Shown: positions 1 to 64,000, numbered from the stretch's first letter. The stretch is 64,000 bases of DNA from Alphaproteobacteria bacterium (GCA_965246755.1 OZ251979.1:649089-713088), one strand, 5' to 3'. Program-made: numbers and translations. The notes: generated by a model from the sequence alone, not told the origin.

Positions 1-389
1 CGCGCATATTGGGCGCGACCTATGGGCGTTTGCAATCGGAACTGCTGACGCCATTGATGTTGCGCGCGATCAGCATTTTGCAGCGCCGTGGTGAAATCCC
101 GCTGCTGCCGATTGACGGGCGCATGATTGAACTGGATTACCGTTCGCCATTGGCCATGGCGCAAGGCCAGCGCGATGTGCAGAATATTTTGCAGTGGTTG
201 CAAAGCGCGGCGACGCTGAACACCGGCGCGCAGGTCATCGATCAAACCGCAGTGGTGCGTTGGCTCGGCGAGATGTTCGGTGTGCCATCAAACTTGATGA
301 AAATGACCGCACTGCCGGATGCCGCCGCACAGGAAATCAACAGCCTTGCGCAACTGCTAACCGCAGGAGGCCAGCATGCGCAAGCGTGA
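1..389 (+). CDS. Phage portal (head-to-tail connector) protein, C-terminal fragment; 5' end lies outside the window
   Basis: ORF open to window start; position immediately upstream of scaffold-like, capsid, tail-tube and terminase genes in T7-like order; translational overlap with next ORF. Confidence 0.35.
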   Translation, partial: RILGATYGRLQSELLTPLMLRAISILQRRGEIPLLPIDGRMIELDYRSPLAMAQGQRDVQNILQWLQSAATLNTGAQVIDQTAVVRWLGEMFGVPSNLMKMTALPDAAAQEINSLAQLLTAGGQHAQA

Positions 390-663
390 TACCGGTACCG
401 CCGGTTGGCAGTGGTTTGATAAAACCACACTGGATACTCCGGTGGCGGACGACACTGCGCGGCTTTTCACGCAATGTTTCAGCACTCCCGCCGGGACGCG
501 TGTCTTGGACCATCTCAACCAGACCATTTTGTCGCGCAGCCTGCCGCCCACCAGCAGCGCCACAGAATTATTTTACCACGAAGGCCAGCGCGCGACGGTC
601 GCGCTGATCAACACGCTTGTGTCGCGCGGCAAAATCAATCCCACACCCAACCAAGGACAATAA
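376..663 (+). CDS. Hypothetical phage protein (95 aa)
   Basis: ATG overlaps stop of upstream ORF (coupled); co-directional in the structural module; no recognisable motifs. Confidence 0.3.
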   Translation: MRKRDTGTAGWQWFDKTTLDTPVADDTARLFTQCFSTPAGTRVLDHLNQTILSRSLPPTSSATELFYHEGQRATVALINTLVSRGKINPTPNQGQ

Positions 664-666
664 GAC

Positions 667-1389
667 ATGGAACTGAATTTACTGGTCGACAACAACAACG
701 CCAAACCCGCCGCCGGGCGCCCCGCGACTGACCGTCCCGCCGGTGTACCGGGAAAATTCTGGGATGCCGCGCAGGGCACCATCCGCACTGACGCGCTGCT
801 CAAATCCTATCAGGAATTGGAACGCAAATTATCACGCAGCGTTGATCCCGCCAATAAACCGCACATGATGAAAGTGCTGGGTGTGCCGGAGACGGCGGAT
901 GGTTACAACATCAAATGCCCGCACGGTTTTTTTGAAGCCGATGCCAGCATCAACCATATTTTGCATGACAAAAGCTTTACCGAAGACCAGGCACAGACGG
1001 TCTATGATCTCGCCGCCGAACGGTTGGTGCCAATGATTTTGGACATCGCCCAGGAATTCAGCGCCGAACATGAACAGGATCGCCTCATTGAACAATTTGG
1101 CGGTGATGCGCAGTGGCGCGAGATCAGCCGTCAGCTGCTGATGTGGGCCAAGGCGCATCTGCCGGAGGAGGCGGTCAAGGGTTTATCGACCACCTATCAG
1201 GGCGTCATGGCGCTGTACAAAATGATGCAGAATGACGAACCGACGTCGCTCAAGCCGGACGGCACCGCGCGCGGCGCCGATGACATCAATGACATGGTCA
1301 AAGACCCGCGTTATTGGCAGCAAAAGGACCCTGCCTATATTGCGGAGGTCACCGCGGCCTTTAAACGCCGGTATAACGGACAATTATAG
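667..1389 (+). CDS. Putative capsid assembly (scaffolding) protein
   Basis: 240-aa acidic/helical protein between portal and capsid genes, the gp9 position in T7-like layout; assignment by synteny only. Confidence 0.3.
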   Translation: MELNLLVDNNNAKPAAGRPATDRPAGVPGKFWDAAQGTIRTDALLKSYQELERKLSRSVDPANKPHMMKVLGVPETADGYNIKCPHGFFEADASINHILHDKSFTEDQAQTVYDLAAERLVPMILDIAQEFSAEHEQDRLIEQFGGDAQWREISRQLLMWAKAHLPEEAVKGLSTTYQGVMALYKMMQNDEPTSLKPDGTARGADDINDMVKDPRYWQQKDPAYIAEVTAAFKRRYNGQL

Positions 1390-1423
1390 ATAACAGGCAT
1401 GGGGCGCGAGGCATGAAAGTGTT

Positions 1424-3118
1424 TTGCGCCTCGCTTTTTTAAACCGCACATTCACACAAAGATTTTTCACTATGCTTTTTGACAGTTTTACAACCAAGAC
1501 AAAACCCGACCCGTTTGGGCGTTTGGGTTTTGGCGATACGGTGACAGACGATGCCGATGGCGGCGATGGCTTTATTGGCGCGCTGCGCGACACTTGGCCA
1601 GATACAAAAGCTATATTTTCTGGTGATGACACCTATGTCAGCAAAAAGCAACAGCAGGATAATGACCCTTATCTGATTTCAGAATTCGCAACGTCAACGG
1701 GCAATACCGGCAGCAGTGACGACGGCTGCTTTGGCAGCGCGCCGCGCAAACAAGCCAAATCAAAAAGCAATGGCGGCCTGTTCGATTATATCGTCAATGT
1801 CATCGACGATAGTTTCGGTTATGAGGTGGGGCGCAACAAAACCAACCGCCGGCGCGATGTAGCGCCGGTGGAAACGCTGCTGCATGGCAATGGCTATTAC
1901 AATCTGGATAAAACCGCCGGCCCTACTGGCTATTTCAGCAATGGCCTCGAGGATGCCATTGAAACTTTTCAAGCGGATAAAGGCCTCAAAAAAGACGGTT
2001 ATTTGGAACCCAAAGGCGACACCATTACTAGTCTTATCGGCAGCTTAAGCCAGGCTGCCGCGCGCGGCGTTGGCAGCCTGTTTAGTTCGGTCTTCAGCGG
2101 CTTAGGCAGTGCCGCCGATGCGGTGGGGGATACAGTATCCAGTGCAGCCCGAGACGTCACTAATGCGGGCGGCAGCCTCCTGCACGGCCTGGGCGATGAT
2201 ATCAGCGACGCTGCGGACAGCATTGACAGCACCATCAGCGGCTGGTTTGGTGAGGATAAAACTAACGATAATAAAGTTATCACAACCGATGGCGCCATTA
2301 CGCGCAGCAGCGCGCAAGCAATTGATTTACCGCCGCTTGGGGCCGTGCAAAAGAACAAAGCTGCAGCGACAGAGCCAGTGGATTTCGGCCAGCTTGTGCA
2401 AAGCATAGCGGATGAAACCAGCCAAAATAATTTTGATTTGTCATCTGGAAAGAACAACAGTTTTGATAATCTTATTAGGAAAGTTGCTGATGAAGGCAAG
2501 CAAACTATTTTAGTTGGCGTCGATGATAAGGAAATTAAAGATCTCGTGATTAAACATGAAAAAGATGTACCTTATTTATACAAAGATAGTCTAGGCAACA
2601 TTACAGTTGGTACGGGAATTATGTTGCCAAGTGTGCAAGAAGCTCAAAAACTGCCTTTTGAAATAAAACAGGAAGATGGAACGGTACGTCCAGCGACTAG
2701 TAATGAAATAAAAACTGTGTTTGATAAAGTAAAAGCTACTACGGGTAATGTTGATACAGATTATCAAACCAAAAAATTAGGATTACCTGATCTTCAATTA
2801 AATCCCACTGCAAGTGATAAAAAACTACATGAAAAGCTTGAACAGTCTGTTTTAGAATTGCAAAAGAAATTCCCTGATTTTGACAGTTATCCTGAATCGG
2901 CTAAAATTGCTTTGATGGATATGGAATATAACATGGGTAGCAAGTTCCAAGAACATCGCATTGACGCTCAAACAGGAAAAGATAAGGGTTGGCCAGACTT
3001 CTGGAAAGCAGTCAAAGAACAGGATTGGGACACAGCTGCTGAACAATCGCATCGCTGGCAGGTCGGCACGGATAGAAACAGTGATACCGCAACACGTTTT
3101 AGAAAGGCAAAACGCTAG
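1424..3118 (+). CDS. Virion-associated peptidoglycan hydrolase: N-terminal PG-binding domain, Gly/Ser-rich linker, C-terminal T4-lysozyme-like (GH24) domain
   Basis: PG_binding_1-like segment (LEDAIETFQADKGLKKDGYLEPKGDTITSL). C-terminal ~170 aa align to T4 lysozyme: YLYKDSLGNITVGTGIML vs IYKDTEGYYTIGIGHLL; ALMDMEYNMG vs ALINMVFQMG; WDTAAEQSHRWQ vs WDEAAVNLAKSRWYNQ. Sharp GC drop after ~nt 2400. True start may be Met17 (nt 1472). Confidence 0.6.
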   Translation: MRLAFLNRTFTQRFFTMLFDSFTTKTKPDPFGRLGFGDTVTDDADGGDGFIGALRDTWPDTKAIFSGDDTYVSKKQQQDNDPYLISEFATSTGNTGSSDDGCFGSAPRKQAKSKSNGGLFDYIVNVIDDSFGYEVGRNKTNRRRDVAPVETLLHGNGYYNLDKTAGPTGYFSNGLEDAIETFQADKGLKKDGYLEPKGDTITSLIGSLSQAAARGVGSLFSSVFSGLGSAADAVGDTVSSAARDVTNAGGSLLHGLGDDISDAADSIDSTISGWFGEDKTNDNKVITTDGAITRSSAQAIDLPPLGAVQKNKAAATEPVDFGQLVQSIADETSQNNFDLSSGKNNSFDNLIRKVADEGKQTILVGVDDKEIKDLVIKHEKDVPYLYKDSLGNITVGTGIMLPSVQEAQKLPFEIKQEDGTVRPATSNEIKTVFDKVKATTGNVDTDYQTKKLGLPDLQLNPTASDKKLHEKLEQSVLELQKKFPDFDSYPESAKIALMDMEYNMGSKFQEHRIDAQTGKDKGWPDFWKAVKEQDWDTAAEQSHRWQVGTDRNSDTATRFRKAKR

Positions 3119-3621
3119 CGCGAAAAAGTTGATCCTCTGCGCTCTGCTTCGGCGCCGCATCGGCTATCTGGCCCTATTTTTGTCCAGAGCCTTGCGGCAT
3201 CAAAACTTTCCCATTCTTCGGTTAACGCATCATGACAGCCAGGCAAATCCTTTGTTATTTCCATCAGATATAATATTTTGTTATCTGGATTTTTTTCAAT
3301 GGTATAATGAACATACTCGTAAAAATTTTTGTCTTTATATTTTTCTTTGGTTAATACATATATTTCATTATCGTTGCTAACATGTATGATTTTATATTCT
3401 TTAGTCACATATATCTTTGAATTATTTTTATGGTGACAACATAAAAATTTTGGGTTTTCTATGTAAATAAGCCGACCTTCCTTAGTGAATTGTATTCCTA
3501 CATCATCCATCGCGCGACTATAAGGATGCCATAATCCTAAGAATCCTGCGGGAAGACTTTCTTTTGCCATGACGGGCCTGCAGAAATATAAAAACACTAA
3601 AATGGTCAGCATTATTTTCAT
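3115..3621 (-). CDS. Secreted protein of unknown function, CC-HH motif family (paralog A)
   Basis: N-terminal signal peptide (MKIMLTILVFLYFCRPVMA); shares LGLWxPxSR...NPxFLCCHH(K/R) motifs with neighbouring ORF; ~35% GC island. Confidence 0.45.
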   Translation of the reverse strand: MKIMLTILVFLYFCRPVMAKESLPAGFLGLWHPYSRAMDDVGIQFTKEGRLIYIENPKFLCCHHKNNSKIYVTKEYKIIHVSNDNEIYVLTKEKYKDKNFYEYVHYTIEKNPDNKILYLMEITKDLPGCHDALTEEWESFDAARLWTKIGPDSRCGAEAERRGSTFSR

Positions 3622-3814
3622 GGCAAAAATATCATAAGTGCCAGCTTTTATCTATGCAATATAATATTTGTAGCGGTAAGTTTAATGAAGATAAATGGCC
3701 CGGTTTCTTTGAGGCTGTACAAGAAGGGGGACTGGGATACTGCAGCTTTAGAATCTCACCGCAAAGATGTACAGCCGTCTAGGAATCAAAATATTTATGA
3801 CTTACTATCCAATA

Positions 3815-4321
3815 TCATGGAGTAATCCTTGCATAAGTTTCAATATTTCCTTCTTTACAATTTTTACAATCAGCTACGCTATCTAGCCATTTTGTAAAAC
3901 GCTCAATATTAGGATATTCCCACTCGTTTAACGGCAATTTGTCCCAATTAAGGTGTGTTACCGATAAATTTTGATTATAAGTATAACGAGTGTTCTCTAT
4001 TTTTAATTCGATATAATGATATTCGGGCAATTCTCCCTTTTCTTGTTCTTTGACGATCAAATAAATTTGATGCGGCGGTGCTGGCACATCCAAAACTTTA
4101 AAAGCATCAGTTTGGATGACTTGAGGTTTGTCGCGATGATGGCAACATAAAAAGGCCGGATTTTGTATATGAACGATTTTGTTACCCTCTATTTTGAGGC
4201 CGATATCCAGCGAAGTCCGGCTAAGCGGTGTCCATAATCCTAAAAACTCCTGGCAATGTCTCGCTGCATAAGCCGGTAATGACAAAATTAAGAGGAGCAA
4301 AACTGTAATACGTTGGCGCAT
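3815..4321 (-). CDS. Secreted protein of unknown function, CC-HH motif family (paralog B)
   Basis: Signal peptide MRQRITVLLLLILSLPAYA (start chosen at internal Met; track ORF extends to 4363); conserved FLGLWTPLSR...NPAFLCCHHRDK; low GC. Confidence 0.45.
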   Translation of the reverse strand: MRQRITVLLLLILSLPAYAARHCQEFLGLWTPLSRTSLDIGLKIEGNKIVHIQNPAFLCCHHRDKPQVIQTDAFKVLDVPAPPHQIYLIVKEQEKGELPEYHYIELKIENTRYTYNQNLSVTHLNWDKLPLNEWEYPNIERFTKWLDSVADCKNCKEGNIETYARITP

Positions 4322-4410
4322 GGTGATCTCGGTTGTCATCGCAATATAGCTGACGTAAATCATTTGAATAGATTAAACAGGGGTTAGCAAGGTTAATGTG
4401 AATATCTAAT

Positions 4411-4866
4411 ATGAGTCCAACTATAAACCTTTTTACCATCGGTTTCGCCGGCTGGCGCGCGGCGGCGTTTTTTGCGCGGCTGCGCGATGCCGGTGTGGCC
4501 AAAGTCATCGATACGCGGCGCTGGCCGTCCACGCAGCTGTCGGGCTTTGCCAAGCAGCAAGACCTGTCGTATTTTTTGCGCGAACTGGTGCAGATTGATT
4601 ATGAGCATAATCTGCTGCTGGCGCCCACCAAGGAATTGCTGGATGACGGTAAGGCGAAACGCCTTGATTGGGATGAATATACCGGGCGTTATCTGGCGCT
4701 GCTTGCCGAACGTGACGTCGCGGCGGTGCTAAGACCCGCCAGCCTGCACAATGCCTGTTTGTTATGCACCGAACATGACGCCGCACATTGCCACCGCCGC
4801 CTGCTGGCAGAATATTTGCAACAGGCCTGGGCGGGACGATATGAAATCACCATCAGCCACTTATGA
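4411..4866 (+). CDS. DUF488 family protein
   Basis: N-terminal LFTIGFAGW...FFARLRDAGVAKVIDTRRWP pattern typical of DUF488 (YeaO-like) proteins; host-like GC inside moron island. Confidence 0.55.
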   Translation: MSPTINLFTIGFAGWRAAAFFARLRDAGVAKVIDTRRWPSTQLSGFAKQQDLSYFLRELVQIDYEHNLLLAPTKELLDDGKAKRLDWDEYTGRYLALLAERDVAAVLRPASLHNACLLCTEHDAAHCHRRLLAEYLQQAWAGRYEITISHL

Positions 4867-4883
4867 TGATTGAGGATTGCCCA

Positions 4884-5696
4884 CTACAGACCAAATTCAC
4901 TTTTCCAAGCCGCCGCCTGGTTGCGTGACAGTTTTTGCAATGAATTGGTGCCGGTTTCCGGGATTTTGATGCCCAGCGCCTGTGCGTTGGCGCGGCGTTG
5001 TGCAGCGCGGCGCATTTTGGCATTCATGGCTGGTTGGTTGGCTGGTACTGGTTTAGCAGACAATATTGCCTCACCCGAAAAATTGGTTACTGGCAATATT
5101 GACGGCAGTGCGGAAGGTACGCGAACCGCGGCGGGTGCTGCCACTTTTGATACGGCACGTTTTAAATTCGGCTCTGGTAAATCTTTATGTGATATTGCCA
5201 ATCTTAATTTTGGATAAATCTGACCTTCCATCAAATTTTTCTTATTATGTGAACCTGTTATTGCATCATCCCTAAACTGCATCGCAACGCTATCATCATA
5301 AACATAGCCGTTTTGTCGGTAGGCCGCAGCGACGCGGCTGCAAAACTCCAAATTAGCGCTGCGGTTAAGTTCACTTGTAAATTCTGGCACTGCAAAATTC
5401 AGCTTGCCGTCGTCAAAATATATGTGTGTGGAATGTTCGCCATCAGTGCGTTTAACGATGTTAATAGTATCGCCAAAATTTTGTTTTAATGAGGCAAAAA
5501 TTTTGGATCCTGGCCAGGTTTTAACAGGCTGAACCAGTGGCGGCGCGCTGGCAGCTGAGAACAACGCGTAAGCCAGCACACCTATGCCAGAACTAACGGC
5601 AATTGTTTGAGCATGCTGCACGATAGGCTGAACGATTGCGCTTAAGTGCTGCATAAATGATTGTGACAATTTATTTAATCTGGCTTGAAATATCAT
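4884..5696 (-). CDS. Hypothetical membrane-anchored protein (270 aa)
   Basis: Single N-proximal hydrophobic helix (GIGVLAYALFSAASAPP); Ala/Pro-rich C-terminus; no recognisable domain; convergent with DUF488 gene. Confidence 0.35.
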   Translation of the reverse strand: MIFQARLNKLSQSFMQHLSAIVQPIVQHAQTIAVSSGIGVLAYALFSAASAPPLVQPVKTWPGSKIFASLKQNFGDTINIVKRTDGEHSTHIYFDDGKLNFAVPEFTSELNRSANLEFCSRVAAAYRQNGYVYDDSVAMQFRDDAITGSHNKKNLMEGQIYPKLRLAISHKDLPEPNLKRAVSKVAAPAAVRVPSALPSILPVTNFSGEAILSAKPVPANQPAMNAKMRRAAQRRANAQALGIKIPETGTNSLQKLSRNQAAAWKSEFGL

Positions 5697-5776
5697 AAGG
5701 TATCCTTGGTTGAATGAATGTTATACGGTGCTTGGCGCTCAGATTTCCACTAATTTATTTACTTGCAAAAATGTTG

Positions 5777-5805
5777 TTGACATAAGGATAAAATTCCTAT
5801 ATAGT
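5777..5805 (+). promoter_or_regulatory. Consensus sigma70-type promoter (TTGACA-17 nt-TATAGT) reading toward the capsid gene
   Basis: TTGACA at 5777-5782, 17-nt spacer, TATAGT at 5800-5805, in AT-rich intergenic DNA about 315 nt upstream of capsid ATG. Confidence 0.4.
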
Positions 5806-6119
5806 ATTTCTTAACAACGGGCAAAATCCGTCTTTTAATGGTGTAAACCATTGAAAAATTGGCTGTCCTTGGGCCGTTCCGGCGGCGCGCTGCATTGACA
5901 GATGTCCACTCCACTATCGCTATTCTGTTGGCTGCTGTCCCCCGCGGCAGTCAACCCAACGCGGCGGCAGCGCGCCCAACCGGCCACCACCTATCACTTT
6001 TGGATTAACCGCGGTTTTTAAACTGCGGCCCGGCATTATCGCCTGAACCCGGCTGCACATGCCGTGCAGAGAACCGCGCGCCAGGCTTGTCCTTCACCCT
6101 TAACAAACAGGTATAGACA

Positions 6120-6938
6120 ATGTCGACCTCTATCGATCAAGCGTTTGTCAAACAATTCGAACGTGAAGTCCATGAAGCGTATCAGCGCATGGGCTCCAAA
6201 CTCCGCCCCACCGTCCGCAGCAAATCCGCTGTCGTCGGCTCATCCGCCGTCTTTCAAAAAGTAGGTGCTGGCACCGCGGCGACCAAATCGCGGCACGGTG
6301 CCGTCCCCGTCATGAATATCGACCATAACGCGGTTGAATGCATGCTGCAGGATTATTATGCCGGTGACTGGGTTGATAAACTGGATGAACTCAAAACCAA
6401 CAATGACGAACGCCAGACTATTGCCAATGCCGGTGCTTACGCCTTGGGCCGCAAGACTGATGATATGATCATCGCGGCGCTTGGGGGCAGCACCAGCTAT
6501 GCCGGTGCGAATACCGACGGTCTGACAAAGGCGAAGGTTTTGACGGCATTTCAAATGCTCGGCAACCTCGATGTGCCGGATGATGAACAACGGTATGCCG
6601 TGGTTGGCTGGCGCCAATGGTCGGATCTCCTCGCCATCGATGAATTCGTCAATGCCGATTACGTCGGTGACGATCAGATGCCGTTCAAGGGCAGTCAGGC
6701 CAAACGCTGGCTCGGCACCTTATGGATCCCACATTCGGGTCTCACCGCCACGGCCGGCGTGCGTAACTGTTTTTGGTACCACAAAACGGCGATCGGCCAT
6801 GCGTCCGGCGCCGATGTGCAAACCGATGTCAGCTGGCACGGCGACCGCGCGTCCTATTTCGTCAATAGCATGATGAGCCAGGGCGCGACATTGATCGATG
6901 CCAACGGCATCGTCACGCTGCGCTGCCTCGAATCTTAA
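6120..6938 (+). CDS. Major capsid protein (podovirus type)
   Basis: Position after scaffold-like gene and before tail-tube genes; composition and N-terminal pattern resemble T7/phiKMV-group capsid proteins; followed by a hairpin as in T7. Confidence 0.55.
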   Translation: MSTSIDQAFVKQFEREVHEAYQRMGSKLRPTVRSKSAVVGSSAVFQKVGAGTAATKSRHGAVPVMNIDHNAVECMLQDYYAGDWVDKLDELKTNNDERQTIANAGAYALGRKTDDMIIAALGGSTSYAGANTDGLTKAKVLTAFQMLGNLDVPDDEQRYAVVGWRQWSDLLAIDEFVNADYVGDDQMPFKGSQAKRWLGTLWIPHSGLTATAGVRNCFWYHKTAIGHASGADVQTDVSWHGDRASYFVNSMMSQGATLIDANGIVTLRCLES

Positions 6939-6955
6939 GCAAGGAGAACTGCAAC

Positions 6956-7228
6956 ATGGCTTTTTCATCACAAAACCTCAGTGTCCTGGCTTATGCGAAC
7001 GGCTTTACGCTGTGGCACTATAAATCCAATCCGGATGCAGCAACCACCATCGACACCACCGGTTATTTCAATAGCGCTGCCAATTTGTTACGCGTTGGAG
7101 ACATGATCATGGCGAATACCGCGACCGGCAGTACCCGCATCGATGGTATTTTTATCGTAACATCCAATACCGGCAGCGTCGTTGACGTTGCCAACATCAA
7201 CCAGTTGAACAACACGAATACCGATTAA
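6956..7228 (+). CDS. Small hypothetical virion protein (90 aa)
   Basis: Good SD (AAGGAGAA) 8 nt upstream; immediately downstream of capsid gene; Thr/Asn-rich. Confidence 0.3.
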   Translation: MAFSSQNLSVLAYANGFTLWHYKSNPDAATTIDTTGYFNSAANLLRVGDMIMANTATGSTRIDGIFIVTSNTGSVVDVANINQLNNTNTD

Positions 7229-7233
7229 GGATG

Positions 7234-7307
7234 CTGGAAGCTGGAGACAGGAGGCTGGATTTTTCAGCACCTGTTTCCTTCCAGCTTCCACTTTTCAGCC
7301 TCCCGCT
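7234..7307 (+). terminator. Nested hairpin (putative terminator/attenuator) downstream of capsid genes
   Basis: 11-bp arms TGGAAGCTGGA (7235-7245) / TCCAGCTTCCA (7280-7290), inner ACAGG/CCTGT pair, alternative GGAGGCTG/CAGCCTCC pairing, followed by T-rich tract; mirrors terminator placement after gene 10 in T7. Confidence 0.35.
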
Positions 7308-7326
7308 TCTTTCCAAAGGAAAATAA

Positions 7327-7896
7327 ATGTCTCTTTCCGCAATCGCGCTGTGCTCCCGCGCGCTGCTCCGTATTGGCGCGCATGCCATCAACAGTTTCGA
7401 TGACGCGACGATGGAGTCTGATCTGGCCGCCGCCTTTTACACACCGGTGCGCGACGGCCTTTTGTCAGCCTATGGCTGGAGCTTTGCCACCGCGCAGGTC
7501 ACGCTCAACCGCCTGACTGCGTCGCCATTGGCGGATTACGATTATGCGTTTGAACTGCCCAATGATTATCTGCGCGCGTTATCTGCTGGGGTGCCGGGCG
7601 CTGGCCGCGGCACCGCGTTTCGCATTTTTCAAAATCAGCTGCATGCCAATAATGAAGCGGTTATTTTAACCTATATCGCCCGCGTCGCCGAAGTGGATTG
7701 CCCGCCGTTTTTTGACAGCGTGCTGCTGGCGCGGTTGACCGCGGAATTTTGCATCCCGTTGACCGAAAGCACCAGCCGCGCGCAGATATTGTTCACGCAA
7801 GCGGAAGCCGAGTTCAAACGCGCCAAATCTATCGACGCGCAGCAGGATACACCGGCGGCGCTTGACGATTTCACCTTGATCGGGGTGCGCAATTGA
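7327..7896 (+). CDS. Tail tubular protein A (gp11-like adaptor)
   Basis: 189 aa (T7 gp11 is 196 aa), immediately after capsid block and translationally coupled to next gene; weak pattern similarity to gp11. Confidence 0.5.
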   Translation: MSLSAIALCSRALLRIGAHAINSFDDATMESDLAAAFYTPVRDGLLSAYGWSFATAQVTLNRLTASPLADYDYAFELPNDYLRALSAGVPGAGRGTAFRIFQNQLHANNEAVILTYIARVAEVDCPPFFDSVLLARLTAEFCIPLTESTSRAQILFTQAEAEFKRAKSIDAQQDTPAALDDFTLIGVRN

Positions 7897-9794
7897 TGCC
7901 CGTCATGCGCACTGTCAAAACCAATTTCACCGCGGGCGAAGTCACGCCGCGCCTGATCGGCCGCGGCGATCTGCGCGCCTATGAAAATGGCGCCCGCGCG
8001 CTGCATAACCTGTTTGTCTATGCCACCGGCGGCGTCACGCGCCGCGCGGGGCTGGAATATATCGATACCGCGGCGGGGGACGGGCGCCTGGCCAGTTTTG
8101 AATTTAATACCGAACAAAATTATCTGTTTGTCTTTACGCATTTGCAGCTAGCCATTTATCTGGACGGCGCGCTGGCCACCACGCTCGTGACGCCGTGGAC
8201 GCTGGCGCAGTTATCGCAACTCAATTGGGCACAGAGCGCCGATACATTTTTGGTGTGTCATCCGGATGTGGCGCCGGTCACCATTACACGCAGCGCCAGC
8301 GGCTGGCAGTTGGCCAATTGGCAGTTTGCCAGCGATCCTAACGGCGTGACCTATCAACCTTATTATAAATTTGCTGACAGCGCGGTCACCTTGACGCCAT
8401 CGGCCACGACGGGTGCAATTACCATCGTCGCATCAGCGGATTTTTTTGTGACCGGACATGCCAATACGATTTTTCGTATCAATGGCAAACAAATTATGGT
8501 CACCGCGATTTTATCGCCCACGGTGGCCAGTGCCACAGTGTTGGAAACACTGACAGCCCTTACCGCCACCACGAGCTGGCAGGAACAGAGTTTCAGCGCG
8601 GTGCGCGGCTGGCCGATTTCGGTGGTGTTCCATCAGGATCGCCTGGTCATCGGCGGCGCGCGCGATCTGCCCAACCGGTTGTGGCTGTCGCAATCGGGGC
8701 GGTTGTGGAATTTCAATCTCGCCACCGGCTTGGATGATGAAGCGATCGAATTCGGCATTTTGTCAGACCAGGTCAATGCCATCCGCGCGGTATTCTCGGG
8801 CCGTCATTTGCAGGTCTTTACCTCGGGCGCGGAATGGATGGTGACGGGAACGCCACTGACGCCAGCCTCTATCCAGCTGAACCGGCAGACCCGGGTCGGA
8901 TCAATCGCCACGCGCACGGTGGCGCCGGTCGATGTCGATGGTGCGACATTGTTTGCGGCGCGCAGCGGTCATGAGTTGCGCGAATTTTTATTCAACGACG
9001 GGGAACAGGCGTATGATGCCAACGATCTGTCGCTGATCGCGAGCCATATCGTCGTCGACCCGGTCTCAATTGCATATGATAAATTGCGCCGCTTGCTGTT
9101 TATGGTGCGCGCCGACGGCAGCTTTGCCACTTTAACGCTGTATCGCGCGGAAACTGTCACCGCCTGGACGCAGCACAGCACGGATGGTTTTGTCAAAGCT
9201 GTCACAGTGGTGGGCGATAATGTTTATGCGCTGACCAATCGTAACGGCGCTTATTTTATTGAACAGTTTGCCGATGGCGTACCGCTGGATGCGGCGCTGT
9301 CCGGCACCGCGCTGATGCCCACGACGGTATGGGGCGGCCTGGCGCATCTTAATGGGCGTACGGTCGATATCATCGCCGATGGCGTGGTGCAGCCAGCGCA
9401 AACTGTCGTGGCGGGACATGTTACTTTAAGCGAAGCCGCCATGACGGTCGCCGCCGGGCTGCCGTTTACGCATCGCATTGAACCGATGCCGCCCAACAGT
9501 TCCGGCACGGATGGTGCCGGGCGCACCGTGCGGCTGGTCGAAATCATATTGCGTGTCGCCAATACCGCGGCGCTGCGATTGGATACCGGCGCGGGCTTGC
9601 GTGACGTCGCGTTGCGGCCGGCGATCAATGCAGAATTTGTCGATGCCCCGCCACCGGCGATTGATGGCGATATCGCGGTGCGCGGCCGCGGCTGGCGGCG
9701 GGATTTGTCCAAACCCCTGTGGGTTATCGAACAAGATACGCCCTTACCCTTTACGCTGCTGTCGGTTGTGACGGCGGTGCATGTCAATCTTTAA
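7893..9794 (+). CDS. Tail tubular protein B (gp12-like nozzle) candidate
   Basis: 633-aa beta-rich protein overlapping the stop of tube A gene (ATGA); synteny with T7-like tail-tube pair; no direct motif match. Confidence 0.45.
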   Translation: MMPVMRTVKTNFTAGEVTPRLIGRGDLRAYENGARALHNLFVYATGGVTRRAGLEYIDTAAGDGRLASFEFNTEQNYLFVFTHLQLAIYLDGALATTLVTPWTLAQLSQLNWAQSADTFLVCHPDVAPVTITRSASGWQLANWQFASDPNGVTYQPYYKFADSAVTLTPSATTGAITIVASADFFVTGHANTIFRINGKQIMVTAILSPTVASATVLETLTALTATTSWQEQSFSAVRGWPISVVFHQDRLVIGGARDLPNRLWLSQSGRLWNFNLATGLDDEAIEFGILSDQVNAIRAVFSGRHLQVFTSGAEWMVTGTPLTPASIQLNRQTRVGSIATRTVAPVDVDGATLFAARSGHELREFLFNDGEQAYDANDLSLIASHIVVDPVSIAYDKLRRLLFMVRADGSFATLTLYRAETVTAWTQHSTDGFVKAVTVVGDNVYALTNRNGAYFIEQFADGVPLDAALSGTALMPTTVWGGLAHLNGRTVDIIADGVVQPAQTVVAGHVTLSEAAMTVAAGLPFTHRIEPMPPNSSGTDGAGRTVRLVEIILRVANTAALRLDTGAGLRDVALRPAINAEFVDAPPPAIDGDIAVRGRGWRRDLSKPLWVIEQDTPLPFTLLSVVTAVHVNL

Positions 9795-9813
9795 GCCTAT
9801 CCAAAGGAACCCT

Positions 9814-10299
9814 ATGTCAGGAATAACCTCCGTTGTCGCACCGCTGTTTGAAACGGCGGCCCAAGGCCTGGTGCAACATGCCGCGCGCAGCAGCCTGCAA
9901 AGCCAGTTTGACCGCGCCGCCAACCAGCAAAAAGCGGCCAGCGACGCGCTCCAGGAACAGCAGGCTGCCGATAACGCCGCCTTGCAAAAAAGCGCCTTGC
10001 AATCAAAGGCTGACGCTGACAGCGACACACGGCTGCGGCAATTGCGCGCCGGGCTTGCCAAAGCCCGCGCACATTTTGCCGCGCAGGGCATCGGCCCTGA
10101 TGACGGCAGCGCCGCTAATCTGCAGGAAACGGCATTTGCGAACAGTGCTGACGAACAGCAGTTTGCCGATGATGATTTAAGTAACCGCATGGCGCAGCTG
10201 GATCAAACGCTGGGCAATATTCAGGCGCGTAACCTGTTACAGCGCAGCCAGACGAAAAATAACCAGCTGCTGGGTTATCTGCATGATGCTGTTTTCTAG
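9814..10299 (+). CDS. Small internal virion-like protein (Ala/Gln-rich, coiled-coil)
   Basis: Start chosen at ATG 9814 with AAGGAA SD (track ORF begins 9781); occupies the gp13/gp14 position between tail tube and fibre genes. Confidence 0.3.
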   Translation: MSGITSVVAPLFETAAQGLVQHAARSSLQSQFDRAANQQKAASDALQEQQAADNAALQKSALQSKADADSDTRLRQLRAGLAKARAHFAAQGIGPDDGSAANLQETAFANSADEQQFADDDLSNRMAQLDQTLGNIQARNLLQRSQTKNNQLLGYLHDAVF

Positions 10300-10340
10300 C
10301 AGATTAGCTGATGAGCAGATGAGTAAGTGAACGAAGCGCA

Positions 10341-10368
10341 TATAGCCTCCCCACAAAGGGGAGACTAT
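10341..10368. repeat. Solo copy of small palindromic repeat (ATAGCCTCCCC-ACAAA-GGGGAGACTAT)
   Basis: Same CCTCCCC-ACAA-GGGGAGG palindrome occurs at the right end of the DUF559 element (about 17722-17745). Confidence 0.4.
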
Positions 10369-10425
10369 CCGCGCTTGATGTCTAATTTTTTGCGCGTCAC
10401 GCAATTAACACTAAGAAAGAAAACT

Positions 10426-12453
10426 ATGACCGATCATATCACCATTCCGGCTGTCATGCCGCGCATTCAATATACCGCAAACGGCAGCCAGACTGTTTAC
10501 GCCTATCCGTTTCCGATTTTCAGCACCAATGATCTTACGATCAGTTTTGACAATGTCGTGCAATATGCCGGATACATCATCACGGGTGCCGGCGCATCCA
10601 GCGGCGGTGCAGTGACATTCGCCCCAGCGCCACCGAACAATGTTATCGTCACGCTGGAACGCCGCCTCGCCATCCAGCGCAGCACCGATTTCCAGGAAGG
10701 CGGCGATTTTTCGGCGCGCAGCCTTAATAATGAATTTGACTATACGGTCGCCGCCTTGCAACAGGTGCAAAGCGACACTGCCGGCATGCTGCGTTTCGAC
10801 CGGTCGGAATTGCCCAATACGGTGACATTGCCCAGCCGCGCGTTGCGCGCCAATAAAATTTTGGGCTTTGATGGCAGTGGGAACCCTAAAAGCTACGATG
10901 CCGGGGCGGCGCCGTCGCCCGCGCAATTTGCGCCGACCGGTACGGGCGCCATGTCGCGCGCGGTCGCTGACCGTTTAAATGAAATCGTCTCGGTCAAGGA
11001 TTTTGGCGCCATCGGCAATGGCATTGCCGATGATACGCTGCCCATTCAAAAGGCGCTGAATGCGCATGCCAATGTGTTCGTGCCGCCAGGCACCTTTCGT
11101 ACCACCGCACCATTGATGGTGGGCCAAGGCCAGCAGTTATACGGCGCGGGATTCAGCAGTATTATCCACGGTGCCGATAACACTTTCAATCTGATCCAGA
11201 TGACGGCCGACTATGCCCGCGTGAGTTGCCTCAAACTGGAAAACGGCAATGCCGGCATCAAATTATTCGGTTTTAATGGCGTGTGTGTGCAAAACAGCGT
11301 CGCCGATGTCAGCATCTGGGATGCCAATTACGGACTGTTGCTGGATGGCTATAACGACACGAATTATCCCTGTTACTGGAACAACTTTCACCGCGTTTTA
11401 ATTGCGCGCCCGAAAATCCACGGCGTGTGGCTGACCAAAAGCGGCGCTGGCGATACGCCAAATGCCAACAAATTCCATGCGGTGCGCGTTTATTCCCTGG
11501 GCGCCAATATCACCGGCAGCGGTTTTTATGTGGAATACGGCCGTTACAATAATTCCTTTGTGGATTGCGAAGCCAATATCCACACCACCGGTCACAGCTG
11601 TTTTCGTCTGGGTGCCAATACGGAAAAAACCCTGTTTATCAATCCTTATGCCGAGGCGCTAGCCGCGTTGCCGAATTTTTACCTGGGCGCGGGTTCGGTT
11701 GAAACCAATATCATCAATCTATTATCCGCCGCGGCGGGTCCGGCGATTCAGGATTTATCCGGCGGCAATTACACGACCCTGAATAGCGGTTATCCCATTA
11801 AAAACCGGTTGAGTAAAACACTGGCCACTGATCTTACGGTCCAGCAATTGCGGTATGACACCAAGTTTATTGATGGCGTCTCGACGCTGAATGTTGATTT
11901 AACCACCTCCTGTTATCTGGTCAGCGCCTTTGGCGGCAATGTGACTGTTAATTTGCCAAATGCAGCCACTGCCGGCGGCGCCTCTGTCACCATCAAAAAA
12001 ACCGATCTCAGCGGTAATAACGTCATCATTCAGGAAACCGGCGGTGATGGCCCTGACAATCGCACCGTGGTGCTGGGCAGCCGCTATGATTACGTCACAT
12101 TGGTGTGCAACGGCGCAACCTGGTGGATTACCTCGGCCACGCAAAATCCCGCTAATACTTATTTTTATGACGGCCTGTCATTGGTGCAGCCGGACCTGTC
12201 GCGCCAAGTGTATCTGGTCAGCGCCTACAGCGGCGTGACCGAATGCCGGTTGCCGCCGGCCAATGCGGCCAATGCTGCCGGGCGCATCGTGACCATCAAG
12301 AAAACCGATGTCAGCACGAACAAGGTTAATGTCAGCGTGTCCGGCGGCGGTTACATTGATGGCGCCAGCTTTTTTACGCTGAACGTTATTTATGACGCGG
12401 TAACGGTTATTTCCAACGGTGCCAACTGGTTTGTCATCAGCAAGAAATCCTAA
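10426..12453 (+). CDS. Tail fibre/tailspike protein: T7 gp17-like N-terminal tail-attachment domain, pectate-lyase-type beta-helix, tandem duplicated C-terminal modules
   Basis: N-terminus aligns with T7 gp17 N-domain (IQYTANGSQTVYAYPFPIF... vs LTYQLDGSNRDFNIPFEYL...; LERRLAIQRSTDFQEGGDFSARSLN vs LRRVTSTTDRLVDFTDGSILRAYDLN). VKDFGAIGNGIADDTLPIQKAL is a pectate_lyase_3 signature. Two ~80-aa repeats begin CYLVSAFGG / VYLVSAYSG. Confidence 0.65.
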   Translation: MTDHITIPAVMPRIQYTANGSQTVYAYPFPIFSTNDLTISFDNVVQYAGYIITGAGASSGGAVTFAPAPPNNVIVTLERRLAIQRSTDFQEGGDFSARSLNNEFDYTVAALQQVQSDTAGMLRFDRSELPNTVTLPSRALRANKILGFDGSGNPKSYDAGAAPSPAQFAPTGTGAMSRAVADRLNEIVSVKDFGAIGNGIADDTLPIQKALNAHANVFVPPGTFRTTAPLMVGQGQQLYGAGFSSIIHGADNTFNLIQMTADYARVSCLKLENGNAGIKLFGFNGVCVQNSVADVSIWDANYGLLLDGYNDTNYPCYWNNFHRVLIARPKIHGVWLTKSGAGDTPNANKFHAVRVYSLGANITGSGFYVEYGRYNNSFVDCEANIHTTGHSCFRLGANTEKTLFINPYAEALAALPNFYLGAGSVETNIINLLSAAAGPAIQDLSGGNYTTLNSGYPIKNRLSKTLATDLTVQQLRYDTKFIDGVSTLNVDLTTSCYLVSAFGGNVTVNLPNAATAGGASVTIKKTDLSGNNVIIQETGGDGPDNRTVVLGSRYDYVTLVCNGATWWITSATQNPANTYFYDGLSLVQPDLSRQVYLVSAYSGVTECRLPPANAANAAGRIVTIKKTDVSTNKVNVSVSGGGYIDGASFFTLNVIYDAVTVISNGANWFVISKKS

Positions 12454-12469
12454 GCACTGAGATTGAAAC

Positions 12470-12775
12470 ATGTATCACGATATCACCGCGGCGCGCGCCG
12501 AGGTGCGGCTGCTGTTGCCGCAATTTCTACATCGCGTCGTACAATCTTATCAGGATTACCTGACCATGCCGGGTGCGCCGACGGCGGACGATCCTAAACA
12601 ATATGGCACCTATCATACGGGCGCCAAAACCGCATTGACGCATATTGAATTGTTGCTGCGCATGCATAAAAGTTTTGATGCCGGGGAGGATGTGACTGAA
12701 GATCACACCGCGGAACTGGCGGCGGCTCAGGCCGAACTTGATGGCTATGCATCAGTTGAGGCCGGTGATGCATGA
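12470..12775 (+). CDS. Small terminase subunit candidate (gp18 position)
   Basis: 101-aa acidic protein immediately upstream of and overlapping (ATGA) the large terminase gene, as T7 gene 18. Confidence 0.35.
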   Translation: MYHDITAARAEVRLLLPQFLHRVVQSYQDYLTMPGAPTADDPKQYGTYHTGAKTALTHIELLLRMHKSFDAGEDVTEDHTAELAAAQAELDGYASVEAGDA

Positions 12776-14277
12776 CATCTGTAGCATCATCGGGGCCAGC
12801 GTCGTCAGGGCCAGCCGGGTTTCCGCTGTTTCTCATTTTGTGGAACCGGCGGCAAAATTTAATGACGCCTGCGCATCAGCTGCGCATCGCCAACTGGCTG
12901 CACGACCAATGGCAGCGCGGCGAACGGCAGCTGTTGTTGCTGGCATTCCGCAACTCCGGCAAATCTACGCTGGTCGGGCTGTTTTGTGCGTGGCTGTTGC
13001 ACCAAAATCCTGATTTGCGGATTTTGGTAGTGAGCGCTGAACAGCTGCTGGCGGAAAAAATGCTGCGCCAGACGCGCACAATTATTGAAAGCCATCCGCT
13101 GACAGGCGGGCTTAAACCACGCGGCGCCACGCAATGGAGCGCGTTACAATTTACTGTTACGCGTCAGGCGGTGATGCGCGATCCGTCGATGCTGGCGCGC
13201 GGATTGGGCGCCAATATCACCGGCGCGCGGGCGGATGTGATTATCTGCGACGATGTCGAAGTACCGACAACGTGCCACAACCCGCAACAACGTGCGGCGT
13301 TACGCCAAGCATTAGGCGAGCTGGATTTTATCCTGACCCCAGGCGGCGCGCAGCTGTATATCGGCACGCCGCACAGTTATGACACGATTTATGCGGTTGA
13401 ACCGTGCCGCGGCGCGGGTGACAGCGTGCCGTTTCTACAAGGCTATCAGCGGTTGGCGATCCCGCTGCTGGATAAGGCCGGCCGCAGCGCCTGGCCGGAG
13501 CGGTTCGATGCGGCTGCCATCGCGCAATTACGCCGCAGCAGCGGGCCGCTGAAGTTCAACAGCCAGATGCAGCTGGAGGCGGTCAATAGCAGGGCGGCGC
13601 GTTTGGACCCGGCGCTATTGAAAAAATATGATGCGGAGCTGCGCTATGAAGAGGCCCAAGGCAGCGCGCAGTTATGGCTGGGCACCACGCAGTTGGTTGC
13701 GGCCAGCTGTTGGTGGGACCCGGCCTTTTCCGGCGCGCGTGATGGTAGCGTGGTGGCACTGGTGTTTGTGGATGGTGAAGGGGTTTATTACCTGCACCGC
13801 ATCGCTTATTTGAAAACCGATAGGCACAGTGCGGATGATGAGGCGACGCAGCAATGCGAGGCGGTGGCCAGTTTGCTGGACAGTTATTTTGTGCCGGTCA
13901 TCACGATTGAAACCAACGGCATCGGTAAGTTTTTACCGGCGCGGCTGCGCCAAGTGCTGGCGGCGCGCAAAATTCCCTGCGCGGTGCGCGAGGCACATGC
14001 GTCGCAGAATAAGGCACAACGTATTTTGGCGGCACTGGATGCACCACTCGCCGCGCAGGCGGTGTACGCCCATAAATCATTGTGGCAAACGTCGTTCATC
14101 ACCGAAATGCGCGACTGGCAACCCGCCAAAGCCAACAGTGCCGATGACGGTTTGGATGCAGTCGCCGGCGCGATTAGCGCAACGCCGATGCGTTTGAAAG
14201 GCATGGCGCAGGCAGCGGTGCGGGTGCGGTGGGGTAGCGTGGCGGGTTGGCGCGGCAAAACAGAGTTTGAGGTTTAA
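12772..14277 (+). CDS. Terminase large subunit, T7 gp19 family
   Basis: Clear alignment to T7 gp19: LLLAFRNSGKSTLVGLFCAWLLHQNPDLRILVVSAEQ vs [38 protein letters not shown] (Walker A); GARADVIICDDVEVP vs GSRADIIIADDVEIP (Walker B); YIGTPHSYDTIY vs YLGTPQTEMTLY; N-terminal FPLFLILW...AHQLRIANWL matches gp19 N-terminus. Confidence 0.85.
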   Translation: MTSVASSGPASSGPAGFPLFLILWNRRQNLMTPAHQLRIANWLHDQWQRGERQLLLLAFRNSGKSTLVGLFCAWLLHQNPDLRILVVSAEQLLAEKMLRQTRTIIESHPLTGGLKPRGATQWSALQFTVTRQAVMRDPSMLARGLGANITGARADVIICDDVEVPTTCHNPQQRAALRQALGELDFILTPGGAQLYIGTPHSYDTIYAVEPCRGAGDSVPFLQGYQRLAIPLLDKAGRSAWPERFDAAAIAQLRRSSGPLKFNSQMQLEAVNSRAARLDPALLKKYDAELRYEEAQGSAQLWLGTTQLVAASCWWDPAFSGARDGSVVALVFVDGEGVYYLHRIAYLKTDRHSADDEATQQCEAVASLLDSYFVPVITIETNGIGKFLPARLRQVLAARKIPCAVREAHASQNKAQRILAALDAPLAAQAVYAHKSLWQTSFITEMRDWQPAKANSADDGLDAVAGAISATPMRLKGMAQAAVRVRWGSVAGWRGKTEFEV

Positions 14278-14281
14278 CAGA

Positions 14282-14330
14282 AGCGAGACGCGAGAAGCGA
14301 GAAGCGAGATTTATGTCTCGCTGCTCGCCT
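14282..14330 (+). terminator. Tandem (A)GCGAGA heptamers ending in hairpin GCGAGA-TTTATG-TCTCGC downstream of terminase gene
   Basis: Four direct GCGAGA(A) copies then inverted TCTCGC; lies between terminase stop (14277) and next gene. Confidence 0.3.
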
Positions 14331-14363
14331 CTTGTTTCACGTTTCTCCTGAAAGGAGAAAACA

Positions 14364-14696
14364 ATGGAACCATTTGGAATTGATTTGCCGTGGTGGATCT
14401 CGGCGGTGGAAGCGCCGACCATTTCGGCATTGTTTATGTTCGTGATTAAAAGCCGCCGCGAGGCCGAACGTAAAGTCGCGCTGCTGGAAGGATCTATCAC
14501 GCATTTGCGCGGCAATATTATGGAACTGGTCAGCGCCTTTAAACTAGAAGTTGCCAAATCCTATGCCTCAACACAATCACTGCGGGAAGTGGAAGGGCGC
14601 CTGGTCGCGCATCTGAACCGCATCGAAGCCAAACTGGATGTGGAGTCGTATCGCGCACGCGCGGTGACGGCGAGTTTTGATTTTTTGAAGGATTAG
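14364..14696 (+). CDS. Membrane-anchored coiled-coil protein (holin/antiholin or i-spanin-like)
   Basis: One N-terminal TM (WWISAVEAPTISALFMFVI) then heptad-rich region; precedes cell-wall hydrolase gene; RBS sits in 3' arm of palindrome TTTCTCCT-GAA-AGGAGAAA (14342-14360). Confidence 0.35.
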   Translation: MEPFGIDLPWWISAVEAPTISALFMFVIKSRREAERKVALLEGSITHLRGNIMELVSAFKLEVAKSYASTQSLREVEGRLVAHLNRIEAKLDVESYRARAVTASFDFLKD

Positions 14697-14699
14697 CAG

Positions 14700-15269
14700 G
14701 TGACGTTGTTGTTATCCCGTTCCCTTGAGGGAGAGGATGCCCCTCATCCGGCTTATCGGCCACCTTCTCCTTCAAAGGAGAAAGACATTCCCAATTATGA
14801 GTTTAAAATGTCCAATATTATCTGTTTTCAATCCGCCGCCGCGGCACTCACTAGCCGCGCGGTGGATGTGCTGGCGCGCACCATTTGGGGCGAAGCGCGC
14901 AGTGACGGCCAAGCCGGGATGGAGGCGGTGGCTTGTGTCGTGAACAACCGTGTCGCCTATGCCCAGTCGCGCGTGTCGCGCAAATTTTGGTGGGGCAACG
15001 ATATTGTATCCGTCTGCCAGATGCAAAAACAGTTCAGCTGCTGGAACCGCACCGATCCGAATTATCAAAAATTACTAACAGTCACAGTGGCGGACCCGGC
15101 GTTTTACATGGCGGTACGCATCGCCAAATGGGCGGTGTGCAGCGCGCTCCAAGATATAACCAAAGGCGCCACGCATTATCATACGCGCAATATTCTACCG
15201 CAATGGGCAGTGGGCGCAGCACCGTTATGTGTGGTGGGGCATCATGTGTTTTATCGGATTACGGGATGA
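14700..15269 (+). CDS. Cell-wall hydrolase, SleB/CwlJ family (putative endolysin)
   Basis: LARTIWGEARSDGQAGMEAVACVVNNRV matches Hydrolase_2 (SleB) signature; GTG start per track with GAAGGA SD, alternative ATG at 14808. Confidence 0.6.
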   Translation: MTLLLSRSLEGEDAPHPAYRPPSPSKEKDIPNYEFKMSNIICFQSAAAALTSRAVDVLARTIWGEARSDGQAGMEAVACVVNNRVAYAQSRVSRKFWWGNDIVSVCQMQKQFSCWNRTDPNYQKLLTVTVADPAFYMAVRIAKWAVCSALQDITKGATHYHTRNILPQWAVGAAPLCVVGHHVFYRITG

Positions 15270-15368
15270 CAGGAACTGGGAACTGGGAATTAGGATAAGA
15301 TTTTCAATCTACTAGTACCTAGTTCTTTTTATTGATTTTTATAGCACCAATGAAGGATAATTGCCATC

Positions 15369-15902
15369 ATGTTACCAGCACTCCTCGCGTCCATCGGTCT
15401 GCCATTATTGGTTAAAGCCGTACAGGAAGGTTTGAATAAAATTGACAGTCCAGTGGCCAAGGCTGCGTCAAACGCTTTGGATGGTGTGAATACCGCAATC
15501 ACAACCGGCGCGATCCCGCTCGACCAGGTCAAAGAAGCCAACCGGCATCTGGAAGCGATCGCGACATTGGACAGTAGCGAGAACATGACCGCACTTACGC
15601 AGATTAATGAATCGCTGCGTACGGAAGTTGCGTCAGAAGATCCTTATGTCAGGCGGATGCGCCCGACCTTTGGCTATATTATGGCGGCAACCTGGGGCGC
15701 GCAAATGTTCGCGATCGCCTATACGATTGTGACCGATCCAAAATCCGCCGGCGCGGTTATGGACGGCATGTCGTCACTGTCCGCGATCTGGTCGGTTGGC
15801 CTCGCCGTGCTGGGCATTTATGTTTATAAGCGCAGCAATGAAAAAAGCGCACTGTCGCAACCGGGTAAAATAATTACCAAGGATGATATCATTTGGAACT
15901 GA
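15369..15902 (+). CDS. Putative holin-like membrane protein (3 predicted TM segments)
   Basis: Hydrophobic segments at N-terminus, ~aa 100-122 and ~aa 135-155; last gene of the phage-like block before host nhaP-like gene; AT-rich upstream region. Confidence 0.3.
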   Translation: MLPALLASIGLPLLVKAVQEGLNKIDSPVAKAASNALDGVNTAITTGAIPLDQVKEANRHLEAIATLDSSENMTALTQINESLRTEVASEDPYVRRMRPTFGYIMAATWGAQMFAIAYTIVTDPKSAGAVMDGMSSLSAIWSVGLAVLGIYVYKRSNEKSALSQPGKIITKDDIIWN

Positions 15903-15936
15903 TTGCGCTTTCCGGTAATCGCGCTATAGTTGCAGC

Positions 15937-17169
15937 ATGAATATCTCGCTGGAACAGGTGCAATTGGCGTTATTGATCGGTGCGGTGGTGTCGATGCTCG
16001 CGCGGCGTTTGAAAATGCCTTACACGGTGGGCTTGGTTATCGCCGGCGTTGGCGTCGCCTTGTCGCCCATCCCGCTGAACGGCACTGTGCTGACCAAGGA
16101 CCTTATTTTTAAAGTTTTGTTGCCGCCATTGATTTTCGAAGCCGCCTTTTTGATCCCGTGGCGCGACATGAAAAAGGATTTGCCGGTGACACTGTTGCTG
16201 GCAACCGCCGGGGTTATTATCTCTGCCGGCATCATTGCCGCGGGCGCCTGTTATTTGCTGGAATGGCCAGTGCAAATCGCGCTGTTGTTCGGCGCCCTGA
16301 TTTCAGCGACCGATCCGGTCTCCGTTATTGCGACCTTTAAATCCGCCAAAGTTAAAGGCCGTTTGGCACTGTTGGTGGAAGGCGAAAGCTTGCTCAATGA
16401 TGCAACCGCCGTCGTTCTCTTCATTATCATGTTCGGCGCGGTGACGTTGGGGCAGGAGATTACGATCGGTCATGCCTTGTTGTCATTCGTCACCATTGCC
16501 GGTGGCGGCATTTTGTGCGGCCTTGTTGTCAGCGCCGTGACACTGTTTCTGATCGGCAATACTGATGATCATCTGGTTGAAATTACCTTTACCACTGTCG
16601 CCGCCTATGGCTCGTTTTTGCTGGCGGAGCATTTTCATGCCTCGGGCGTGCTGGCGACGCTGGTCACGGGTTTGATGCTGGGCAATATTGGACGGTTGGG
16701 GATTTTGTCGAACAAGGGACGCGAGGCGGTCGCGTCGTTTTGGGAATATATCGGCTTTGCGGTGAATTCCCTCATTTTTTTGTTGATGGGATTGCCGCTG
16801 ATCAATCATGATTTCGGCCCCGATGTGTGGTGGCCCTTGGGTTGTATGATTGCGCTGATCCTGTTTGGCCGCGCGGTTGCGGTTTATGGCTTGTGCAGTG
16901 TTTTCAGCTGGTCGCCCAAATTAAAAGTGTCCTTGCCGCATCAGCATATCCTGGTCTGGGGCGGGCTGCGCGGTGCGCTATCACTGGCATTGGTTTTGGG
17001 ATTGCCGCGCAGCATGCCGATGCGCGAGACGATTGTTAGCACGACCTTCGGCGTGGTGGCATTTTCGGTGATTGTACAGGGTTTGACGATGGTGCCTTTG
17101 CTTAAGTATTTGGGGATCTTAGAGCGGGTGAAAGTTGTTAAAGAATATCGCGCGAAAAAACAAAGTTAG
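15937..17169 (+). CDS. Na+/H+ (cation:proton) antiporter, CPA1/NhaP-type
   Basis: 410-aa polytopic membrane protein, 10-12 TM helices, typical CPA1 composition (LNDATAVVLF motif). Confidence 0.6.
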   Translation: MNISLEQVQLALLIGAVVSMLARRLKMPYTVGLVIAGVGVALSPIPLNGTVLTKDLIFKVLLPPLIFEAAFLIPWRDMKKDLPVTLLLATAGVIISAGIIAAGACYLLEWPVQIALLFGALISATDPVSVIATFKSAKVKGRLALLVEGESLLNDATAVVLFIIMFGAVTLGQEITIGHALLSFVTIAGGGILCGLVVSAVTLFLIGNTDDHLVEITFTTVAAYGSFLLAEHFHASGVLATLVTGLMLGNIGRLGILSNKGREAVASFWEYIGFAVNSLIFLLMGLPLINHDFGPDVWWPLGCMIALILFGRAVAVYGLCSVFSWSPKLKVSLPHQHILVWGGLRGALSLALVLGLPRSMPMRETIVSTTFGVVAFSVIVQGLTMVPLLKYLGILERVKVVKEYRAKKQS

Positions 17170-17224
17170 GCGTTGAAACCATCTCTCCCTTACGTGCTAC
17201 AATCTATGCATAGCTGATGTTATG

Positions 17225-17707
17225 CTAGGAAGAACAGCCTCCCCCTTCCGCCTTTGCAACGTGTACGTTGCGGCGGCGCGATAAATGCGGGGAGGCAAAA
17301 ATTTGCCCTTGCAAATTTGGGTGGGGGTTAATATGCGGTAATACATCCTCAATAACCGACGTTATATTGCTATTAATGTTCTGGTTGCTATATCGTAAAA
17401 CTTTATAGCCTTCTGAAACCAAGAATGCATCTCTTGTGTCATCTTTATCCACGTCATGATGTGCGCCATCAATTTCCACAATCAGCCGATATTCATGGCA
17501 GCAAAAATCCGCAATATACTTTCCAAATAAGACTTGCCGGCGCCAACGGCCATGCGCGCGCGGTTGTTCCTTGATTGCGCACCAAAATTTGAACTCTTCG
17601 TCGGTTATGTTTTTACGCATGTCGCGGGCGAAATAAAATTGTGAAGTGCGCCCAGAAACCATGTGACCCCCACCCAAATTTATAGGGTAAAACAATTCTT
17701 GTTTCAC
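17225..17707 (-). CDS. DUF559 endonuclease-domain protein (Vsr/restriction-endonuclease-like fold)
   Basis: RQVLFGKYIADFCCHEYRLIVEIDGAHH...D..RD.FL...GYKVLR matches DUF559 consensus; C-terminal tail is encoded by the flanking repeat; likely true start at internal Met16. Confidence 0.55.
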   Translation of the reverse strand: MKQELFYPINLGGGHMVSGRTSQFYFARDMRKNITDEEFKFWCAIKEQPRAHGRWRRQVLFGKYIADFCCHEYRLIVEIDGAHHDVDKDDTRDAFLVSEGYKVLRYSNQNINSNITSVIEDVLPHINPHPNLQGQIFASPHLSRRRNVHVAKAEGGGCSS

Positions 17708-17745
17708 CCTATAAATTTGTGCCTCCCCACAAGGGGGAGGCTATT
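17236..17745. mobile_element. Mini-element: DUF559 gene bracketed by nested inverted repeats
   Basis: Outer IR GCCTCCCCCTTCC (17237-17249) / GGAAGGGGGAGGC-like (about 17730-17742); inner IR GGGGAGGCAAAAATTTG...CAAATTTGGGTGGGGGT (17288-17329) vs ACCCCCACCCAAATTT...AAATTTGTGCCTCCCC (about 17666-17728); perfect palindrome GCAACGTGTACGTTGC at 17256-17271. Confidence 0.45.
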
Positions 17746-17808
17746 CGCCCCGGCATAGCATCGTTTGCATATACGTTCAGTCCCTAAAAGGGAGAAGGGA
17801 AACCGCGG

Positions 17809-18483
17809 CTAAATATCTGCCGTCGGTGCAAAACTGCGATTGTGCTCATGCACGCCGACCGTACGAGATAGTGCGATATCGTCATTCGCGGCAGGATTGA
17901 AGGTGCCGGTTCTAAATTGCGCGCGAGCGCGGGTAGGTTGCAGTGGTACAACACCAGCACCAACGGCTGTTGTTTCTAACAAATGTTGATTTTGGTCCAG
18001 AAAATTTTCTAAAAACCATTTTTTAGCACCTTCAACATCTGTTTCGGTGCCGTCTGCTAATGTAATGGTGCCTCTAACGATTAGGTCTTTTGACCAACGT
18101 TTTAAATCATAGCAATGCCGAAGATTAAGATTGCCACCGACAAATGTTAAGAGATCAAGATTTGATACATGGGTCAATGATATGTTTACATCGCCTTCGG
18201 CTGATGTGAAATTACCAAGATCTGTCACTTCACTTTCTGCCAGATAAACATCGCCATTTGATGAGGTAAAATTACCCAGGCCGGTTATTTTGGTTTTGCC
18301 AGCATCTAGACCTTCTAAGGTCCAAGTTAAATTGCCTAAACTTATAATATCCGTGCCATATACTAGAAGCTTACCAAAATACTTTCCATTGGGATTATCA
18401 ATTTTTAAAACGCGGCCGCCGGAAATCGTATCGTCAATAACTAATGCAAAGCCGTCAAAATGGGATCGATGCGTAATAGCCAT
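17809..18483 (-). CDS. Repeat protein with LRR-like GNxT/S repeats, unknown function
   Basis: Repeated LGNFTS(S/A)(N/E)GDV units and LxxLxL patterns; ~45% GC island. Confidence 0.35.
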   Translation of the reverse strand: MAITHRSHFDGFALVIDDTISGGRVLKIDNPNGKYFGKLLVYGTDIISLGNLTWTLEGLDAGKTKITGLGNFTSSNGDVYLAESEVTDLGNFTSAEGDVNISLTHVSNLDLLTFVGGNLNLRHCYDLKRWSKDLIVRGTITLADGTETDVEGAKKWFLENFLDQNQHLLETTAVGAGVVPLQPTRARAQFRTGTFNPAANDDIALSRTVGVHEHNRSFAPTADI

Positions 18484-18605
18484 ATTACTTCCTTTTCATT
18501 ATGCTATTTAAATATATTTCAAATGTCCCCTTTCAGCAACTTTTTAATTACTTTCATAAAGAAGGCCGCGATGAACGCGGCCTTCTTTCGTGATGTAAGC
18601 AAGGC

Positions 18606-20777
18606 TTATGCAGATTGCTGCATCGGTGGCTGGTCGCCCTGGCCAGCCTGGCCACCACGGGACTGGTTACCGCCTGCATTACCCAAGTCTTCGCCCGTGG
18701 CCTGGTCAACCTGTTTCATCGACAGTTTGATTTTACCGCGGTCGTCCACGCCGAGGACTTTGACCTTGACGGTCTGGCCTTCCGAGACGATATCTTTCAC
18801 ATTCTGCACGCGCTGTGGCGCGAGTTCAGACACATGTACCAGGCCGTCTTTCGCGCCCATGAAATTGACGAAGGCGCCGAATTCCATGATCTTGACGACT
18901 TTACCGCTGTAGATTTTACCGGTTTCGACTTCAGCGGCAATCGCATTGATCATGTCGATGGCTTTTTGCGCGGCGGTTTGGTCAACCGCGGCGACATGAA
19001 TGGTGCCGTCATCTTCGATGTCGATTTTGGCGCCCGACTGTTCGACGATGTCACGAATGACCTTGCCGCCGGTGCCGATAACTTCGCGGATTTTATCCTT
19101 GCTGATTTTGAAGGTGGTGATCTGCGGCGCGTTTTTGGAGACTTCACCGCGCGCGTTGGTCAATGCCTTGGCCATTTCACCCAGGATATGCAAACGGCCG
19201 TCTTTCGCCTGTGACAGCGCGACCTGCATAATCTGTTCATTGACCGACGTGATTTTCAAATCCATCTGCAAGGCAGTGATGCCCGCATCAGTTCCGGCAA
19301 CTTTAAAATCCATATCACCCAGATGATCTTCATCCCCCAGAATGTCAGAGATGACCGCGTAACGCTCGCCTTCCTTGATCAGGCCCATGGCGATCCCAGC
19401 GATGGGGCGCGCCAGCGGCACCCCGGCATCCATCATCGCCAGCGACGTACCGCACACGGTGGCCATCGAAGATGAACCGTTGGACTCTGTAATTTCGGAC
19501 ACCACGCGCACGGTGTAAGGGAAGTTGGCCTTGCCCGGCAGTAAGGGGTGAATCGCGCGCCACGCCAATTTACCATGACCGATTTCGCGGCGGCCTGGAG
19601 ATGACATGCGGCCCGCTTCGCCCACCGAATAGGGTGGGAAGTTATAATGCAGCATGAAGTTTTCGCGGTATTCGCCGGTCAAAACGTCAAAGATTTGTTC
19701 GTCTTGCGCGGTGCCGAGTGTCGCGACAACCAGCGCCTGCGTTTCGCCACGCGTAAACAGGGCTGAGCCATGCGCGCGGGGCAAAATACCAACTTCCGAG
19801 ACAATCGGGCGTACAGTTTTACCATCGCGGCCATCGATACGGATGCCGGTATCCAGCAGGCGGTTGCGCACGACATTGCTTTCCAAATCTTTGAACGCAG
19901 TCGTGATTTGTTTGTCGGTGTAACCGTGATCAGCCAAACCAGCGATGGCTTGTTTTTTCAAACCGCCAACCGCGGCGTAGCGTTCCGCTTTGGCCGTGAT
20001 GCTGTAAGCATTGCCGAGCGCTTCGTTATATTGCTGCAAACCGGCATCGAGCGCCTGTTTATCAAACGTACTCGCCGGCATATCCCACGGCTCTTTCGCC
20101 GCCTGTTCCGCGAGTTTGATGATCGCGTCAATGACCGGCTGGAATTCACGCCAGCCGAACATCACCGCGCCGAGCATTTGCTCTTCGGTCAATTCTTTGG
20201 CTTCCGATTCCACCATCAAAACGCCTTCTTGCGTACCGGCGACGATGAGGTCGAGGCTGCTGTCATCAATTTGCGACAGCGTCGGGTTCAACACATATTC
20301 GCCATTGATGTAACCGACACGTGATGCGCCGACCGGGCCCATGAACGGGACGCCGGCGAGGCACAATGCCGCCGAGGCGCCGATAAGGGCTGGCACGGCA
20401 GGGTCATTGTTCATGTCATGCGACAGGACGGTCGTGATCACCTGCACTTCGTTATAGAAGCCAGCCGGAAACAAGGGGCGGATCGGTCGGTCGATAAGGC
20501 GCGAGTTGAGCGTTTCATGCTCGCCGGGGCGGCCTTCACGTTTAAAGAAGCCACCGGGGATTTTACCGGCGGCAAAGGCCTTTTCCTGGTAATGGACGGT
20601 GAGCGGGAAGAAATCAATGTCCGGCTTGGCGGACTTGGCGGCAACCGCGGTGCAGAGCACAATGGTTTCACCATACGTCACCATGACGGCGCCGTCGGCT
20701 TGCCGCGCGACCTTGCCGGTTTCGAGACGGAGCGGACGGCCGCCCCAGGTTAAATCGACGCGAGAGATATCAAACAT
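18606..20777 (-). CDS. pnp: Polyribonucleotide nucleotidyltransferase (PNPase)
   Basis: 723 aa, duplicated RNase PH domains, KH and S1 domains; synteny rpsO-pnp. Confidence 0.95.
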
Positions 20778-21142
20778 ATTTAGGTTAGCTCCAAAGCTTG
20801 TTGTTGGTTAGGCCACATGAGTTTAAAAAACCTAGTTGGCGGTGTTGTGATTTTGATAGAAGGGTGAGTGTAAATTTGACGACCTGATGACGTAAAAATT
20901 TCCATGATTGTGAGACTCTCACTTTTAAATTTTGTCACAAGGTTATTTATAGCACATGCGTATGTGTAACCTTTTACATATGCCCCGCCTTGGGAAAGGT
21001 TATTTTCTGCATCTAGCATAAAGTAATGTAATTCGCGATATATACCTTCCCGAGGTATGCGAATTATACCACTTCGCCGGCGTGACAACAAATTTGCCAA
21101 TAGCAATCCTACTATCAATAATGGAAGATTACTGCGTGACGC

Positions 21143-21412
21143 TTAACGGCGGATGTTCAGCTTTTTAATCAAAGCTTCGTAACGCGGTTTTTCCTTGCGC
21201 GCCAAGTAGTCCAGTGATTTACGGCGTTGACCGACCAACAATAACAAACCGCGACGGCTATGCACGTCTTTTTTGTGGATTTGCATGTGGGCGGTCAGGT
21301 TGGTGATCCGTTCGGTGAGGATGGCGATTTGCACATCCAGTGATCCCGTATCAGTCCCATTGGCACCGTATTCTTTAATCAGCGCAATTTTGCGTTCAGC
21401 AGTAATCGACAT
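21143..21412 (-). CDS. rpsO: 30S ribosomal protein S15
   Basis: 89 aa, canonical S15 sequence ([35 protein letters not shown]). Confidence 0.95.
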
Positions 21413-21427
21413 CGTGACTCCATAAGG

Positions 21428-22438
21428 TCAGAGGTTGAAGAGACGCCGCGGCCAAAGCATTCCATTTTTAAACACCCCAATCCCGAGTGCCATTGCTCCC
21501 TCCGTGATCTGGCACACTGTGCCGTCAGAGAGAGGAATGGCCACCGTGACGGGTTGCCCCTGCCGCAAGCGGTGCAGAGAGTCCGGGGTTACGGCCAGGG
21601 CCGGGATGTCGTCCAGCGCGGTCGCAATCGGCTGTATTGCCTCTGCCGCCCCCATATGCCCCAATTCCGCCAATTTGTCCAATGAAATCGCGTTCGCAGC
21701 ATGAAATGGCCCAACGCGGGTGCGGCGCAAGGCGGTCAGATGCCCAACGGTGCCCAGCGCGCGGGCCATATCACGCGCCAGCGCGCGAATATAGGTGCCC
21801 TTGCCGCAGGTGACGCGGAAGTGAGCGGACGAGCCGATGAGCGGATGAGCACACGAGAAGGCCTCGTATTGCGCGCAGCCAAGATATTCGAGCTTGTGAA
21901 TAACAACAATACGCGATTTCATTTCAGGTGTCTGACCCGCGCGGGCGAGATCATAGGCGCGCTGGCCGTTAATCTTGATCGCGGAATATATGGGTGGTAT
22001 TTGTTCAATGTTGCCGGTGAATTGAGGAAGAATTTTTAGTATATACTCGTCTGCTGGTCTGCTGGTCTGCTCGTCTACTATCTCACCTTCCATATCATCC
22101 GTCGTGGTGGCAATGCCCCAACGCACGGTGAATTCATATTCCTTATCAGCATCAAATATAAACGGCAGCACCTTGGTGGCTTCATTAAAGGCGATGGGTA
22201 ATACGCCCGAAGCGAGAGGGTCCAGTGTTCCGGCATGGCCGGCTTTTTTACCGATTTGCAACATGCGCTTAGCCTTAATTAGTGCATCGTTAGATGTAAG
22301 GCCAAGCGGTTTATCAAGATTTAAAAAACCGCTAATCACGCGCGTTTTTGATACATGCGTTTGAGCTGGGTCAAATGAACGCCGTGATGGATGGGGCTGA
22401 ATTGCAGCCATTGCCAGGCGGTCAATGGCCCAAACCAA
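21428..22438 (-). CDS. truB: tRNA pseudouridine(55) synthase TruB
   Basis: GFLNLDKPLGLTSND motif and PUA-like C-terminus; true start probably downstream of track start because it overlaps next ORF; contains in-frame octamer repeat. Confidence 0.85.
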   Translation of the reverse strand: MVWAIDRLAMAAIQPHPSRRSFDPAQTHVSKTRVISGFLNLDKPLGLTSNDALIKAKRMLQIGKKAGHAGTLDPLASGVLPIAFNEATKVLPFIFDADKEYEFTVRWGIATTTDDMEGEIVDEQTSRPADEYILKILPQFTGNIEQIPPIYSAIKINGQRAYDLARAGQTPEMKSRIVVIHKLEYLGCAQYEAFSCAHPLIGSSAHFRVTCGKGTYIRALARDMARALGTVGHLTALRRTRVGPFHAANAISLDKLAELGHMGAAEAIQPIATALDDIPALAVTPDSLHRLRQGQPVTVAIPLSDGTVCQITEGAMALGIGVFKNGMLWPRRLFNL

Positions 22439-22935
22439 GGATGCGCCAGCGTGATTGATTGGGTCAGATCAGTTTGGCTGGCCGCCTGCAGCGCGGCGGT
22501 TGCCGTTTGCAATTGGGCGATGGCGCCGTCCCAAGTGACGTCAGCCGCAGGTTTAACATCAGCGGTGCTGACCGGTTGAGATGGCGTTTGACCGACAGCA
22601 AGTTGGGGCACGATGTTTGCAATGGCGGCATCAACAATTGCCACATGGCTGATCACCTGCGCAGGCGACCAATCGCGCGAGCTGTCTTCAATTCCCATAA
22701 AACGGTTGATCAAAAATTTTTTGCGGCGTTGGTGCAGCGTAAAACGTTCCGCAGCTTGCAATAATTTATCACGTGAGGTTTGAAAATTATTTTGCCATTG
22801 CGCAATATTAACCTGCGGTTTTAACATAAGTGGCAAAGCTGTTTTGATCAACAGGCGTTCCCATAAAGGAATGCCGGCGCCAGGCGGTGCCAATGGCGGT
22901 GATGTTAAGGTCATATTATTCAATGCCATAAACAC
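22336..22935 (-). CDS. Hypothetical protein (199 aa; possible DinB/YfiT-like His-rich C-terminus)
   Basis: Inserted between rbfA and truB; C-terminal IHHGVHLTQLKR; no confident family assignment. Confidence 0.3.
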   Translation of the reverse strand: MFMALNNMTLTSPPLAPPGAGIPLWERLLIKTALPLMLKPQVNIAQWQNNFQTSRDKLLQAAERFTLHQRRKKFLINRFMGIEDSSRDWSPAQVISHVAIVDAAIANIVPQLAVGQTPSQPVSTADVKPAADVTWDGAIAQLQTATAALQAASQTDLTQSITLAHPWFGPLTAWQWLQFSPIHHGVHLTQLKRMYQKRA

Positions 22936-22997
22936 ATGATATCTACAAGCCGCAGGGCATGTAGGACCAAGTTATCCTTTTTAATGATGTAATGATT

Positions 22998-23324
22998 TTA
23001 AGATGCCATCTTTTGAATGACGTCAGGATGCTGGGTCTGGTTGGCGGCAACACCGGTCCAGGCGGGCGGGTCGCTGCAGGGGAAAGACTCGATTGAGGAT
23101 TCCGATACCGCATCATTCGGATCGCGGGTTTTTTCCAGTGCGCCTAACGGTTGCGCGGCGCGTAATTCCTGACGGTTAATCCAGGCCTGCGCGTATTCTT
23201 CTTTATCAAAGCTGGCCTTATGAATTTCAGTATTGGCAACTTTGGTGATGACGCGCCACGGGCGTTCATCTTCCTGATGAAAACGTATTTTCCAAAATCT
23301 GTTCATGGCAACATCCCCGCGCAT
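22998..23324 (-). CDS. Small hypothetical protein with C-terminal SFPCSDPPAW motif (DUF2934-like?)
   Basis: 108 aa; motif recollection only. Confidence 0.3.
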   Translation of the reverse strand: MRGDVAMNRFWKIRFHQEDERPWRVITKVANTEIHKASFDKEEYAQAWINRQELRAAQPLGALEKTRDPNDAVSESSIESFPCSDPPAWTGVAANQTQHPDVIQKMAS

Positions 23325-23424
23325 TTAGCGTTAATTATGCGCGCGGCGCCGATAAGTTTTCGATAAGGAAGGGGAAAACGGGAAGTTAGAGATCGGAAGT
23401 AGGAATAGGATGCGTGAGGATGGA

Positions 23425-23829
23425 TTATCCAAATTCCGACGTCTCATCTCCCACATCCTTTAACAAGCTTTCAATCCGCGCGGCATAATCGAAGCTTTCG
23501 TCTTTAAGGAATTTGATTTGTGGCGAGGATTTAAGCGCGACACGGCGATCAACCGCATGGCGAAAGTAACCAGCATGGATATTAAGCGTTTTGATGATGG
23601 CATCCGCCGCGCCGCCGGTGGTGGTATTGACGCCCAAAGGAATGACAAAGGCGGTCGCGTGGCGGAGGTCGGGGGAGGTGCGCACCTCGGACACCGTGAC
23701 CGACACGCCAACCAGTTCCGGCGCGATGAAGTCGATGTCATGCAGGCTATCCGCCAGCGCGTGGCGGATTTCTTCGGCAACGCGCAGCTGGCGTTGCGAG
23801 GTCTGGCCTTTGGGCGTGCGGGGTTTCAT
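23425..23829 (-). CDS. rbfA: Ribosome-binding factor A
   Basis: 134 aa; RVAEEIRHALADSL...TVSEVRTSPDLRHATAFV typical RbfA KH fold. Confidence 0.9.
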   Translation of the reverse strand: MKPRTPKGQTSQRQLRVAEEIRHALADSLHDIDFIAPELVGVSVTVSEVRTSPDLRHATAFVIPLGVNTTTGGAADAIIKTLNIHAGYFRHAVDRRVALKSSPQIKFLKDESFDYAARIESLLKDVGDETSEFG

Positions 23830-23888
23830 TGAAAAAGGATACTAGGGGACTAGGAACTAGTCGAGAAATATTTGGTATAAAGCTATCA

Positions 23889-24108
23889 GTTGTGGTCCCC
23901 GGCCCCGCGCAAATTCTGCGTAGCGTTAGCGAAGCAGAATGGCGCGGAAATGTGCCGGGGTCTGGTAGGTTCAACAAGAAGAATGATATAGTTTGTCCTG
24001 ATAAAAATTAATCAAGTTTAGGTAACATGGGACCGGCTCTCAACATCTTACCAGACCCCGGCACATTTTGCTGTCGCATACGCTCCAGCGGGCCGGGGAC
24101 CACAGTTG
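23889..24108. repeat. MITE-like 220-bp nested palindromic element
   Basis: Outer IR TGTGGTCCCCGGCCC (23891-23905) / GGGCCGGGGACCACA (24090-24104); inner perfect 19-bp IR AATGTGCCGGGGTCTGGTA (23949-23967) / TACCAGACCCCGGCACATT (24049-24067); AT-rich centre. Confidence 0.5.
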
Positions 24109-24124
24109 AAAATTATGCACATAC

Positions 24125-24178
24125 GCGCAGCTAGCGTTGGGAGGTTTGGCCCTTAGGCGTGCGGGGGTTTCATGAAAA
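24125..24178. repeat. Diverged direct duplication of the rbfA 5' end/upstream segment (original at 23782-23835)
   Basis: GCGCAGCTAGCGTTGGGAGGTTTGGCCCTTAGGCGTGCGGGGGTTTCATGAAAA vs GCGCAGCTGGCGTTGCGAGGTCTGGCCTTTGGGCGTGCGGGGTTTCATTGAAAA, about 6 mismatches; brackets the palindromic element. Confidence 0.55.
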
Positions 24179-24221
24179 TAATATAAAACAAAAGCTCTTT
24201 GAGAAATAATCAAAAGTTATT

Positions 24222-24803
24222 TTAAGGCTCGCGTCTTGATATGATTTTATGCGAAGTACAAGAAATTTTTACAATAAGATCTGTTAAGTGCTGTTTGGTC
24301 ATATTTCTAGTTACACACCTTATAGCGGCCGTAATTTTTTCTGGCAATCGTTTATTATACATGATTGCAAAAAATGCGAGTGTCCCAACCGCATATGCAA
24401 CCATATCTTTTGGGTCATAAACGGCCTTTTTATCAAATTTTTGAGAATATTCATAAGCGCACAGCATAAAAAACATGCCTATTCCAGCAGAATTTATACG
24501 ATAATCGATTTCATTTTGCGGCCTTTCACAACGTCGATCCATGCCCATCATCAGTACAAATGCAAAGGCGGCCACAGATGGTGCTGAAAACAGATCGGCA
24601 CCATAAAATCTTAAAAATTCATCATTTAATTTTTGTCCGGTGAATTCAATAGGTCTTCTTAAGGGCAAAGTAAATGCTTTATAAACTTCTGGTCGACTAT
24701 AAAAACTAGCGGCCATTTTACAGTAAATTGCTAAGGCACCCGCTATCTGACATATGTGGCGTGCTTTATTATTATATGTAAAGACTTTAATTTTTTCACT
24801 CAT
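24222..24803 (-). CDS. Hypothetical membrane protein (low-GC island)
   Basis: 193 aa, 3-4 hydrophobic helices, ~35% GC. Confidence 0.3.
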   Translation of the reverse strand: MSEKIKVFTYNNKARHICQIAGALAIYCKMAASFYSRPEVYKAFTLPLRRPIEFTGQKLNDEFLRFYGADLFSAPSVAAFAFVLMMGMDRRCERPQNEIDYRINSAGIGMFFMLCAYEYSQKFDKKAVYDPKDMVAYAVGTLAFFAIMYNKRLPEKITAAIRCVTRNMTKQHLTDLIVKISCTSHKIISRREP

Positions 24804-24866
24804 ATTAGTATTTCAAACTAAACTAAGCTTGAAAGCAAGAAATTTAATACTTTCATGTTAAAATAT

Positions 24867-26240
24867 TTAAAAGCTACACTCATCAATAACCCTATCAATA
24901 TCCTGGCCCCAAATGTCGTGATAGCTTTCCAGCAGATGTTCGGCGGGGGATTTATCGGTCGCGATAAAGGCCAGCATGCGGTCGAGGTAGATAGTTTCGT
25001 CTTCGCCAAAGTCGTTTTTGCGTGCGCGGTTCCTGAGGCCAATGCGGGCGATTTTCAGCATTTCATTGGCGATATGCCCGACATCCTTGAAAATACCAAA
25101 CTTGGCCTTGAGCGCGCTTTTGGCGACTCCCTGGCGCAGATACATCATGTCCTTAGGCGTCCAGCCTTTGATCAGCTGCAACGCCTGGTCGAGTGCGACA
25201 GAGTCATAGAGCAGGCCCGTCCATAGCGCGGGCAGCGCGATCAGCATACGCCATTGCCCGGCATCGGCGCCGCGCACTTCGAAGTAATTACGCATGCGGA
25301 CATCGGTATGGATGGTTGACAGATGTGCCTGGAAATCCGCCATGGTGGGGAGCAAGCCTTCCGCATCGGGCAGGCGGCCCTGCATAAAATCGGCGAACGT
25401 GCCGCTCTTGGGCGCGAAATAATTGCCGTCCTGCACGACAAGGCGCACCGGCTGCTGCATGACAAAATCCGCATAATTTTCAAAGCCGAAACCACGGCTG
25501 AACGCCGTTTTGATCATCTGAATTTGCGGGGTTTGCACCGCGCGCTGGATGAAGGCATAACGTTGGCTGAGGTTTTCGGCAGGTTTGCCGGCATAGAAAG
25601 GTGAATTGGCAAAGACGGCGGTCACGATTGGTTGCAGCGCCAGCGCCACGCGCAATTTGTTGCGCATGTCCTCTTCACTGCCGAAATCAAGATTGGCCTG
25701 CGCCGCGCAGGTCAAAAGCCCCCAGCGTTTTTGCTCCGCCGTTTCGGGGTCGGCAAACATCGCGGCATAACGCGGGCGCTCGACAAATTTCAACTGGTCT
25801 TCGCGCCATTTGGGATGGAGGCCGATGCCCATGATGCCGATATTGAATTCACTGCAAATCTTGCGCACTTCATCGAGATAGATATGCAATTCACGCGCGG
25901 CGAGATGAATGTCGGGGAGCGGCGCACCGGACAGTTCAATCTGGCCGCCGGTTTCAACATTGATCGAATATTTACCCTTGGTGACGCCAATCGGCATGTC
26001 GCCTTCTTTAACCAAGGTCCAAGCATGGCGGTCGGCGAGGATTTCCAGCAACTGTTTGATGCCGCCCTTGTCCGCATCATCGTAAGCAATCGGTTCCTTG
26101 GTATCACGGCGATAGAGGAATTTTTCATGTTCGGTGCCGATGCGCCATTGATCGGGCGTGCGGCAGCCGCTCTCAAAATAAGCGGTTAATTGATCGCGGC
26201 TTTCAATCGTTTCACTATTGCCTGAAATAAGACCTGACAT
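24867..26240 (-). CDS. gshA: Glutamate--cysteine ligase (plant/alphaproteobacterial GCS2 type)
   Basis: 457 aa; RDQLTAYFESGCRTPDQWRIGTEHEKF N-terminus diagnostic of GCS2 family. Confidence 0.85.
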   Translation of the reverse strand: MSGLISGNSETIESRDQLTAYFESGCRTPDQWRIGTEHEKFLYRRDTKEPIAYDDADKGGIKQLLEILADRHAWTLVKEGDMPIGVTKGKYSINVETGGQIELSGAPLPDIHLAARELHIYLDEVRKICSEFNIGIMGIGLHPKWREDQLKFVERPRYAAMFADPETAEQKRWGLLTCAAQANLDFGSEEDMRNKLRVALALQPIVTAVFANSPFYAGKPAENLSQRYAFIQRAVQTPQIQMIKTAFSRGFGFENYADFVMQQPVRLVVQDGNYFAPKSGTFADFMQGRLPDAEGLLPTMADFQAHLSTIHTDVRMRNYFEVRGADAGQWRMLIALPALWTGLLYDSVALDQALQLIKGWTPKDMMYLRQGVAKSALKAKFGIFKDVGHIANEMLKIARIGLRNRARKNDFGEDETIYLDRMLAFIATDKSPAEHLLESYHDIWGQDIDRVIDECSF

Positions 26241-26320
26241 GGTAATTTTCTAACGGGTTAATTTTTCGTAACCATAAATGCATAAAGAATTCATAATGTT
26301 AAGTAAAAATCCGATGTGGA

Positions 26321-27025
26321 TTAGAGCCCAAATGGATTGTCGGCCCTTGGTATAGGGCGATTGTAGATTTCTTTATATTTGTTAACATAGCTTTCGCCAC
26401 GTAAACGCATAATAAGCCCCATAATACTCTCTTGAACTGCGAACGGATTGTTAGGATAAGCACCTAATTCCGCGCGCATCTCTTGAATGCCATATGTTTT
26501 GCAATCCATGATATCGCGTTCAATCTCAGCTATAGTATTTGGATTACTAAATCTTTTAAAATTGGTTTCTTTGCCTGCGGCTATATAGGCTTCAAACACA
26601 GCGTAAGGATTTACTAAAATAACAATTTCTTGGCGGGATTGATTTATAGCGATATGCTTTTTATTTAGAGGTTTAATATCAAGATCTGAAAAATTTCTGT
26701 AGCCAACATTGCGCACAGTCGTTTTATAATCTGACTTAATGTTAACCAATCCGCAGCAAAAATGACAGAATGATCCCGGGTCCGCCAAAGACAGTCGTTT
26801 GCTGCGTGCTTTGCTGATAAGGCGAGTTTGGCGTTTTTCGATCCAATCATATAAATTTATTAAACCAGTACCTAGATTGGTTTCATTATCAAAATCAGCG
26901 TTTGGATCGCTATGCAACAATTGATCAATGGTTAACCCAGGTTCCAATAATGCCGGACCAGTACTAAGCTGCGGGGCATCTAAAGGCTGAAGTGTATGAA
27001 GTAATAAAACATGTCTTTTACGCAT
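26321..27025 (-). CDS. Hypothetical protein (234 aa, low-GC island)
   Basis: No recognisable motifs; ~38% GC. Confidence 0.3.
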   Translation of the reverse strand: MRKRHVLLLHTLQPLDAPQLSTGPALLEPGLTIDQLLHSDPNADFDNETNLGTGLINLYDWIEKRQTRLISKARSKRLSLADPGSFCHFCCGLVNIKSDYKTTVRNVGYRNFSDLDIKPLNKKHIAINQSRQEIVILVNPYAVFEAYIAAGKETNFKRFSNPNTIAEIERDIMDCKTYGIQEMRAELGAYPNNPFAVQESIMGLIMRLRGESYVNKYKEIYNRPIPRADNPFGL

Positions 27026-27130
27026 GAAAGCAAAGCTATCATTAAGCCAGCTTTTTACGCAACAAATTTATTACTTGCATAAAAATGGCAGCACATTGGC
27101 CGCCATTTGTAGTTCGCTTAAAGATTACGT

Positions 27131-30100
27131 TTATAACGCGCGCGCGATGCTTTCCAGTTCATAACACTCAATCGTATCACCCACGCGGATGTCCTCGTAA
27201 CCTTCAAAGGCCATCCCGCATTCATAGCCTTCTTTGACTTCTTTGACTTCTTCCTTGAAGCGTTTGAGGGTCTTCAGCGTGCCATCATGAATGACGATGC
27301 CGTCGCGCAAGAGACGCACCTTGGCGCCGCGTTTGACGAGGCCGTCCGAGATGATGCAACCGGCAACCTTACCGACCTTGGTGATATTGAAGACTTCGCG
27401 GATTGCCGCATTGCCGAGGAATTGTTCGCGCACGGTTGGCGCCAACATGCCGGTCAGCATCTGTTTTACATCATCAATGATGTCATAGATGACGCTGTAA
27501 TAACGGATGTCAATGCCGTCGAGTTTGGCCAGATCACGCGCTTGGGGATTGGGCCGCACATTGAAGGCGATGACCAAGGCTTTGGAGGCATTGGCCAATG
27601 TGATATCAGATTCATTGATCGCGCCGACGCCGGTATGCAGGACGCGCACGCCAACCTCGGTGCTTTCACCGGCGGCCTTGGCCAGGCTGCCTGCAATCGC
27701 CTCGACCGAGCCGTTCACATCGCCCTTGATAATGACGGTGAGTTCTTTTTTGGCGCCGGTCTGGATGTCATTAAACATCTGCTCGAGCGACGAGGCCTTT
27801 TTGGAGGCGAGGTTAAGGAGGTCGCGTTTTTTGCGCTGGCGGAATTCGGTAATTTCGCGCGCCTTGCTTTCGTTTTCAACGACGATAAAATCATCACCGG
27901 CGTTCGGGATACCCGTCAAACCGACAACTTCGACCGGCTGGCCCGGTGCGGCCTCTTTAATCGTTTTACCATGGTCGTTATGCAGCGCGCGCACGCGGCC
28001 CCATTCGGAGCCGGTCACGAAAATATCACCGGTGCGCAGCGTGCCATCCTGCACCAACACAGTCGCAACCGCGCCGCGGCCGACCTGTTGTTTGGATTCC
28101 ACCACCGTACAGACGGCAGGGCGATTGGGATTGGCCTTGAGGTCCAAAATTTCCGCCTGCAGCAAGATCGCTTCCTCAAGCTTGTCAAGGTTCAGTTTCT
28201 GTTTGGCGGAGACTTCCACCGCCTGGGTTTCACCGCCGAGATCTTCGGTTTGAATGTTGTATTGCAACAGATCGGTTTTGATTTTTTGCGGGTTCGCGCC
28301 GGGTTTATCAACCTTGTTGATGGCAACGACGATGGGGACGCCGGCGGCGCGCGCGTGATTTAACGCTTCCACCGTTTGCGGCATGACACTGTCATCCGCG
28401 GCGACGACAAGGACGACAACGTCGGTGACATTGGCGCCCCGCGCGCGCATTTCGGTAAAGGCGGCGTGACCCGGCGTATCGAGGAAGGTGATTTTCTGGC
28501 CGGATTTCAGTGTGACCTGATAGGCGCCGATATGCTGCGTGATGCCGCCGGCCTCGCCCGAGACGACATCGGTCGCGCGAATGGCATCCAGCAGTGAGGT
28601 TTTACCATGATCGACGTGACCCATGATGGTGACAACCGGCGGCCGCGCCACCAGCGTATCATTGGTGTGATCCCATTCACCGAGGCCAAGTTCCACATCG
28701 CTTTCCGACACGCGCACCACGCGGTGGCCAAGTTCGGAGGCAATCAGTTCGGCGGTATCCGCATCAATCACCTGATTGATGGTGGCCATGACGCCCATTT
28801 TCATGAGGGTCTTGATAACCAGGCCGCCGGGTTCGGACATCCGGTTGGACAGTTCCTGCACCGTAATTGTATCCGGCACCGTGACATCGCGCATGATTTT
28901 TTCGCGGACGTCGTTACTGACGCCCTTGCGTTTTTGTTTCATGACCAAACGGCGGCGCGCGGCATCCGACATGGTTTTGCCACTGCCGAAATTATCGTCG
29001 AGCGCTTGCGTTACGGTCAGGCGGCCGGTGCGGCGGTCAATTGTGGTAGGGCCAGTGGTTTTCTTGGCCGGTTGCGCCATTTTGGCGGCCGCGGATTTGC
29101 GCGCATCGCTGCTGTCATCGCTGCCGTCTTTGGCGCGGAAGGATTCCAGTTTGGCGGCGGCACTGGCCCCCGCGCGGTCGGCTATTTTACGCCGTTCGTC
29201 ATCAGGCGTGGTTGCGGCAAGTTCCGGCCGCGCGAATGACCGCTGGCCGATCTGGCTGCGCATTGCGCCAAACCGCTGCGCGCCATCTGCCGCGCTGCCG
29301 GTGTTTTGGAGCGCGCGTTGGCGCGCCTCACGTTGGGCGGTGGAAAGAGCAGGGCCGCCAGTGCCGGTGGCGGTGCGCGCTTCACCGGTACGGGGGGCGC
29401 CGGGGCGGGGCGGGTAAGCTGGACGGTCACTGCGGTTACGATCAGCCGTCCCACCTTCGTGGCGCGGCCGGTCTCCGCCAGGACGGTCGCCGGCGGGGCG
29501 ATTTCTATCGCCATAAGCGGGGCGTTCTCCCGCTGGACGCGGACCTGGGCTTTGCGGCACAGTCGTGCGCGGCGTGCGGTCACCATATTGATTTTGCGGT
29601 GTTCCATCGCGACCAGGACGGTCCACGTTCGGACGCTCATTGCGGTATGATCCGGTGCGATCACCAGCTGGGCGGTCGGTTGCCGGGCGTTCCGGACGCG
29701 GCGCGTTTGAAGGCGGGCGCAATGATGGCTGGCCCAGGCCCGCGGGGCGTTCGGCGCGATTGGGCGCACTGGTGGTGCCTATCGTCCGGTCAACCGGATT
29801 GGTATTGGCGGGACGTGCTGTTGTACGGGCAGACGATGTTTCTTCACGTGGTGGCGCAGCCGCCGGGCGTACCGTGGGCTGGCCCAGGCCAGTCGGACGT
29901 TCCGGACGCGGCGTAAAAGCCGTCGATGACGCGATAGCACGCGGCGCACTGGGTGCAGAGCTGGCACCAGCCGCCGGGCGTGTTTCGCTGGCGCCGCCGG
30001 TGGGCAGCGACCGCCGTTTGGCAACCTCTACAGTGACATTGCGCCCATGCGAAAACTGCTGTTTCACATGTGCCCCGCCACCGCCGCCAGGACGCGCCCC

Positions 30101-30151
30101 GGCGCGCGCGAGCGTGAGAGTCTTTTTTTCTGTGTCGTTGCCGTCGGTCAT
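27131..30151 (-). CDS. infB: Translation initiation factor IF-2
   Basis: 1006 aa; Pro/Arg/Gly-rich N-domain, GTP-binding domain ([25 protein letters not shown]), C-terminal beta-barrels. Confidence 0.97.
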
Positions 30152-30206
30152 TCTAGCCTTGTCTTTACGCGATTTTCGCGCGGGTGGGTAGGTTTAATTC
30201 ATGGTA

Positions 30207-31763
30207 TTACGCGTCATCTGATGTCTCATCTGTTGCTTCATTATCAGGATCCATAGCCATGGCATCTTCGTCGGCAAACCAATGTTCGCGCGCGCGCATA
30301 ATCATGTCATTGGCGACCTGCAGTTTGATTTTATCTTTGCCGAGAATCTCAACCAGTTCATCACCGGCCAGATCCGCAAAATCATCCAGCGTTTTGATGC
30401 CGTTTTCACCCAGTTTGACCAGCGTGTCGAAATCGAGGCCATCAAAAGCGCGCAAGTCGTCCGCAATGCCAAGTTCGGTGAATTTGGTGGTTTGCTCCGC
30501 CTCGCGTGCCTCAATCCAGTTGCGCGCGCGGGTTTGCAATTCGCCGGCAACCGTTTCATCAAAGCCTTCGATGGAGGCGAGCTCCTCGGTTTCAATAAAG
30601 GCAACCTCTTCAATATTGCTGAAACCTTCCGCGACCAACAAGTGCGCGATGACATCATCAACATCAAGGACGGCGGTAAACAGTTCGGTCAGCTCTTTCG
30701 TTTCCTTGGCACGGCGTTCAGACTCTTCCGCTTCGGTCAGAATATCGATATCCCAGCCAGTCAGCATTGACGCCAAACGTACATTCTGACCACGGCGGCC
30801 GATGGCCAGTGACAATTGATCATCTGGCACCACAACTTCGATGCGGCCGGCGTTTTCATCCAAGACGACTTTGGACACTTCCGCCGGGGTAAGCGCATTG
30901 ACAACAAACGTCGCCGGGTCTTCCGACCAGATAATAATATCAACCTTTTCGCCGCCCAACTCATTGACGACGGCCTGGACGCGCGAGCCGCGCATCCCGA
31001 TACAGGCGCCGCGCGGATCAACCGAATTTTCATTCGAATGCACGGCGATTTTGGCGCGGCTGCCCGGATCACGCGCGACCGATTTGATTTCAATAATACC
31101 ATCGTAAATTTCCGGCACCTCGGCCGCTAGCAGTTTCGCCGCGAATTGCGGATGGGTGCGGGACAGGAAAATTTGCGGGCCGCGGCCTTCGCGGCGGACA
31201 TCGTAAATGTAAGCGCGGATGCGGTTATTGTTTTTCAGATTTTCACGCGGCAGCGATTCATCGCGGCGCAGGATGCCTTCAGCGCGCCCGAGATCAATTG
31301 TGGCATTGCCATATTCGACGCGTTTGACCTCGCCATTCACAATCTCGCCAATACGATCCTGGAAATCCGCAAACTGGCGGTCGCGGTCGGCCTCACGCAC
31401 GTGGGAGACAATCGCCTGTTTGGCAGCCTGGGCATCGAGACGGGAAAATTCCACCATCGGCAGTTCGGTGATGAGGAATTCGCCGATCGCGGTATCTTTT
31501 TTCTCGCGCAGCGCATGTTTCAGATGAATTTGCTGATCGTCATTTTCCAGTTCAAATTCATCATCCATCACTTCGCGGTAACGGTAGATTTTCATCTCGC
31601 CGGATTTTTTATCGAGCAGGATGCGGATATCGTTTTCACGCCCGTAATGGTTTTTGGCGGCTTTTTCCAAAGCGGCGATGACGCCCGAGACCACTTCCTC
31701 GGTATTGAGCATTTTTTCGCGCGCGACACTGTCGGCAATGGCGAGGATTTCCATATCAAGCAA
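30207..31763 (-). CDS. nusA: Transcription termination/antitermination factor NusA
   Basis: 518 aa; S1, KH1/KH2 domains and acidic C-terminal repeats; operon with rimP and infB. Confidence 0.95.
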   Translation of the reverse strand: MLDMEILAIADSVAREKMLNTEEVVSGVIAALEKAAKNHYGRENDIRILLDKKSGEMKIYRYREVMDDEFELENDDQQIHLKHALREKKDTAIGEFLITELPMVEFSRLDAQAAKQAIVSHVREADRDRQFADFQDRIGEIVNGEVKRVEYGNATIDLGRAEGILRRDESLPRENLKNNNRIRAYIYDVRREGRGPQIFLSRTHPQFAAKLLAAEVPEIYDGIIEIKSVARDPGSRAKIAVHSNENSVDPRGACIGMRGSRVQAVVNELGGEKVDIIIWSEDPATFVVNALTPAEVSKVVLDENAGRIEVVVPDDQLSLAIGRRGQNVRLASMLTGWDIDILTEAEESERRAKETKELTELFTAVLDVDDVIAHLLVAEGFSNIEEVAFIETEELASIEGFDETVAGELQTRARNWIEAREAEQTTKFTELGIADDLRAFDGLDFDTLVKLGENGIKTLDDFADLAGDELVEILGKDKIKLQVANDMIMRAREHWFADEDAMAMDPDNEATDETSDDA

Positions 31764-32268
31764 CTCCTGTCTGGGATTGTTTTTCGGTGTGTTTAATGAG
31801 GTCGTCAGTTAAAATCAGGCGCGCCTTGGCGATTTCGGTGAAGGCGATGTGGTAATCGGTTTTGCCGTCGGTGAGCAGGATATTATTATCGGCATCCAGC
31901 CCGCCGAGTTTGCCTTTAAAATTTTTGCGGCCCTGAAACGGCAGCGTGGTTTCCAGCTTGCAGTCAAAGCCCGCCCAGGCTTGGTAATCCTTAAGGCGCG
32001 TCAGCGGCCGGTCGATACCGGGCGAGCTGACCTCCAGCACATAGGGACTGTCGGGCAGGGGGTCATGGACCTCCATCAGCGCGGAAATCTGGCGCGAAAT
32101 CAGCGTGCAGGCATCCAGCGTCATGAGGCTGCCGTCCACGGGTTCGGCCATGATCTGGATAGTGGGGCGGTTTTGCCCGCCGGTCATTTGCACGCGCACG
32201 AGGTCAAACCCCAGATCCGCAATGGATGGGGTAATGAGGTCGGCAATTTTACGCGCGATTTCAACCAC
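31756..32268 (-). CDS. rimP: Ribosome maturation factor RimP
   Basis: Overlaps nusA start, conserved position; LGFDLVRV...SSPGIDRPL motif. Confidence 0.8.
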   Translation of the reverse strand: MVEIARKIADLITPSIADLGFDLVRVQMTGGQNRPTIQIMAEPVDGSLMTLDACTLISRQISALMEVHDPLPDSPYVLEVSSPGIDRPLTRLKDYQAWAGFDCKLETTLPFQGRKNFKGKLGGLDADNNILLTDGKTDYHIAFTEIAKARLILTDDLIKHTEKQSQTGVA

Positions 32269-32397
32269 AAATAACTTTCTCCGCCGCTTGCAAGACCATC
32301 CTGCAAACGCCCAAACGTACCAAACTGTTAGGGAAACTGGAGGGTTTATAGCATTAGGTGGGTTAGCGATGCAACATAAATCTGCCAGTTTTTACTT

Positions 32398-32892
32398 TTA
32401 CAGCGCTAACACAGCTACGGTTGATTGTTGGCCATACCGCTGGGCGACTTGTGCCGGTGTTTCGTCACGCTTGTTAGCCATCTCCTTATTAGCCCCATAA
32501 GCCGCAAATATATTTGCGATGGCATCATTACCAACCTCAGCCGCAATATGCAGTGGTGTGCGACCAAATTTATCAGGTAAATTGATGTCATTATGCATTG
32601 CCCGCACCCATGCACAAATTTGTTCCATACCTTCGTCAGAATTTTCATCGCCATATTGAGCAATGATGTGCAAGGGCGTTGATCCTTTTTTAAACAATTC
32701 ATCCATAAAGTTTTTATTAGCTAAAACTTCAACCGGAGAATGATCCAAAATTTGCCAAATATTGACACCTTCCTTATCTTGTAACCTTTTAACGTGCGCA
32801 CATTCTTGTGCCCATCTTTATTCCATCATTTGTTGTGCAAAATATTGGAAGTCGTTGAATGAGGGATCACCCAAACCTACTGTAGTTGCCAT
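32398..32892 (-). pseudogene. Ankyrin-repeat protein gene interrupted by an in-frame TAA
   Basis: ATG at 32892 with strong SD (AAGGAGATGAAC-ATG), 24 codons (MATTVGLGDPSFNDFQYFAQQMME), TAA at 32818-32820, then same frame continues through two ankyrin repeats (GSTPLHIIAQYG, GRTPLHIAAEVG); downstream track ORF has only a TTG start. Confidence 0.5.
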
Positions 32893-32956
32893 GTTCATCT
32901 CCTTAAATTTTCTTAAATATGAGTAGTAAACGCTAAATGTAAAGAAATTAATAGTT

Positions 32957-33655
32957 TCAAATGTTAATTCTTAAAAATGTAAGATAAGTTAGAGTGCGCC
33001 CTGCTTGTTGGCCGCGCTGCGCATAACGGGTCAGGATATGTCCTGCTGGTGGTGCGTTGGTTTCCGCCGCTAATGTAAATACACTGCTCGCCATGACATG
33101 GTCGCGCATCCATTTGGTGAGTTCAGCATGATCGCTGGCGAGCAGCAGCGTGCCGTTGGGTTTGAGAGTACGCGCGATTTCGGCCACGCCGTGTGGCTGG
33201 ATGAAACGGCGTTGGTGATGGCGTGCCTTCGGCCATGGGTCGGGGAATAACAGATAAATGTGATCGATACTGTGTGACGCGAGCGCCTGCAATACGGCCA
33301 GACCGCCCTGATCGGACAAGCGGATGTTTTGCAAATCCTGATCCAACAACAGCTTCATGAGATTGGACGTGCCGGCAGTATAAATATCGGTGCCTAAAAA
33401 TCCGTCTTGCGGATGGGCGGCGGCCAGCGCCGCGAGATGCATGCCATCGCCATAGCCGATTTCGAGATGAAGACGCGAGAAACAAGACGCGAGAGGCGGG
33501 GAAGAAAACAGAGAAGTCGGTTCCAATATGCCAGGCGCAGCAGGCAAAGCGATTTCATAATCCGCAAATTTTGCCATCGCCGCGCGCCGCGCCGCAGACG
33601 GTGCACTGCCGCGGCGGCCATGGATTTGCGGCGGATGTATCAGTGCGGCAAGCAA
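32957..33655 (-). CDS. trmB: tRNA (guanine-N7)-methyltransferase
   Basis: LEIGYGDGMHLAALA...IYLLFPDPWPKARHHQRRFI motifs of TrmB. Confidence 0.85.
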   Translation of the reverse strand: MLAALIHPPQIHGRRGSAPSAARRAAMAKFADYEIALPAAPGILEPTSLFSSPPLASCFSRLHLEIGYGDGMHLAALAAAHPQDGFLGTDIYTAGTSNLMKLLLDQDLQNIRLSDQGGLAVLQALASHSIDHIYLLFPDPWPKARHHQRRFIQPHGVAEIARTLKPNGTLLLASDHAELTKWMRDHVMASSVFTLAAETNAPPAGHILTRYAQRGQQAGRTLTYLTFLRINI

Positions 33656-34299
33656 TGTTGCAGCAAGGCCTGTACACTAAAACGGCGATTATTTGCGGGC
33701 TTGGCAGCCGCTGGTCTGGCTGGCGGAATGTGTTGAGCGGCCAAAACCGCTTTTGACGTGGATTGATTTAAGAAATTGTTTGCCAGTTCGCCATATTGCA
33801 GTGCGGCCGTATGCGCCAGCAATTGGCATAGGATAACCGCAGGCTCTATATCAAGCACCGGCAACAGGCGGGCAAACAGCGTCCGCGCCTGTTGGTTGGC
33901 AGGAGAGTTCATATTTTCGGGTTCAAACACCACTTTGATACCTGGCACATCAAAGTGGCCAACCTGATAATTGGCACTGTAGAGTGCCAATTGAATAAGC
34001 TCCAAGGCAATCGTCCCATTTAAGGTATCGTTTTGATGGATAATTATATAATCATTTAATGCTACATCCGCGGCCGCGCGGGCGACATCGTGGCGTGGGC
34101 ATTCGATACAATAGCTAGCCCGTTGCAAAATACGTAGTGTCGCTACAGGATTGCCGCCCATTAAATCACATAATTTTTCTATGGATTGCTTATTATGGGT
34201 GAAGTCATCAAAGGCTCTATCCAACGCTTCAACGTCATTGCAAGACATCTTGGGCAAATTCAAAGATTTTAGAAAATATTCGTTAACACTGTTGGGCAT
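33640..34299 (-). CDS. Hypothetical protein (219 aa)
   Basis: Overlaps trmB start by 16 nt; no recognisable domain. Confidence 0.3.
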   Translation of the reverse strand: MPNSVNEYFLKSLNLPKMSCNDVEALDRAFDDFTHNKQSIEKLCDLMGGNPVATLRILQRASYCIECPRHDVARAAADVALNDYIIIHQNDTLNGTIALELIQLALYSANYQVGHFDVPGIKVVFEPENMNSPANQQARTLFARLLPVLDIEPAVILCQLLAHTAALQYGELANNFLNQSTSKAVLAAQHIPPARPAAAKPANNRRFSVQALLQHCLPH

Positions 34300-34375
34300 T
34301 GTCGACTCTTATTTTTGACCCGGTTATCTTTACGACATATTATTAATATTACCAGATAGCCATGAAAGTAATTCA

Positions 34376-35833
34376 TTAAATTTGCATCGCCACATATTTA
34401 ATATTCAAAAATTCCTCAATGCCGTATTTGCTGCCTTCACGGCCCAAACCAGACATTTTGACGCCGCCAAACGGTGCCTCGGCATAGGAAATCATGCCGG
34501 TGTTGAGGCCGACCATGCCGGCCTCCAGCCTTTCGGCAATTGTCCAGGCGCGGCTGAGATCGCGGGTGTAAAAATATGACGCGAGGCCATGCGGACTGTC
34601 ATTAGCCAGTTTTAATGCCTCTTCATCATTGTTGAAGGATGTAAGAGAAATTAAAGGGCCAAAGATTTCTTCGCGCCAGCAGCGGGCGCGGGGCGTAATA
34701 TGGCTCAGGATCGTCGGCATAAAGAAATAACCGCCCAGTGTTTTATGCGCGGGCGCGGGGACGCCGCCATGCAAAATATCCGCGCCGGTTTCGGCGGCAT
34801 CGGCCACCAGTTCGCGCATATGGGTAAAGGCGTTTTCGTCAATGACCGGGCCGATGTCAGTTGCGGTGTCGCGCGGATCACCAACCGTTAATGTTTTAAC
34901 TTCGGCCGACAGGCGTTGTGTAAAGTCGTCATAGACGCGTTTGTGAACGAGCACGCGGTTGGCGCAGACGCAAGTCTGGCCGTTGTTACGGAACTTGCTG
35001 GCGATAAGGCCGTCGACCGCTGCCTCGAGATCCGCATCGTCAAAGACGATAAAGGGCGCGTTGCCGCCGAGTTCGAGTGACAATTTTTTAAGCGTGTCAC
35101 TGGATTTATTATAGAGCGTTTGCCCCGTGCGCGTGGAGCCGGTGAAGGTCAGGACACGCACGGCAGGATGGCCGGTCAGCGCGTCGCCAATCGTGGCTGA
35201 CGCGCCGGTTACAATGTTAAAGACCCCGGGCGGCACGCCAGCCTCCAATGCCAGCGCGCCCAAGGCAAGTGCCGAATAGGGGGTTTGCGAGGCGGGTTTC
35301 AACACCACGGTGCAACCGGCGGCGAGCGCCGGGCCGATTTTGCGCGTAATCATCGCGGCGGGGAAATTCCACGGTGTAATTGCGGCGACCACGCCGATCG
35401 GCTGTTTGAGCGTGAGCAGGCGTTTGGTCGCATCCGGTGACGGGATGACATCGCCATAAATGCGGCGGCCTTCTTCGGCAAACCAGTCAAGAAAAGATGC
35501 GGCATACAGAATCTCCGCCGCGCATTCGCGAATGATTTTGCCGGATTCCAGCGCCATGATTTGCGCGAGTTCAGACTGATGCTGTTCCATCAGCAGGGCG
35601 AATTTTTTCAAAATTTTGCCGCGGTCTTTGGCGGTCAGCGCCGCCCACGGTGCGAAGGCGGACTGCGCAGCCTGTACGGCATCCGCGACATCGCCCGCGG
35701 TTAATTTCGAGATATGCCCGATCTCTTTCAAATCAATCGGCGAGCGCACGGTTTGCACCGCGCCATCCGCCGCCGAGCGCCATTGACCGTTGATCAGCGA
35801 TTTTTGTTTAAAGAGCGGCGAGGTGGGAGGCAT
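34376..35833 (-). CDS. NAD(P)-dependent aldehyde dehydrogenase (succinate-semialdehyde dehydrogenase-like)
   Basis: 485 aa; ELGGNAP and catalytic Cys context FRNNGQTCVCANR typical of ALDH superfamily, GabD-like. Confidence 0.75.
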   Translation of the reverse strand: MPPTSPLFKQKSLINGQWRSAADGAVQTVRSPIDLKEIGHISKLTAGDVADAVQAAQSAFAPWAALTAKDRGKILKKFALLMEQHQSELAQIMALESGKIIRECAAEILYAASFLDWFAEEGRRIYGDVIPSPDATKRLLTLKQPIGVVAAITPWNFPAAMITRKIGPALAAGCTVVLKPASQTPYSALALGALALEAGVPPGVFNIVTGASATIGDALTGHPAVRVLTFTGSTRTGQTLYNKSSDTLKKLSLELGGNAPFIVFDDADLEAAVDGLIASKFRNNGQTCVCANRVLVHKRVYDDFTQRLSAEVKTLTVGDPRDTATDIGPVIDENAFTHMRELVADAAETGADILHGGVPAPAHKTLGGYFFMPTILSHITPRARCWREEIFGPLISLTSFNNDEEALKLANDSPHGLASYFYTRDLSRAWTIAERLEAGMVGLNTGMISYAEAPFGGVKMSGLGREGSKYGIEEFLNIKYVAMQI

Positions 35834-35874
35834 ATAGTTTTATAGCCTCTTTAATATAAATCTAATAGTTGAAC

Positions 35875-36270
35875 TTATGGTGTAGCTTGCGCCCCACAAT
35901 TCATTGTTTTATGCAATACTCTTGTATTGCTATTTATAGGCACCATCCATGCATTAGCTACTGCAATGCGTCCAATCTCTTCCAATGCGTCCTGTTCTGG
36001 CGCGCCAAAATTTGGACCAAAATAATCTAGCACTTCACGTTGAGCACCGTAACATTTAACCATAATTACCGCTGCAACAGCAGTGTCTCTGCTAAGTGTA
36101 TAAAATTCCCGACCATCAAACTTTCCTCTAAACATTTGAGCAAGCGGCGTCGTTTCATGTTTGTGCCAATCACGATCAATTTTTTCCAACACGCTATCCG
36201 TTACAACTTGATTTAATATAAATGAGTTTGCCATTTTTATTTCTCCGAGCAACTTTAATAAAGTTATCAA
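35875..36270 (-). CDS. Hypothetical protein (low-GC island; probable start at internal Met13)
   Basis: No motifs; ~38% GC. Confidence 0.25.
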   Translation of the reverse strand: MITLLKLLGEIKMANSFILNQVVTDSVLEKIDRDWHKHETTPLAQMFRGKFDGREFYTLSRDTAVAAVIMVKCYGAQREVLDYFGPNFGAPEQDALEEIGRIAVANAWMVPINSNTRVLHKTMNCGAQATP

Positions 36271-36401
36271 TTAAAATCTATTATTGCAAATAATTTATTA
36301 CTTTCATGTAATTTTATTATGTATTGTTTGTTAGCTTATTCAACCGTTACGGACTTCGCCATCCGCCTTCGCTAAAGCTACGGCGAGATTGGCCAAATCT
36401 G

Positions 36402-38225
36402 TCACTCAACAGTGACCGACTTTGCCAAATTGCGCGGCTGGTCGACATCGGTGCCTTTAAGGACGGCGATGTGATAGGCGAGCAGCTGGATCGGCACCGT
36501 ATAGATTAATGGCGCGATGAAACTGTCGGTTTCGGGCAATGTTAAACTCCAGCGCGGGGCACTGCCGACGCGCGTTGCGCCGCTGGCGCTGGACAGTAAC
36601 AGCACCTGGCCGCCGCGGGCGGCGACTTCCTGAATATTGCCAGCGGTTTTTTCGAATAAGGCGTCCGGCGGCGCGACGACAATGACCGGCACATTGTCAT
36701 CAATCAGCGCAATGGGGCCATGTTTGAGTTCACCAGCCGCGTAACCTTCGGCATGAATGTAGGATAATTCTTTAAGCTTCAGCGCGCCTTCTAGCGCAAT
36801 AGCGTAAGATGTGCCGCGCCCCATATAGAGAATATCTTGCGCGCCGGCCAGCTGCGCGGCGATGGCCTGCACGTCGGCCTCGTGCCGCAAGACTTCAGCA
36901 ATCAATGCCGGCACTTCACGCAGCACGGCGGTCAGGCGCCGTGCCTCGGTTGCATCAATCGCGCCGCGTTGTTCGGCGGCGAAAATCGTCAGCGCGGCCA
37001 GCGTGGCCAATTGCGTGACAAAGCCTTTAGTGGAAGCAACGCTGATTTCCGGGCCGGCCTGGGTATAGAGCACAACATCGGATTCGCGCGCGATAGTGCT
37101 TTCAATCACGTTGCAGATAGCGATGATGTGTTGGGTTTCTTTCGCCGCGAAGCGCAAAGCTTCCAGTGTATCGAGTGTTTCACCAGATTGCGAAATGGCG
37201 AGGAACGCGCCGCCGTCCGGCAGCGGCGCGGCGCGATAGCGGAATTCCGAGGCGATATCAAGTTCGACCGGCAGGCGCGCAATTTGTTCGAACCAGTATT
37301 TGGCCACCAGCCCGGCGAGATAGCCGGTGCCACAGGCGGAGATAGTCAGGCGCGGCAGCGTTTTAAAATCAAACGGCAGCGGCGGAATTTGCACCGCGCC
37401 GGTGGCGGGGTGGGTGTAGGTATTGATGGTGTCGCTGAGGACTTCCGGCTGTTCATGGATTTCCTTTAACATGTAATGGCGGAATTCGCCTTTGCCGGTC
37501 ATCGCGGCGGACACGGTGGAGATGCGCACCGGGCGTTCGACCGTATTGCCAATCATGTCAAAAATTTGCGCGCCGCTGGGGGTGAGAACGGTCCAATCGC
37601 CATCGGTCAAATAGCAAATACGGTTGGTAAAGTTGGCCAAAGCAATGGCATCCGACGCCAGATACATATTGTTATCACTATAACCGATCGCCAGCGGCGT
37701 GCCGCGGCGCGCGCCGTAAATTTCGTGTTCATTGCCGGCAAAAATGATGGCGAGCGAAAAAGCGCCGTGCAGGCGTTGCAGCGTTTGATAGACGGCATCG
37801 CGCTGTGACAGGCCGTTATCCAGATAATGCGTGAGCAGATGCGCGATGACCTCGGTATCGGTATCGCTGTCAAAGCGGCGCTGTTCCTGTTCGAGTTCCG
37901 CGCGCAGCGCCTGATAATTTTCAATGATGCCGTTATGCACTACGGCGACTTTATCGGTCGCATGCGGATGCGCATTATTTTCCGTGGGGCCGCCGTGGGT
38001 GGCCCAACGGGTGTGGCCGATGCCGATCGTGCCGGGCAGCGGCGCGGTCGCCAGTTTGGCGGCAAGATTTTTGAGCTTGCCCTCCGCTCTGGCGCGTTCA
38101 ATCTTGCCATGGGCGATGGTGGCGATACCCGCGCTGTCATAACCGCGGTATTCCAGCCGCGCGAGGCCTTCCAGAACCTGATCAGCAGCATTGCTGGCGC
38201 CAGTGACGGCGATTATTCCACACAT
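36402..38225 (-). CDS. glmS: Glutamine--fructose-6-phosphate aminotransferase
   Basis: Start placed at MCGIIAV (catalytic Cys2), track ORF begins 14 codons earlier; GATase type 2 plus two SIS domains. Confidence 0.95.
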   Translation of the reverse strand: MCGIIAVTGASNAADQVLEGLARLEYRGYDSAGIATIAHGKIERARAEGKLKNLAAKLATAPLPGTIGIGHTRWATHGGPTENNAHPHATDKVAVVHNGIIENYQALRAELEQEQRRFDSDTDTEVIAHLLTHYLDNGLSQRDAVYQTLQRLHGAFSLAIIFAGNEHEIYGARRGTPLAIGYSDNNMYLASDAIALANFTNRICYLTDGDWTVLTPSGAQIFDMIGNTVERPVRISTVSAAMTGKGEFRHYMLKEIHEQPEVLSDTINTYTHPATGAVQIPPLPFDFKTLPRLTISACGTGYLAGLVAKYWFEQIARLPVELDIASEFRYRAAPLPDGGAFLAISQSGETLDTLEALRFAAKETQHIIAICNVIESTIARESDVVLYTQAGPEISVASTKGFVTQLATLAALTIFAAEQRGAIDATEARRLTAVLREVPALIAEVLRHEADVQAIAAQLAGAQDILYMGRGTSYAIALEGALKLKELSYIHAEGYAAGELKHGPIALIDDNVPVIVVAPPDALFEKTAGNIQEVAARGGQVLLLSSASGATRVGSAPRWSLTLPETDSFIAPLIYTVPIQLLAYHIAVLKGTDVDQPRNLAKSVTVE

Positions 38226-39598
38226 TACGTTTTGTCTTTCATCTTCGCGCGAAACGCATCCGCCCAATTGGCTAAGTTTTTCTGTAAGGCGCGCGCGATG
38301 CCCAGCGCACCGGATGGCACATCTTTGGCAATCACACTGCCAGCGGCGACTATCGCATTATCACCGATAGTAACCGGCGCGATCAGCGCGCTGTTGGACC
38401 CGATGAAAGCGCCCGCGCCAATGTGCGTGTGATACTTGTTAAAGCCGTCATAATTGCAGGTGATGGTGCCCGCGCCGATATTGGCCGCGGCGCCCACCGT
38501 TGTGTCGCCAACGTAAGACAGGTGGTTGATCTTGGCACCCGCGCCGAGCGTGGTGTTTTTTAGTTCGACAAAATTGCCAACGCGGGCGTGGGGTTCAACG
38601 ATCGTACCGGGACGGATACGCGCGAACGGGCCGACTTTGGCGCCGGATTTTATCGTGCAGCCTTCCAGATGTGAAAAGGATAAAATTTCCGCGCCGCTGT
38701 CGATGGTAACGCCGGGGCCGAATACGACATGCGGGTGAATGATGACATCGGGCGCAATTTGCGTGTCATGGGCAAAATACACAGTGTCGGGTTTTAATAA
38801 CGTAACGCCATTTTCTTGGATGTCAGAAATTTTATAGTGCTGAAAAAAGAATTCCGCGCTTTGCAGTTGCAAGCGGTCGTTAACGCCGGTAGCGGCAATC
38901 GTCGTGGTCTTGATAACAATCGGCTGTACATTTTCGGTATGCGCCAATTTGACAATATCGGTTAGATAATATTCACCCTGATTATTGTCGGTTTTTAAAG
39001 CAGCCAGCCATAGCCATAGCTTTGAGGTGGTGACGCACATGACACCAGTATTGCAAAGTTCAGCTGGCGGTTGCGGCGGACATCCCTGCCTGTAATCCCA
39101 TTCCAGTTGCGGTGGCAAATCTTTTTGCTCGATGATTTCCAGCAGAGTATCGCCATCCGTCATCAAGCGTCCAAAACCATAAGCGCGATTGGTTTCGAAG
39201 CCCATGACGGCTAATTCCGTATTGGCGGTATGTTTGGCATCAATCAACTTTTGTAAATCGACCGGCTTGATCAACGGCACATCGCCATAGAGCACCAGCA
39301 CATCACCGGAGAAATTTTTAAGCGCGCTCTCTGCGCAGCGCACCGCATGACCGGTGCCCAATTGCTGGTCCTGCACCGCGATTGTGTGATGGCCTACATA
39401 GGGTTTGAAAGCGTCAACCTGCGCGGGCGCGGCGATGATGATTATTTTTTGCGGCTGCAGGCTTTCCGCGGCTTTAATGACATGACCCAGCATGGGGAGG
39501 CCCGCCACTTTATGCAGCACCTTGGGCAGCGCGGATGTCATACGCGTCCCCTGGCCCGCCGCCAGGATAATCACCGCTAAAGGGTTTGGATTCGTCAT
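38225..39598 (-). CDS. glmU: Bifunctional UDP-GlcNAc pyrophosphorylase / GlcN-1-P acetyltransferase
   Basis: LAAGQGTRM nucleotidyltransferase motif, C-terminal hexapeptide-repeat left-handed beta helix; start chosen at Met14 of track ORF. Confidence 0.92.
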   Translation of the reverse strand: MTNPNPLAVIILAAGQGTRMTSALPKVLHKVAGLPMLGHVIKAAESLQPQKIIIIAAPAQVDAFKPYVGHHTIAVQDQQLGTGHAVRCAESALKNFSGDVLVLYGDVPLIKPVDLQKLIDAKHTANTELAVMGFETNRAYGFGRLMTDGDTLLEIIEQKDLPPQLEWDYRQGCPPQPPAELCNTGVMCVTTSKLWLWLAALKTDNNQGEYYLTDIVKLAHTENVQPIVIKTTTIAATGVNDRLQLQSAEFFFQHYKISDIQENGVTLLKPDTVYFAHDTQIAPDVIIHPHVVFGPGVTIDSGAEILSFSHLEGCTIKSGAKVGPFARIRPGTIVEPHARVGNFVELKNTTLGAGAKINHLSYVGDTTVGAAANIGAGTITCNYDGFNKYHTHIGAGAFIGSNSALIAPVTIGDNAIVAAGSVIAKDVPSGALGIARALQKNLANWADAFRAKMKDKT

Positions 39599-39633
39599 GC
39601 CGCTATTTGAAACAGCATGCTGACTTTGCCTAG

Positions 39634-39996
39634 TCACAAATCGTGACTAAATGTTGTTGGCGTTAAAGGCCTGTGATAGCTGCCGCCCCGGTCGCGCCTG
39701 GGGCTTCTCGGTACAGTTCCAAACGGAATGTTGCCTTGCGGCGTTCCATAGCGCGCTTCTTTTTCTCTTTGTTTTAAGTCACCTGCTGTCAAAAACGCTG
39801 CACATTTCTCCAGAAGAGTTTTAGCATATTCACGAACCGATGTATGTTTGCTGCGCTGCGCATTAATAATTGCCTGATTAAGCGCTCCTGCGTCTGCATG
39901 TGATAAATGTAATGCAATTGCTTCCAGGGCATTACGTTGTTCGGCTTCGCCTAATGAATGAAAAAACCGCACATCTTGCAATTCATATCGTTTCAT
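39634..39996 (-). CDS. Hypothetical protein (120 aa, low GC)
   Basis: No motifs. Confidence 0.25.
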   Translation of the reverse strand: MKRYELQDVRFFHSLGEAEQRNALEAIALHLSHADAGALNQAIINAQRSKHTSVREYAKTLLEKCAAFLTAGDLKQREKEARYGTPQGNIPFGTVPRSPRRDRGGSYHRPLTPTTFSHDL

Positions 39997-40055
39997 AATT
40001 GTCTCCTTAATAAAAAAAATTATTCTACTAGTAACAATAATTTCTATGCAAGCAC

Positions 40056-40896
40056 TTATTCCTCGGTTTTAGCAACTCCAAACGTCTGGCCGTTATAAAC
40101 CGCGTTATGCAGATGAATAAACACCGTGCCAAATTCGCCGTAAGTGCGGGCGCGCACCGGTACCGCAACCCCGCCGGGCGTGAGTGGCGCGAGCCAGATG
40201 GACAGCATCATCTTACCCTTGGGGTCGGTGACCCAGCTGAACTGGTTTTTGCGCCATTTGCCGGCCAAGGTTTCCATCGACATGTCGCAACGGCGCCCCC
40301 CGCCCTCATAAAAACCATAATCGCTTTTAGGAAATTTTTCGAACTGGATTTCGGAAAACACCAGATTGAAACGCCGCTTGCCATCATAAACGGTGAGGCT
40401 CTGGTCGCAGCGCTCGCCCTGCGCGAGGCGCAGCATCATCGTCATGGTGGCGGACATGATATCAACCGCGCCCGCCGTCATTTCGGGCGCGGTTTCGGCA
40501 GGGTCGGGGGAAGTATCGACCGGTTTTAAAACTTTTTCCTCAAACACACCCTTATTATCAAAACGCAGCGTGGTGCTTTTTTTTGTCTTTCCAGCTATAG
40601 GTTGCTGTATAATCCTGTGGCACCAAGTTGCGCGTTTTAACAGTGCCATGGCTTTCAAGACGATTCCACCACGGGAACAGCCGGCCGATCCAGCCCTTGG
40701 TCGCGGCGCTGAATGTGCCGTGATAGGTGTTTTGATCGAGCTGCATATTTATATCAGCATCAGCCATATTCGCGCCGCCGCCCCATAGGGTGTAATGCAA
40801 TTGCGCATCCAGCGTTGGTAGCGTGGCAAGAGGCGCGGCGCAGACCGGTACCGTTAAAACAATTACCAATATAAAAGCGGCGGCCAGATTTTTCAT
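40056..40896 (-). pseudogene. DUF3108-family secreted protein gene split by a frameshift in an A8/T8 homopolymer
   Basis: Signal-peptide N-terminal ORF (40558-40896) and DUF3108-like C-terminal ORF (40056-40658) overlap in different frames at T8 run 40577-40584; +/-1 nt would fuse them to ~270 aa. Confidence 0.5.
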
Positions 40897-40974
40897 AGCG
40901 GGATTTTACCAAAAATACGCGAAAAAGATATTTGTTTTCTTGCGGGCCGTGCCGCGGCTGCCTATTATAGCAGC

Positions 40975-41559
40975 ATGGTAACATGGTTTGACGAAGATGA
41001 TGATGATTGGGCCCCCAAGGGGCGGTCGGATAGTGAGCAAACCTCGTTGTTTCAGGCTTATCTCATCGGTTTGGAAGAGCGTTTGAATTTAATTGACGAT
41101 CCCAAACAGGAAACCATCTTATTGGATTTTGCGCCGTCTTTTGCGCAATTGCTGAAATACGCCGCTGACAGTTGGGAAAAAGATCATTTTTCATTGATGA
41201 CGGCGACGCGTACCGATGGCAAAGCCATCCGGCGTTCGCTAGGGCAGGCCGGCCGCATGATTACCCTGCCGTCGGCGGATGATGTATTGGTGTATGGCGA
41301 TGCGATCATTGAGATTTTGCAAAAGGAACAGGACAAGCTCGCGCATAATCTCGACAAATATTTGCCGGAAGATAAATTGGCTGACATTATGATCACCGGC
41401 AAAACGCTGGCCTGGGCAATCAGTGAATCGGTGGAAGCGGTCATTGCCGGATTCAACGTGCTGGAGCCGTACCGCGGCGACAGTATCCGCCGCAGCGGCG
41501 GCCAGGACCGCCGCCAGTTGAAAGTGGGTTCGGCGCTCAATATGAAAGTCAGCATTTAA
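40975..41559 (+). CDS. Hypothetical protein (194 aa, acidic N-terminus)
   Basis: No recognisable domain. Confidence 0.3.
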   Translation: MVTWFDEDDDDWAPKGRSDSEQTSLFQAYLIGLEERLNLIDDPKQETILLDFAPSFAQLLKYAADSWEKDHFSLMTATRTDGKAIRRSLGQAGRMITLPSADDVLVYGDAIIEILQKEQDKLAHNLDKYLPEDKLADIMITGKTLAWAISESVEAVIAGFNVLEPYRGDSIRRSGGQDRRQLKVGSALNMKVSI

Positions 41560-42438
41560 TTGTCACGCCGCCGCGCGGATTTATTATTATTGCTGGTTGC
41601 CATTATCTGGGGCACGACATTCATTGCCCAAAAAGTTGCCGGCCATGGTTTGGGACCGTTTGGTTTTGTCGGCATGCGATTTTTACTGTCATTCATGGTT
41701 GTATTGCCGTTTGCTATAAAAGAGACCATGCGGCAGCCCATCCCTAAAATAGTGCCGATTTTGCCGCTGGTTTTATTATCCGCAGTGTTTAGCGCCGGGG
41801 TTTTGTTGCAACAGATTGGTACACTTAACACCAGTGTAACAAGCGCCGGGTTTTTAACCGGCCTGTATGTTATTATCGTACCGCTGGCCGAGTTATTGCT
41901 GTTCCGCAAAATGCCGCGCGCGATCATCTGGCTGGCCTGTCTGTTATCCGTGATCGGCGTATGGCTGTTAAACGGCGCAACATTGGTTGATGTAAGCCAG
42001 GGCGATTTATATATTATTGCCTGCGCAATCTGCTTTGGCGTACAGGTGCCGTTTATCGGCCATCTTATCAATCGTCATGGCCATCCCATCTGCTTCGCGC
42101 TGACACAATATGCGGTATGCAGTGCCATTGCGCTGACAGTTGCCGTTTCGCATGAACAACTTCATTGGCAAGCGGTTATCGACAATATTTGGCCGCTGCT
42201 GTATGCCGGAGTTGTTTCCGGCGGCATCGCCTATACGCTGCAGGGTGTGGCGCAGCAATATGCCGATTCATCAAAAGCTGCGATCATTATGTCATCGGAA
42301 GCGTTATTTGCCGCCATAGCCGGCGTTGCAATATTGAATGAACGGCTGGATGCAATCGGGTGGATCGGCTGCGCGGTAATTTTCATGGCAATGTGTTTGA
42401 CGGAGCTGCCGGCAGTGCAGCTGTTTAAACGCGGTTAA
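41560..42438 (+). CDS. EamA/DMT-superfamily transporter (10 TM)
   Basis: Two EamA-like halves, 10 hydrophobic helices. Confidence 0.7.
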   Translation: MSRRRADLLLLLVAIIWGTTFIAQKVAGHGLGPFGFVGMRFLLSFMVVLPFAIKETMRQPIPKIVPILPLVLLSAVFSAGVLLQQIGTLNTSVTSAGFLTGLYVIIVPLAELLLFRKMPRAIIWLACLLSVIGVWLLNGATLVDVSQGDLYIIACAICFGVQVPFIGHLINRHGHPICFALTQYAVCSAIALTVAVSHEQLHWQAVIDNIWPLLYAGVVSGGIAYTLQGVAQQYADSSKAAIIMSSEALFAAIAGVAILNERLDAIGWIGCAVIFMAMCLTELPAVQLFKRG

Positions 42439-43258
42439 TATAAAAATCTGGCGCCAATGCGGCATTCGCCGCGCGTGCATAAGTCAGCACATCGGTTTGT
42501 GTAAAAACATCGTTACGCAGTGTTTGCAAACGACAGGTGATTGCATCATCAGTGATATTCAGCAGCCAATAATTATTATCCTCACCACGGGTGCGGTCGG
42601 ACAGGGTTGTGCTGCCCTGAATGAACAGCAGGGGTTTTTTAAGCTGCGGCATAATACTACGCGCATCGCGGATATTGGCGCGGTGCAGGTGGCCGGTTAA
42701 AATGATATCGACGCCGCAATCGATAAAAGTTTTGACCGCCGCGGCGTGATTATCCACCAGCATGCGCGTGTCATGATCAACCGGGTGCGACACTGGATGA
42801 TGCACCATCAGGATTTTGAGTTTGCTGTCGGGCACGTTTTTGAAAAAATCGCGCGTAAATTTTAACTGGCGATTGGCAATGCCGCCCTGTTCCCAGGCCC
42901 ATTGCCGCATCCAGCGCCGCGCGGAATTGAGGCCCAGGATGGCGACCTGGTCGTTGACGAAGCCTGGGTTCACATCATGGCTGATATATTTTTGGTAAAG
43001 CCCGAACGGTGCGGTAAAGCGTGCCCACAGATTCCAGGCCGGCACGTCATGATTGCCCGGCACGCACAGCCAAGCGCTAGGCAGCTGTTTGATAAAATCC
43101 CGTGCGGCCTGATATTGCGCCGCATAGGCGCGCTGGGTGAGGTCGCCGCCAATCAGGATAAGGTCCGGCCGGTGCGTGTTGAGGTCATGCAGCAGTGCCG
43201 TCGCCGCACCATCATTCTGGCGGCCAAAGTGGATGTCGGTGACAAAGGCGAGTTTCAT
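42425..43258 (-). CDS. Metallophosphoesterase (calcineurin-like)
   Basis: Motifs DIHFG, GGDLTQ, VPGNHD, GHLH. Confidence 0.75.
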   Translation of the reverse strand: MKLAFVTDIHFGRQNDGAATALLHDLNTHRPDLILIGGDLTQRAYAAQYQAARDFIKQLPSAWLCVPGNHDVPAWNLWARFTAPFGLYQKYISHDVNPGFVNDQVAILGLNSARRWMRQWAWEQGGIANRQLKFTRDFFKNVPDSKLKILMVHHPVSHPVDHDTRMLVDNHAAAVKTFIDCGVDIILTGHLHRANIRDARSIMPQLKKPLLFIQGSTTLSDRTRGEDNNYWLLNITDDAITCRLQTLRNDVFTQTDVLTYARAANAALAPDFYINRV

Positions 43259-43313
43259 GAAAGTATTTCATAAGCGAAAAAACTTGACGAGAAAAGGAGA
43301 TGTTTCCTAATGT

Positions 43314-43883
43314 ATGCAATTCATTAAAAAAGGAACTAGTATGTCTTACTCACATCGACCAGCCAACATTTTAACACCTTCAGAACATGAAATTTTGACG
43401 CTAAGCTCGCAGGGACTGACAAGGCAACAGATTGCAGTTGAATTAAATGTCGCAGTTCGTACTGTTGATTTCCATACAGCACATATTTTTAAAAAGCTTG
43501 GTGTTCATAATACTATTGAGGCTATTTATACTGCATTAAATAAAAAACTAATTTCATTACTCCCACCAAAAATTGCCTCATCTACACCCTTAAGGCTTAC
43601 TTCTCGACAACGAGAAGTTTTAAACGCACTTAGTAAAGGTAAGGGATATAAAGGAGCAGGCAAATTATTATGCATATCTGCAAAGACCGTGCACTTTCAT
43701 GTAACTTGTATGTTTGAAGAAAATAATTTTAATAGTATAAGATCGCTGTTGGTAGTTGCGCGCTGGCAAAGTTTCTGCGCTCAAAATAAATTACAGGTTG
43801 GCGAAAAAGCCTGTAACACAATAGCATTGCCATCAACAAAAGAAAGTGAATCTAAAAGATCATCAAGGCCACCCGCGCCCTAA
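43314..43883 (+). CDS. Transcriptional regulator with two tandem LuxR/GerE-type HTH domains, no receiver domain
   Basis: Two copies of LT/SxRExE(V/I)L...GxxxxxIAxxLxxSxxTVxxH pattern; ~38% GC island. Confidence 0.5.
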
Positions 43884-45589
43884 ATATCCGCATACACATG
43901 AGTCTCCGCCGTGGCGCCTGGGTGGGTTACTGCGCCCTTGGACGCTGGGCCAACGGTTTGCGCATATTTCCATAGCGCGCCGGATTGGTAGTTGTTGGCA
44001 ATGGGTTTGAATTGCTTGCGGCGTGACATCATATCCTGCGCTGATACCGCGACGCTGAGTTCGCCGGTCGTGCAATCAATTGTAATCATATCACAATTAC
44101 GGATGAGGCCGAGCGGGCCGCCGGCAGCGGCCTCGGGGCCGATATGACCCACGCATAAACCCCGGGTGCCGCCCGAAAAACGTCCATCAGTAATGAGCGC
44201 GACTGTTTCCCCGCGGCCCTGGCCATAGATGGCGGAGGTGGTGGACAGCATCTCGCGCATGCCGGGGCCACCCCGGGGCCCTTCATTCCTGATCACAATC
44301 ACATCACCATCCTGATAATCATTGGCGAAGACGGCGGCCAGCGCCGCCTCTTCTTTTTCAAACACGCGCGCGGGGCCGGTGAAGGTCAGCTGTTTTAAAC
44401 CGGCGACTTTGACAATTGCGCCATCCGGGGCCAGGTTGCCGCGCAAACCAATCACACCGCCATTGGGTGAGATGGGATTACCGATAGAACGTACGACTTT
44501 ATTTTCCGCCATCTCGACCGACGCCAGATTTTCGGCAATAGTTTTGCCGGTGACGGTCAGGCAATCGCCATGCAGGAAGCCGCCCTTCAATAACTCTTTT
44601 AGAACAATTGCGACGCCGCCGACTTCCCACATATCTTTTGCGACATATTGGCCGCCGGGTTTAAGATCAGCGATATAGGGTGTACGGCGGAAAATTTCGC
44701 AGACCGCATGCAAATCAAAATCTATGCCAGCCTCATGCGCAAGCGCAGGCAGATGTAACGCGGCATTGGTGGAACCGCCGGTGGCCGAGACCACCATCGC
44801 GGCATTTTCCAATGACTTGCGCGTTACAATGTCGCGCGGGCGGATGCCATGGGCCAGTAATTGCATGACAGTTTCGCCCGAGGCGCGGCAAAAGGCATCA
44901 CGCGATTCATAGATCGCCGGTGTATCGCCAGAGCCGGGAATGGCAAGGCCGATGGCTTCCGCAACGCAAGCCATGGTGTTGGCGGTAAACTGGCCGCCGC
45001 AGGCGCCGGCGGTGGGGCAGACCGCGCATTCAATGGCGTGCAATTCCTTTTCATCAATCTGGCCGCTGGTAAATTTGCCGACCGCTTCATAGGCATCGAC
45101 AATCGTGACGTCACGGCCTTGGTACTGGCCAGGTAAAATGGTGCCGCCGTACAAAAAAACTGACGGCACGTTCAAGCGTACCATTGCCATCATCATGCCT
45201 GGCAAAGATTTATCGCAGCCCGCCAAACCGACCAGTGCATCATAGGCATGGCCGCGCATCGACAATTCAACGGAATCCGCAATCAGGTCACGCGATGGCA
45301 GTGATGAGAACATGCCGGCATGGCCCATCGCGATGCCGTCGGTAACAGTAATGGTGGTGAACATGCGCGGCAAACCACCGGCCGCAGTCACCCCCAGTTT
45401 GACACTTTCGGCCTGGCGGTTGAGCGCAATGTTACAGGGCGCGGATTCATTCCAGCAGGTGGCAACGCCAACCAACGGTTTTTGTAAATCCTCAGGCGTC
45501 AGGCCCATGGCATACATCATGGCGCGGGCGGCAGCGGCCTGGGGACCGACGGTGACATAACGCGAGGGGAGTTTGCTTTTATCAAACAT
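43880..45589 (-). CDS. ilvD: Dihydroxy-acid dehydratase
   Basis: CDKSLPG Fe-S motif and full-length ILVD/EDD family similarity; start set at [12 protein letters not shown] (track ORF 20 codons longer). Confidence 0.92.
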
Positions 45590-45654
45590 GGACCAACCTA
45601 TTAAAATTATGCGCGGTCTGCCTCCCCCTTCAGGATAGAAAGACCACACCTGTT

Positions 45655-46107
45655 TTAGCCGGCATTCGCATACACTGGCCGCTTTAAAACATAATGGTCG
45701 CGAGCTTCATCCAACGCCTTGCGGAATTCAGTCGGCGCATTCAACATGATCGGCAAGTCGATTTCGCCCACCCCGGTGCCGCGAATGACGACAAAGCCAA
45801 AATTGAGCAGGCGGCCCATGATGCTTTGCCGCACGTAACAGCCTTCAATCCGGTCGATGTTGATTTCATTGATGTTACGCGCCACCAAACCGCGTTTTAG
45901 TAACACGCGGCGGTCGGTAATCGCGACTTCCGTCGACAGCCGTTGTAGAATGCGGCCGATAAAAATGCTAAGGCCAAAACCGGCAGCCCACGATAAAAAT
46001 ACCACCGCCAATACGCCGCTGGCGGTAAAAATCCAATGAAAGCGCGCCACGTAAACCAGCCGTTCGCCTTCCACCAGTGAAGTGCGTATGTAATCCATCA
46101 CCCTCAC
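45655..46107 (-). CDS. Bacterial PH-domain (bPH_2/YdbT-like) membrane protein
   Basis: Two N-terminal TM helices followed by PH-like fold pattern ([27 protein letters not shown]). Confidence 0.5.
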
Positions 46108-46200
46108 TTAGAAGATGCCAACCGGCAGCGTCAAGGCGGCATTTGCCGGCCCGCTAATTCCGGATTGACAATATAAAGCGTTATCCGTCACTCTCGCGTC

Positions 46201-47187
46201 ATGAAACTTGCTGATTTAGATTTTTCCGACCTTTATTTGCCGATTGCCGGCCATGATGATATCGCGCGCAACCGTTTTCCATGGTTTCGCCCGCGCGCCT
46301 CAACCGGCAGCCGGGACATCCAGCATTTGTCACCCGATTATCTGGATGATGCCAATACCATCCGGGATATTTTATTGAATGCCAACAAGCAGGATTTGGG
46401 TCTGGAACATGATGGCATCCGTTACCGGGTGGCCTATGTGCCGGATGTCAACGGCCCGTGGTTTGTGCTGCGGAAAGGCGCCAAGGATATTCCTAAACTG
46501 TCGGAGCTGGGTTTGCCGCCCAAAATTATTCCGGCACTGATGGGTATCGGCCGGTCGTTCGGGTTGATTTTAATCTCGGGTTCGCCAGGCGCGGGTAAAA
46601 CCACATTGGCGACATCACTGTTGAAAGAATATCTGGATGTGTTCGGTAATGTGGCAGTAACGATCGAAGACCCGCCGGAATTGCCATTGTCCGGCATGTA
46701 TGACAAGGGCCTGTGTTACCAGATGGAAGTGGAAAACGACGATTGGGAAACCCCAATTAAGTCAGCCTTTCGTTACGCGGCACGTTACATTTACATCGGG
46801 GAAATCCGTGAGCCGGGTGCGGCGCTTGAGGCCCTCCGCGCTTGTATCCGTGGTCACCTGGTGATTGCAACCATCCACTCTTCCAAAATTGAGGAGGCGA
46901 TTGAAGTGATGGCGTCCCTCGCATCACAACGCACCCAAGCGGTGTCGGGTAACGTCTTGCTGGCGGACGGCTTCTTGGCGACGCTGCACTTAACGCTCGA
47001 TAAATCATTATTCGTGCGCGGCCTGATTGCCGGTCAATCCATGGGCGACCCGGTACGCGCGATGATCCGTGAGGGTAAGTTCGGGCAGCTGACGACCTTG
47101 GTTGAACAACAGACGGTAAAATTCTTGGGCCAGGATACCGCGGCCCAAGAATTTGAAGATGAGCGGAATACGCGGCGGCGGCGTTAG
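46201..47187 (+). CDS. Type II/IV secretion-system family ATPase (PilT/VirB11-like), orphan
   Basis: Walker A GSPGAGKTT, Asp box TIEDPPE, GEIRE and His box ATIHS; no neighbouring pilus/secretion genes. Confidence 0.6.
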   Translation: MKLADLDFSDLYLPIAGHDDIARNRFPWFRPRASTGSRDIQHLSPDYLDDANTIRDILLNANKQDLGLEHDGIRYRVAYVPDVNGPWFVLRKGAKDIPKLSELGLPPKIIPALMGIGRSFGLILISGSPGAGKTTLATSLLKEYLDVFGNVAVTIEDPPELPLSGMYDKGLCYQMEVENDDWETPIKSAFRYAARYIYIGEIREPGAALEALRACIRGHLVIATIHSSKIEEAIEVMASLASQRTQAVSGNVLLADGFLATLHLTLDKSLFVRGLIAGQSMGDPVRAMIREGKFGQLTTLVEQQTVKFLGQDTAAQEFEDERNTRRRR

Positions 47188-48083
47188 GCCAGAGGTTCAA
47201 TCTGTTGTGGAGATGGGACTGACATTGTTCGTTGGTAAGCGTCTGCAAGTTTTGGCTCAATCTTGGCAAGAATGGCAGTGATTTTTGCCGGGTCAAAATC
47301 AGGATTTTGAAAAAGTAGATCATCAACAGCAGTTGCCACTGAATGACTGTCAGGTTCGGTTGTGCGAAGAATCTCTATTAAATTGTCCATATCACCTGAA
47401 ATTGGCAAAGGTTTTTCAAGTTGAAAAGCGCGCATTTGAGTTTGAAAAAGTTTAAAATTAAGCGCGTCATTCCAAGTTTGATTGAACTGTGTACAAACTG
47501 CATCGGGGTCAGAAAAATTATCAGTTAAAAATTTTCGCAATTTTCTTAAATGAATAAGTTGTTTTTCGAAAGCATAACATTCAACGATTGCCCTGACACG
47601 TGGTTGCCAATCTATCTGGGATACTAAAGTTTTTGGCACCCGAGATCGCACATCAGATAAAATATTTTCAACGTCATCAAAGTCAGTGCCGCTGTAAATT
47701 TTTATAGTTGCAAAATTATCATTACAATAGCCTATAACTATGATTTCCGGTACCGTTCCGCCATCTTGATAAGATATAGTGGATGGTTGCTGGCCAGTCT
47801 GTAAACCGAATATTTTAAAAATTTTTTCATACATTGTGGCGCGCAGACACATGGCTTTTGGGAATTTTTGTGAATAATTTTGTGTAAATCCTAATGTTGC
47901 ATCATTCTCACCTGTCAGCGCTTGTGCGGCATGTTGCTTGAGAGCAATTGAAAATAGACGCGCATCGATTGCACGTAACGTAATAATTTGCGCAGTATGC
48001 AACGCCACGCGCTCTTGCGCGCGCCGCCGCCAAAATGTCTTAAGTGTTGCAAGGGGATTTTGCATATATCTATTATCTTGCAA
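47184..48083 (-). CDS. Hypothetical protein (299 aa, low-GC island)
   Basis: No recognisable domain; ~38% GC. Confidence 0.3.
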   Translation of the reverse strand: MQDNRYMQNPLATLKTFWRRRAQERVALHTAQIITLRAIDARLFSIALKQHAAQALTGENDATLGFTQNYSQKFPKAMCLRATMYEKIFKIFGLQTGQQPSTISYQDGGTVPEIIVIGYCNDNFATIKIYSGTDFDDVENILSDVRSRVPKTLVSQIDWQPRVRAIVECYAFEKQLIHLRKLRKFLTDNFSDPDAVCTQFNQTWNDALNFKLFQTQMRAFQLEKPLPISGDMDNLIEILRTTEPDSHSVATAVDDLLFQNPDFDPAKITAILAKIEPKLADAYQRTMSVPSPQQIEPLA

Positions 48084-48178
48084 GTAATTCTGCCTGTCTA
48101 GAAAATTAGTGTTGCTAGACTGGCGCTAGAAGTCATCCAAAGCACATCCCCGGGGACAACAACTGACAGAATTGTGCC

Positions 48179-50833
48179 TCAACCCCCACTAATCTGCGAC
48201 AGTGCGGCGGTGATGCGCGCGTAATGATCCTGCGCTGCGGCCAGTTTTTCATTTTGCTCGTCAATGATTTCGTCTGGCGCGCGGGCGCGGAAACCGTCAT
48301 CGGCGAGGCGCGTTTGAATGCCATCGATTTCCTGCTGAAACTTGCCGGCGTTTTTGGAGAGGCGCGCGGTTTCGGCAGTGAGGTCAATCACGCCCTCCAA
48401 TGGTAAAATAAACAAGGCGCCATCGAGCGGGATCTGCGCATTGGCGCTGCCGGTGGGTTTGGCAAGGGTAATGTCGGTCAAACGCGCCAGGCGTTTCAGG
48501 ATTGGCGCATACTGGTTTAACCGCAGGCTTGTTTGATTATCAATGTCTACGACATTGAGGGGGATCAAATTACCGGCTGGGACATTGAGCGTGGTGCGCG
48601 TGGAGCGGATGGCGGTGATCGCGGTAATCAACCAATCGATTTCCGCAGTAGCCGCCGCATCCACCAGATTACTATTGAACTGCGGCCAACCTTGCGTCTG
48701 CAACAGCGATGTTTCGCTGTACAGTTCCGCCCATAATTCTTCGGTGACAAACGGCATGATGGGATGCAGCAAATGCAGAATTTGCCGGATGACATAACTG
48801 GCAGTGGCGCGCACTTCGGCGCCCGCGGCATGCCCGTCGGTCTGCAAAATTGGCTTCGCCAATTCGACATACCAGTCGCAGAAACCATGCCAGATGAATT
48901 CATACAAGGTTGTGGCCGCATCATTAAAACGGTAATCATCCAGCGCGGTGGTGACGGCCTGCGCGGTTTGCGCAAGCTTGCCGATAATCCATTTATTAAG
49001 CGTATCCTGCGCGGCCTCAGGTGGGAAAGATGGCGTGTAAGCGCAGCCGTTCATCTGGCAAAAACGCGCCGCGTTCCACAATTTGGTCGCGAAATTGCGT
49101 GACAGCTCGACGCGCTGCGGCGACAGTTTAATATCGCGGCCCTGGCCCGCCATCGCGGTCAGGGTAAAGCGCAGCGCATCCGCGCCGTAATCATCAATAA
49201 TCGCGAGCGGGTCAATGACGTTGCCCTTGGATTTTGACATTTTGGCGCCGCTTTCATCGCGCACCAGCGCGTGGATATAAATGGTTTTGAATGGCACCTG
49301 TTGCATGAAATACAGCGACATCATCATCATCCGCGCGACCCAGAAAAAAATAATGTCAAAGCCGGTAATAAGGACATTGCCGGGATAATAGGCGGCAAGG
49401 TCCGGTGTCTGGTCCGGCCAGCCCAAGGTGGAAAACGGCCACAGGCCGGATGAAAACCAGGTGTCAAAGACATCGGGATCTTGCTGTAATTTTACGCCCG
49501 CGCCAGCCTGCGCCTGCGCCGCGGCTGCGGTTTCAGCCACATAAATTTTACCATCGTCGCCGTGCCAGGCCGGGATTTGATGCCCCCACCACAGCTGGCG
49601 CGAGATGCACCAGGGCTGGATATTATCAAGCCATTCGAAATAAGTTTTCTCCCAATTTTTGGGCACAAATTCGGTTTGGCCGTTGCGCACGGCGGCCAGC
49701 GCCGGCTTGGCCAGCGTTGCGGCATCGACGAACCACTGGTCGGTCAGCATCGGCTCCACCGGCACGCCGCCGCGTTCGCTGTGCGGCACATTATGGGTGT
49801 GCGGCTGCGCCTCAACCAGTAAGTCCTGCGCCTCTAAATCAGCGACAATTTTTTTGCGCGCGTCAAACCGGTCGAGGCCGGCGTAAGTAGCGGGAACATC
49901 TTCAGTGACAATGCGGCCTTGCAAATCCAATATGGCAATTTGCGCGAGCTGGTGTTTTTGGCCCAAGGCATAATCGTTGAAATCATGCGCGGGCGTGACC
50001 TTCATGGCGCCGGTACCCAGCGCGGGATCGACATAATCATCGGCGATAATCGGCAGGTGACGCCCGACCAGCGGCAACTCCACCTGTTTGCCAATCAAAT
50101 GTTTATAACGTTCATCATCCGGATGCACAACAATTGCGACATCGCCCAGCATGGTCTCGGGCCGCGTGGTAGCAATGGTGACAAAGGTATCCGCCTCACC
50201 CACAATCGGATAGCGGATGTGATAGAGATAGCCTTTAATTTCCTTTTGCTGCACCTCGATATCGGAAATCGCGGTTTGCAGTTTGGGGTCCCAATTGACC
50301 AGCCGTTTGGCGCGGTAGATAAGGCCATCATTATACATGGTGACAAAAGCGTGCGTGACAGCCTTGGATAGGCCATCGTCCATCGTAAAACGTTCGCGGC
50401 TCCAATCCGGCAGTGCGCCCAAGCGGCGCAATTGCCCGGTAATCGTCGCGCCGGATTTTTCTTTCCACGCCCATACGCGTTCCAGAAATTTCGCGCGGCC
50501 CAGGTCGCGGCGGTTTTCGCCGCTTTCGGCCAGTTGGCGTTCCACGACCATTTGCGTGGCGATCCCCGCATGGTCGGTGCCGGGCAGCCATAAGACATTG
50601 TCACCCAGCATGCGGTGATAACGCGTTAAGATATCCTGCAATGTCATATTCAGCGCATGGCCCATATGCAGACTGCCGGTCACATTCGGCGGCGGCATCA
50701 TAATGGTAAAGGGTTTGGTGGCGCTGTCTGCACGCGCGGCATGGTGGCGGTTGGCCTCCCATTTCTGATACAGGCGCGGTTCCGCGGTGGCGGCGTCGAA
50801 AGTTTTGGGGAGTTCTGCGGATGGCAATGTCAT
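48179..50833 (-). CDS. valS: Valine--tRNA ligase
   Basis: 884 aa; HIGH (PPPNVTGSLHMGHA) and KMSKS motifs; C-terminal coiled coil. Confidence 0.97.
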   Translation of the reverse strand: MTLPSAELPKTFDAATAEPRLYQKWEANRHHAARADSATKPFTIMMPPPNVTGSLHMGHALNMTLQDILTRYHRMLGDNVLWLPGTDHAGIATQMVVERQLAESGENRRDLGRAKFLERVWAWKEKSGATITGQLRRLGALPDWSRERFTMDDGLSKAVTHAFVTMYNDGLIYRAKRLVNWDPKLQTAISDIEVQQKEIKGYLYHIRYPIVGEADTFVTIATTRPETMLGDVAIVVHPDDERYKHLIGKQVELPLVGRHLPIIADDYVDPALGTGAMKVTPAHDFNDYALGQKHQLAQIAILDLQGRIVTEDVPATYAGLDRFDARKKIVADLEAQDLLVEAQPHTHNVPHSERGGVPVEPMLTDQWFVDAATLAKPALAAVRNGQTEFVPKNWEKTYFEWLDNIQPWCISRQLWWGHQIPAWHGDDGKIYVAETAAAAQAQAGAGVKLQQDPDVFDTWFSSGLWPFSTLGWPDQTPDLAAYYPGNVLITGFDIIFFWVARMMMMSLYFMQQVPFKTIYIHALVRDESGAKMSKSKGNVIDPLAIIDDYGADALRFTLTAMAGQGRDIKLSPQRVELSRNFATKLWNAARFCQMNGCAYTPSFPPEAAQDTLNKWIIGKLAQTAQAVTTALDDYRFNDAATTLYEFIWHGFCDWYVELAKPILQTDGHAAGAEVRATASYVIRQILHLLHPIMPFVTEELWAELYSETSLLQTQGWPQFNSNLVDAAATAEIDWLITAITAIRSTRTTLNVPAGNLIPLNVVDIDNQTSLRLNQYAPILKRLARLTDITLAKPTGSANAQIPLDGALFILPLEGVIDLTAETARLSKNAGKFQQEIDGIQTRLADDGFRARAPDEIIDEQNEKLAAAQDHYARITAALSQISGG

Positions 50834-50880
50834 GCCAATACCATAACGGCAGACAGATGCCTAATTCAAGTGGCTGTATC

Positions 50881-51096
50881 TTAATCCAACGTGCAGCGTA
50901 GTGGCATGTTGCAGCCATAATTCGCAACGCGGTTTTTGGCTTGAAGCTGGGCCGCCTCTAAATAAAGATAGGATGGCGCACATCCATCTATCGTTAATTT
51001 AGCGGCTTCGATAAGAATTTCGAGGGCTGCAATGCTACCGCTATTTTCGATGCGACGCACCAGGAGGGGTGTGATTAAATCGTTCGGTTTATGCAT
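50881..51096 (-). CDS. Small hypothetical protein (71 aa)
   Basis: ORF only. Confidence 0.2.
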   Translation of the reverse strand: MHKPNDLITPLLVRRIENSGSIAALEILIEAAKLTIDGCAPSYLYLEAAQLQAKNRVANYGCNMPLRCTLD

Positions 51097-51120
51097 TGTA
51101 CTAGTCTCCCAAAGAATTAT

Positions 51121-51735
51121 TTAATCATCCTGCGCGCGCCTGGACATGCGCGCCAGTTCTTTTTCAACCAGCCGTTCCACCAGATGCGGCAGGTTCTGGT
51201 CCAGCCAGTCGCGCAGCAGTGGACGCAGCAAGTCTTCCACCACATCTTCCATCGTGCGCGCGGTTACCAGCGGGTTGCCGCCGATAATCTGCATGGCTTT
51301 GGGCGTGGCAGCCTCAGTCAAACGTGCCATCGCGGCGGTCGCAGCGGCGGCGGCCGGCGCGGAAATCAGGTCACTGTCGATAGCGGAAGACATCGGTATG
51401 GCTAGGCTGACGGGCGGTTCAGCCGCATGTGCATTAGCCAGATCTTCCATGTCCAGATTCCAATCATCGGCAGTCTCGTCGCTGGCAGGTGGGGCAGGGT
51501 CAGTCACGGCAACATCCTCTTCCAGATAAGCGCCGAGGTCCAGCGCGTCATCTTCATTGTCATCATTAGCTGTGGCCGCATAATTGTTAGCTGTTTCCGG
51601 CAGCGGCAGGTCACCCAAGGGCGCCGCCGCTTCGCCTTCGGCACCAGGCTCGTCAGAAATAATTTTGCGGATCGACGCCAGGATTTCCTCAATCGATGGT
51701 TCTTCAGCAGGGGCGGCTGGGGCGGCGTCACTCAT
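51121..51735 (-). CDS. DUF2497 family protein
   Basis: Conserved N-terminal EPSIEEILASIRKIISDE and C-terminal LLRPLLRDWLDQNLPHLVERLV blocks; conserved neighbour of valS in alphaproteobacteria. Confidence 0.55.
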   Translation of the reverse strand: MSDAAPAAPAEEPSIEEILASIRKIISDEPGAEGEAAAPLGDLPLPETANNYAATANDDNEDDALDLGAYLEEDVAVTDPAPPASDETADDWNLDMEDLANAHAAEPPVSLAIPMSSAIDSDLISAPAAAAATAAMARLTEAATPKAMQIIGGNPLVTARTMEDVVEDLLRPLLRDWLDQNLPHLVERLVEKELARMSRRAQDD

Positions 51736-51749
51736 AATTTTCTTTTACG

Positions 51750-52349
51750 CTAAAAGACACGATAGATAAAGAACATAGATTCACCGCTGTCCCAATTACC
51801 GTTGCTGTTGGCATCATAATAAACGCAGTCAAAGGTACTTTTGTTGGCGGCCATTGCCGTGCTTAAATTCGTGGTACTGGCGGACGGCACCGGCATCGCA
51901 TTGGTGCCGCGTGCAATCCGCGCCACGGCATTACAGACGCCGTTATCGGTAAGGCTGGCGGCCAGACTGTCAAAGGCGGTGCCGCGCGCCGCCCAGGCAA
52001 CATTAGAGATCGGCACGGCGGTAAAATAAAAATCCGTGGTGTCTTTAAGCCCATTGGCATAACTGTCCAGCCGCGGCAGGCGGTCGAGATACAAGCCGGT
52101 GCCCGTTGACATTAAATCGGTGGCGGTGCCATCCGACCAATCCTTGTCATTTGGCAAGGTGCGGATGCCGTTGTTGCTGCGGCTCCAGCTGAACAAGGCC
52201 TGGGAGACTTTAGCGGCCTGGGCGATGAGTTCAGTCGCGCGCGCTTCGGCACGTGCCTCGTAATAAGCAGCGCCGCCGTAATTGATGCCGGCCGCCAATA
52301 AGGCCGCACCCATGCCGATTGCCAATAATGTAATCAGCAAATTGGCCAT
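51750..52349 (-). CDS. Hypothetical membrane-anchored protein (199 aa)
   Basis: N-terminal TM (LLITLLAIGMGAALLAAG); no domain call. Confidence 0.3.
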   Translation of the reverse strand: MANLLITLLAIGMGAALLAAGINYGGAAYYEARAEARATELIAQAAKVSQALFSWSRSNNGIRTLPNDKDWSDGTATDLMSTGTGLYLDRLPRLDSYANGLKDTTDFYFTAVPISNVAWAARGTAFDSLAASLTDNGVCNAVARIARGTNAMPVPSASTTNLSTAMAANKSTFDCVYYDANSNGNWDSGESMFFIYRVF

Positions 52350-53050
52350 TAAAACACGAAATGCGGCGGGTCGGCAAAGTCGGGCAGATAGCTGGCCATG
52401 CCGTCACAGATGATGCGGCGTGATAAGGTGTTATGCAGTTTCAAATATGACATGCCGCGCAGTGTGTGCTGTTCGTCCGGAAACACGCCGATGATTTTAC
52501 CGCCATCGGTTAGCTGTTTTTCATAAGCCTCGGGGATAAAATCCGCCGCGCCGCACATGATGATAATGTCATAGGGGCCGAGGCGCGGCCAGCCTTTGGT
52601 AATGGGGCCGGTCTTGACGGTGACATTATCAATCTGTTGTTGTGTCAGAATATTGCGCAATTGTTTGCTGTCGTCACCATTATGCGACAAGGCGACCACA
52701 GTCTTGAAACAGGCAGCGGCGATGGCAGCCGGATAACCGCTGCCGCTGCAGATAACGAGCGCGGTTTCTGTGGTGGCGGGCTGCGCGGCATTGAACAGTT
52801 TTGCCAGCAGGGTTGGCGACATTAAAAATTGCCCGTCACCCCATTGCAATTCACGGTCGTTATAGGCCAGGGGCGCCAGGTCCGCGGGCACATAAGTTTC
52901 GCGCGGCACTGTGGCGAAAGCCTGTAAAACACGCGGCTCCACCACCGCATTGGGTTTGATCTGGCCTTCGAACATCGCCAACCGCGCGGCGGCATGGTCG
53001 AGATCCGGAAAGCCGGGGCGCAGTGCAGGGAGGACAGACATGGCGTTCAT
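52349..53050 (-). CDS. pcm: Protein-L-isoaspartate O-methyltransferase-like SAM methyltransferase
   Basis: SAM-binding motif region (ALVICSGSGYPAAIAAAC); conserved position near valS/DUF2497. Confidence 0.5.
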   Translation of the reverse strand: MNAMSVLPALRPGFPDLDHAAARLAMFEGQIKPNAVVEPRVLQAFATVPRETYVPADLAPLAYNDRELQWGDGQFLMSPTLLAKLFNAAQPATTETALVICSGSGYPAAIAAACFKTVVALSHNGDDSKQLRNILTQQQIDNVTVKTGPITKGWPRLGPYDIIIMCGAADFIPEAYEKQLTDGGKIIGVFPDEQHTLRGMSYLKLHNTLSRRIICDGMASYLPDFADPPHFVF

Positions 53051-53180
53051 AAGACCTTATGCCTCAAAAACTCTTAGGGGTGAAGACGCCATGTCAGAAA
53101 TCAGAAAACAGAAGCCAGAAATTTTTGTTGAATTTGAAGGACATTTCTGTCTTCTGTCTTCTGACTTCTGTTTTATGTAT

Positions 53181-53254
53181 GGTGCGTTGGCGGAATGGTT
53201 ACGTAGAGGACTGCAAATCCTCGTATGCCGGTTCGATTCCGGCACGCACCTCCA
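53181..53254 (+). tRNA. tRNA-Cys (GCA)
   Basis: Cloverleaf: acceptor GGTGCGT/ACGCACC, anticodon arm GAGGA-CTGCAAA-TCCTC, T-arm GCCGG-TTCGATT-CCGGC, discriminator T and encoded CCA. Confidence 0.85.
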
Positions 53255-53413
53255 ACCTACGCAAAGGAAGCACTGCATAGACAGACAGCCGATATCCGCT
53301 TGCTTCGGTTGGCGGTCACTTCCATATTTAAAAATCCGAACAAAAAGCAGTCATCAGAAAAGGACTTGAAAATATTCTAACGAGTGTTTACTGGATACCG
53401 CTTATTGCCCTGT

Positions 53414-53488
53414 TCCTCGGTAGCTCAGCGGTAGAGCAAGCGACTGTTAATCGCTTGGTCGCAGGTTCGAATCCTGCCCGGGGAGCCA
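53414..53488 (+). tRNA. tRNA-Asn (GTT)
   Basis: TCCTCGGTAGCTCAGCGGTAGAGCA...anticodon loop CTGTTAA...T-arm GCAGG-TTCGAAT-CCTGC, 3' CCGGGGA-G-CCA; matches alphaproteobacterial tRNA-Asn. Confidence 0.85.
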
Positions 53489-53830
53489 ATTTTCTTTTCA
53501 AACTATTCTCATATGAAATTAGCGGTCCCCTCGGGCAGCCAGTTTCTGGGCGGATTTGCGAGAAAAGCTTGTGCGTTTTCGCCAGGCTCCCGAAGCCGAT
53601 ATTGTGCCGTTTAACTCTCAAAACGGTTTATCCTCTCAAAAGGCTCGGTACATCTGTGCTGCATATACCAAGATAAAAGTCACAAGGTTTCAAGAATTTA
53701 AGTAAAATACTGTTGTTAGTGCATTCGCTAAGCGGTTTTGTCGGCACATTGTCCACAATGCCGCATATCGTGTAAAATAACGAGCAATAGGGCTCATACG
53801 GCTTCAAGCGCGTTTCGGTTAATTTTAACC

Positions 53831-53998
53831 ATGACAGACGATGAACAAACGATAGATGCCGCCACTGAAATCATAAATTTGTTAGCGTTGGCAATCCTGC
53901 GTTTGCGCCAAAAACAGTTGGTGCCAACTGGGCAGAAAAACCTGGACTTCACGCCGCAACGAAGCATTCGTGTCCTAAGCCGAGGCACTGATGAATAA
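53831..53998 (+). CDS. Small hypothetical protein preceding DUF2924 gene
   Basis: Start chosen at internal ATG (MTDDEQTID...); overlaps next gene start. Confidence 0.3.
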   Translation: MTDDEQTIDAATEIINLLALAILRLRQKQLVPTGQKNLDFTPQRSIRVLSRGTDE

Positions 53999-54437
53999 CC
54001 AACTTTTAGCCCAAATCGCTTCACTCGAAAATATGCCAATCGGGCCATTGAAGCAGCTATGGTATGATTTATACAAAACCGACGCACCCCCGTTCAACCG
54101 ACGCTATCTAACCGACAGGCTTATTTACCGTCTGCAGGAGCTGGCATGGGATGGCGATACAGATCTCTTGAACAAGCGTATGTCGGCTATGTTGAAAACG
54201 CGTTTGAGCGAGGATGGTAAATCAGCGCGCAAGCAAAAAGTCTATCGACCACCGGTGGGCACCAAGCTGACACGCGTTTACAAAAACCTTGAATATCATG
54301 TGACCGTGCTGAATGATGGCTTCGCTTTCGAAGGCCGCAAATATAAAAGCCTGTCGCGCATCGCGCATATTATCACCGGTATGAGTTGGTCCGGCCCCGA
54401 TTTCTTTGGCATGAAACAACAAAAGGCACGGCTATGA
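53991..54437 (+). CDS. DUF2924 family protein (serine-recombinase accessory)
   Basis: 148 aa; RRYLTDRLIYRLQELAW...KYKSLSRIAHIITGMSWSGPDFFG pattern; sits upstream of and overlapping a large serine recombinase. Confidence 0.55.
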   Translation: MNNQLLAQIASLENMPIGPLKQLWYDLYKTDAPPFNRRYLTDRLIYRLQELAWDGDTDLLNKRMSAMLKTRLSEDGKSARKQKVYRPPVGTKLTRVYKNLEYHVTVLNDGFAFEGRKYKSLSRIAHIITGMSWSGPDFFGMKQQKARL

Positions 54438-55777
54438 GTGAGCTTAAACGCCGGGTCCGCTGCGCGGTCTATACCCGTAAATCCAGTGAAGAAGGTTTAG
54501 AACAAGAGTTTAATTCGTTGGATGCCCAACGTGAAGCTGGAGAAGCATATATCGCATCGCAGCGGCATGAGGGCTGGATACTGGTGCCAGATTATTATGA
54601 TGATGGTGGATTTTCAGGCGGTACTATGGAGCGCCCAGCTTTAAAAAGACTGATAAACGATATTAAGGCCGGTTTAATCGATGTGGTCGTCATTTATAAG
54701 ATGGACCGGCTGTCGCGGGTGCAATTGGACTTTTTAAAAATGCTTGCTTTATTCGAAGAGCATAATGTTAGTTTTGTCTCGGTCACGCAGTTTTTTAATA
54801 CCAAAGACGCGATGGGTAAACTGATGCTGAATGTGTTGACGGCTTTCGCGCAGTTCGAACGCGACGTCACCGGCGAGCGCATCCGTGACAAAGTTGCCGC
54901 CTCTAAACGCAAAGGCATGTGGATGGGCGGTTTTTTGCCATTGGGTTACGATGTAGTCAACCGCAAGCTCATTATTAATGAAGATGAAGCTGCCCATGTT
55001 AAATGGATTTTTGAGCGTTATATAACATTGCGTTCCACCACCATGTTAATGCGGGAGGCGCGCATACGCGGCGTTAAAACCAAATCATTCATTACACAAA
55101 ATGGTAATACGAAAATAGGAAGGTTTTTAACCAAGGATCAAATATACCGAATTTTACAAAATCGCATTTACCTGGGTGAAATTATTCATAAAGACAAAGT
55201 ATATGATGGTTTACATGAGCCCATCATATCCAAAGGCTTATTTGATGAGGCCAGATCAATTATACAGATTTATCCTGGCAGACGCGGCAAAACGTCGTTC
55301 TCAAAAACACCTGCGCTCTTAAAAGGCTTGGTTTATTGCGGGGCGGGTTGTAATTCCGCAATGTCGCCAGTACACACACGGAAAAATGGCAAACTTTATC
55401 GTTATTACAAGGCTAATAGAGTTGTCAAAAGTGCTTGCGAAAGTTGTCCGATAGCAGCAGTGCCGGCGGGCGACTTGGAGGCGCGCGTCATGGATTACTT
55501 GCAGCAAATATTTAAAGCACCCGATGTCATCGTTAAAACCTGGGCTGCTGCATACAGTCACGATAAATCCATAACCGAACACGATGTCAAAAAAGCGTTA
55601 AACCACATCGGACCAGTTTGGAAAGAACTATTTCCGGTTGAACAAGCCAGAATTGTTAACCTTTTAATCGAAAAAATTATGATTGATAAAGAGGGCATGA
55701 ATATTCACATGTGCGCCGAAAATCTTCATAAGCTGGCGCGTGATTTCTCATCACTGCAAACACGGAACGCGGCATGA
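54434..55777 (+). CDS. Large serine recombinase (integrase)
   Basis: Resolvase catalytic domain (CAVYTRKSSEEGLEQEFNSLDAQRE, VVVIYKMDRLSRV), recombinase domain and zinc-ribbon-like Cys cluster (CGAGCNSAM...CESCP); start at MSELKRR overlapping DUF2924 stop. Confidence 0.8.
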   Translation: MSELKRRVRCAVYTRKSSEEGLEQEFNSLDAQREAGEAYIASQRHEGWILVPDYYDDGGFSGGTMERPALKRLINDIKAGLIDVVVIYKMDRLSRVQLDFLKMLALFEEHNVSFVSVTQFFNTKDAMGKLMLNVLTAFAQFERDVTGERIRDKVAASKRKGMWMGGFLPLGYDVVNRKLIINEDEAAHVKWIFERYITLRSTTMLMREARIRGVKTKSFITQNGNTKIGRFLTKDQIYRILQNRIYLGEIIHKDKVYDGLHEPIISKGLFDEARSIIQIYPGRRGKTSFSKTPALLKGLVYCGAGCNSAMSPVHTRKNGKLYRYYKANRVVKSACESCPIAAVPAGDLEARVMDYLQQIFKAPDVIVKTWAAAYSHDKSITEHDVKKALNHIGPVWKELFPVEQARIVNLLIEKIMIDKEGMNIHMCAENLHKLARDFSSLQTRNAA

Positions 55778-56184
55778 TTATTAAAAGATTGTCACTCCAA
55801 CCTGAAAAAATAGTCGTTCGTATTGAGGCGCGGATTGCGACAATTAATGGTAGAAGGCGTATCCTTACTTCGAACACGCTGCCAAACGTCAAGACCGCAG
55901 CAGAGGCAGAAGCCAACACTGCGTTGGTAAGAGCGGTGTTACGCGCGCATCAATGCAACGATTATTTGCTATCCGGCAAATACAAGTCGATTAGCGAATT
56001 AGCTGATAAAGAACAGATTAACCGTACACATCTAGGACGTTTGATGCGCTTGAATTTATTATCGCCACAAGTGAAAGAGGCCATTCTCAATAATATGCTT
56101 ACGGATCCGCCAAAGCTCATCACGCTTTTTCAGGGATTTCCATTGTTATGGGAAGAACAGAAGAAATATTTTGGTCTTAGTTAG
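55774..56184 (+). CDS. Hypothetical DNA-binding-like protein, third member of the recombinase trio
   Basis: 136 aa; HTH-like SISELADKEQINRTHLGRLMRL; coupled to recombinase stop. Confidence 0.35.
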   Translation: MIIKRLSLQPEKIVVRIEARIATINGRRRILTSNTLPNVKTAAEAEANTALVRAVLRAHQCNDYLLSGKYKSISELADKEQINRTHLGRLMRLNLLSPQVKEAILNNMLTDPPKLITLFQGFPLLWEEQKKYFGLS

Positions 56185-56687
56185 ATTAATTGGCGCATAA
56201 CCCCAGTAACAACACCTGCGATTTTTAAATCACTATGTTTATCAATTCTTATAGGGGCATAGTGTTCGTTTTCTGGTATCAGAAACACGCCAGCCTTATC
56301 AATTCGCAGCCGTTTTACGGTGGCTTCATTGTCTACGAAAGCAATAACAATGTTGCCTGATTTCGCCTCGAGATTATTATTCACTATCAACATATCTTTA
56401 TCATTGATGCCGACATTAATCATGGAATCGCCGGTAGCGCGCATAAGAAAAGTGTTGGCGGGATCTGTGACGAAGGTTGAATGCAGATTGGCGTAAGTTT
56501 CAATGTGGTCGGTAGTGAATGACGGTGTTCCGGCTGACACGGATCCCCCGTACACTGGCAACTTAAAGCCTCCAGTGTCGATTAAATCCGTTATCGCATT
56601 GATATAATTCACTGGTACACGCATCGTTGTGCTGGGTGATTTTGTTTTCGGTCGACCCGCCCCGGGTCTGGCGCCACCTCTGGGCAT
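56181..56687 (-). CDS. S24 peptidase-type repressor (LexA/CI-like)
   Basis: Ser/Lys dyad context GDSMINVGINDKDMLIV...NEATVKRL; N-terminal GGARPGAGRPK basic tail; divergent from downstream operon. Confidence 0.65.
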   Translation of the reverse strand: MPRGGARPGAGRPKTKSPSTTMRVPVNYINAITDLIDTGGFKLPVYGGSVSAGTPSFTTDHIETYANLHSTFVTDPANTFLMRATGDSMINVGINDKDMLIVNNNLEAKSGNIVIAFVDNEATVKRLRIDKAGVFLIPENEHYAPIRIDKHSDLKIAGVVTGVMRQLI

Positions 56688-56730
56688 TTTTTCCTGCTCC
56701 TCTTGACAAATTGTTTCTTATTTGTTCTTT

Positions 56731-56757
56731 CTATGAATTGTGTAACAGTATTCATAG
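56731..56757. promoter_or_regulatory. Putative operator palindrome CTATGAAT-N11-ATTCATAG in divergent repressor/early promoter region
   Basis: Perfect 8-bp inverted arms; TTGACA hexamer at 56703-56708 nearby. Confidence 0.3.
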
Positions 56758-56760
56758 GCA

Positions 56761-57495
56761 TTGATCAAGCCTGAAAGTGGGAGCGAAAACGTGGCATTAC
56801 CGGAAAAATCATATTTTTCTCTACTTGAAGTTGCAAAGCGTTGGGGCACCGAGCTGGACAGCGTCCGCTACTATGCTGAACATGATGAATTGGAAGTGCA
56901 GACCTGGCTTAACGATATCGATGTCGATGTGCTGCAAATTATTGAAACTAAAAACGGTGAAACCGCGTTCATCAAACGGGGCATTCAAACATATTGCGAC
57001 TATGCGATTTTGAAACCTATCGAGTTGCGCAAAGTTTTCCGCTTTCAAGAAGGTTATGCGGTTTATAATTTTTTGGCGTTAAATGGAGAGCAGCTATTAA
57101 CAATCCGTAACCAGAAAACACGTTACATCATAAACATAACTGACCTTGTAATCAGCCGCAGCGAGCGCGACCGCTTTGAACAACGCTATGATATCTGCAT
57201 TACTAACATGAAGCGTCCTGGCGCGGCTAACGGCAATACTACCTCCTTCGCGGGTCGTCCCAGCGTTATGCGGCGCATTACCGAATATTTCGATGCGCGT
57301 CATGCCCAAGGTTTAACGGAACCATCGCTGCAGCGCGAAGCCAATATGCTTGCGATATGGGCCGCCGAACATTTAGATGATGCGCAAGTACCAAAAGCAA
57401 AATCCATCATGAATGCGATCCGCCCAAAATATCGTGCCTTAAATTCCGATAATGCGTCTGCTGTTGAAAAATCATCAACAAAATCAATTGCCTAA
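56761..57495 (+). CDS. Hypothetical early protein (244 aa; Cro/antirepressor position)
   Basis: Divergent from repressor gene; TTG start per track; AT-rich. Confidence 0.3.
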   Translation: MIKPESGSENVALPEKSYFSLLEVAKRWGTELDSVRYYAEHDELEVQTWLNDIDVDVLQIIETKNGETAFIKRGIQTYCDYAILKPIELRKVFRFQEGYAVYNFLALNGEQLLTIRNQKTRYIINITDLVISRSERDRFEQRYDICITNMKRPGAANGNTTSFAGRPSVMRRITEYFDARHAQGLTEPSLQREANMLAIWAAEHLDDAQVPKAKSIMNAIRPKYRALNSDNASAVEKSSTKSIA

Positions 57496-57587
57496 AATTA
57501 TCTAATTTAATGGAATTTTAGGCGGCTATTTCATGCAGCCGTAATGTTCAAATTTGTGCGCCTCAACGTAACATCACGGAGGCGCGT

Positions 57588-57830
57588 TTGTTAGAGAAAC
57601 TTATACATTCAAAAAAAGTCGCGGAGCGATGGGGCTTATGTCATCGCACCCTGGAGCGCTGGCGCTGGGAGGGCTACGGCCCGCCGCATATTAAAATCGG
57701 TGGGCGCGTCATGTATCGACCTGCTGACATTGAAGCGTTTGAAAATAGCCAGCTCCGCACAGCGACCGAAAAGTCGCAGGGGCGGCTCTTAAGCCCTATC
57801 GAAAAACAACAAGTCGGGGGTGCGGCATGA
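57588..57830 (+). CDS. AlpA/MerR-like HTH phage regulatory protein (excisionase-type)
   Basis: AERWGLCHRTLERWRWEGYGPPHIKIGGRVMYRPADIEAF matches AlpA/Xis-type HTH. Confidence 0.6.
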   Translation: MLEKLIHSKKVAERWGLCHRTLERWRWEGYGPPHIKIGGRVMYRPADIEAFENSQLRTATEKSQGRLLSPIEKQQVGGAA

Positions 57831-58309
57831 GCCTCACACCGACCCTGGAAGCTGTCAGCGAGATGCAGGTGACCGATGTTGCGCGTCTCTCCCCACCGGC
57901 ACTGATGCAGCTGTTATACGACGCGCAAACCGCGTTGCAAAAAGCTAAAACGGTGAAAGAGTTCATCGAAGGCGCGATCAACGTTAAGTACGGCCAACGT
58001 TTCGATGCGCTCCGGCGTGATCAAAATAAACCTTATGGCATCGTGCATTTGGATGACGCTGGTTTCGATATTGGTTGCGACCGCACGCGCAAAACGGAAT
58101 GGGATCAAACCAAACTCGCGGGCATCGCGAAACGCATCACGGCGGAAGGCGACGCGGTCGATGAATATATCGGTATCAGCTACAGCGTCTCAGAACGCAA
58201 ATACAACGCCTGGCCGTCCAGCATCCGCCAGACATTCGAGGATGCGCGCATCCTCAAAGCCGGCAAGCCCAACTTTACGATCAAAGCGGTGGAAGGAGAA
58301 GCTGTATGA
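57827..58309 (+). CDS. Phage Gp157-like protein (recombination-module accessory)
   Basis: 160 aa; immediately upstream of and coupled to an AAA_24-type ATPase, the usual Gp157-Sak4 arrangement. Confidence 0.3.
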   Translation: MSLTPTLEAVSEMQVTDVARLSPPALMQLLYDAQTALQKAKTVKEFIEGAINVKYGQRFDALRRDQNKPYGIVHLDDAGFDIGCDRTRKTEWDQTKLAGIAKRITAEGDAVDEYIGISYSVSERKYNAWPSSIRQTFEDARILKAGKPNFTIKAVEGEAV

Positions 58310-59178
58310 CGTTTCCCATTATCACCGCCGACACGCGCATGGCGGAAAAACGCGGCATCAAGGGTGTCATCTTCGGTAAGTCCGGCATTGGTAAAACATC
58401 GTTGCTGTGGACACTTGATGCCGACACCAGCCTGTTCATGGATCTGGAAGCCGGTGATCTCGCGGTTGAGGGTTGGCCGGGCGACACCATCCGTCCGCGC
58501 ACATGGCAAGAATGCCGCGATTTCGCGGTTTTTATTGGCGGCCCTAATCCGGCGTTGCGTGACGATCAGCCCTACAGTCAGGCCCACTATAACGCGGTGT
58601 GCGAACGCTTCGGCGACAGCGCGCGGCTGGATAAATATCAGACCGTTTTTATCGACAGCATCACCGTGTCGGGACGTCTGTGCCTGCAATGGTGCAAAAG
58701 CCAACCACAGGCCGTTAGCGACAAAACCGGCAAACCGGATTTACGCTCCGCCTATGGTTTGCATGGCCAAGAAATGATCGGCTGGCTTACGCATCTGCAG
58801 CACACGCGCGGCAAGAATGTGTGGTTCGTCGGCATTCTTGATGAAAAGCTGGATGACTTCAACCGCCGTGTGTTCATGCCGCAAATCGACGGTAGCAAAA
58901 CCGGCCTCGAGCTGCCGGGCATTGTCGATCAGGTCGTGACGATGGCTGAGATCAAAGACGCGGAAGGTCAATCATACCGCGCGTTTGTTAATCACACGCT
59001 CAATCCGTTCGGCTATCCCGCCAAGGATCGCAGCGGTCGTCTGGAGATGATGGAGCGTCCGCACCTCGGCGAATTGATGTCGAAAATCAACGGACCCGTG
59101 AAGCCGATGCAAGACCGGCTTACCTACCCACAAACAGTCACCACCCCAACAACCCACACAGAGGAAGCAACAGCATGA
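58306..59178 (+). CDS. Phage AAA_24-type (Sak4-like, RecA-fold) ATPase
   Basis: P-loop GKSGIGKTS near N-terminus, size ~290 aa; phage recombination-module context. Confidence 0.5.
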   Translation: MTFPIITADTRMAEKRGIKGVIFGKSGIGKTSLLWTLDADTSLFMDLEAGDLAVEGWPGDTIRPRTWQECRDFAVFIGGPNPALRDDQPYSQAHYNAVCERFGDSARLDKYQTVFIDSITVSGRLCLQWCKSQPQAVSDKTGKPDLRSAYGLHGQEMIGWLTHLQHTRGKNVWFVGILDEKLDDFNRRVFMPQIDGSKTGLELPGIVDQVVTMAEIKDAEGQSYRAFVNHTLNPFGYPAKDRSGRLEMMERPHLGELMSKINGPVKPMQDRLTYPQTVTTPTTHTEEATA

Positions 59179-60311
59179 GTGCATGGAATGATTTTAACAG
59201 CGCGGATGAACAAACCAATTTCGATGTCATCCCGAAAGACACGTTAGCGAAGGTTCGTTTACAGGTTACAAGCCGGTTACAAGTTACAGCGACGCATAAT
59301 TTATCTGAACGGAGTTTTGATTTGGATGGTCTGGCTGTATCTGCCACCGGAAGCGATGAGGCATGCGCGGGCCGTTCCATGTTCGGACTGTCTCTCTGCG
59401 CCGGGGCGGGCGGACTTGACCTCGGATTGCATCTCGCCTTGCCCAAATATCGCACTGTCGGTTACGTCGAGCGGGACGCCTATGCTGCGGCCACTCTCGT
59501 GGCGCGGATGGAAGACGCGGCCCTGGATTGCGCGCCTGTCTGGGACGACGTTACCACTTTCGACAGCGAACCGTGGCGCGGCCTGGTGGATATCATTCAT
59601 GGCGGTTACCCATGCCAGCCTTTTAGCATCGCGGGACGCAAACGCGCCCACGACGATCCAAGACATCTTTGGCCGCACATCGCCCGCATCGTTGCCGACA
59701 TCGGACCAGGCATGTGCTTCTTTGAAAACGTCGGCAACCATCTACGATTGGGATTTGAACAGGTCCACGATGACCTTCAGCGAATGGGTTACCGGGTTAA
59801 GACAGGTTTGTTTACGGCGGCTGAAGTCGGCGCGCCGCACAAGCGCGAGCGATTGTTCATTATGGCCTACCGTCCGGGTGTCTTCCGCGAACGGTCCATG
59901 TCAAAAGGAAATCGCGGCGGGGGATCCCAAGGGCCGTCTCGAAGTCAGGGTGCAAATATGGCCTACGCCACGCGCACAGGAGCCGGGCACTACCAGCGAC
60001 ACCCACGGCATATCGCTCAACGAAATGAGCAAAGCGTGGGCGACACCAACCGCCCGCGACTGGAAGGACGGCGCGCTGATCAACAACAATACGCCGACGC
60101 GGGGCAACCTTTCCCGCCAGGCCCCACGGATGCGGTTGGATGGCGGGAATACCTTTCCCAGCGGCCTGAGCTTGAACCCGCTGTTCGTCGAAGCCCTGAT
60201 GGGATGGCCAATCGGGTGGACCGATTGCGACTCTGCGGCAACGGCGTGGTGCCAATGGTTGCCGCGCATGCGTTTCGCACTCTCACAGCTATCGCCGACA
60301 TAGAGATTTAA
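59175..60311 (+). CDS. DNA (cytosine-5)-methyltransferase
   Basis: Motif I FGLSLCAGAGGLDLG, motif IV GGYPCQPFSIAG, motif VI FFENVGNH. Confidence 0.8.
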   Translation: MSAWNDFNSADEQTNFDVIPKDTLAKVRLQVTSRLQVTATHNLSERSFDLDGLAVSATGSDEACAGRSMFGLSLCAGAGGLDLGLHLALPKYRTVGYVERDAYAAATLVARMEDAALDCAPVWDDVTTFDSEPWRGLVDIIHGGYPCQPFSIAGRKRAHDDPRHLWPHIARIVADIGPGMCFFENVGNHLRLGFEQVHDDLQRMGYRVKTGLFTAAEVGAPHKRERLFIMAYRPGVFRERSMSKGNRGGGSQGPSRSQGANMAYATRTGAGHYQRHPRHIAQRNEQSVGDTNRPRLEGRRADQQQYADAGQPFPPGPTDAVGWREYLSQRPELEPAVRRSPDGMANRVDRLRLCGNGVVPMVAAHAFRTLTAIADIEI

Positions 60312-60572
60312 ATGATTGAACAAACTCAAAGGATGGCCGAGCGCATTGCGCTATGGCCGGTGGACAAACTTGTCCCCTATGACAGAAATCCCCGAACACA
60401 TTCGGCGGAGCAAATCGGGCAGATTGCCGCCAGCATTGCTGAGTTCGGCTTTGTGAACCCGATTTTGGTAGACACGACGGCTGGCATCATTGCCGGGCAT
60501 GGCCGCCTTCAGGCGGCAAAACAACTGGGCTTAGCGCAAGTGCCGGTCGTTGTGTTGGACTATTTAATGTGA
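60312..60572 (+). CDS. ParB-like nuclease (ParB N-terminal) domain protein
   Basis: VPYDRNPRTHSAEQIGQIAASIAEFGFVNPILVD...GHGRLQAAKQLG matches ParB/Sulfiredoxin fold; typical partner of phage methyltransferases. Confidence 0.6.
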   Translation: MIEQTQRMAERIALWPVDKLVPYDRNPRTHSAEQIGQIAASIAEFGFVNPILVDTTAGIIAGHGRLQAAKQLGLAQVPVVVLDYLM

Positions 60573-60784
60573 ATGTACCGGCAGCGGGCCTGACGGTAGT
60601 GTTTGCACAGGGTTTTCATGTCGCGCCAAACGTCATGATCACCGGGCAAAATCTGGCCAGTGGCGACTACTTCACGATGACCAGGACGCGCACCGGTTTC
60701 ACCATTCAATTCTTTGACAAAAACAGCACCGCCGTTGCGCGGCAGTGCAACTGGACGGCGTCAGGCTACGGCGCAGAGGCATAG
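60569..60784 (+). CDS. Hypothetical small protein (71 aa)
   Basis: Coupled ORF. Confidence 0.25.
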   Translation: MNVPAAGLTVVFAQGFHVAPNVMITGQNLASGDYFTMTRTRTGFTIQFFDKNSTAVARQCNWTASGYGAEA

Positions 60785-62017
60785 ATGTCACAATTCGATT
60801 TCGGAACTATCAACCCGGCCACCAAGTCGGGAACGCAGCTCGCCGCCGATTTGGTGAGCTGGCGCGATGCGCTGGAAACCAATCATCTGGGCGTTGCAAG
60901 ACCCGCATACGTCCAGCCTGGCATGCTGTGGATCAAAAATGTGTCGACCACGATTTGGGAATTGTATTTGTTCGACGGGACAAACGACATTCTGATGGCG
61001 TCATTTAATCCCACCGGCCACAGCATCGCCTTCCCAATCAGGCAGCCCACCACCCGCAATCAGATCATCAACGGCAGTTTTGATGTCGCCCAGCGCGGGA
61101 CAAGCACGGCTTTAACAGCGACACGGACTTTTGGCGCAGATCGGTGGTTTGTGCAGCAGTCTGGCACATCGGCGAATAATGCGAATATCGGTTTGGGTGG
61201 CGGACCTAGCACCACAGTTCATTTCATGCGTATCCAGCGCAACCCTGGCACCACGGTCGTCAATATCCCGGTGCTAGGGCAGGTCCTTGAAAGTTACAAT
61301 GTTTATCAACTGCAGGGACAGACGCTGACGTTTTCGTTTTATGCCCGCAAAGGCGCGAATTTTAGCGAAGTGAATTCTAATCTGTCTTTGGTGTTCTTCA
61401 CAGGCAATGGCTATGATCAGTCCGTACAGTCGCTATTGAGCGGCACCTGGACAGGTCAAATCAATTTGTCTGACGGCGCGGTCAACCTAACGACCAGTTG
61501 GCAACGCTATACCCGTACCTTCACAATGAACTACGGAGCGCAGCTTGGTTTTTATTTTTCGCATGCGCCGACCGGTACAGCCGGAGGCCTCGATTATTAC
61601 GACATTACCGGCGTGCAGCTGGAAGTGGGATCATCGGCTTCGGACTTTCAGCAAGAAGATTTCGCTTACACGCTGCTAAAATGTCAGCGTTTTTATTGCA
61701 AGACCTTTCAATACTCCATGGTGCCGGCGGGAGGGATGGGTCCGAGCGGCTCCATAGCTGCCGTTTCTGTGGGAACGGGAATTCAGACTTCGATCGCCGC
61801 GCGGTGGCAATATCCAATCGTAATGCGCGCCTCCCCGTCGATAGCGCTGTTTAACACACAATTTATCAACACTGGCTGGTGGGATGCGACAGCGAACACC
61901 ACAATCGCTTCGGCGGGCTATGTGATTAATGATACGGCATTCACGCTTGGCAATAACGCCGCGACTGTGAATGCCCATGTACACTACATACACATGACGG
62001 CGGACGCGGAGTTATAA
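60785..62017 (+). CDS. Hypothetical beta-rich phage protein (410 aa; receptor-binding/fibre-like?)
   Basis: Gly/Thr/Ser-rich; no motif; lies between replication/methylase genes and lysis cassette. Confidence 0.25.
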   Translation: MSQFDFGTINPATKSGTQLAADLVSWRDALETNHLGVARPAYVQPGMLWIKNVSTTIWELYLFDGTNDILMASFNPTGHSIAFPIRQPTTRNQIINGSFDVAQRGTSTALTATRTFGADRWFVQQSGTSANNANIGLGGGPSTTVHFMRIQRNPGTTVVNIPVLGQVLESYNVYQLQGQTLTFSFYARKGANFSEVNSNLSLVFFTGNGYDQSVQSLLSGTWTGQINLSDGAVNLTTSWQRYTRTFTMNYGAQLGFYFSHAPTGTAGGLDYYDITGVQLEVGSSASDFQQEDFAYTLLKCQRFYCKTFQYSMVPAGGMGPSGSIAAVSVGTGIQTSIAARWQYPIVMRASPSIALFNTQFINTGWWDATANTTIASAGYVINDTAFTLGNNAATVNAHVHYIHMTADAEL

Positions 62018-62205
62018 TGGACGATGAATTCACTTATGTGGACGGCATAAACTTTATTGAGCGTACCACTATCGCGACCGGTCAGGTTTGCCTCGTCCCC
62101 AAAGACTATAGCAACGCCGATTATCAATTGTATCTCTTATGGACAGGCATGACGATTCAGGAAATCGACAACCTGGCCAATCCCCCGCCGCCGCCAGAAG
62201 AATAG
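62017..62205 (+). CDS. Small hypothetical protein (62 aa)
   Basis: Coupled to upstream gene. Confidence 0.2.
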   Translation: MDDEFTYVDGINFIERTTIATGQVCLVPKDYSNADYQLYLLWTGMTIQEIDNLANPPPPPEE

Positions 62206-62240
62206 CGCCGCTACCAATTAACTAACATCATGAGAATATT

Positions 62241-62528
62241 ATGACCTTTACAGAAGTTGGGCTTCTTATCGGCATCATCGCCCATGCCATCGCCATGCTT
62301 ATTACTGTCATCAAATTGGTGGCTTGGTTTTCAGCGGAGAACGCAACCACCAAGCAGCGGCTACTGACGCTAGAACATCAGGTCGACAACGATGTCACTG
62401 GACGGCGGGTTGTCGCTGAAATGCGCCAGGATATAGCCTCCATCAAAGTACAGATCGCGGATGCTCGTTCGGACTTTAACCGTCTTTACCAAATTTTATT
62501 CAACAAGCAACGAGGTCCTCATGAATAA
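62241..62528 (+). CDS. Holin-like small membrane protein
   Basis: One strong N-terminal TM (VGLLIGIIAHAIAMLITVIKLVAWF) plus charged C-terminus; first gene of lysis cassette. Confidence 0.4.
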   Translation: MTFTEVGLLIGIIAHAIAMLITVIKLVAWFSAENATTKQRLLTLEHQVDNDVTGRRVVAEMRQDIASIKVQIADARSDFNRLYQILFNKQRGPHE

Positions 62529-63186
62529 ACCAACGCTCCCACGCGGGATCCGTAACAACAATCCCGGCAATCTGCGTCGCACTACAGATCCTTGGCAAGG
62601 ACTTTCTAAAAACAAGAGTGACACGGCTTTTTTCGTGTTCACAAACGCCGCCTATGGCATTCGAGCATTGGCGAGAACGCTGATTTCCTATCAAGATAAA
62701 CAAGGCTTGCACACGATCACGCAAATCATCAATCGCTTCGCGCCGGCCTCCGATAACAATAATACAACGGCTTATATCGCCAGCGTCGCCAAACAAACCG
62801 ACTTCCACGCGGATCGGACGCTGGACATGCATGACTTCGATAATCTTTGTCCGTTGGTCAAAGCTATTATCCAGCATGAAAACGGACAACAGCCTTATAC
62901 AGATGCCCAAATCACCAAGGGACTGGTGTTGGCGGGTGTTGAACCGCCTGTGCAAAGCCTACAGCAAACACGCACTGTAAAAGGCGGGCAAACCGCCACA
63001 GCCGGCACTGTGGGTGTTGCTGTGGTGCAGGCCGTGCAGCAATCCATTGATCCTGCACGCGATGCTTTAACAAGCCTTGTGCCATACCTGGACGCGGCCA
63101 AATGGCTTTTGCTGGCCGTAACCTTAATTGGCATTGGTATAATGCTCTGGGCGCGAATTGATGATCACATTAAGGGGCTGCGTTAA
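62521..63186 (+). CDS. Putative endolysin / virion peptidoglycan hydrolase with conserved RNNNPGN motif and C-terminal TM
   Basis: Start at ATG overlapping holin stop (ATGAATAA); conserved N-terminal GIRNNNPGNLR block; C-terminal hydrophobic helix; sits between holin and spanins. Confidence 0.35.
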   Translation: MNKPTLPRGIRNNNPGNLRRTTDPWQGLSKNKSDTAFFVFTNAAYGIRALARTLISYQDKQGLHTITQIINRFAPASDNNNTTAYIASVAKQTDFHADRTLDMHDFDNLCPLVKAIIQHENGQQPYTDAQITKGLVLAGVEPPVQSLQQTRTVKGGQTATAGTVGVAVVQAVQQSIDPARDALTSLVPYLDAAKWLLLAVTLIGIGIMLWARIDDHIKGLR

Positions 63187-63425
63187 TGTGGCTCATCCTG
63201 AAAAACTGGTTGGCCGGTAATGCGCTGCGCCTGATTGCTTATGGCGCAGCCGCATGCTCCATCGCTGCTGTTTTGTTTGGCGCACGCCAGGCCGGACGCA
63301 GCGCAGAGCGCGTTGATCAACTTAAAAAATCATTGGAGGTAAAAGATGCGCAACTTCGTGCTACGCTTACTGCTCCCCGCAATCGTACTGAGCTTATTAA
63401 CAGCCTGCGCAGGGGAAAATTTTAA
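63186..63425 (+). CDS. i-spanin (Rz-like)
   Basis: N-terminal TM then coiled-coil periplasmic region (VDQLKKSLEVKDAQLRA); start overlaps endolysin stop. Confidence 0.55.
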   Translation: MWLILKNWLAGNALRLIAYGAAACSIAAVLFGARQAGRSAERVDQLKKSLEVKDAQLRATLTAPRNRTELINSLRRGKF

Positions 63426-63591
63426 TCCTGGCATTTGCCCCCCAATAATTGATTACCCGCGTGATTTTCAAACCCGCCTAGCTGATGAAATTGAGCGCGC
63501 ACCGCCAGATGCAGCGTTCCCGCAAGCACTGCAGGATTATGCGTTATTGAGAATACAAATAAGAAAATGCCTCAGTCCAAATACTAGATAG
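63346..63591 (+). CDS. o-spanin (Rz1-like outer-membrane lipoprotein) overlapping i-spanin in alternate frame
   Basis: GGAGGT SD 5 nt upstream; lipobox LSLLTAC with Cys for lipidation; Pro-rich; starts inside i-spanin gene. Confidence 0.6.
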   Translation: MRNFVLRLLLPAIVLSLLTACAGENFNPGICPPIIDYPRDFQTRLADEIERAPPDAAFPQALQDYALLRIQIRKCLSPNTR

Positions 63592-64000
63592 CTACACGAA
63601 GGCGCTTTGCTCTTTCTTTAAAGGCATTTTCACCACCTTCAAGAATTTCACATACATGCTTCCGAATTTTTGCATCTTCAAGTCCGCCGCTTTCGTAAGA
63701 CATAACTGGAAGCTCGCCAGGGCGATGTGCGCCACAACTGGCTATAATAACTTGATCTGCATCGGTATTAACAACCAGATTGGCGTTGTGAGTCACAATA
63801 ATAATTTGCCTACGAATTTTAGCCTCTTTAAAACACCCAACCAACTCATCAAAAACTGACTTAGGGTCAAGATTTTCTTCGGGCTGATCTATAATCAATG
63901 GCCTTACATCATCTTTATCAATTGCCAAATAAAGCAGTAAAAGTACAATCCCGCGTGTACCTGATGACAATTGCTTAATATCTACATTGTCATATTCAAT
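63584..64000 (-). CDS. ABC/SMC-type (AAA_15/21-like) ATPase, C-terminal part; N-terminus beyond window end; possible defence-associated ATPase
   Basis: Walker B/D-loop LIIDQPEENLD and H-loop IIIVTHNANL; ~40% GC island; convergent with lysis cassette. Confidence 0.4.
   Translation of the reverse strand: MEYDNVDIKQLSSGTRGIVLLLLYLAIDKDDVRPLIIDQPEENLDPKSVFDELVGCFKEAKIRRQIIIVTHNANLVVNTDADQVIIASCGAHRPGELPVMSYESGGLEDAKIRKHVCEILEGGENAFKERAKRLRVAI

Follow-up and report, generated by a model that had tools for sequence, protein, structure and literature searches.

Among described systems the closest to the locus reported here are RNAP-less podoviruses of the T7 supergroup of 34–37 kb, namely the HTVC010P/Hodr pelagiphages, Methylophilales phage MEP301 and Yersinia phages YeP4-6. 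These phages have homologous portal, scaffold, capsid, tail tube A and B (30%–36%), tail fibre N domain and large terminase (terL), and the same order of portal, scaffold, capsid, tube A, tube B and small internal protein; at the capsid, identity between our locus and the cultured Pelagibacter phage Hodr (34.2 kb) is 51%. They are autonomous, with replication/recombination genes and, in YeP5, an integrase, whereas the family described here is chromosomally fixed, and their small internal virion protein is followed by two of ~500–1250 aa, both of which our family is without. T7 itself is alike in its portal (PF12236), scaffold (PF05396), terminase nuclease domain, fibre attachment domain and late-gene order. 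It differs in that relatives of our locus do not carry the RNAP signature of its lineage, the capsid here belongs to another Pfam family (PF19821, 272 aa), there is no gp15 or gp16, the one small internal protein (p172) has no significant sequence match to any solved PDB structure, and the element is neither lytic nor autonomous.

Few GTA lineages are known; their particles carry mostly host DNA, typically shorter than the locus, and we know of no alphaproteobacterial GTA of podovirus origin. RcGTA and other alphaproteobacterial GTAs (Rhodogtaviriformidae) resemble our locus in being a chromosomal, vertically inherited head/tail/terminase/lysis set under purifying selection without replication or integration genes, and the holin family PF11351, originally defined for RcGTA release, is the only family shared by both. 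They differ in having a siphovirus-like HK97 head with prohead protease, against an unrelated podovirus ancestor here, in CtrA/GafA control, where our element is one locus carrying an S24 repressor of its own (seen in relatives), and in head capacity, which may here exceed the locus length. Membership of Rhodogtaviriformidae was rejected, as the structural genes match podovirus families only and there is neither a prohead protease nor a tape-measure gene.

Our locus would resemble PBSX, the defective prophages of Bacillus, as an SOS/repressor-controlled, non-replicating, host-DNA-packaging and producer-lysing locus. PBSX differs in being contractile-tailed, from Firmicutes and without homology, and its killing needs the contractile tail, which is absent here. 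Finally, FpGTA of Faecalibacterium is a GTA-like element reported to have podovirus-like morphology, which packages 8.4–8.9 kb from two loci and was presented in 2026 as the first podovirus-like GTA-like element (PMC12946183). FpGTA is in Firmicutes and occupies two loci, with no known relation to the T7-supergroup module.

Particle genes in the window

The window is the whole stretch of DNA analyzed, 64,000 nt from Alphaproteobacteria bacterium (GCA_965246755.1 OZ251979.1:649089-713088), with the block at positions 1–15,930. The left end of this copy (~3 kb) is outside the window and the portal gene runs off the window start. Gene calls, Pfam and PHROG confirmed the main plus-strand ORFs described in the initial annotation, which had however omitted the cargo block at 3115–5696. 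The following features were found.

3–389, plus strand: portal, C-terminal ~128 aa (PF12236 Head-tail_con 1.7e-23; phrog_332; 50%–64% identity to portals of 80 alphaproteobacterial loci)
376–663, plus strand: small conserved 95-aa protein, family c11, in the portal/scaffold interval (best tblastn match 40% identity, E 2.5e-16, with c11 queries taken from 24 related loci)
667–1389, plus strand: scaffolding (capsid assembly) protein, 240 aa (PF05396 Phage_T7_Capsid 1.1e-7; homologues in 75 fetched loci)
1400–1433, plus strand: putative terminator-like hairpin, 15-bp stem and T run, 3' of the scaffold stop codon (consensus scan)
1424–3118, plus strand: accessory 564-aa protein, PG_binding_1 (PF01471 2.5e-9, aa 144–196), Gly/Ser-rich linker and T4-lysozyme-like C-terminal domain; likely true start ATG 1472
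3115–5696, mixed strands: cargo insertion at the scaffold/capsid junction, three minus-strand ORFs and DUF488
3115–3621, minus strand: paralogous secreted-looking protein 1 (cargo; ORF call)
3815–4363, minus strand: paralogous secreted-looking protein 2 (cargo; ORF call)
4411–4866, plus strand: DUF488 protein (PF04343 7.5e-21; phrog_2450, a PHROG class without assigned function)
4884–5696, minus strand: 270-aa ORF (cargo; ORF call)
5777–5805, plus strand: putative sigma70-type promoter-like site TTGACA-17-TATAGT (11/12 consensus match; 315 nt 5' of the capsid ATG)
6120–6938, plus strand: major capsid protein, 272 aa (PF19821 1.4e-86; phrog_3437 6e-72)
6956–7228, plus strand: small head/tail-associated protein, 90 aa (phrog_18004 5.9e-19; kept 3' of the capsid gene in 49 loci)
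7327–7896, plus strand: tail tubular protein A (adaptor/gatekeeper), 189 aa (phrog_394 1e-43; 54%–62% identity in relatives)
7893–9794, plus strand: tail tubular protein B (nozzle), 633 aa (phrog_376 7e-139; PDB 8ck1 'Tail Nozzle' 2.9e-49)
9814–10299, plus strand: p172, internal-virion (ejection) protein homologue, 161 aa from the ATG aligned by homologues (hhalign profile match)
10426–12453, plus strand: tail fibre/tailspike, gp17-type N-terminal tail-attachment domain and right-handed beta-helix, pectate-lyase/epimerase-like (phrog_1640 2.4e-29, N domain; PF12708 4.4e-11; PDB mannuronan epimerase 2.5e-5)
12470–12775, plus strand: small terminase subunit (terS), 101 aa (position and family; phrog_31793 5e-9; overlaps terL start; homologues 5' of terL in relatives)
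12772–14277, plus strand: large terminase subunit (terL), 501 aa (phrog_38 2e-87; ~30% identity to T7-like phage 'DNA packaging protein B')
14364–14696, plus strand: 110-aa lysis-cassette protein, N-terminal TM segment and coiled coil (phrog_29007 2.9e-22; kept between terL and endolysin in relatives)
14700–15269, plus strand: endolysin, SleB-type cell wall hydrolase (PF07486 Hydrolase_2 3.9e-14; phrog_938 endolysin)
15369–15902, plus strand: holin, 3-TM, last gene of the element (PF11351 GTA_holin_3TM 2.2e-12; exchanger start 35 nt downstream)

The block thus listed holds portal, scaffold, capsid, tube A and B, one small internal protein, tailspike, terS/terL and a lysis cassette (14364–15902). 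The order portal, scaffold, tube A, tube B, fibre N domain and terL (PF12236, PF05396, phrog_394, phrog_376, phrog_1640, phrog_38) is that of a T7-supergroup structural module in the broad sense. The initial description of the module as T7-like held for the order and families of the supergroup but not for T7 proper, since the nearest phages are podoviruses of the HTVC010P/Hodr/YeP5 type. Tube B matched pelagiphage and MEP301 features annotated as tail tubular protein B, the fibre N domain also occurs in the tail fibre of MEP301 and in three fibre genes of AMB-1, and terL matched 2,792 phage records, some annotated 'DNA packaging protein B'. The nuclease domain of terL (PF22530, T7-type RNaseH-like) scored 26.1 bits, just under the 27-bit cut-off. 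Assignment to Autographiviridae sensu stricto was rejected, as no RNAP is visible in the window or upstream of the portal operon in relatives, where a repressor and then housekeeping genes lie, and nothing like gp15/gp16 was found in the 64 kb. A tailocin, which had been offered as one option, was also rejected, capsid, portal, scaffold, terS and terL all being present and conserved.

The 110-aa protein of the lysis cassette is possibly a spanin or antiholin. The holin is also the last element gene in AMB-1, S. pratensis and loci L085 and L169, and in the window and the latter three it is followed by host genes. In the window the right end of the block directly adjoins a host Na+/H+ exchanger gene (15937–17169), the antiporter neighbor recognized at the outset.

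Ejection proteins and the scaffold/capsid junction

Only one gene lies between tube B and the fibre gene (9814–10299), as had been claimed. The related claim, that nothing resembles gp15 or gp16, also stood: no such protein was found by Pfam or PHROG on any block ORF, and a tblastn search of the full 64-kb window, queried with the large proteins that follow tube B in YeP5 and MEP301, gave no match. The conclusion that no ejectosome core was recognizable, however, is correct for the two large proteins but not for the small first internal protein, which is retained. Although p172 itself gave no direct phage, PDB or Pfam match, a profile of p172 with 18 relatives aligned to a profile of the ~150–176-aa post-tube-B protein of 13 phage contigs with an hhalign probability of 95% (E 2.9e-8), and this phage protein matches phrog_418 'internal virion protein'. 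By this profile match p172 is homologous to the first of three post-tube-B proteins in free phages (T7 gp14 position). In the free phage relatives the triad 3' of tube B comprises proteins of ~150–176, 508–1030 and 1084–1250 aa, annotated as internal virion proteins, whereas the window family retains the small member only (p172 in the window), so that of the T7-type internal core of gp14, gp15 and gp16 there is a small homologue alone. The family has lost the two large (~1000-aa) ejection proteins relative to free phages.

The insertion between the scaffold and capsid genes amounts to 4.7 kb altogether, of which the cargo block (3115–5696) makes up 2.6 kb. A weak AF2 model of the C-terminal domain of the 564-aa protein (pLDDT 57.5) gave T4 lysozyme for all top Foldseek PDB matches (E 0.04–0.2), and the motif HEKDVPYLYKDSLGNIT, read from the sequence, fits the T4L E-x8-D-x5-T spacing. 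The C half has a GC of 0.374 and GC3 of 0.284 and is therefore compositionally foreign, and homologues occur in few loci only, at differing positions. Composition and distribution point to variable, foreign cargo outside the family core. The initial annotation had regarded this protein as the sole wall-degrading candidate and as a displaced wall-penetration factor; the first claim failed on the Hydrolase_2 endolysin at 14700–15269 and the second on the cargo nature of the protein, and a role as a displaced gp16 substitute was rejected on the few loci, varied positions and foreign composition. The secreted-looking pair are paralogues (36% identity, E 3e-18), and a PHROG search with the three minus-strand cargo ORFs gave no match. 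These ORFs have a GC3 of 0.33–0.42, while DUF488 (0.63) is element-like (whole element 0.65). Relatives have different cargo at the same junction, with PilZ in 31 loci and a HigB toxin in S. pratensis, and the 564-aa protein with the adjoining AT-rich genes is recent cargo at a family-wide cargo-collecting junction.

The 4.7 kb insertion and the hairpin, which separate scaffold from capsid, could impair expression. It is conceivable that the copy is a non-functional prophage remnant decaying after the cargo insertion, in a family which may work elsewhere; the strength of the terminator-like hairpin after the scaffold gene would agree with this, as would decay in some lineages (a deletion in L069, a remnant in L168, an island within the capsid gene of L003, half a locus in L170). 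We consider it improbable, as all conserved window genes are full length against their homologues (capsid 1–272, tube A 1–189, tube B 1–632, fibre 34–706, terL 20–501), cargo at this junction is the rule in intact relatives, and the capsid gene is preceded by the sigma70-like site, a promoter called in the initial annotation and recovered here as a consensus match.

Related loci, boundaries and inheritance

Related chromosomal copies number in the hundreds, in many alphaproteobacterial species (Rhodospirillales, Micavibrio-like), and carry the block in identical order at 50%–76% aa identity in genomes and metagenomes, with capsid identities of 61%–76%. Carriers include Magnetospirillum magneticum AMB-1, Skermanella (S. 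pratensis) and predatory Micavibrio. In relatives the element is a 12.5–16 kb unit with an S24 repressor (LexA/CI-type) on the left, the holin on the right and housekeeping genes on both sides. The repressor is divergently transcribed and was present in 45 of the 57 loci having at least 7 kb upstream; it has kept the Ser/Lys dyad and an AQAG cleavage-like site. Beyond it lie pyrE, nadK, purC, rodA and PBP2 in 28 Micavibrio-type loci and class I lysS in ~10 others, and a Pfam search of the 150 nearest upstream ORFs of 32 further loci returned housekeeping families alone. The left flank of our copy is outside the window, and that it carries a repressor and no early genes is deduced from these relatives of 50%–76% identity.

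In related loci no integrase, replication gene or RNAP was associated with the element and att repeats were not found, and no early genes lie upstream of the portal operon in any locus of 50%–76% identity with an intact portal-to-terminase block. Jackhmmer searches seeded with YeP5/MEP301 helicase, polymerase, primase and recombinase found nothing, there were no flanking direct repeats at L081, and the window has no integrase or recombinase between the right end of the element and 54 kb. At 53.5–64 kb the window holds a second integrated element, which has a serine recombinase and AAA_24, and AMB-1 and L003 carry an unrelated island integrase. No circular contigs were found. The IMG/VR relatives whose capsid is at least 63% identical are all calls no longer than ~17 kb, none with terminal overlap, and contigs of 36–44 kb occur solely at a capsid identity of at most 62%.

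One initial proposal was that the block might be the right-hand part of an otherwise intact T7-like prophage. The early genes of a temperate T7-like or HTVC010P-like prophage, with those for replication and integration, could lie to the left, beyond the window, temperate YeP5 does have an integrase, repressor, primase, helicase and DNA polymerase, and the capsid is like those of 34–37 kb phages. This reading was nevertheless not borne out and is very improbable given the relatives without early genes, the absence from this copy of large ejection proteins kept by all free phage relatives, a right end against host genes without att or integrase, and a composition which is fully ameliorated (GC/GC3 of 0.563/0.646 for element genes vs 0.565/0.641 for host genes). 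Classification as a temperate prophage was rejected, there being no integrase, att or replication module in relatives or right of the element (the left flank lies beyond the window).

We give slightly less weight still to a helper-dependent, cf-PICI-like satellite, which would make its own heads and tails and depend on a helper phage for replication, excision and ejection proteins. The missing functions are exactly those a helper could provide, and the second integrated element is in the same window; however, known phage satellites encode integrases and replication initiators, while in the related loci neither an integrase nor a primase/rep gene is associated with the element, att repeats and circular contigs were not found, and their neighborhood is constant across species with host co-divergence. 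PICI/cf-PICI membership was rejected on the complete head and tail sets and the absence of integrase/rep in related loci.

Pairwise identities of element and host correlated at 0.48–0.86, or 0.64–0.86 without the fast-evolving scaffold, compared to 0.58–0.80 for host-to-host controls. The dN/dS of element genes was ~0.04–0.1, values which are rough because dS is near saturation. The particle genes are chromosome-resident, vertically inherited and under purifying selection, as in GTAs (28 loci with the pyrE-nadK-purC context, ~10 beside lysS), and the constant chromosomal neighborhood with host co-divergence argues against mobility. Incapacity for self-propagation, likewise a GTA trait, was found for the family and, as regards this copy, on the right-hand side.

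A domesticated particle might also have a function other than transfer, as a PBSX-like killer/bacteriocin, in programmed lysis/eDNA release or as a decoy/defence, with DNA delivery not under selection. Loss of the two large ejection proteins could mean no DNA delivery whatsoever, SOS-type repressor control is more PBSX-like than RcGTA-like, and tailspike and lysis cassette are conserved. We regard this as unlikely, as the purifying selection on terS/terL, portal and scaffold is hard to explain if the packaged DNA is irrelevant and, from what is known of podovirus infection, we are aware of no killing mechanism for a short non-contractile tail without ejection proteins.

Proposed function and significance

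With a probability of roughly 0.6, positions 1–15,930 represent almost the whole of a chromosomally fixed, vertically inherited particle locus, derived from an HTVC010P/Hodr-type podovirus, and a candidate GTA-like viriform rather than a prophage. The initial suggestion of a domesticated particle-making locus is strongly supported by comparison, the element being self-contained, flanked by housekeeping genes, syntenic, co-diverging, under purifying selection and without the two large ejection proteins. A GTA-like device is favored over a prophage because the genes to replicate, move and fully inject DNA are absent.

In such a device, the single-direction late cluster would be derepressed when the repressor undergoes RecA-type self-cleavage or some other host signal acts, and in this copy the terminator after the scaffold gene and the sigma70-type promoter before the capsid gene would bridge the cargo insertion. 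Procapsids would assemble and the terminase would package chromosomal DNA in situ, because the element is neither excised nor replicated by anything. The head may hold more than the 13–16 kb of the element, unlike classical GTAs, given the 51% capsid identity to a 34 kb phage. Holin and endolysin would lyse the producer cell, and the free particles would attach to surface polysaccharide via the beta-helix tailspike. With the gp14-position protein alone left, DNA would cross the outer membrane and reach the periplasm. In RcGTA, periplasmic delivery is followed by uptake through competence-type machinery of the recipient, and the onward uptake proposed here would mirror this. No experiment or publication on particle-mediated DNA transfer for this family was found in the literature.

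More tentatively, and with less than even odds, the loci may constitute an ancient GTA family not described before, with a T7-supergroup podovirus as its ancestor and vertical inheritance across Rhodospirillales, Micavibrio-like and other Alphaproteobacteria, which would have shed the gp15/gp16-type ejectosome, kept the first internal protein and converged with RcGTA from a different virus. Delivery would then be to the periplasm only and would need competence genes of the recipient, because the periplasm-spanning ejectosome would have been shed.

Viral databases list such loci as 12–13 kb 'prophages', which is probably a misclassification. If the interpretation is correct, the family would be a major new lineage of domesticated viruses, a podovirus particle locus which is conserved, host-co-diverging and repressor-controlled. 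It would provide a natural experiment on which parts of a T7-type ejectosome are dispensable once cytoplasmic injection is unneeded, and GTA convergent evolution would be directly testable, with carriers (M. magneticum AMB-1, Skermanella, Micavibrio) which are tractable organisms.

Gene content of the late module and its surroundings

ORF listing and family searches showed that window positions 1-15,930 carry a podovirus late module of the T7 supergroup, with all genes listed below running in a single direction on the plus strand and the portal gene running off the window start. Each conserved gene of the window was full-length in alignment to its homologues.

Genes of the podovirus locus in the window
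3-389, plus strand: C-terminal end of the portal (PF12236)
376-663, plus strand: conserved 95-aa gene (homologues in relatives)
667-1389, plus strand: scaffold (PF05396)
1424-3118, plus strand: 564-aa protein, p564 (PG_binding_1)
6120-6938, plus strand: capsid (PF19821)
6956-7228, plus strand: 90-aa gene (phrog_18004)
7327-7896, plus strand: tube A (phrog_394)
7893-9794, plus strand: tube B / nozzle (phrog_376; PDB 8ck1 "tail nozzle")
9814-10299, plus strand: small protein p172 (profile match to a small phage internal protein)
10426-12453, plus strand: tailspike (gp17-type N domain and beta-helix)
12470-12775, plus strand: small terminase, terS (phrog_31793)
12772-14277, plus strand: large terminase, terL (phrog_38)
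14364-14696, plus strand: 110-aa TM/coiled-coil protein (phrog_29007)
14700-15269, plus strand: endolysin (Hydrolase_2)
15369-15902, plus strand: 3-TM holin (PF11351, "GTA holin" family)

The sigma70-like site that the initial annotation had placed upstream of the capsid gene was recovered at 5777-5805 with an 11/12 match to the consensus, and a consensus scan also found a strong terminator-like hairpin at 1400-1433, directly after the scaffold gene. The housekeeping antiporter reported as the neighbor of the block was likewise found, as a Na+/H+ exchanger gene beginning 35 nt past the holin and followed in order by DUF559, pnp, truB, infB, nusA, glmS, glmU, ilvD and valS. Between the exchanger gene and pnp (17225-18483, minus strand) the DUF559 endonuclease-like gene is accompanied by a 224-aa ORF which gave no family match. 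An Rfam search of the whole window returned two tRNAs and nothing else. These, tRNA-Cys and tRNA-Asn, open the region 53181-64000. Next come genes for a large serine recombinase (54386-55777), an AAA_24 ATPase (58306-59178) and a dcm methyltransferase (59175-60311), and the GC content is 0.43-0.47 at 54-57 kb. The region probably represents a distinct integrated element or prophage that continues past the window end, and approximately 38 kb of housekeeping genes lie between it and the podovirus locus.

Ejection proteins and the junction between scaffold and capsid

The initial annotation had described a particle block lacking the large ejection proteins gp15 and gp16, and at the level of genes this was confirmed by ORF, family and tblastn searches. 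No ORF of the block gave a gp15/gp16-type match, or a match to any other internal-virion family, in Pfam or PHROG, and the large proteins encoded after tube B in the free podovirus relatives YeP5 (Yersinia) and MEP301 (Methylophilales) had no tblastn match in the 64 kb. Three genes follow tube B in all phage-type contigs at 47-54% capsid identity and in the cultured Pelagibacter phage EXVC031P Hodr (capsid 51% identity, genome 34.2 kb), encoding proteins of ~150-176 aa, 508-1030 aa and 1084-1250 aa. In PHROGs the first of these is phrog_418, "internal virion protein", and the third is phrog_342 or phrog_6651, "internal virion protein with endolysin domain" or "internal virion protein". The small phage protein and p172 were also compared as profiles, the latter together with 18 chromosomal homologues, and hhalign gave a match at 95% probability (E 2.9e-8). 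Taken with the phage triad, this match indicates that the chromosomal family retained the first internal protein but has lost the ~6 kb that encode the two large ones. PDB profile searches with both the p172-family and the small-phage-protein profiles detected no similarity to solved T7 proteins, and the term "gp14-like" is thus positional for p172, based on its position, the PHROG annotation and the profile-profile match. Extra genes after tube B in Magnetospirillum magneticum AMB-1 and locus L085 were considered as gp15/gp16 substitutes and rejected, because their fibre N domains mark them as additional fibres.

The scaffold/capsid junction of the window holds p564 and AT-rich ORFs. A 2.6 kb block here (3115-5696), absent from the initial annotation, comprises two paralogous minus-strand ORFs, a DUF488 gene and a 270-aa minus-strand ORF. 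The two paralogs (3115-4363; 168 and 182 aa, 36% identity, E 3e-18) have N-terminal hydrophobic segments and share an FLGLW...NPxFLCCHH motif; neither had a family match. Across the family this junction is occupied by unrelated genes, often on the opposite strand, such as MCP-like and flavoprotein-like genes in Magnetospirillum and a HigB toxin pair in Skermanella pratensis. In ~31 Micavibrio-type loci/species it carries a minus-strand PilZ gene (11341-11724 in locus L028, for example), which is a host-like regulator embedded within the particle locus.

The composition of p564 is chimeric, with an N part of GC 0.535 and a lysozyme-like C part of GC 0.374 (GC3 0.284), pointing to a recent fusion event at the border of the insertion. 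Pieces homologous to p564 were found in a few loci only, at differing positions. A search of a large protein database returned zero sequence homologues, phage proteins gave a single weak match, and nothing significant was found among PDB sequences (two chance-level matches, E 0.25 and 0.54). The C-terminal domain has the T4-lysozyme spacing E-x8-D-x5-T; its AF2 model was poor (pLDDT 57.5), with top structural matches that were all T4 lysozyme at weak E-values, so that the predicted fold is weakly supported though consistent. Given the patchy distribution and foreign composition we rejected a conserved gp16-like lysin and treated p564 as cargo; it is not a conserved gp16 replacement and could well act as an accessory lysin or one associated with the particle.

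Related loci and their boundaries

The family analysis was built on relatives, as the left end of the window copy lies outside the window. A portal fragment search of species-representative genomes (GTDB) yielded 385 relatives, and the best 80 of these were nearly all from Alphaproteobacteria, with carriers in Skermanella, Azospirillaceae, Magnetospirillum, Paramagnetospirillum, Caenispirillum, Telmatospirillum and many Micavibrio-like MAGs. Carriers include M. magneticum AMB-1 (AP007255, ~4.67-4.69 Mb), Skermanella pratensis (CP030265, ~4.61-4.63 Mb) and Micavibrio aeruginosavorus. A scan of genome contigs found relatives at ≤64% identity only, and a metagenome scan with the capsid reached 76% at best; the same scan with the scaffold protein gave no match. 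The relatives retain the gene order of the window at 50-76% amino acid identity, and are typically arranged as follows.

Typical architecture of related loci
Left part: minus-strand HTH and S24 (LexA/CI-type) repressor; one or two ~150-aa genes; ~85-aa gene
Middle: portal, ~99-aa gene, scaffold, variable cargo slot
Right part: capsid, 90-aa gene, tube A, tube B, p172, fibre, terS, terL, 110-aa gene, endolysin, holin

Variants of this arrangement were also observed. One subfamily (L171, L179, L180, L182, L183, L200) has terS/terL immediately after tube B and lacks both p172 and an in-line fibre; two of its members, L171 and L182, carry a fibre-N-like segment to the left of the repressor, on the minus strand. 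In L135, L136, L225 and L228 (59-61% capsid identity) the portal gene comes after terL, a differing gene order, and the terL match is split into two pieces ~3.4 kb apart, possibly by an insertion or intein. Locus L081 has a perfect 17-nt tandem repeat in two copies (ATCGGCTTTCGGGAAAG, 8589-8622) just upstream of the portal gene, a possible regulatory site.

The repressor was present in 45 of the 57 loci with at least 7 kb of upstream sequence, its end ~3.0 kb left of the portal C-end, and it retains both the catalytic dyad (GDSM...K) and a cleavage-like site, AQAG. To its left, 28 Micavibrio-type loci carry the housekeeping genes mreD, PBP2, rodA, glutaredoxin, ATPase inhibitor zeta, purC, nadK and pyrE (the last, a Pribosyltran match, was considered as ComF and rejected because NCBIfam identified it as pyrE), while in ~10 other loci the neighbor is class I lysS. 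Among the five nearest upstream ORFs of 32 further loci, Pfam matches were to housekeeping families only, and no integrase family occurred in at least two of these loci. Host genes also follow the holin: DUF952 and pyrD in S. pratensis, CitMHS, icd and aconitase in L169, and likewise in L085 and the window. The sole integrase found is of one 445-aa tyrosine type that stands at the head of an island: in AMB-1 (L083, 14088-15425) it is encoded 2.5 kb to the right of the holin, and in Skermanella stibiiresistens (L003, 12189-13520) the island interrupts the capsid gene at aa 251. Since the same type breaks the capsid gene of L003, the AMB-1 integrase belongs to an unrelated island and was rejected as the element's own.

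Searches of related loci for helicase, polymerase, primase and recombinase homologues found none, and no flanking direct repeats were seen in the complete example L081. Of the two readings offered by the initial annotation, half of an intact T7-like prophage is therefore disfavored, the relatives being without early genes, while a domesticated particle-making locus is favored by the comparative genomics. An autonomous mini-phage of ~12 kb was also considered. IMG/VR lists related loci as "proviruses" of ≤~17 kb, typically 12.3-14 kb; among these calls there were no terminal overlaps or circular contigs, and a mini-phage is thus not supported. Contigs of 36-44 kb occurred only at ≤62% capsid identity.

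Co-divergence with host genes and a proposed model for the particle

Across the Micavibrio-type loci, portal, capsid, tube A and tube B had pairwise identities that correlated with those of flanking purC, nadK and rodA (Pearson 0.64-0.86), compared with 0.58-0.80 between host genes and a weaker 0.48-0.67 for the fast-evolving scaffold against host genes. Capsid conservation in these loci (71-99%) was on par with that of purC (61-98%). Nei-Gojobori estimates for nine closer pairs gave dN/dS of ~0.04-0.1 for the structural genes, rough values as dS is ~1. The conserved genes of the window (GC 0.563, GC3 0.646) were indistinguishable from eleven housekeeping genes (0.565, 0.641). Comparative genomics thus supports the window locus as a candidate domesticated, GTA-like particle locus, known here from its genes with the left end of this copy unseen.

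Some lineages show decay, as in a deletion in L069. In L168 (9087-12786) a remnant of endolysin, terS, terL and one ORF lies amid host genes (nuoG region, tsaD, polA), so the family is capable of decay. L170 (1-18602) and L222 hold a capsid-to-terL half flanked by host genes, with carbonic anhydrase, ClpB, an EAL protein, rimP and nusA on the left and the closest capsid relative of the window (76%). No portal or scaffold was found within 10 kb of this half-locus, which represents a version of the element that is either split (multi-locus) or half lost.

Full-text literature searches turned up no podovirus-derived GTA or domesticated podovirus locus for Alphaproteobacteria, and nothing relevant was found on Micavibrio prophages or Magnetospirillum GTAs. 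The 10-kb particles of Azospirillum have been attributed to RcGTA-like loci, and FpGTA of Faecalibacterium was presented as the first podovirus-like GTA-like element (PMC12946183).

We propose that cleavage of the S24 repressor would derepress the late cluster and that particles would then assemble, with the terminase packaging chromosomal DNA in situ because nothing excises or replicates the locus. Holin and endolysin would release the particles, and the beta-helix tailspike would bind, and probably cleave, surface polysaccharide. The outer-membrane conduit of T7 is made of gp14, with gp15 and gp16 spanning the periplasm and inner membrane. DNA carried by RcGTA is released into the periplasm, and its uptake depends on competence homologues in the recipient. 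Retention of the first internal protein alone would fit periplasmic delivery of the RcGTA type. Homology of the capsid to those of 34 kb phages suggests that head capacity could exceed the 13-16 kb locus, and with such a head, headful packaging from near terS into adjacent host DNA might apply, in contrast to the small-fragment packaging of classical GTAs.
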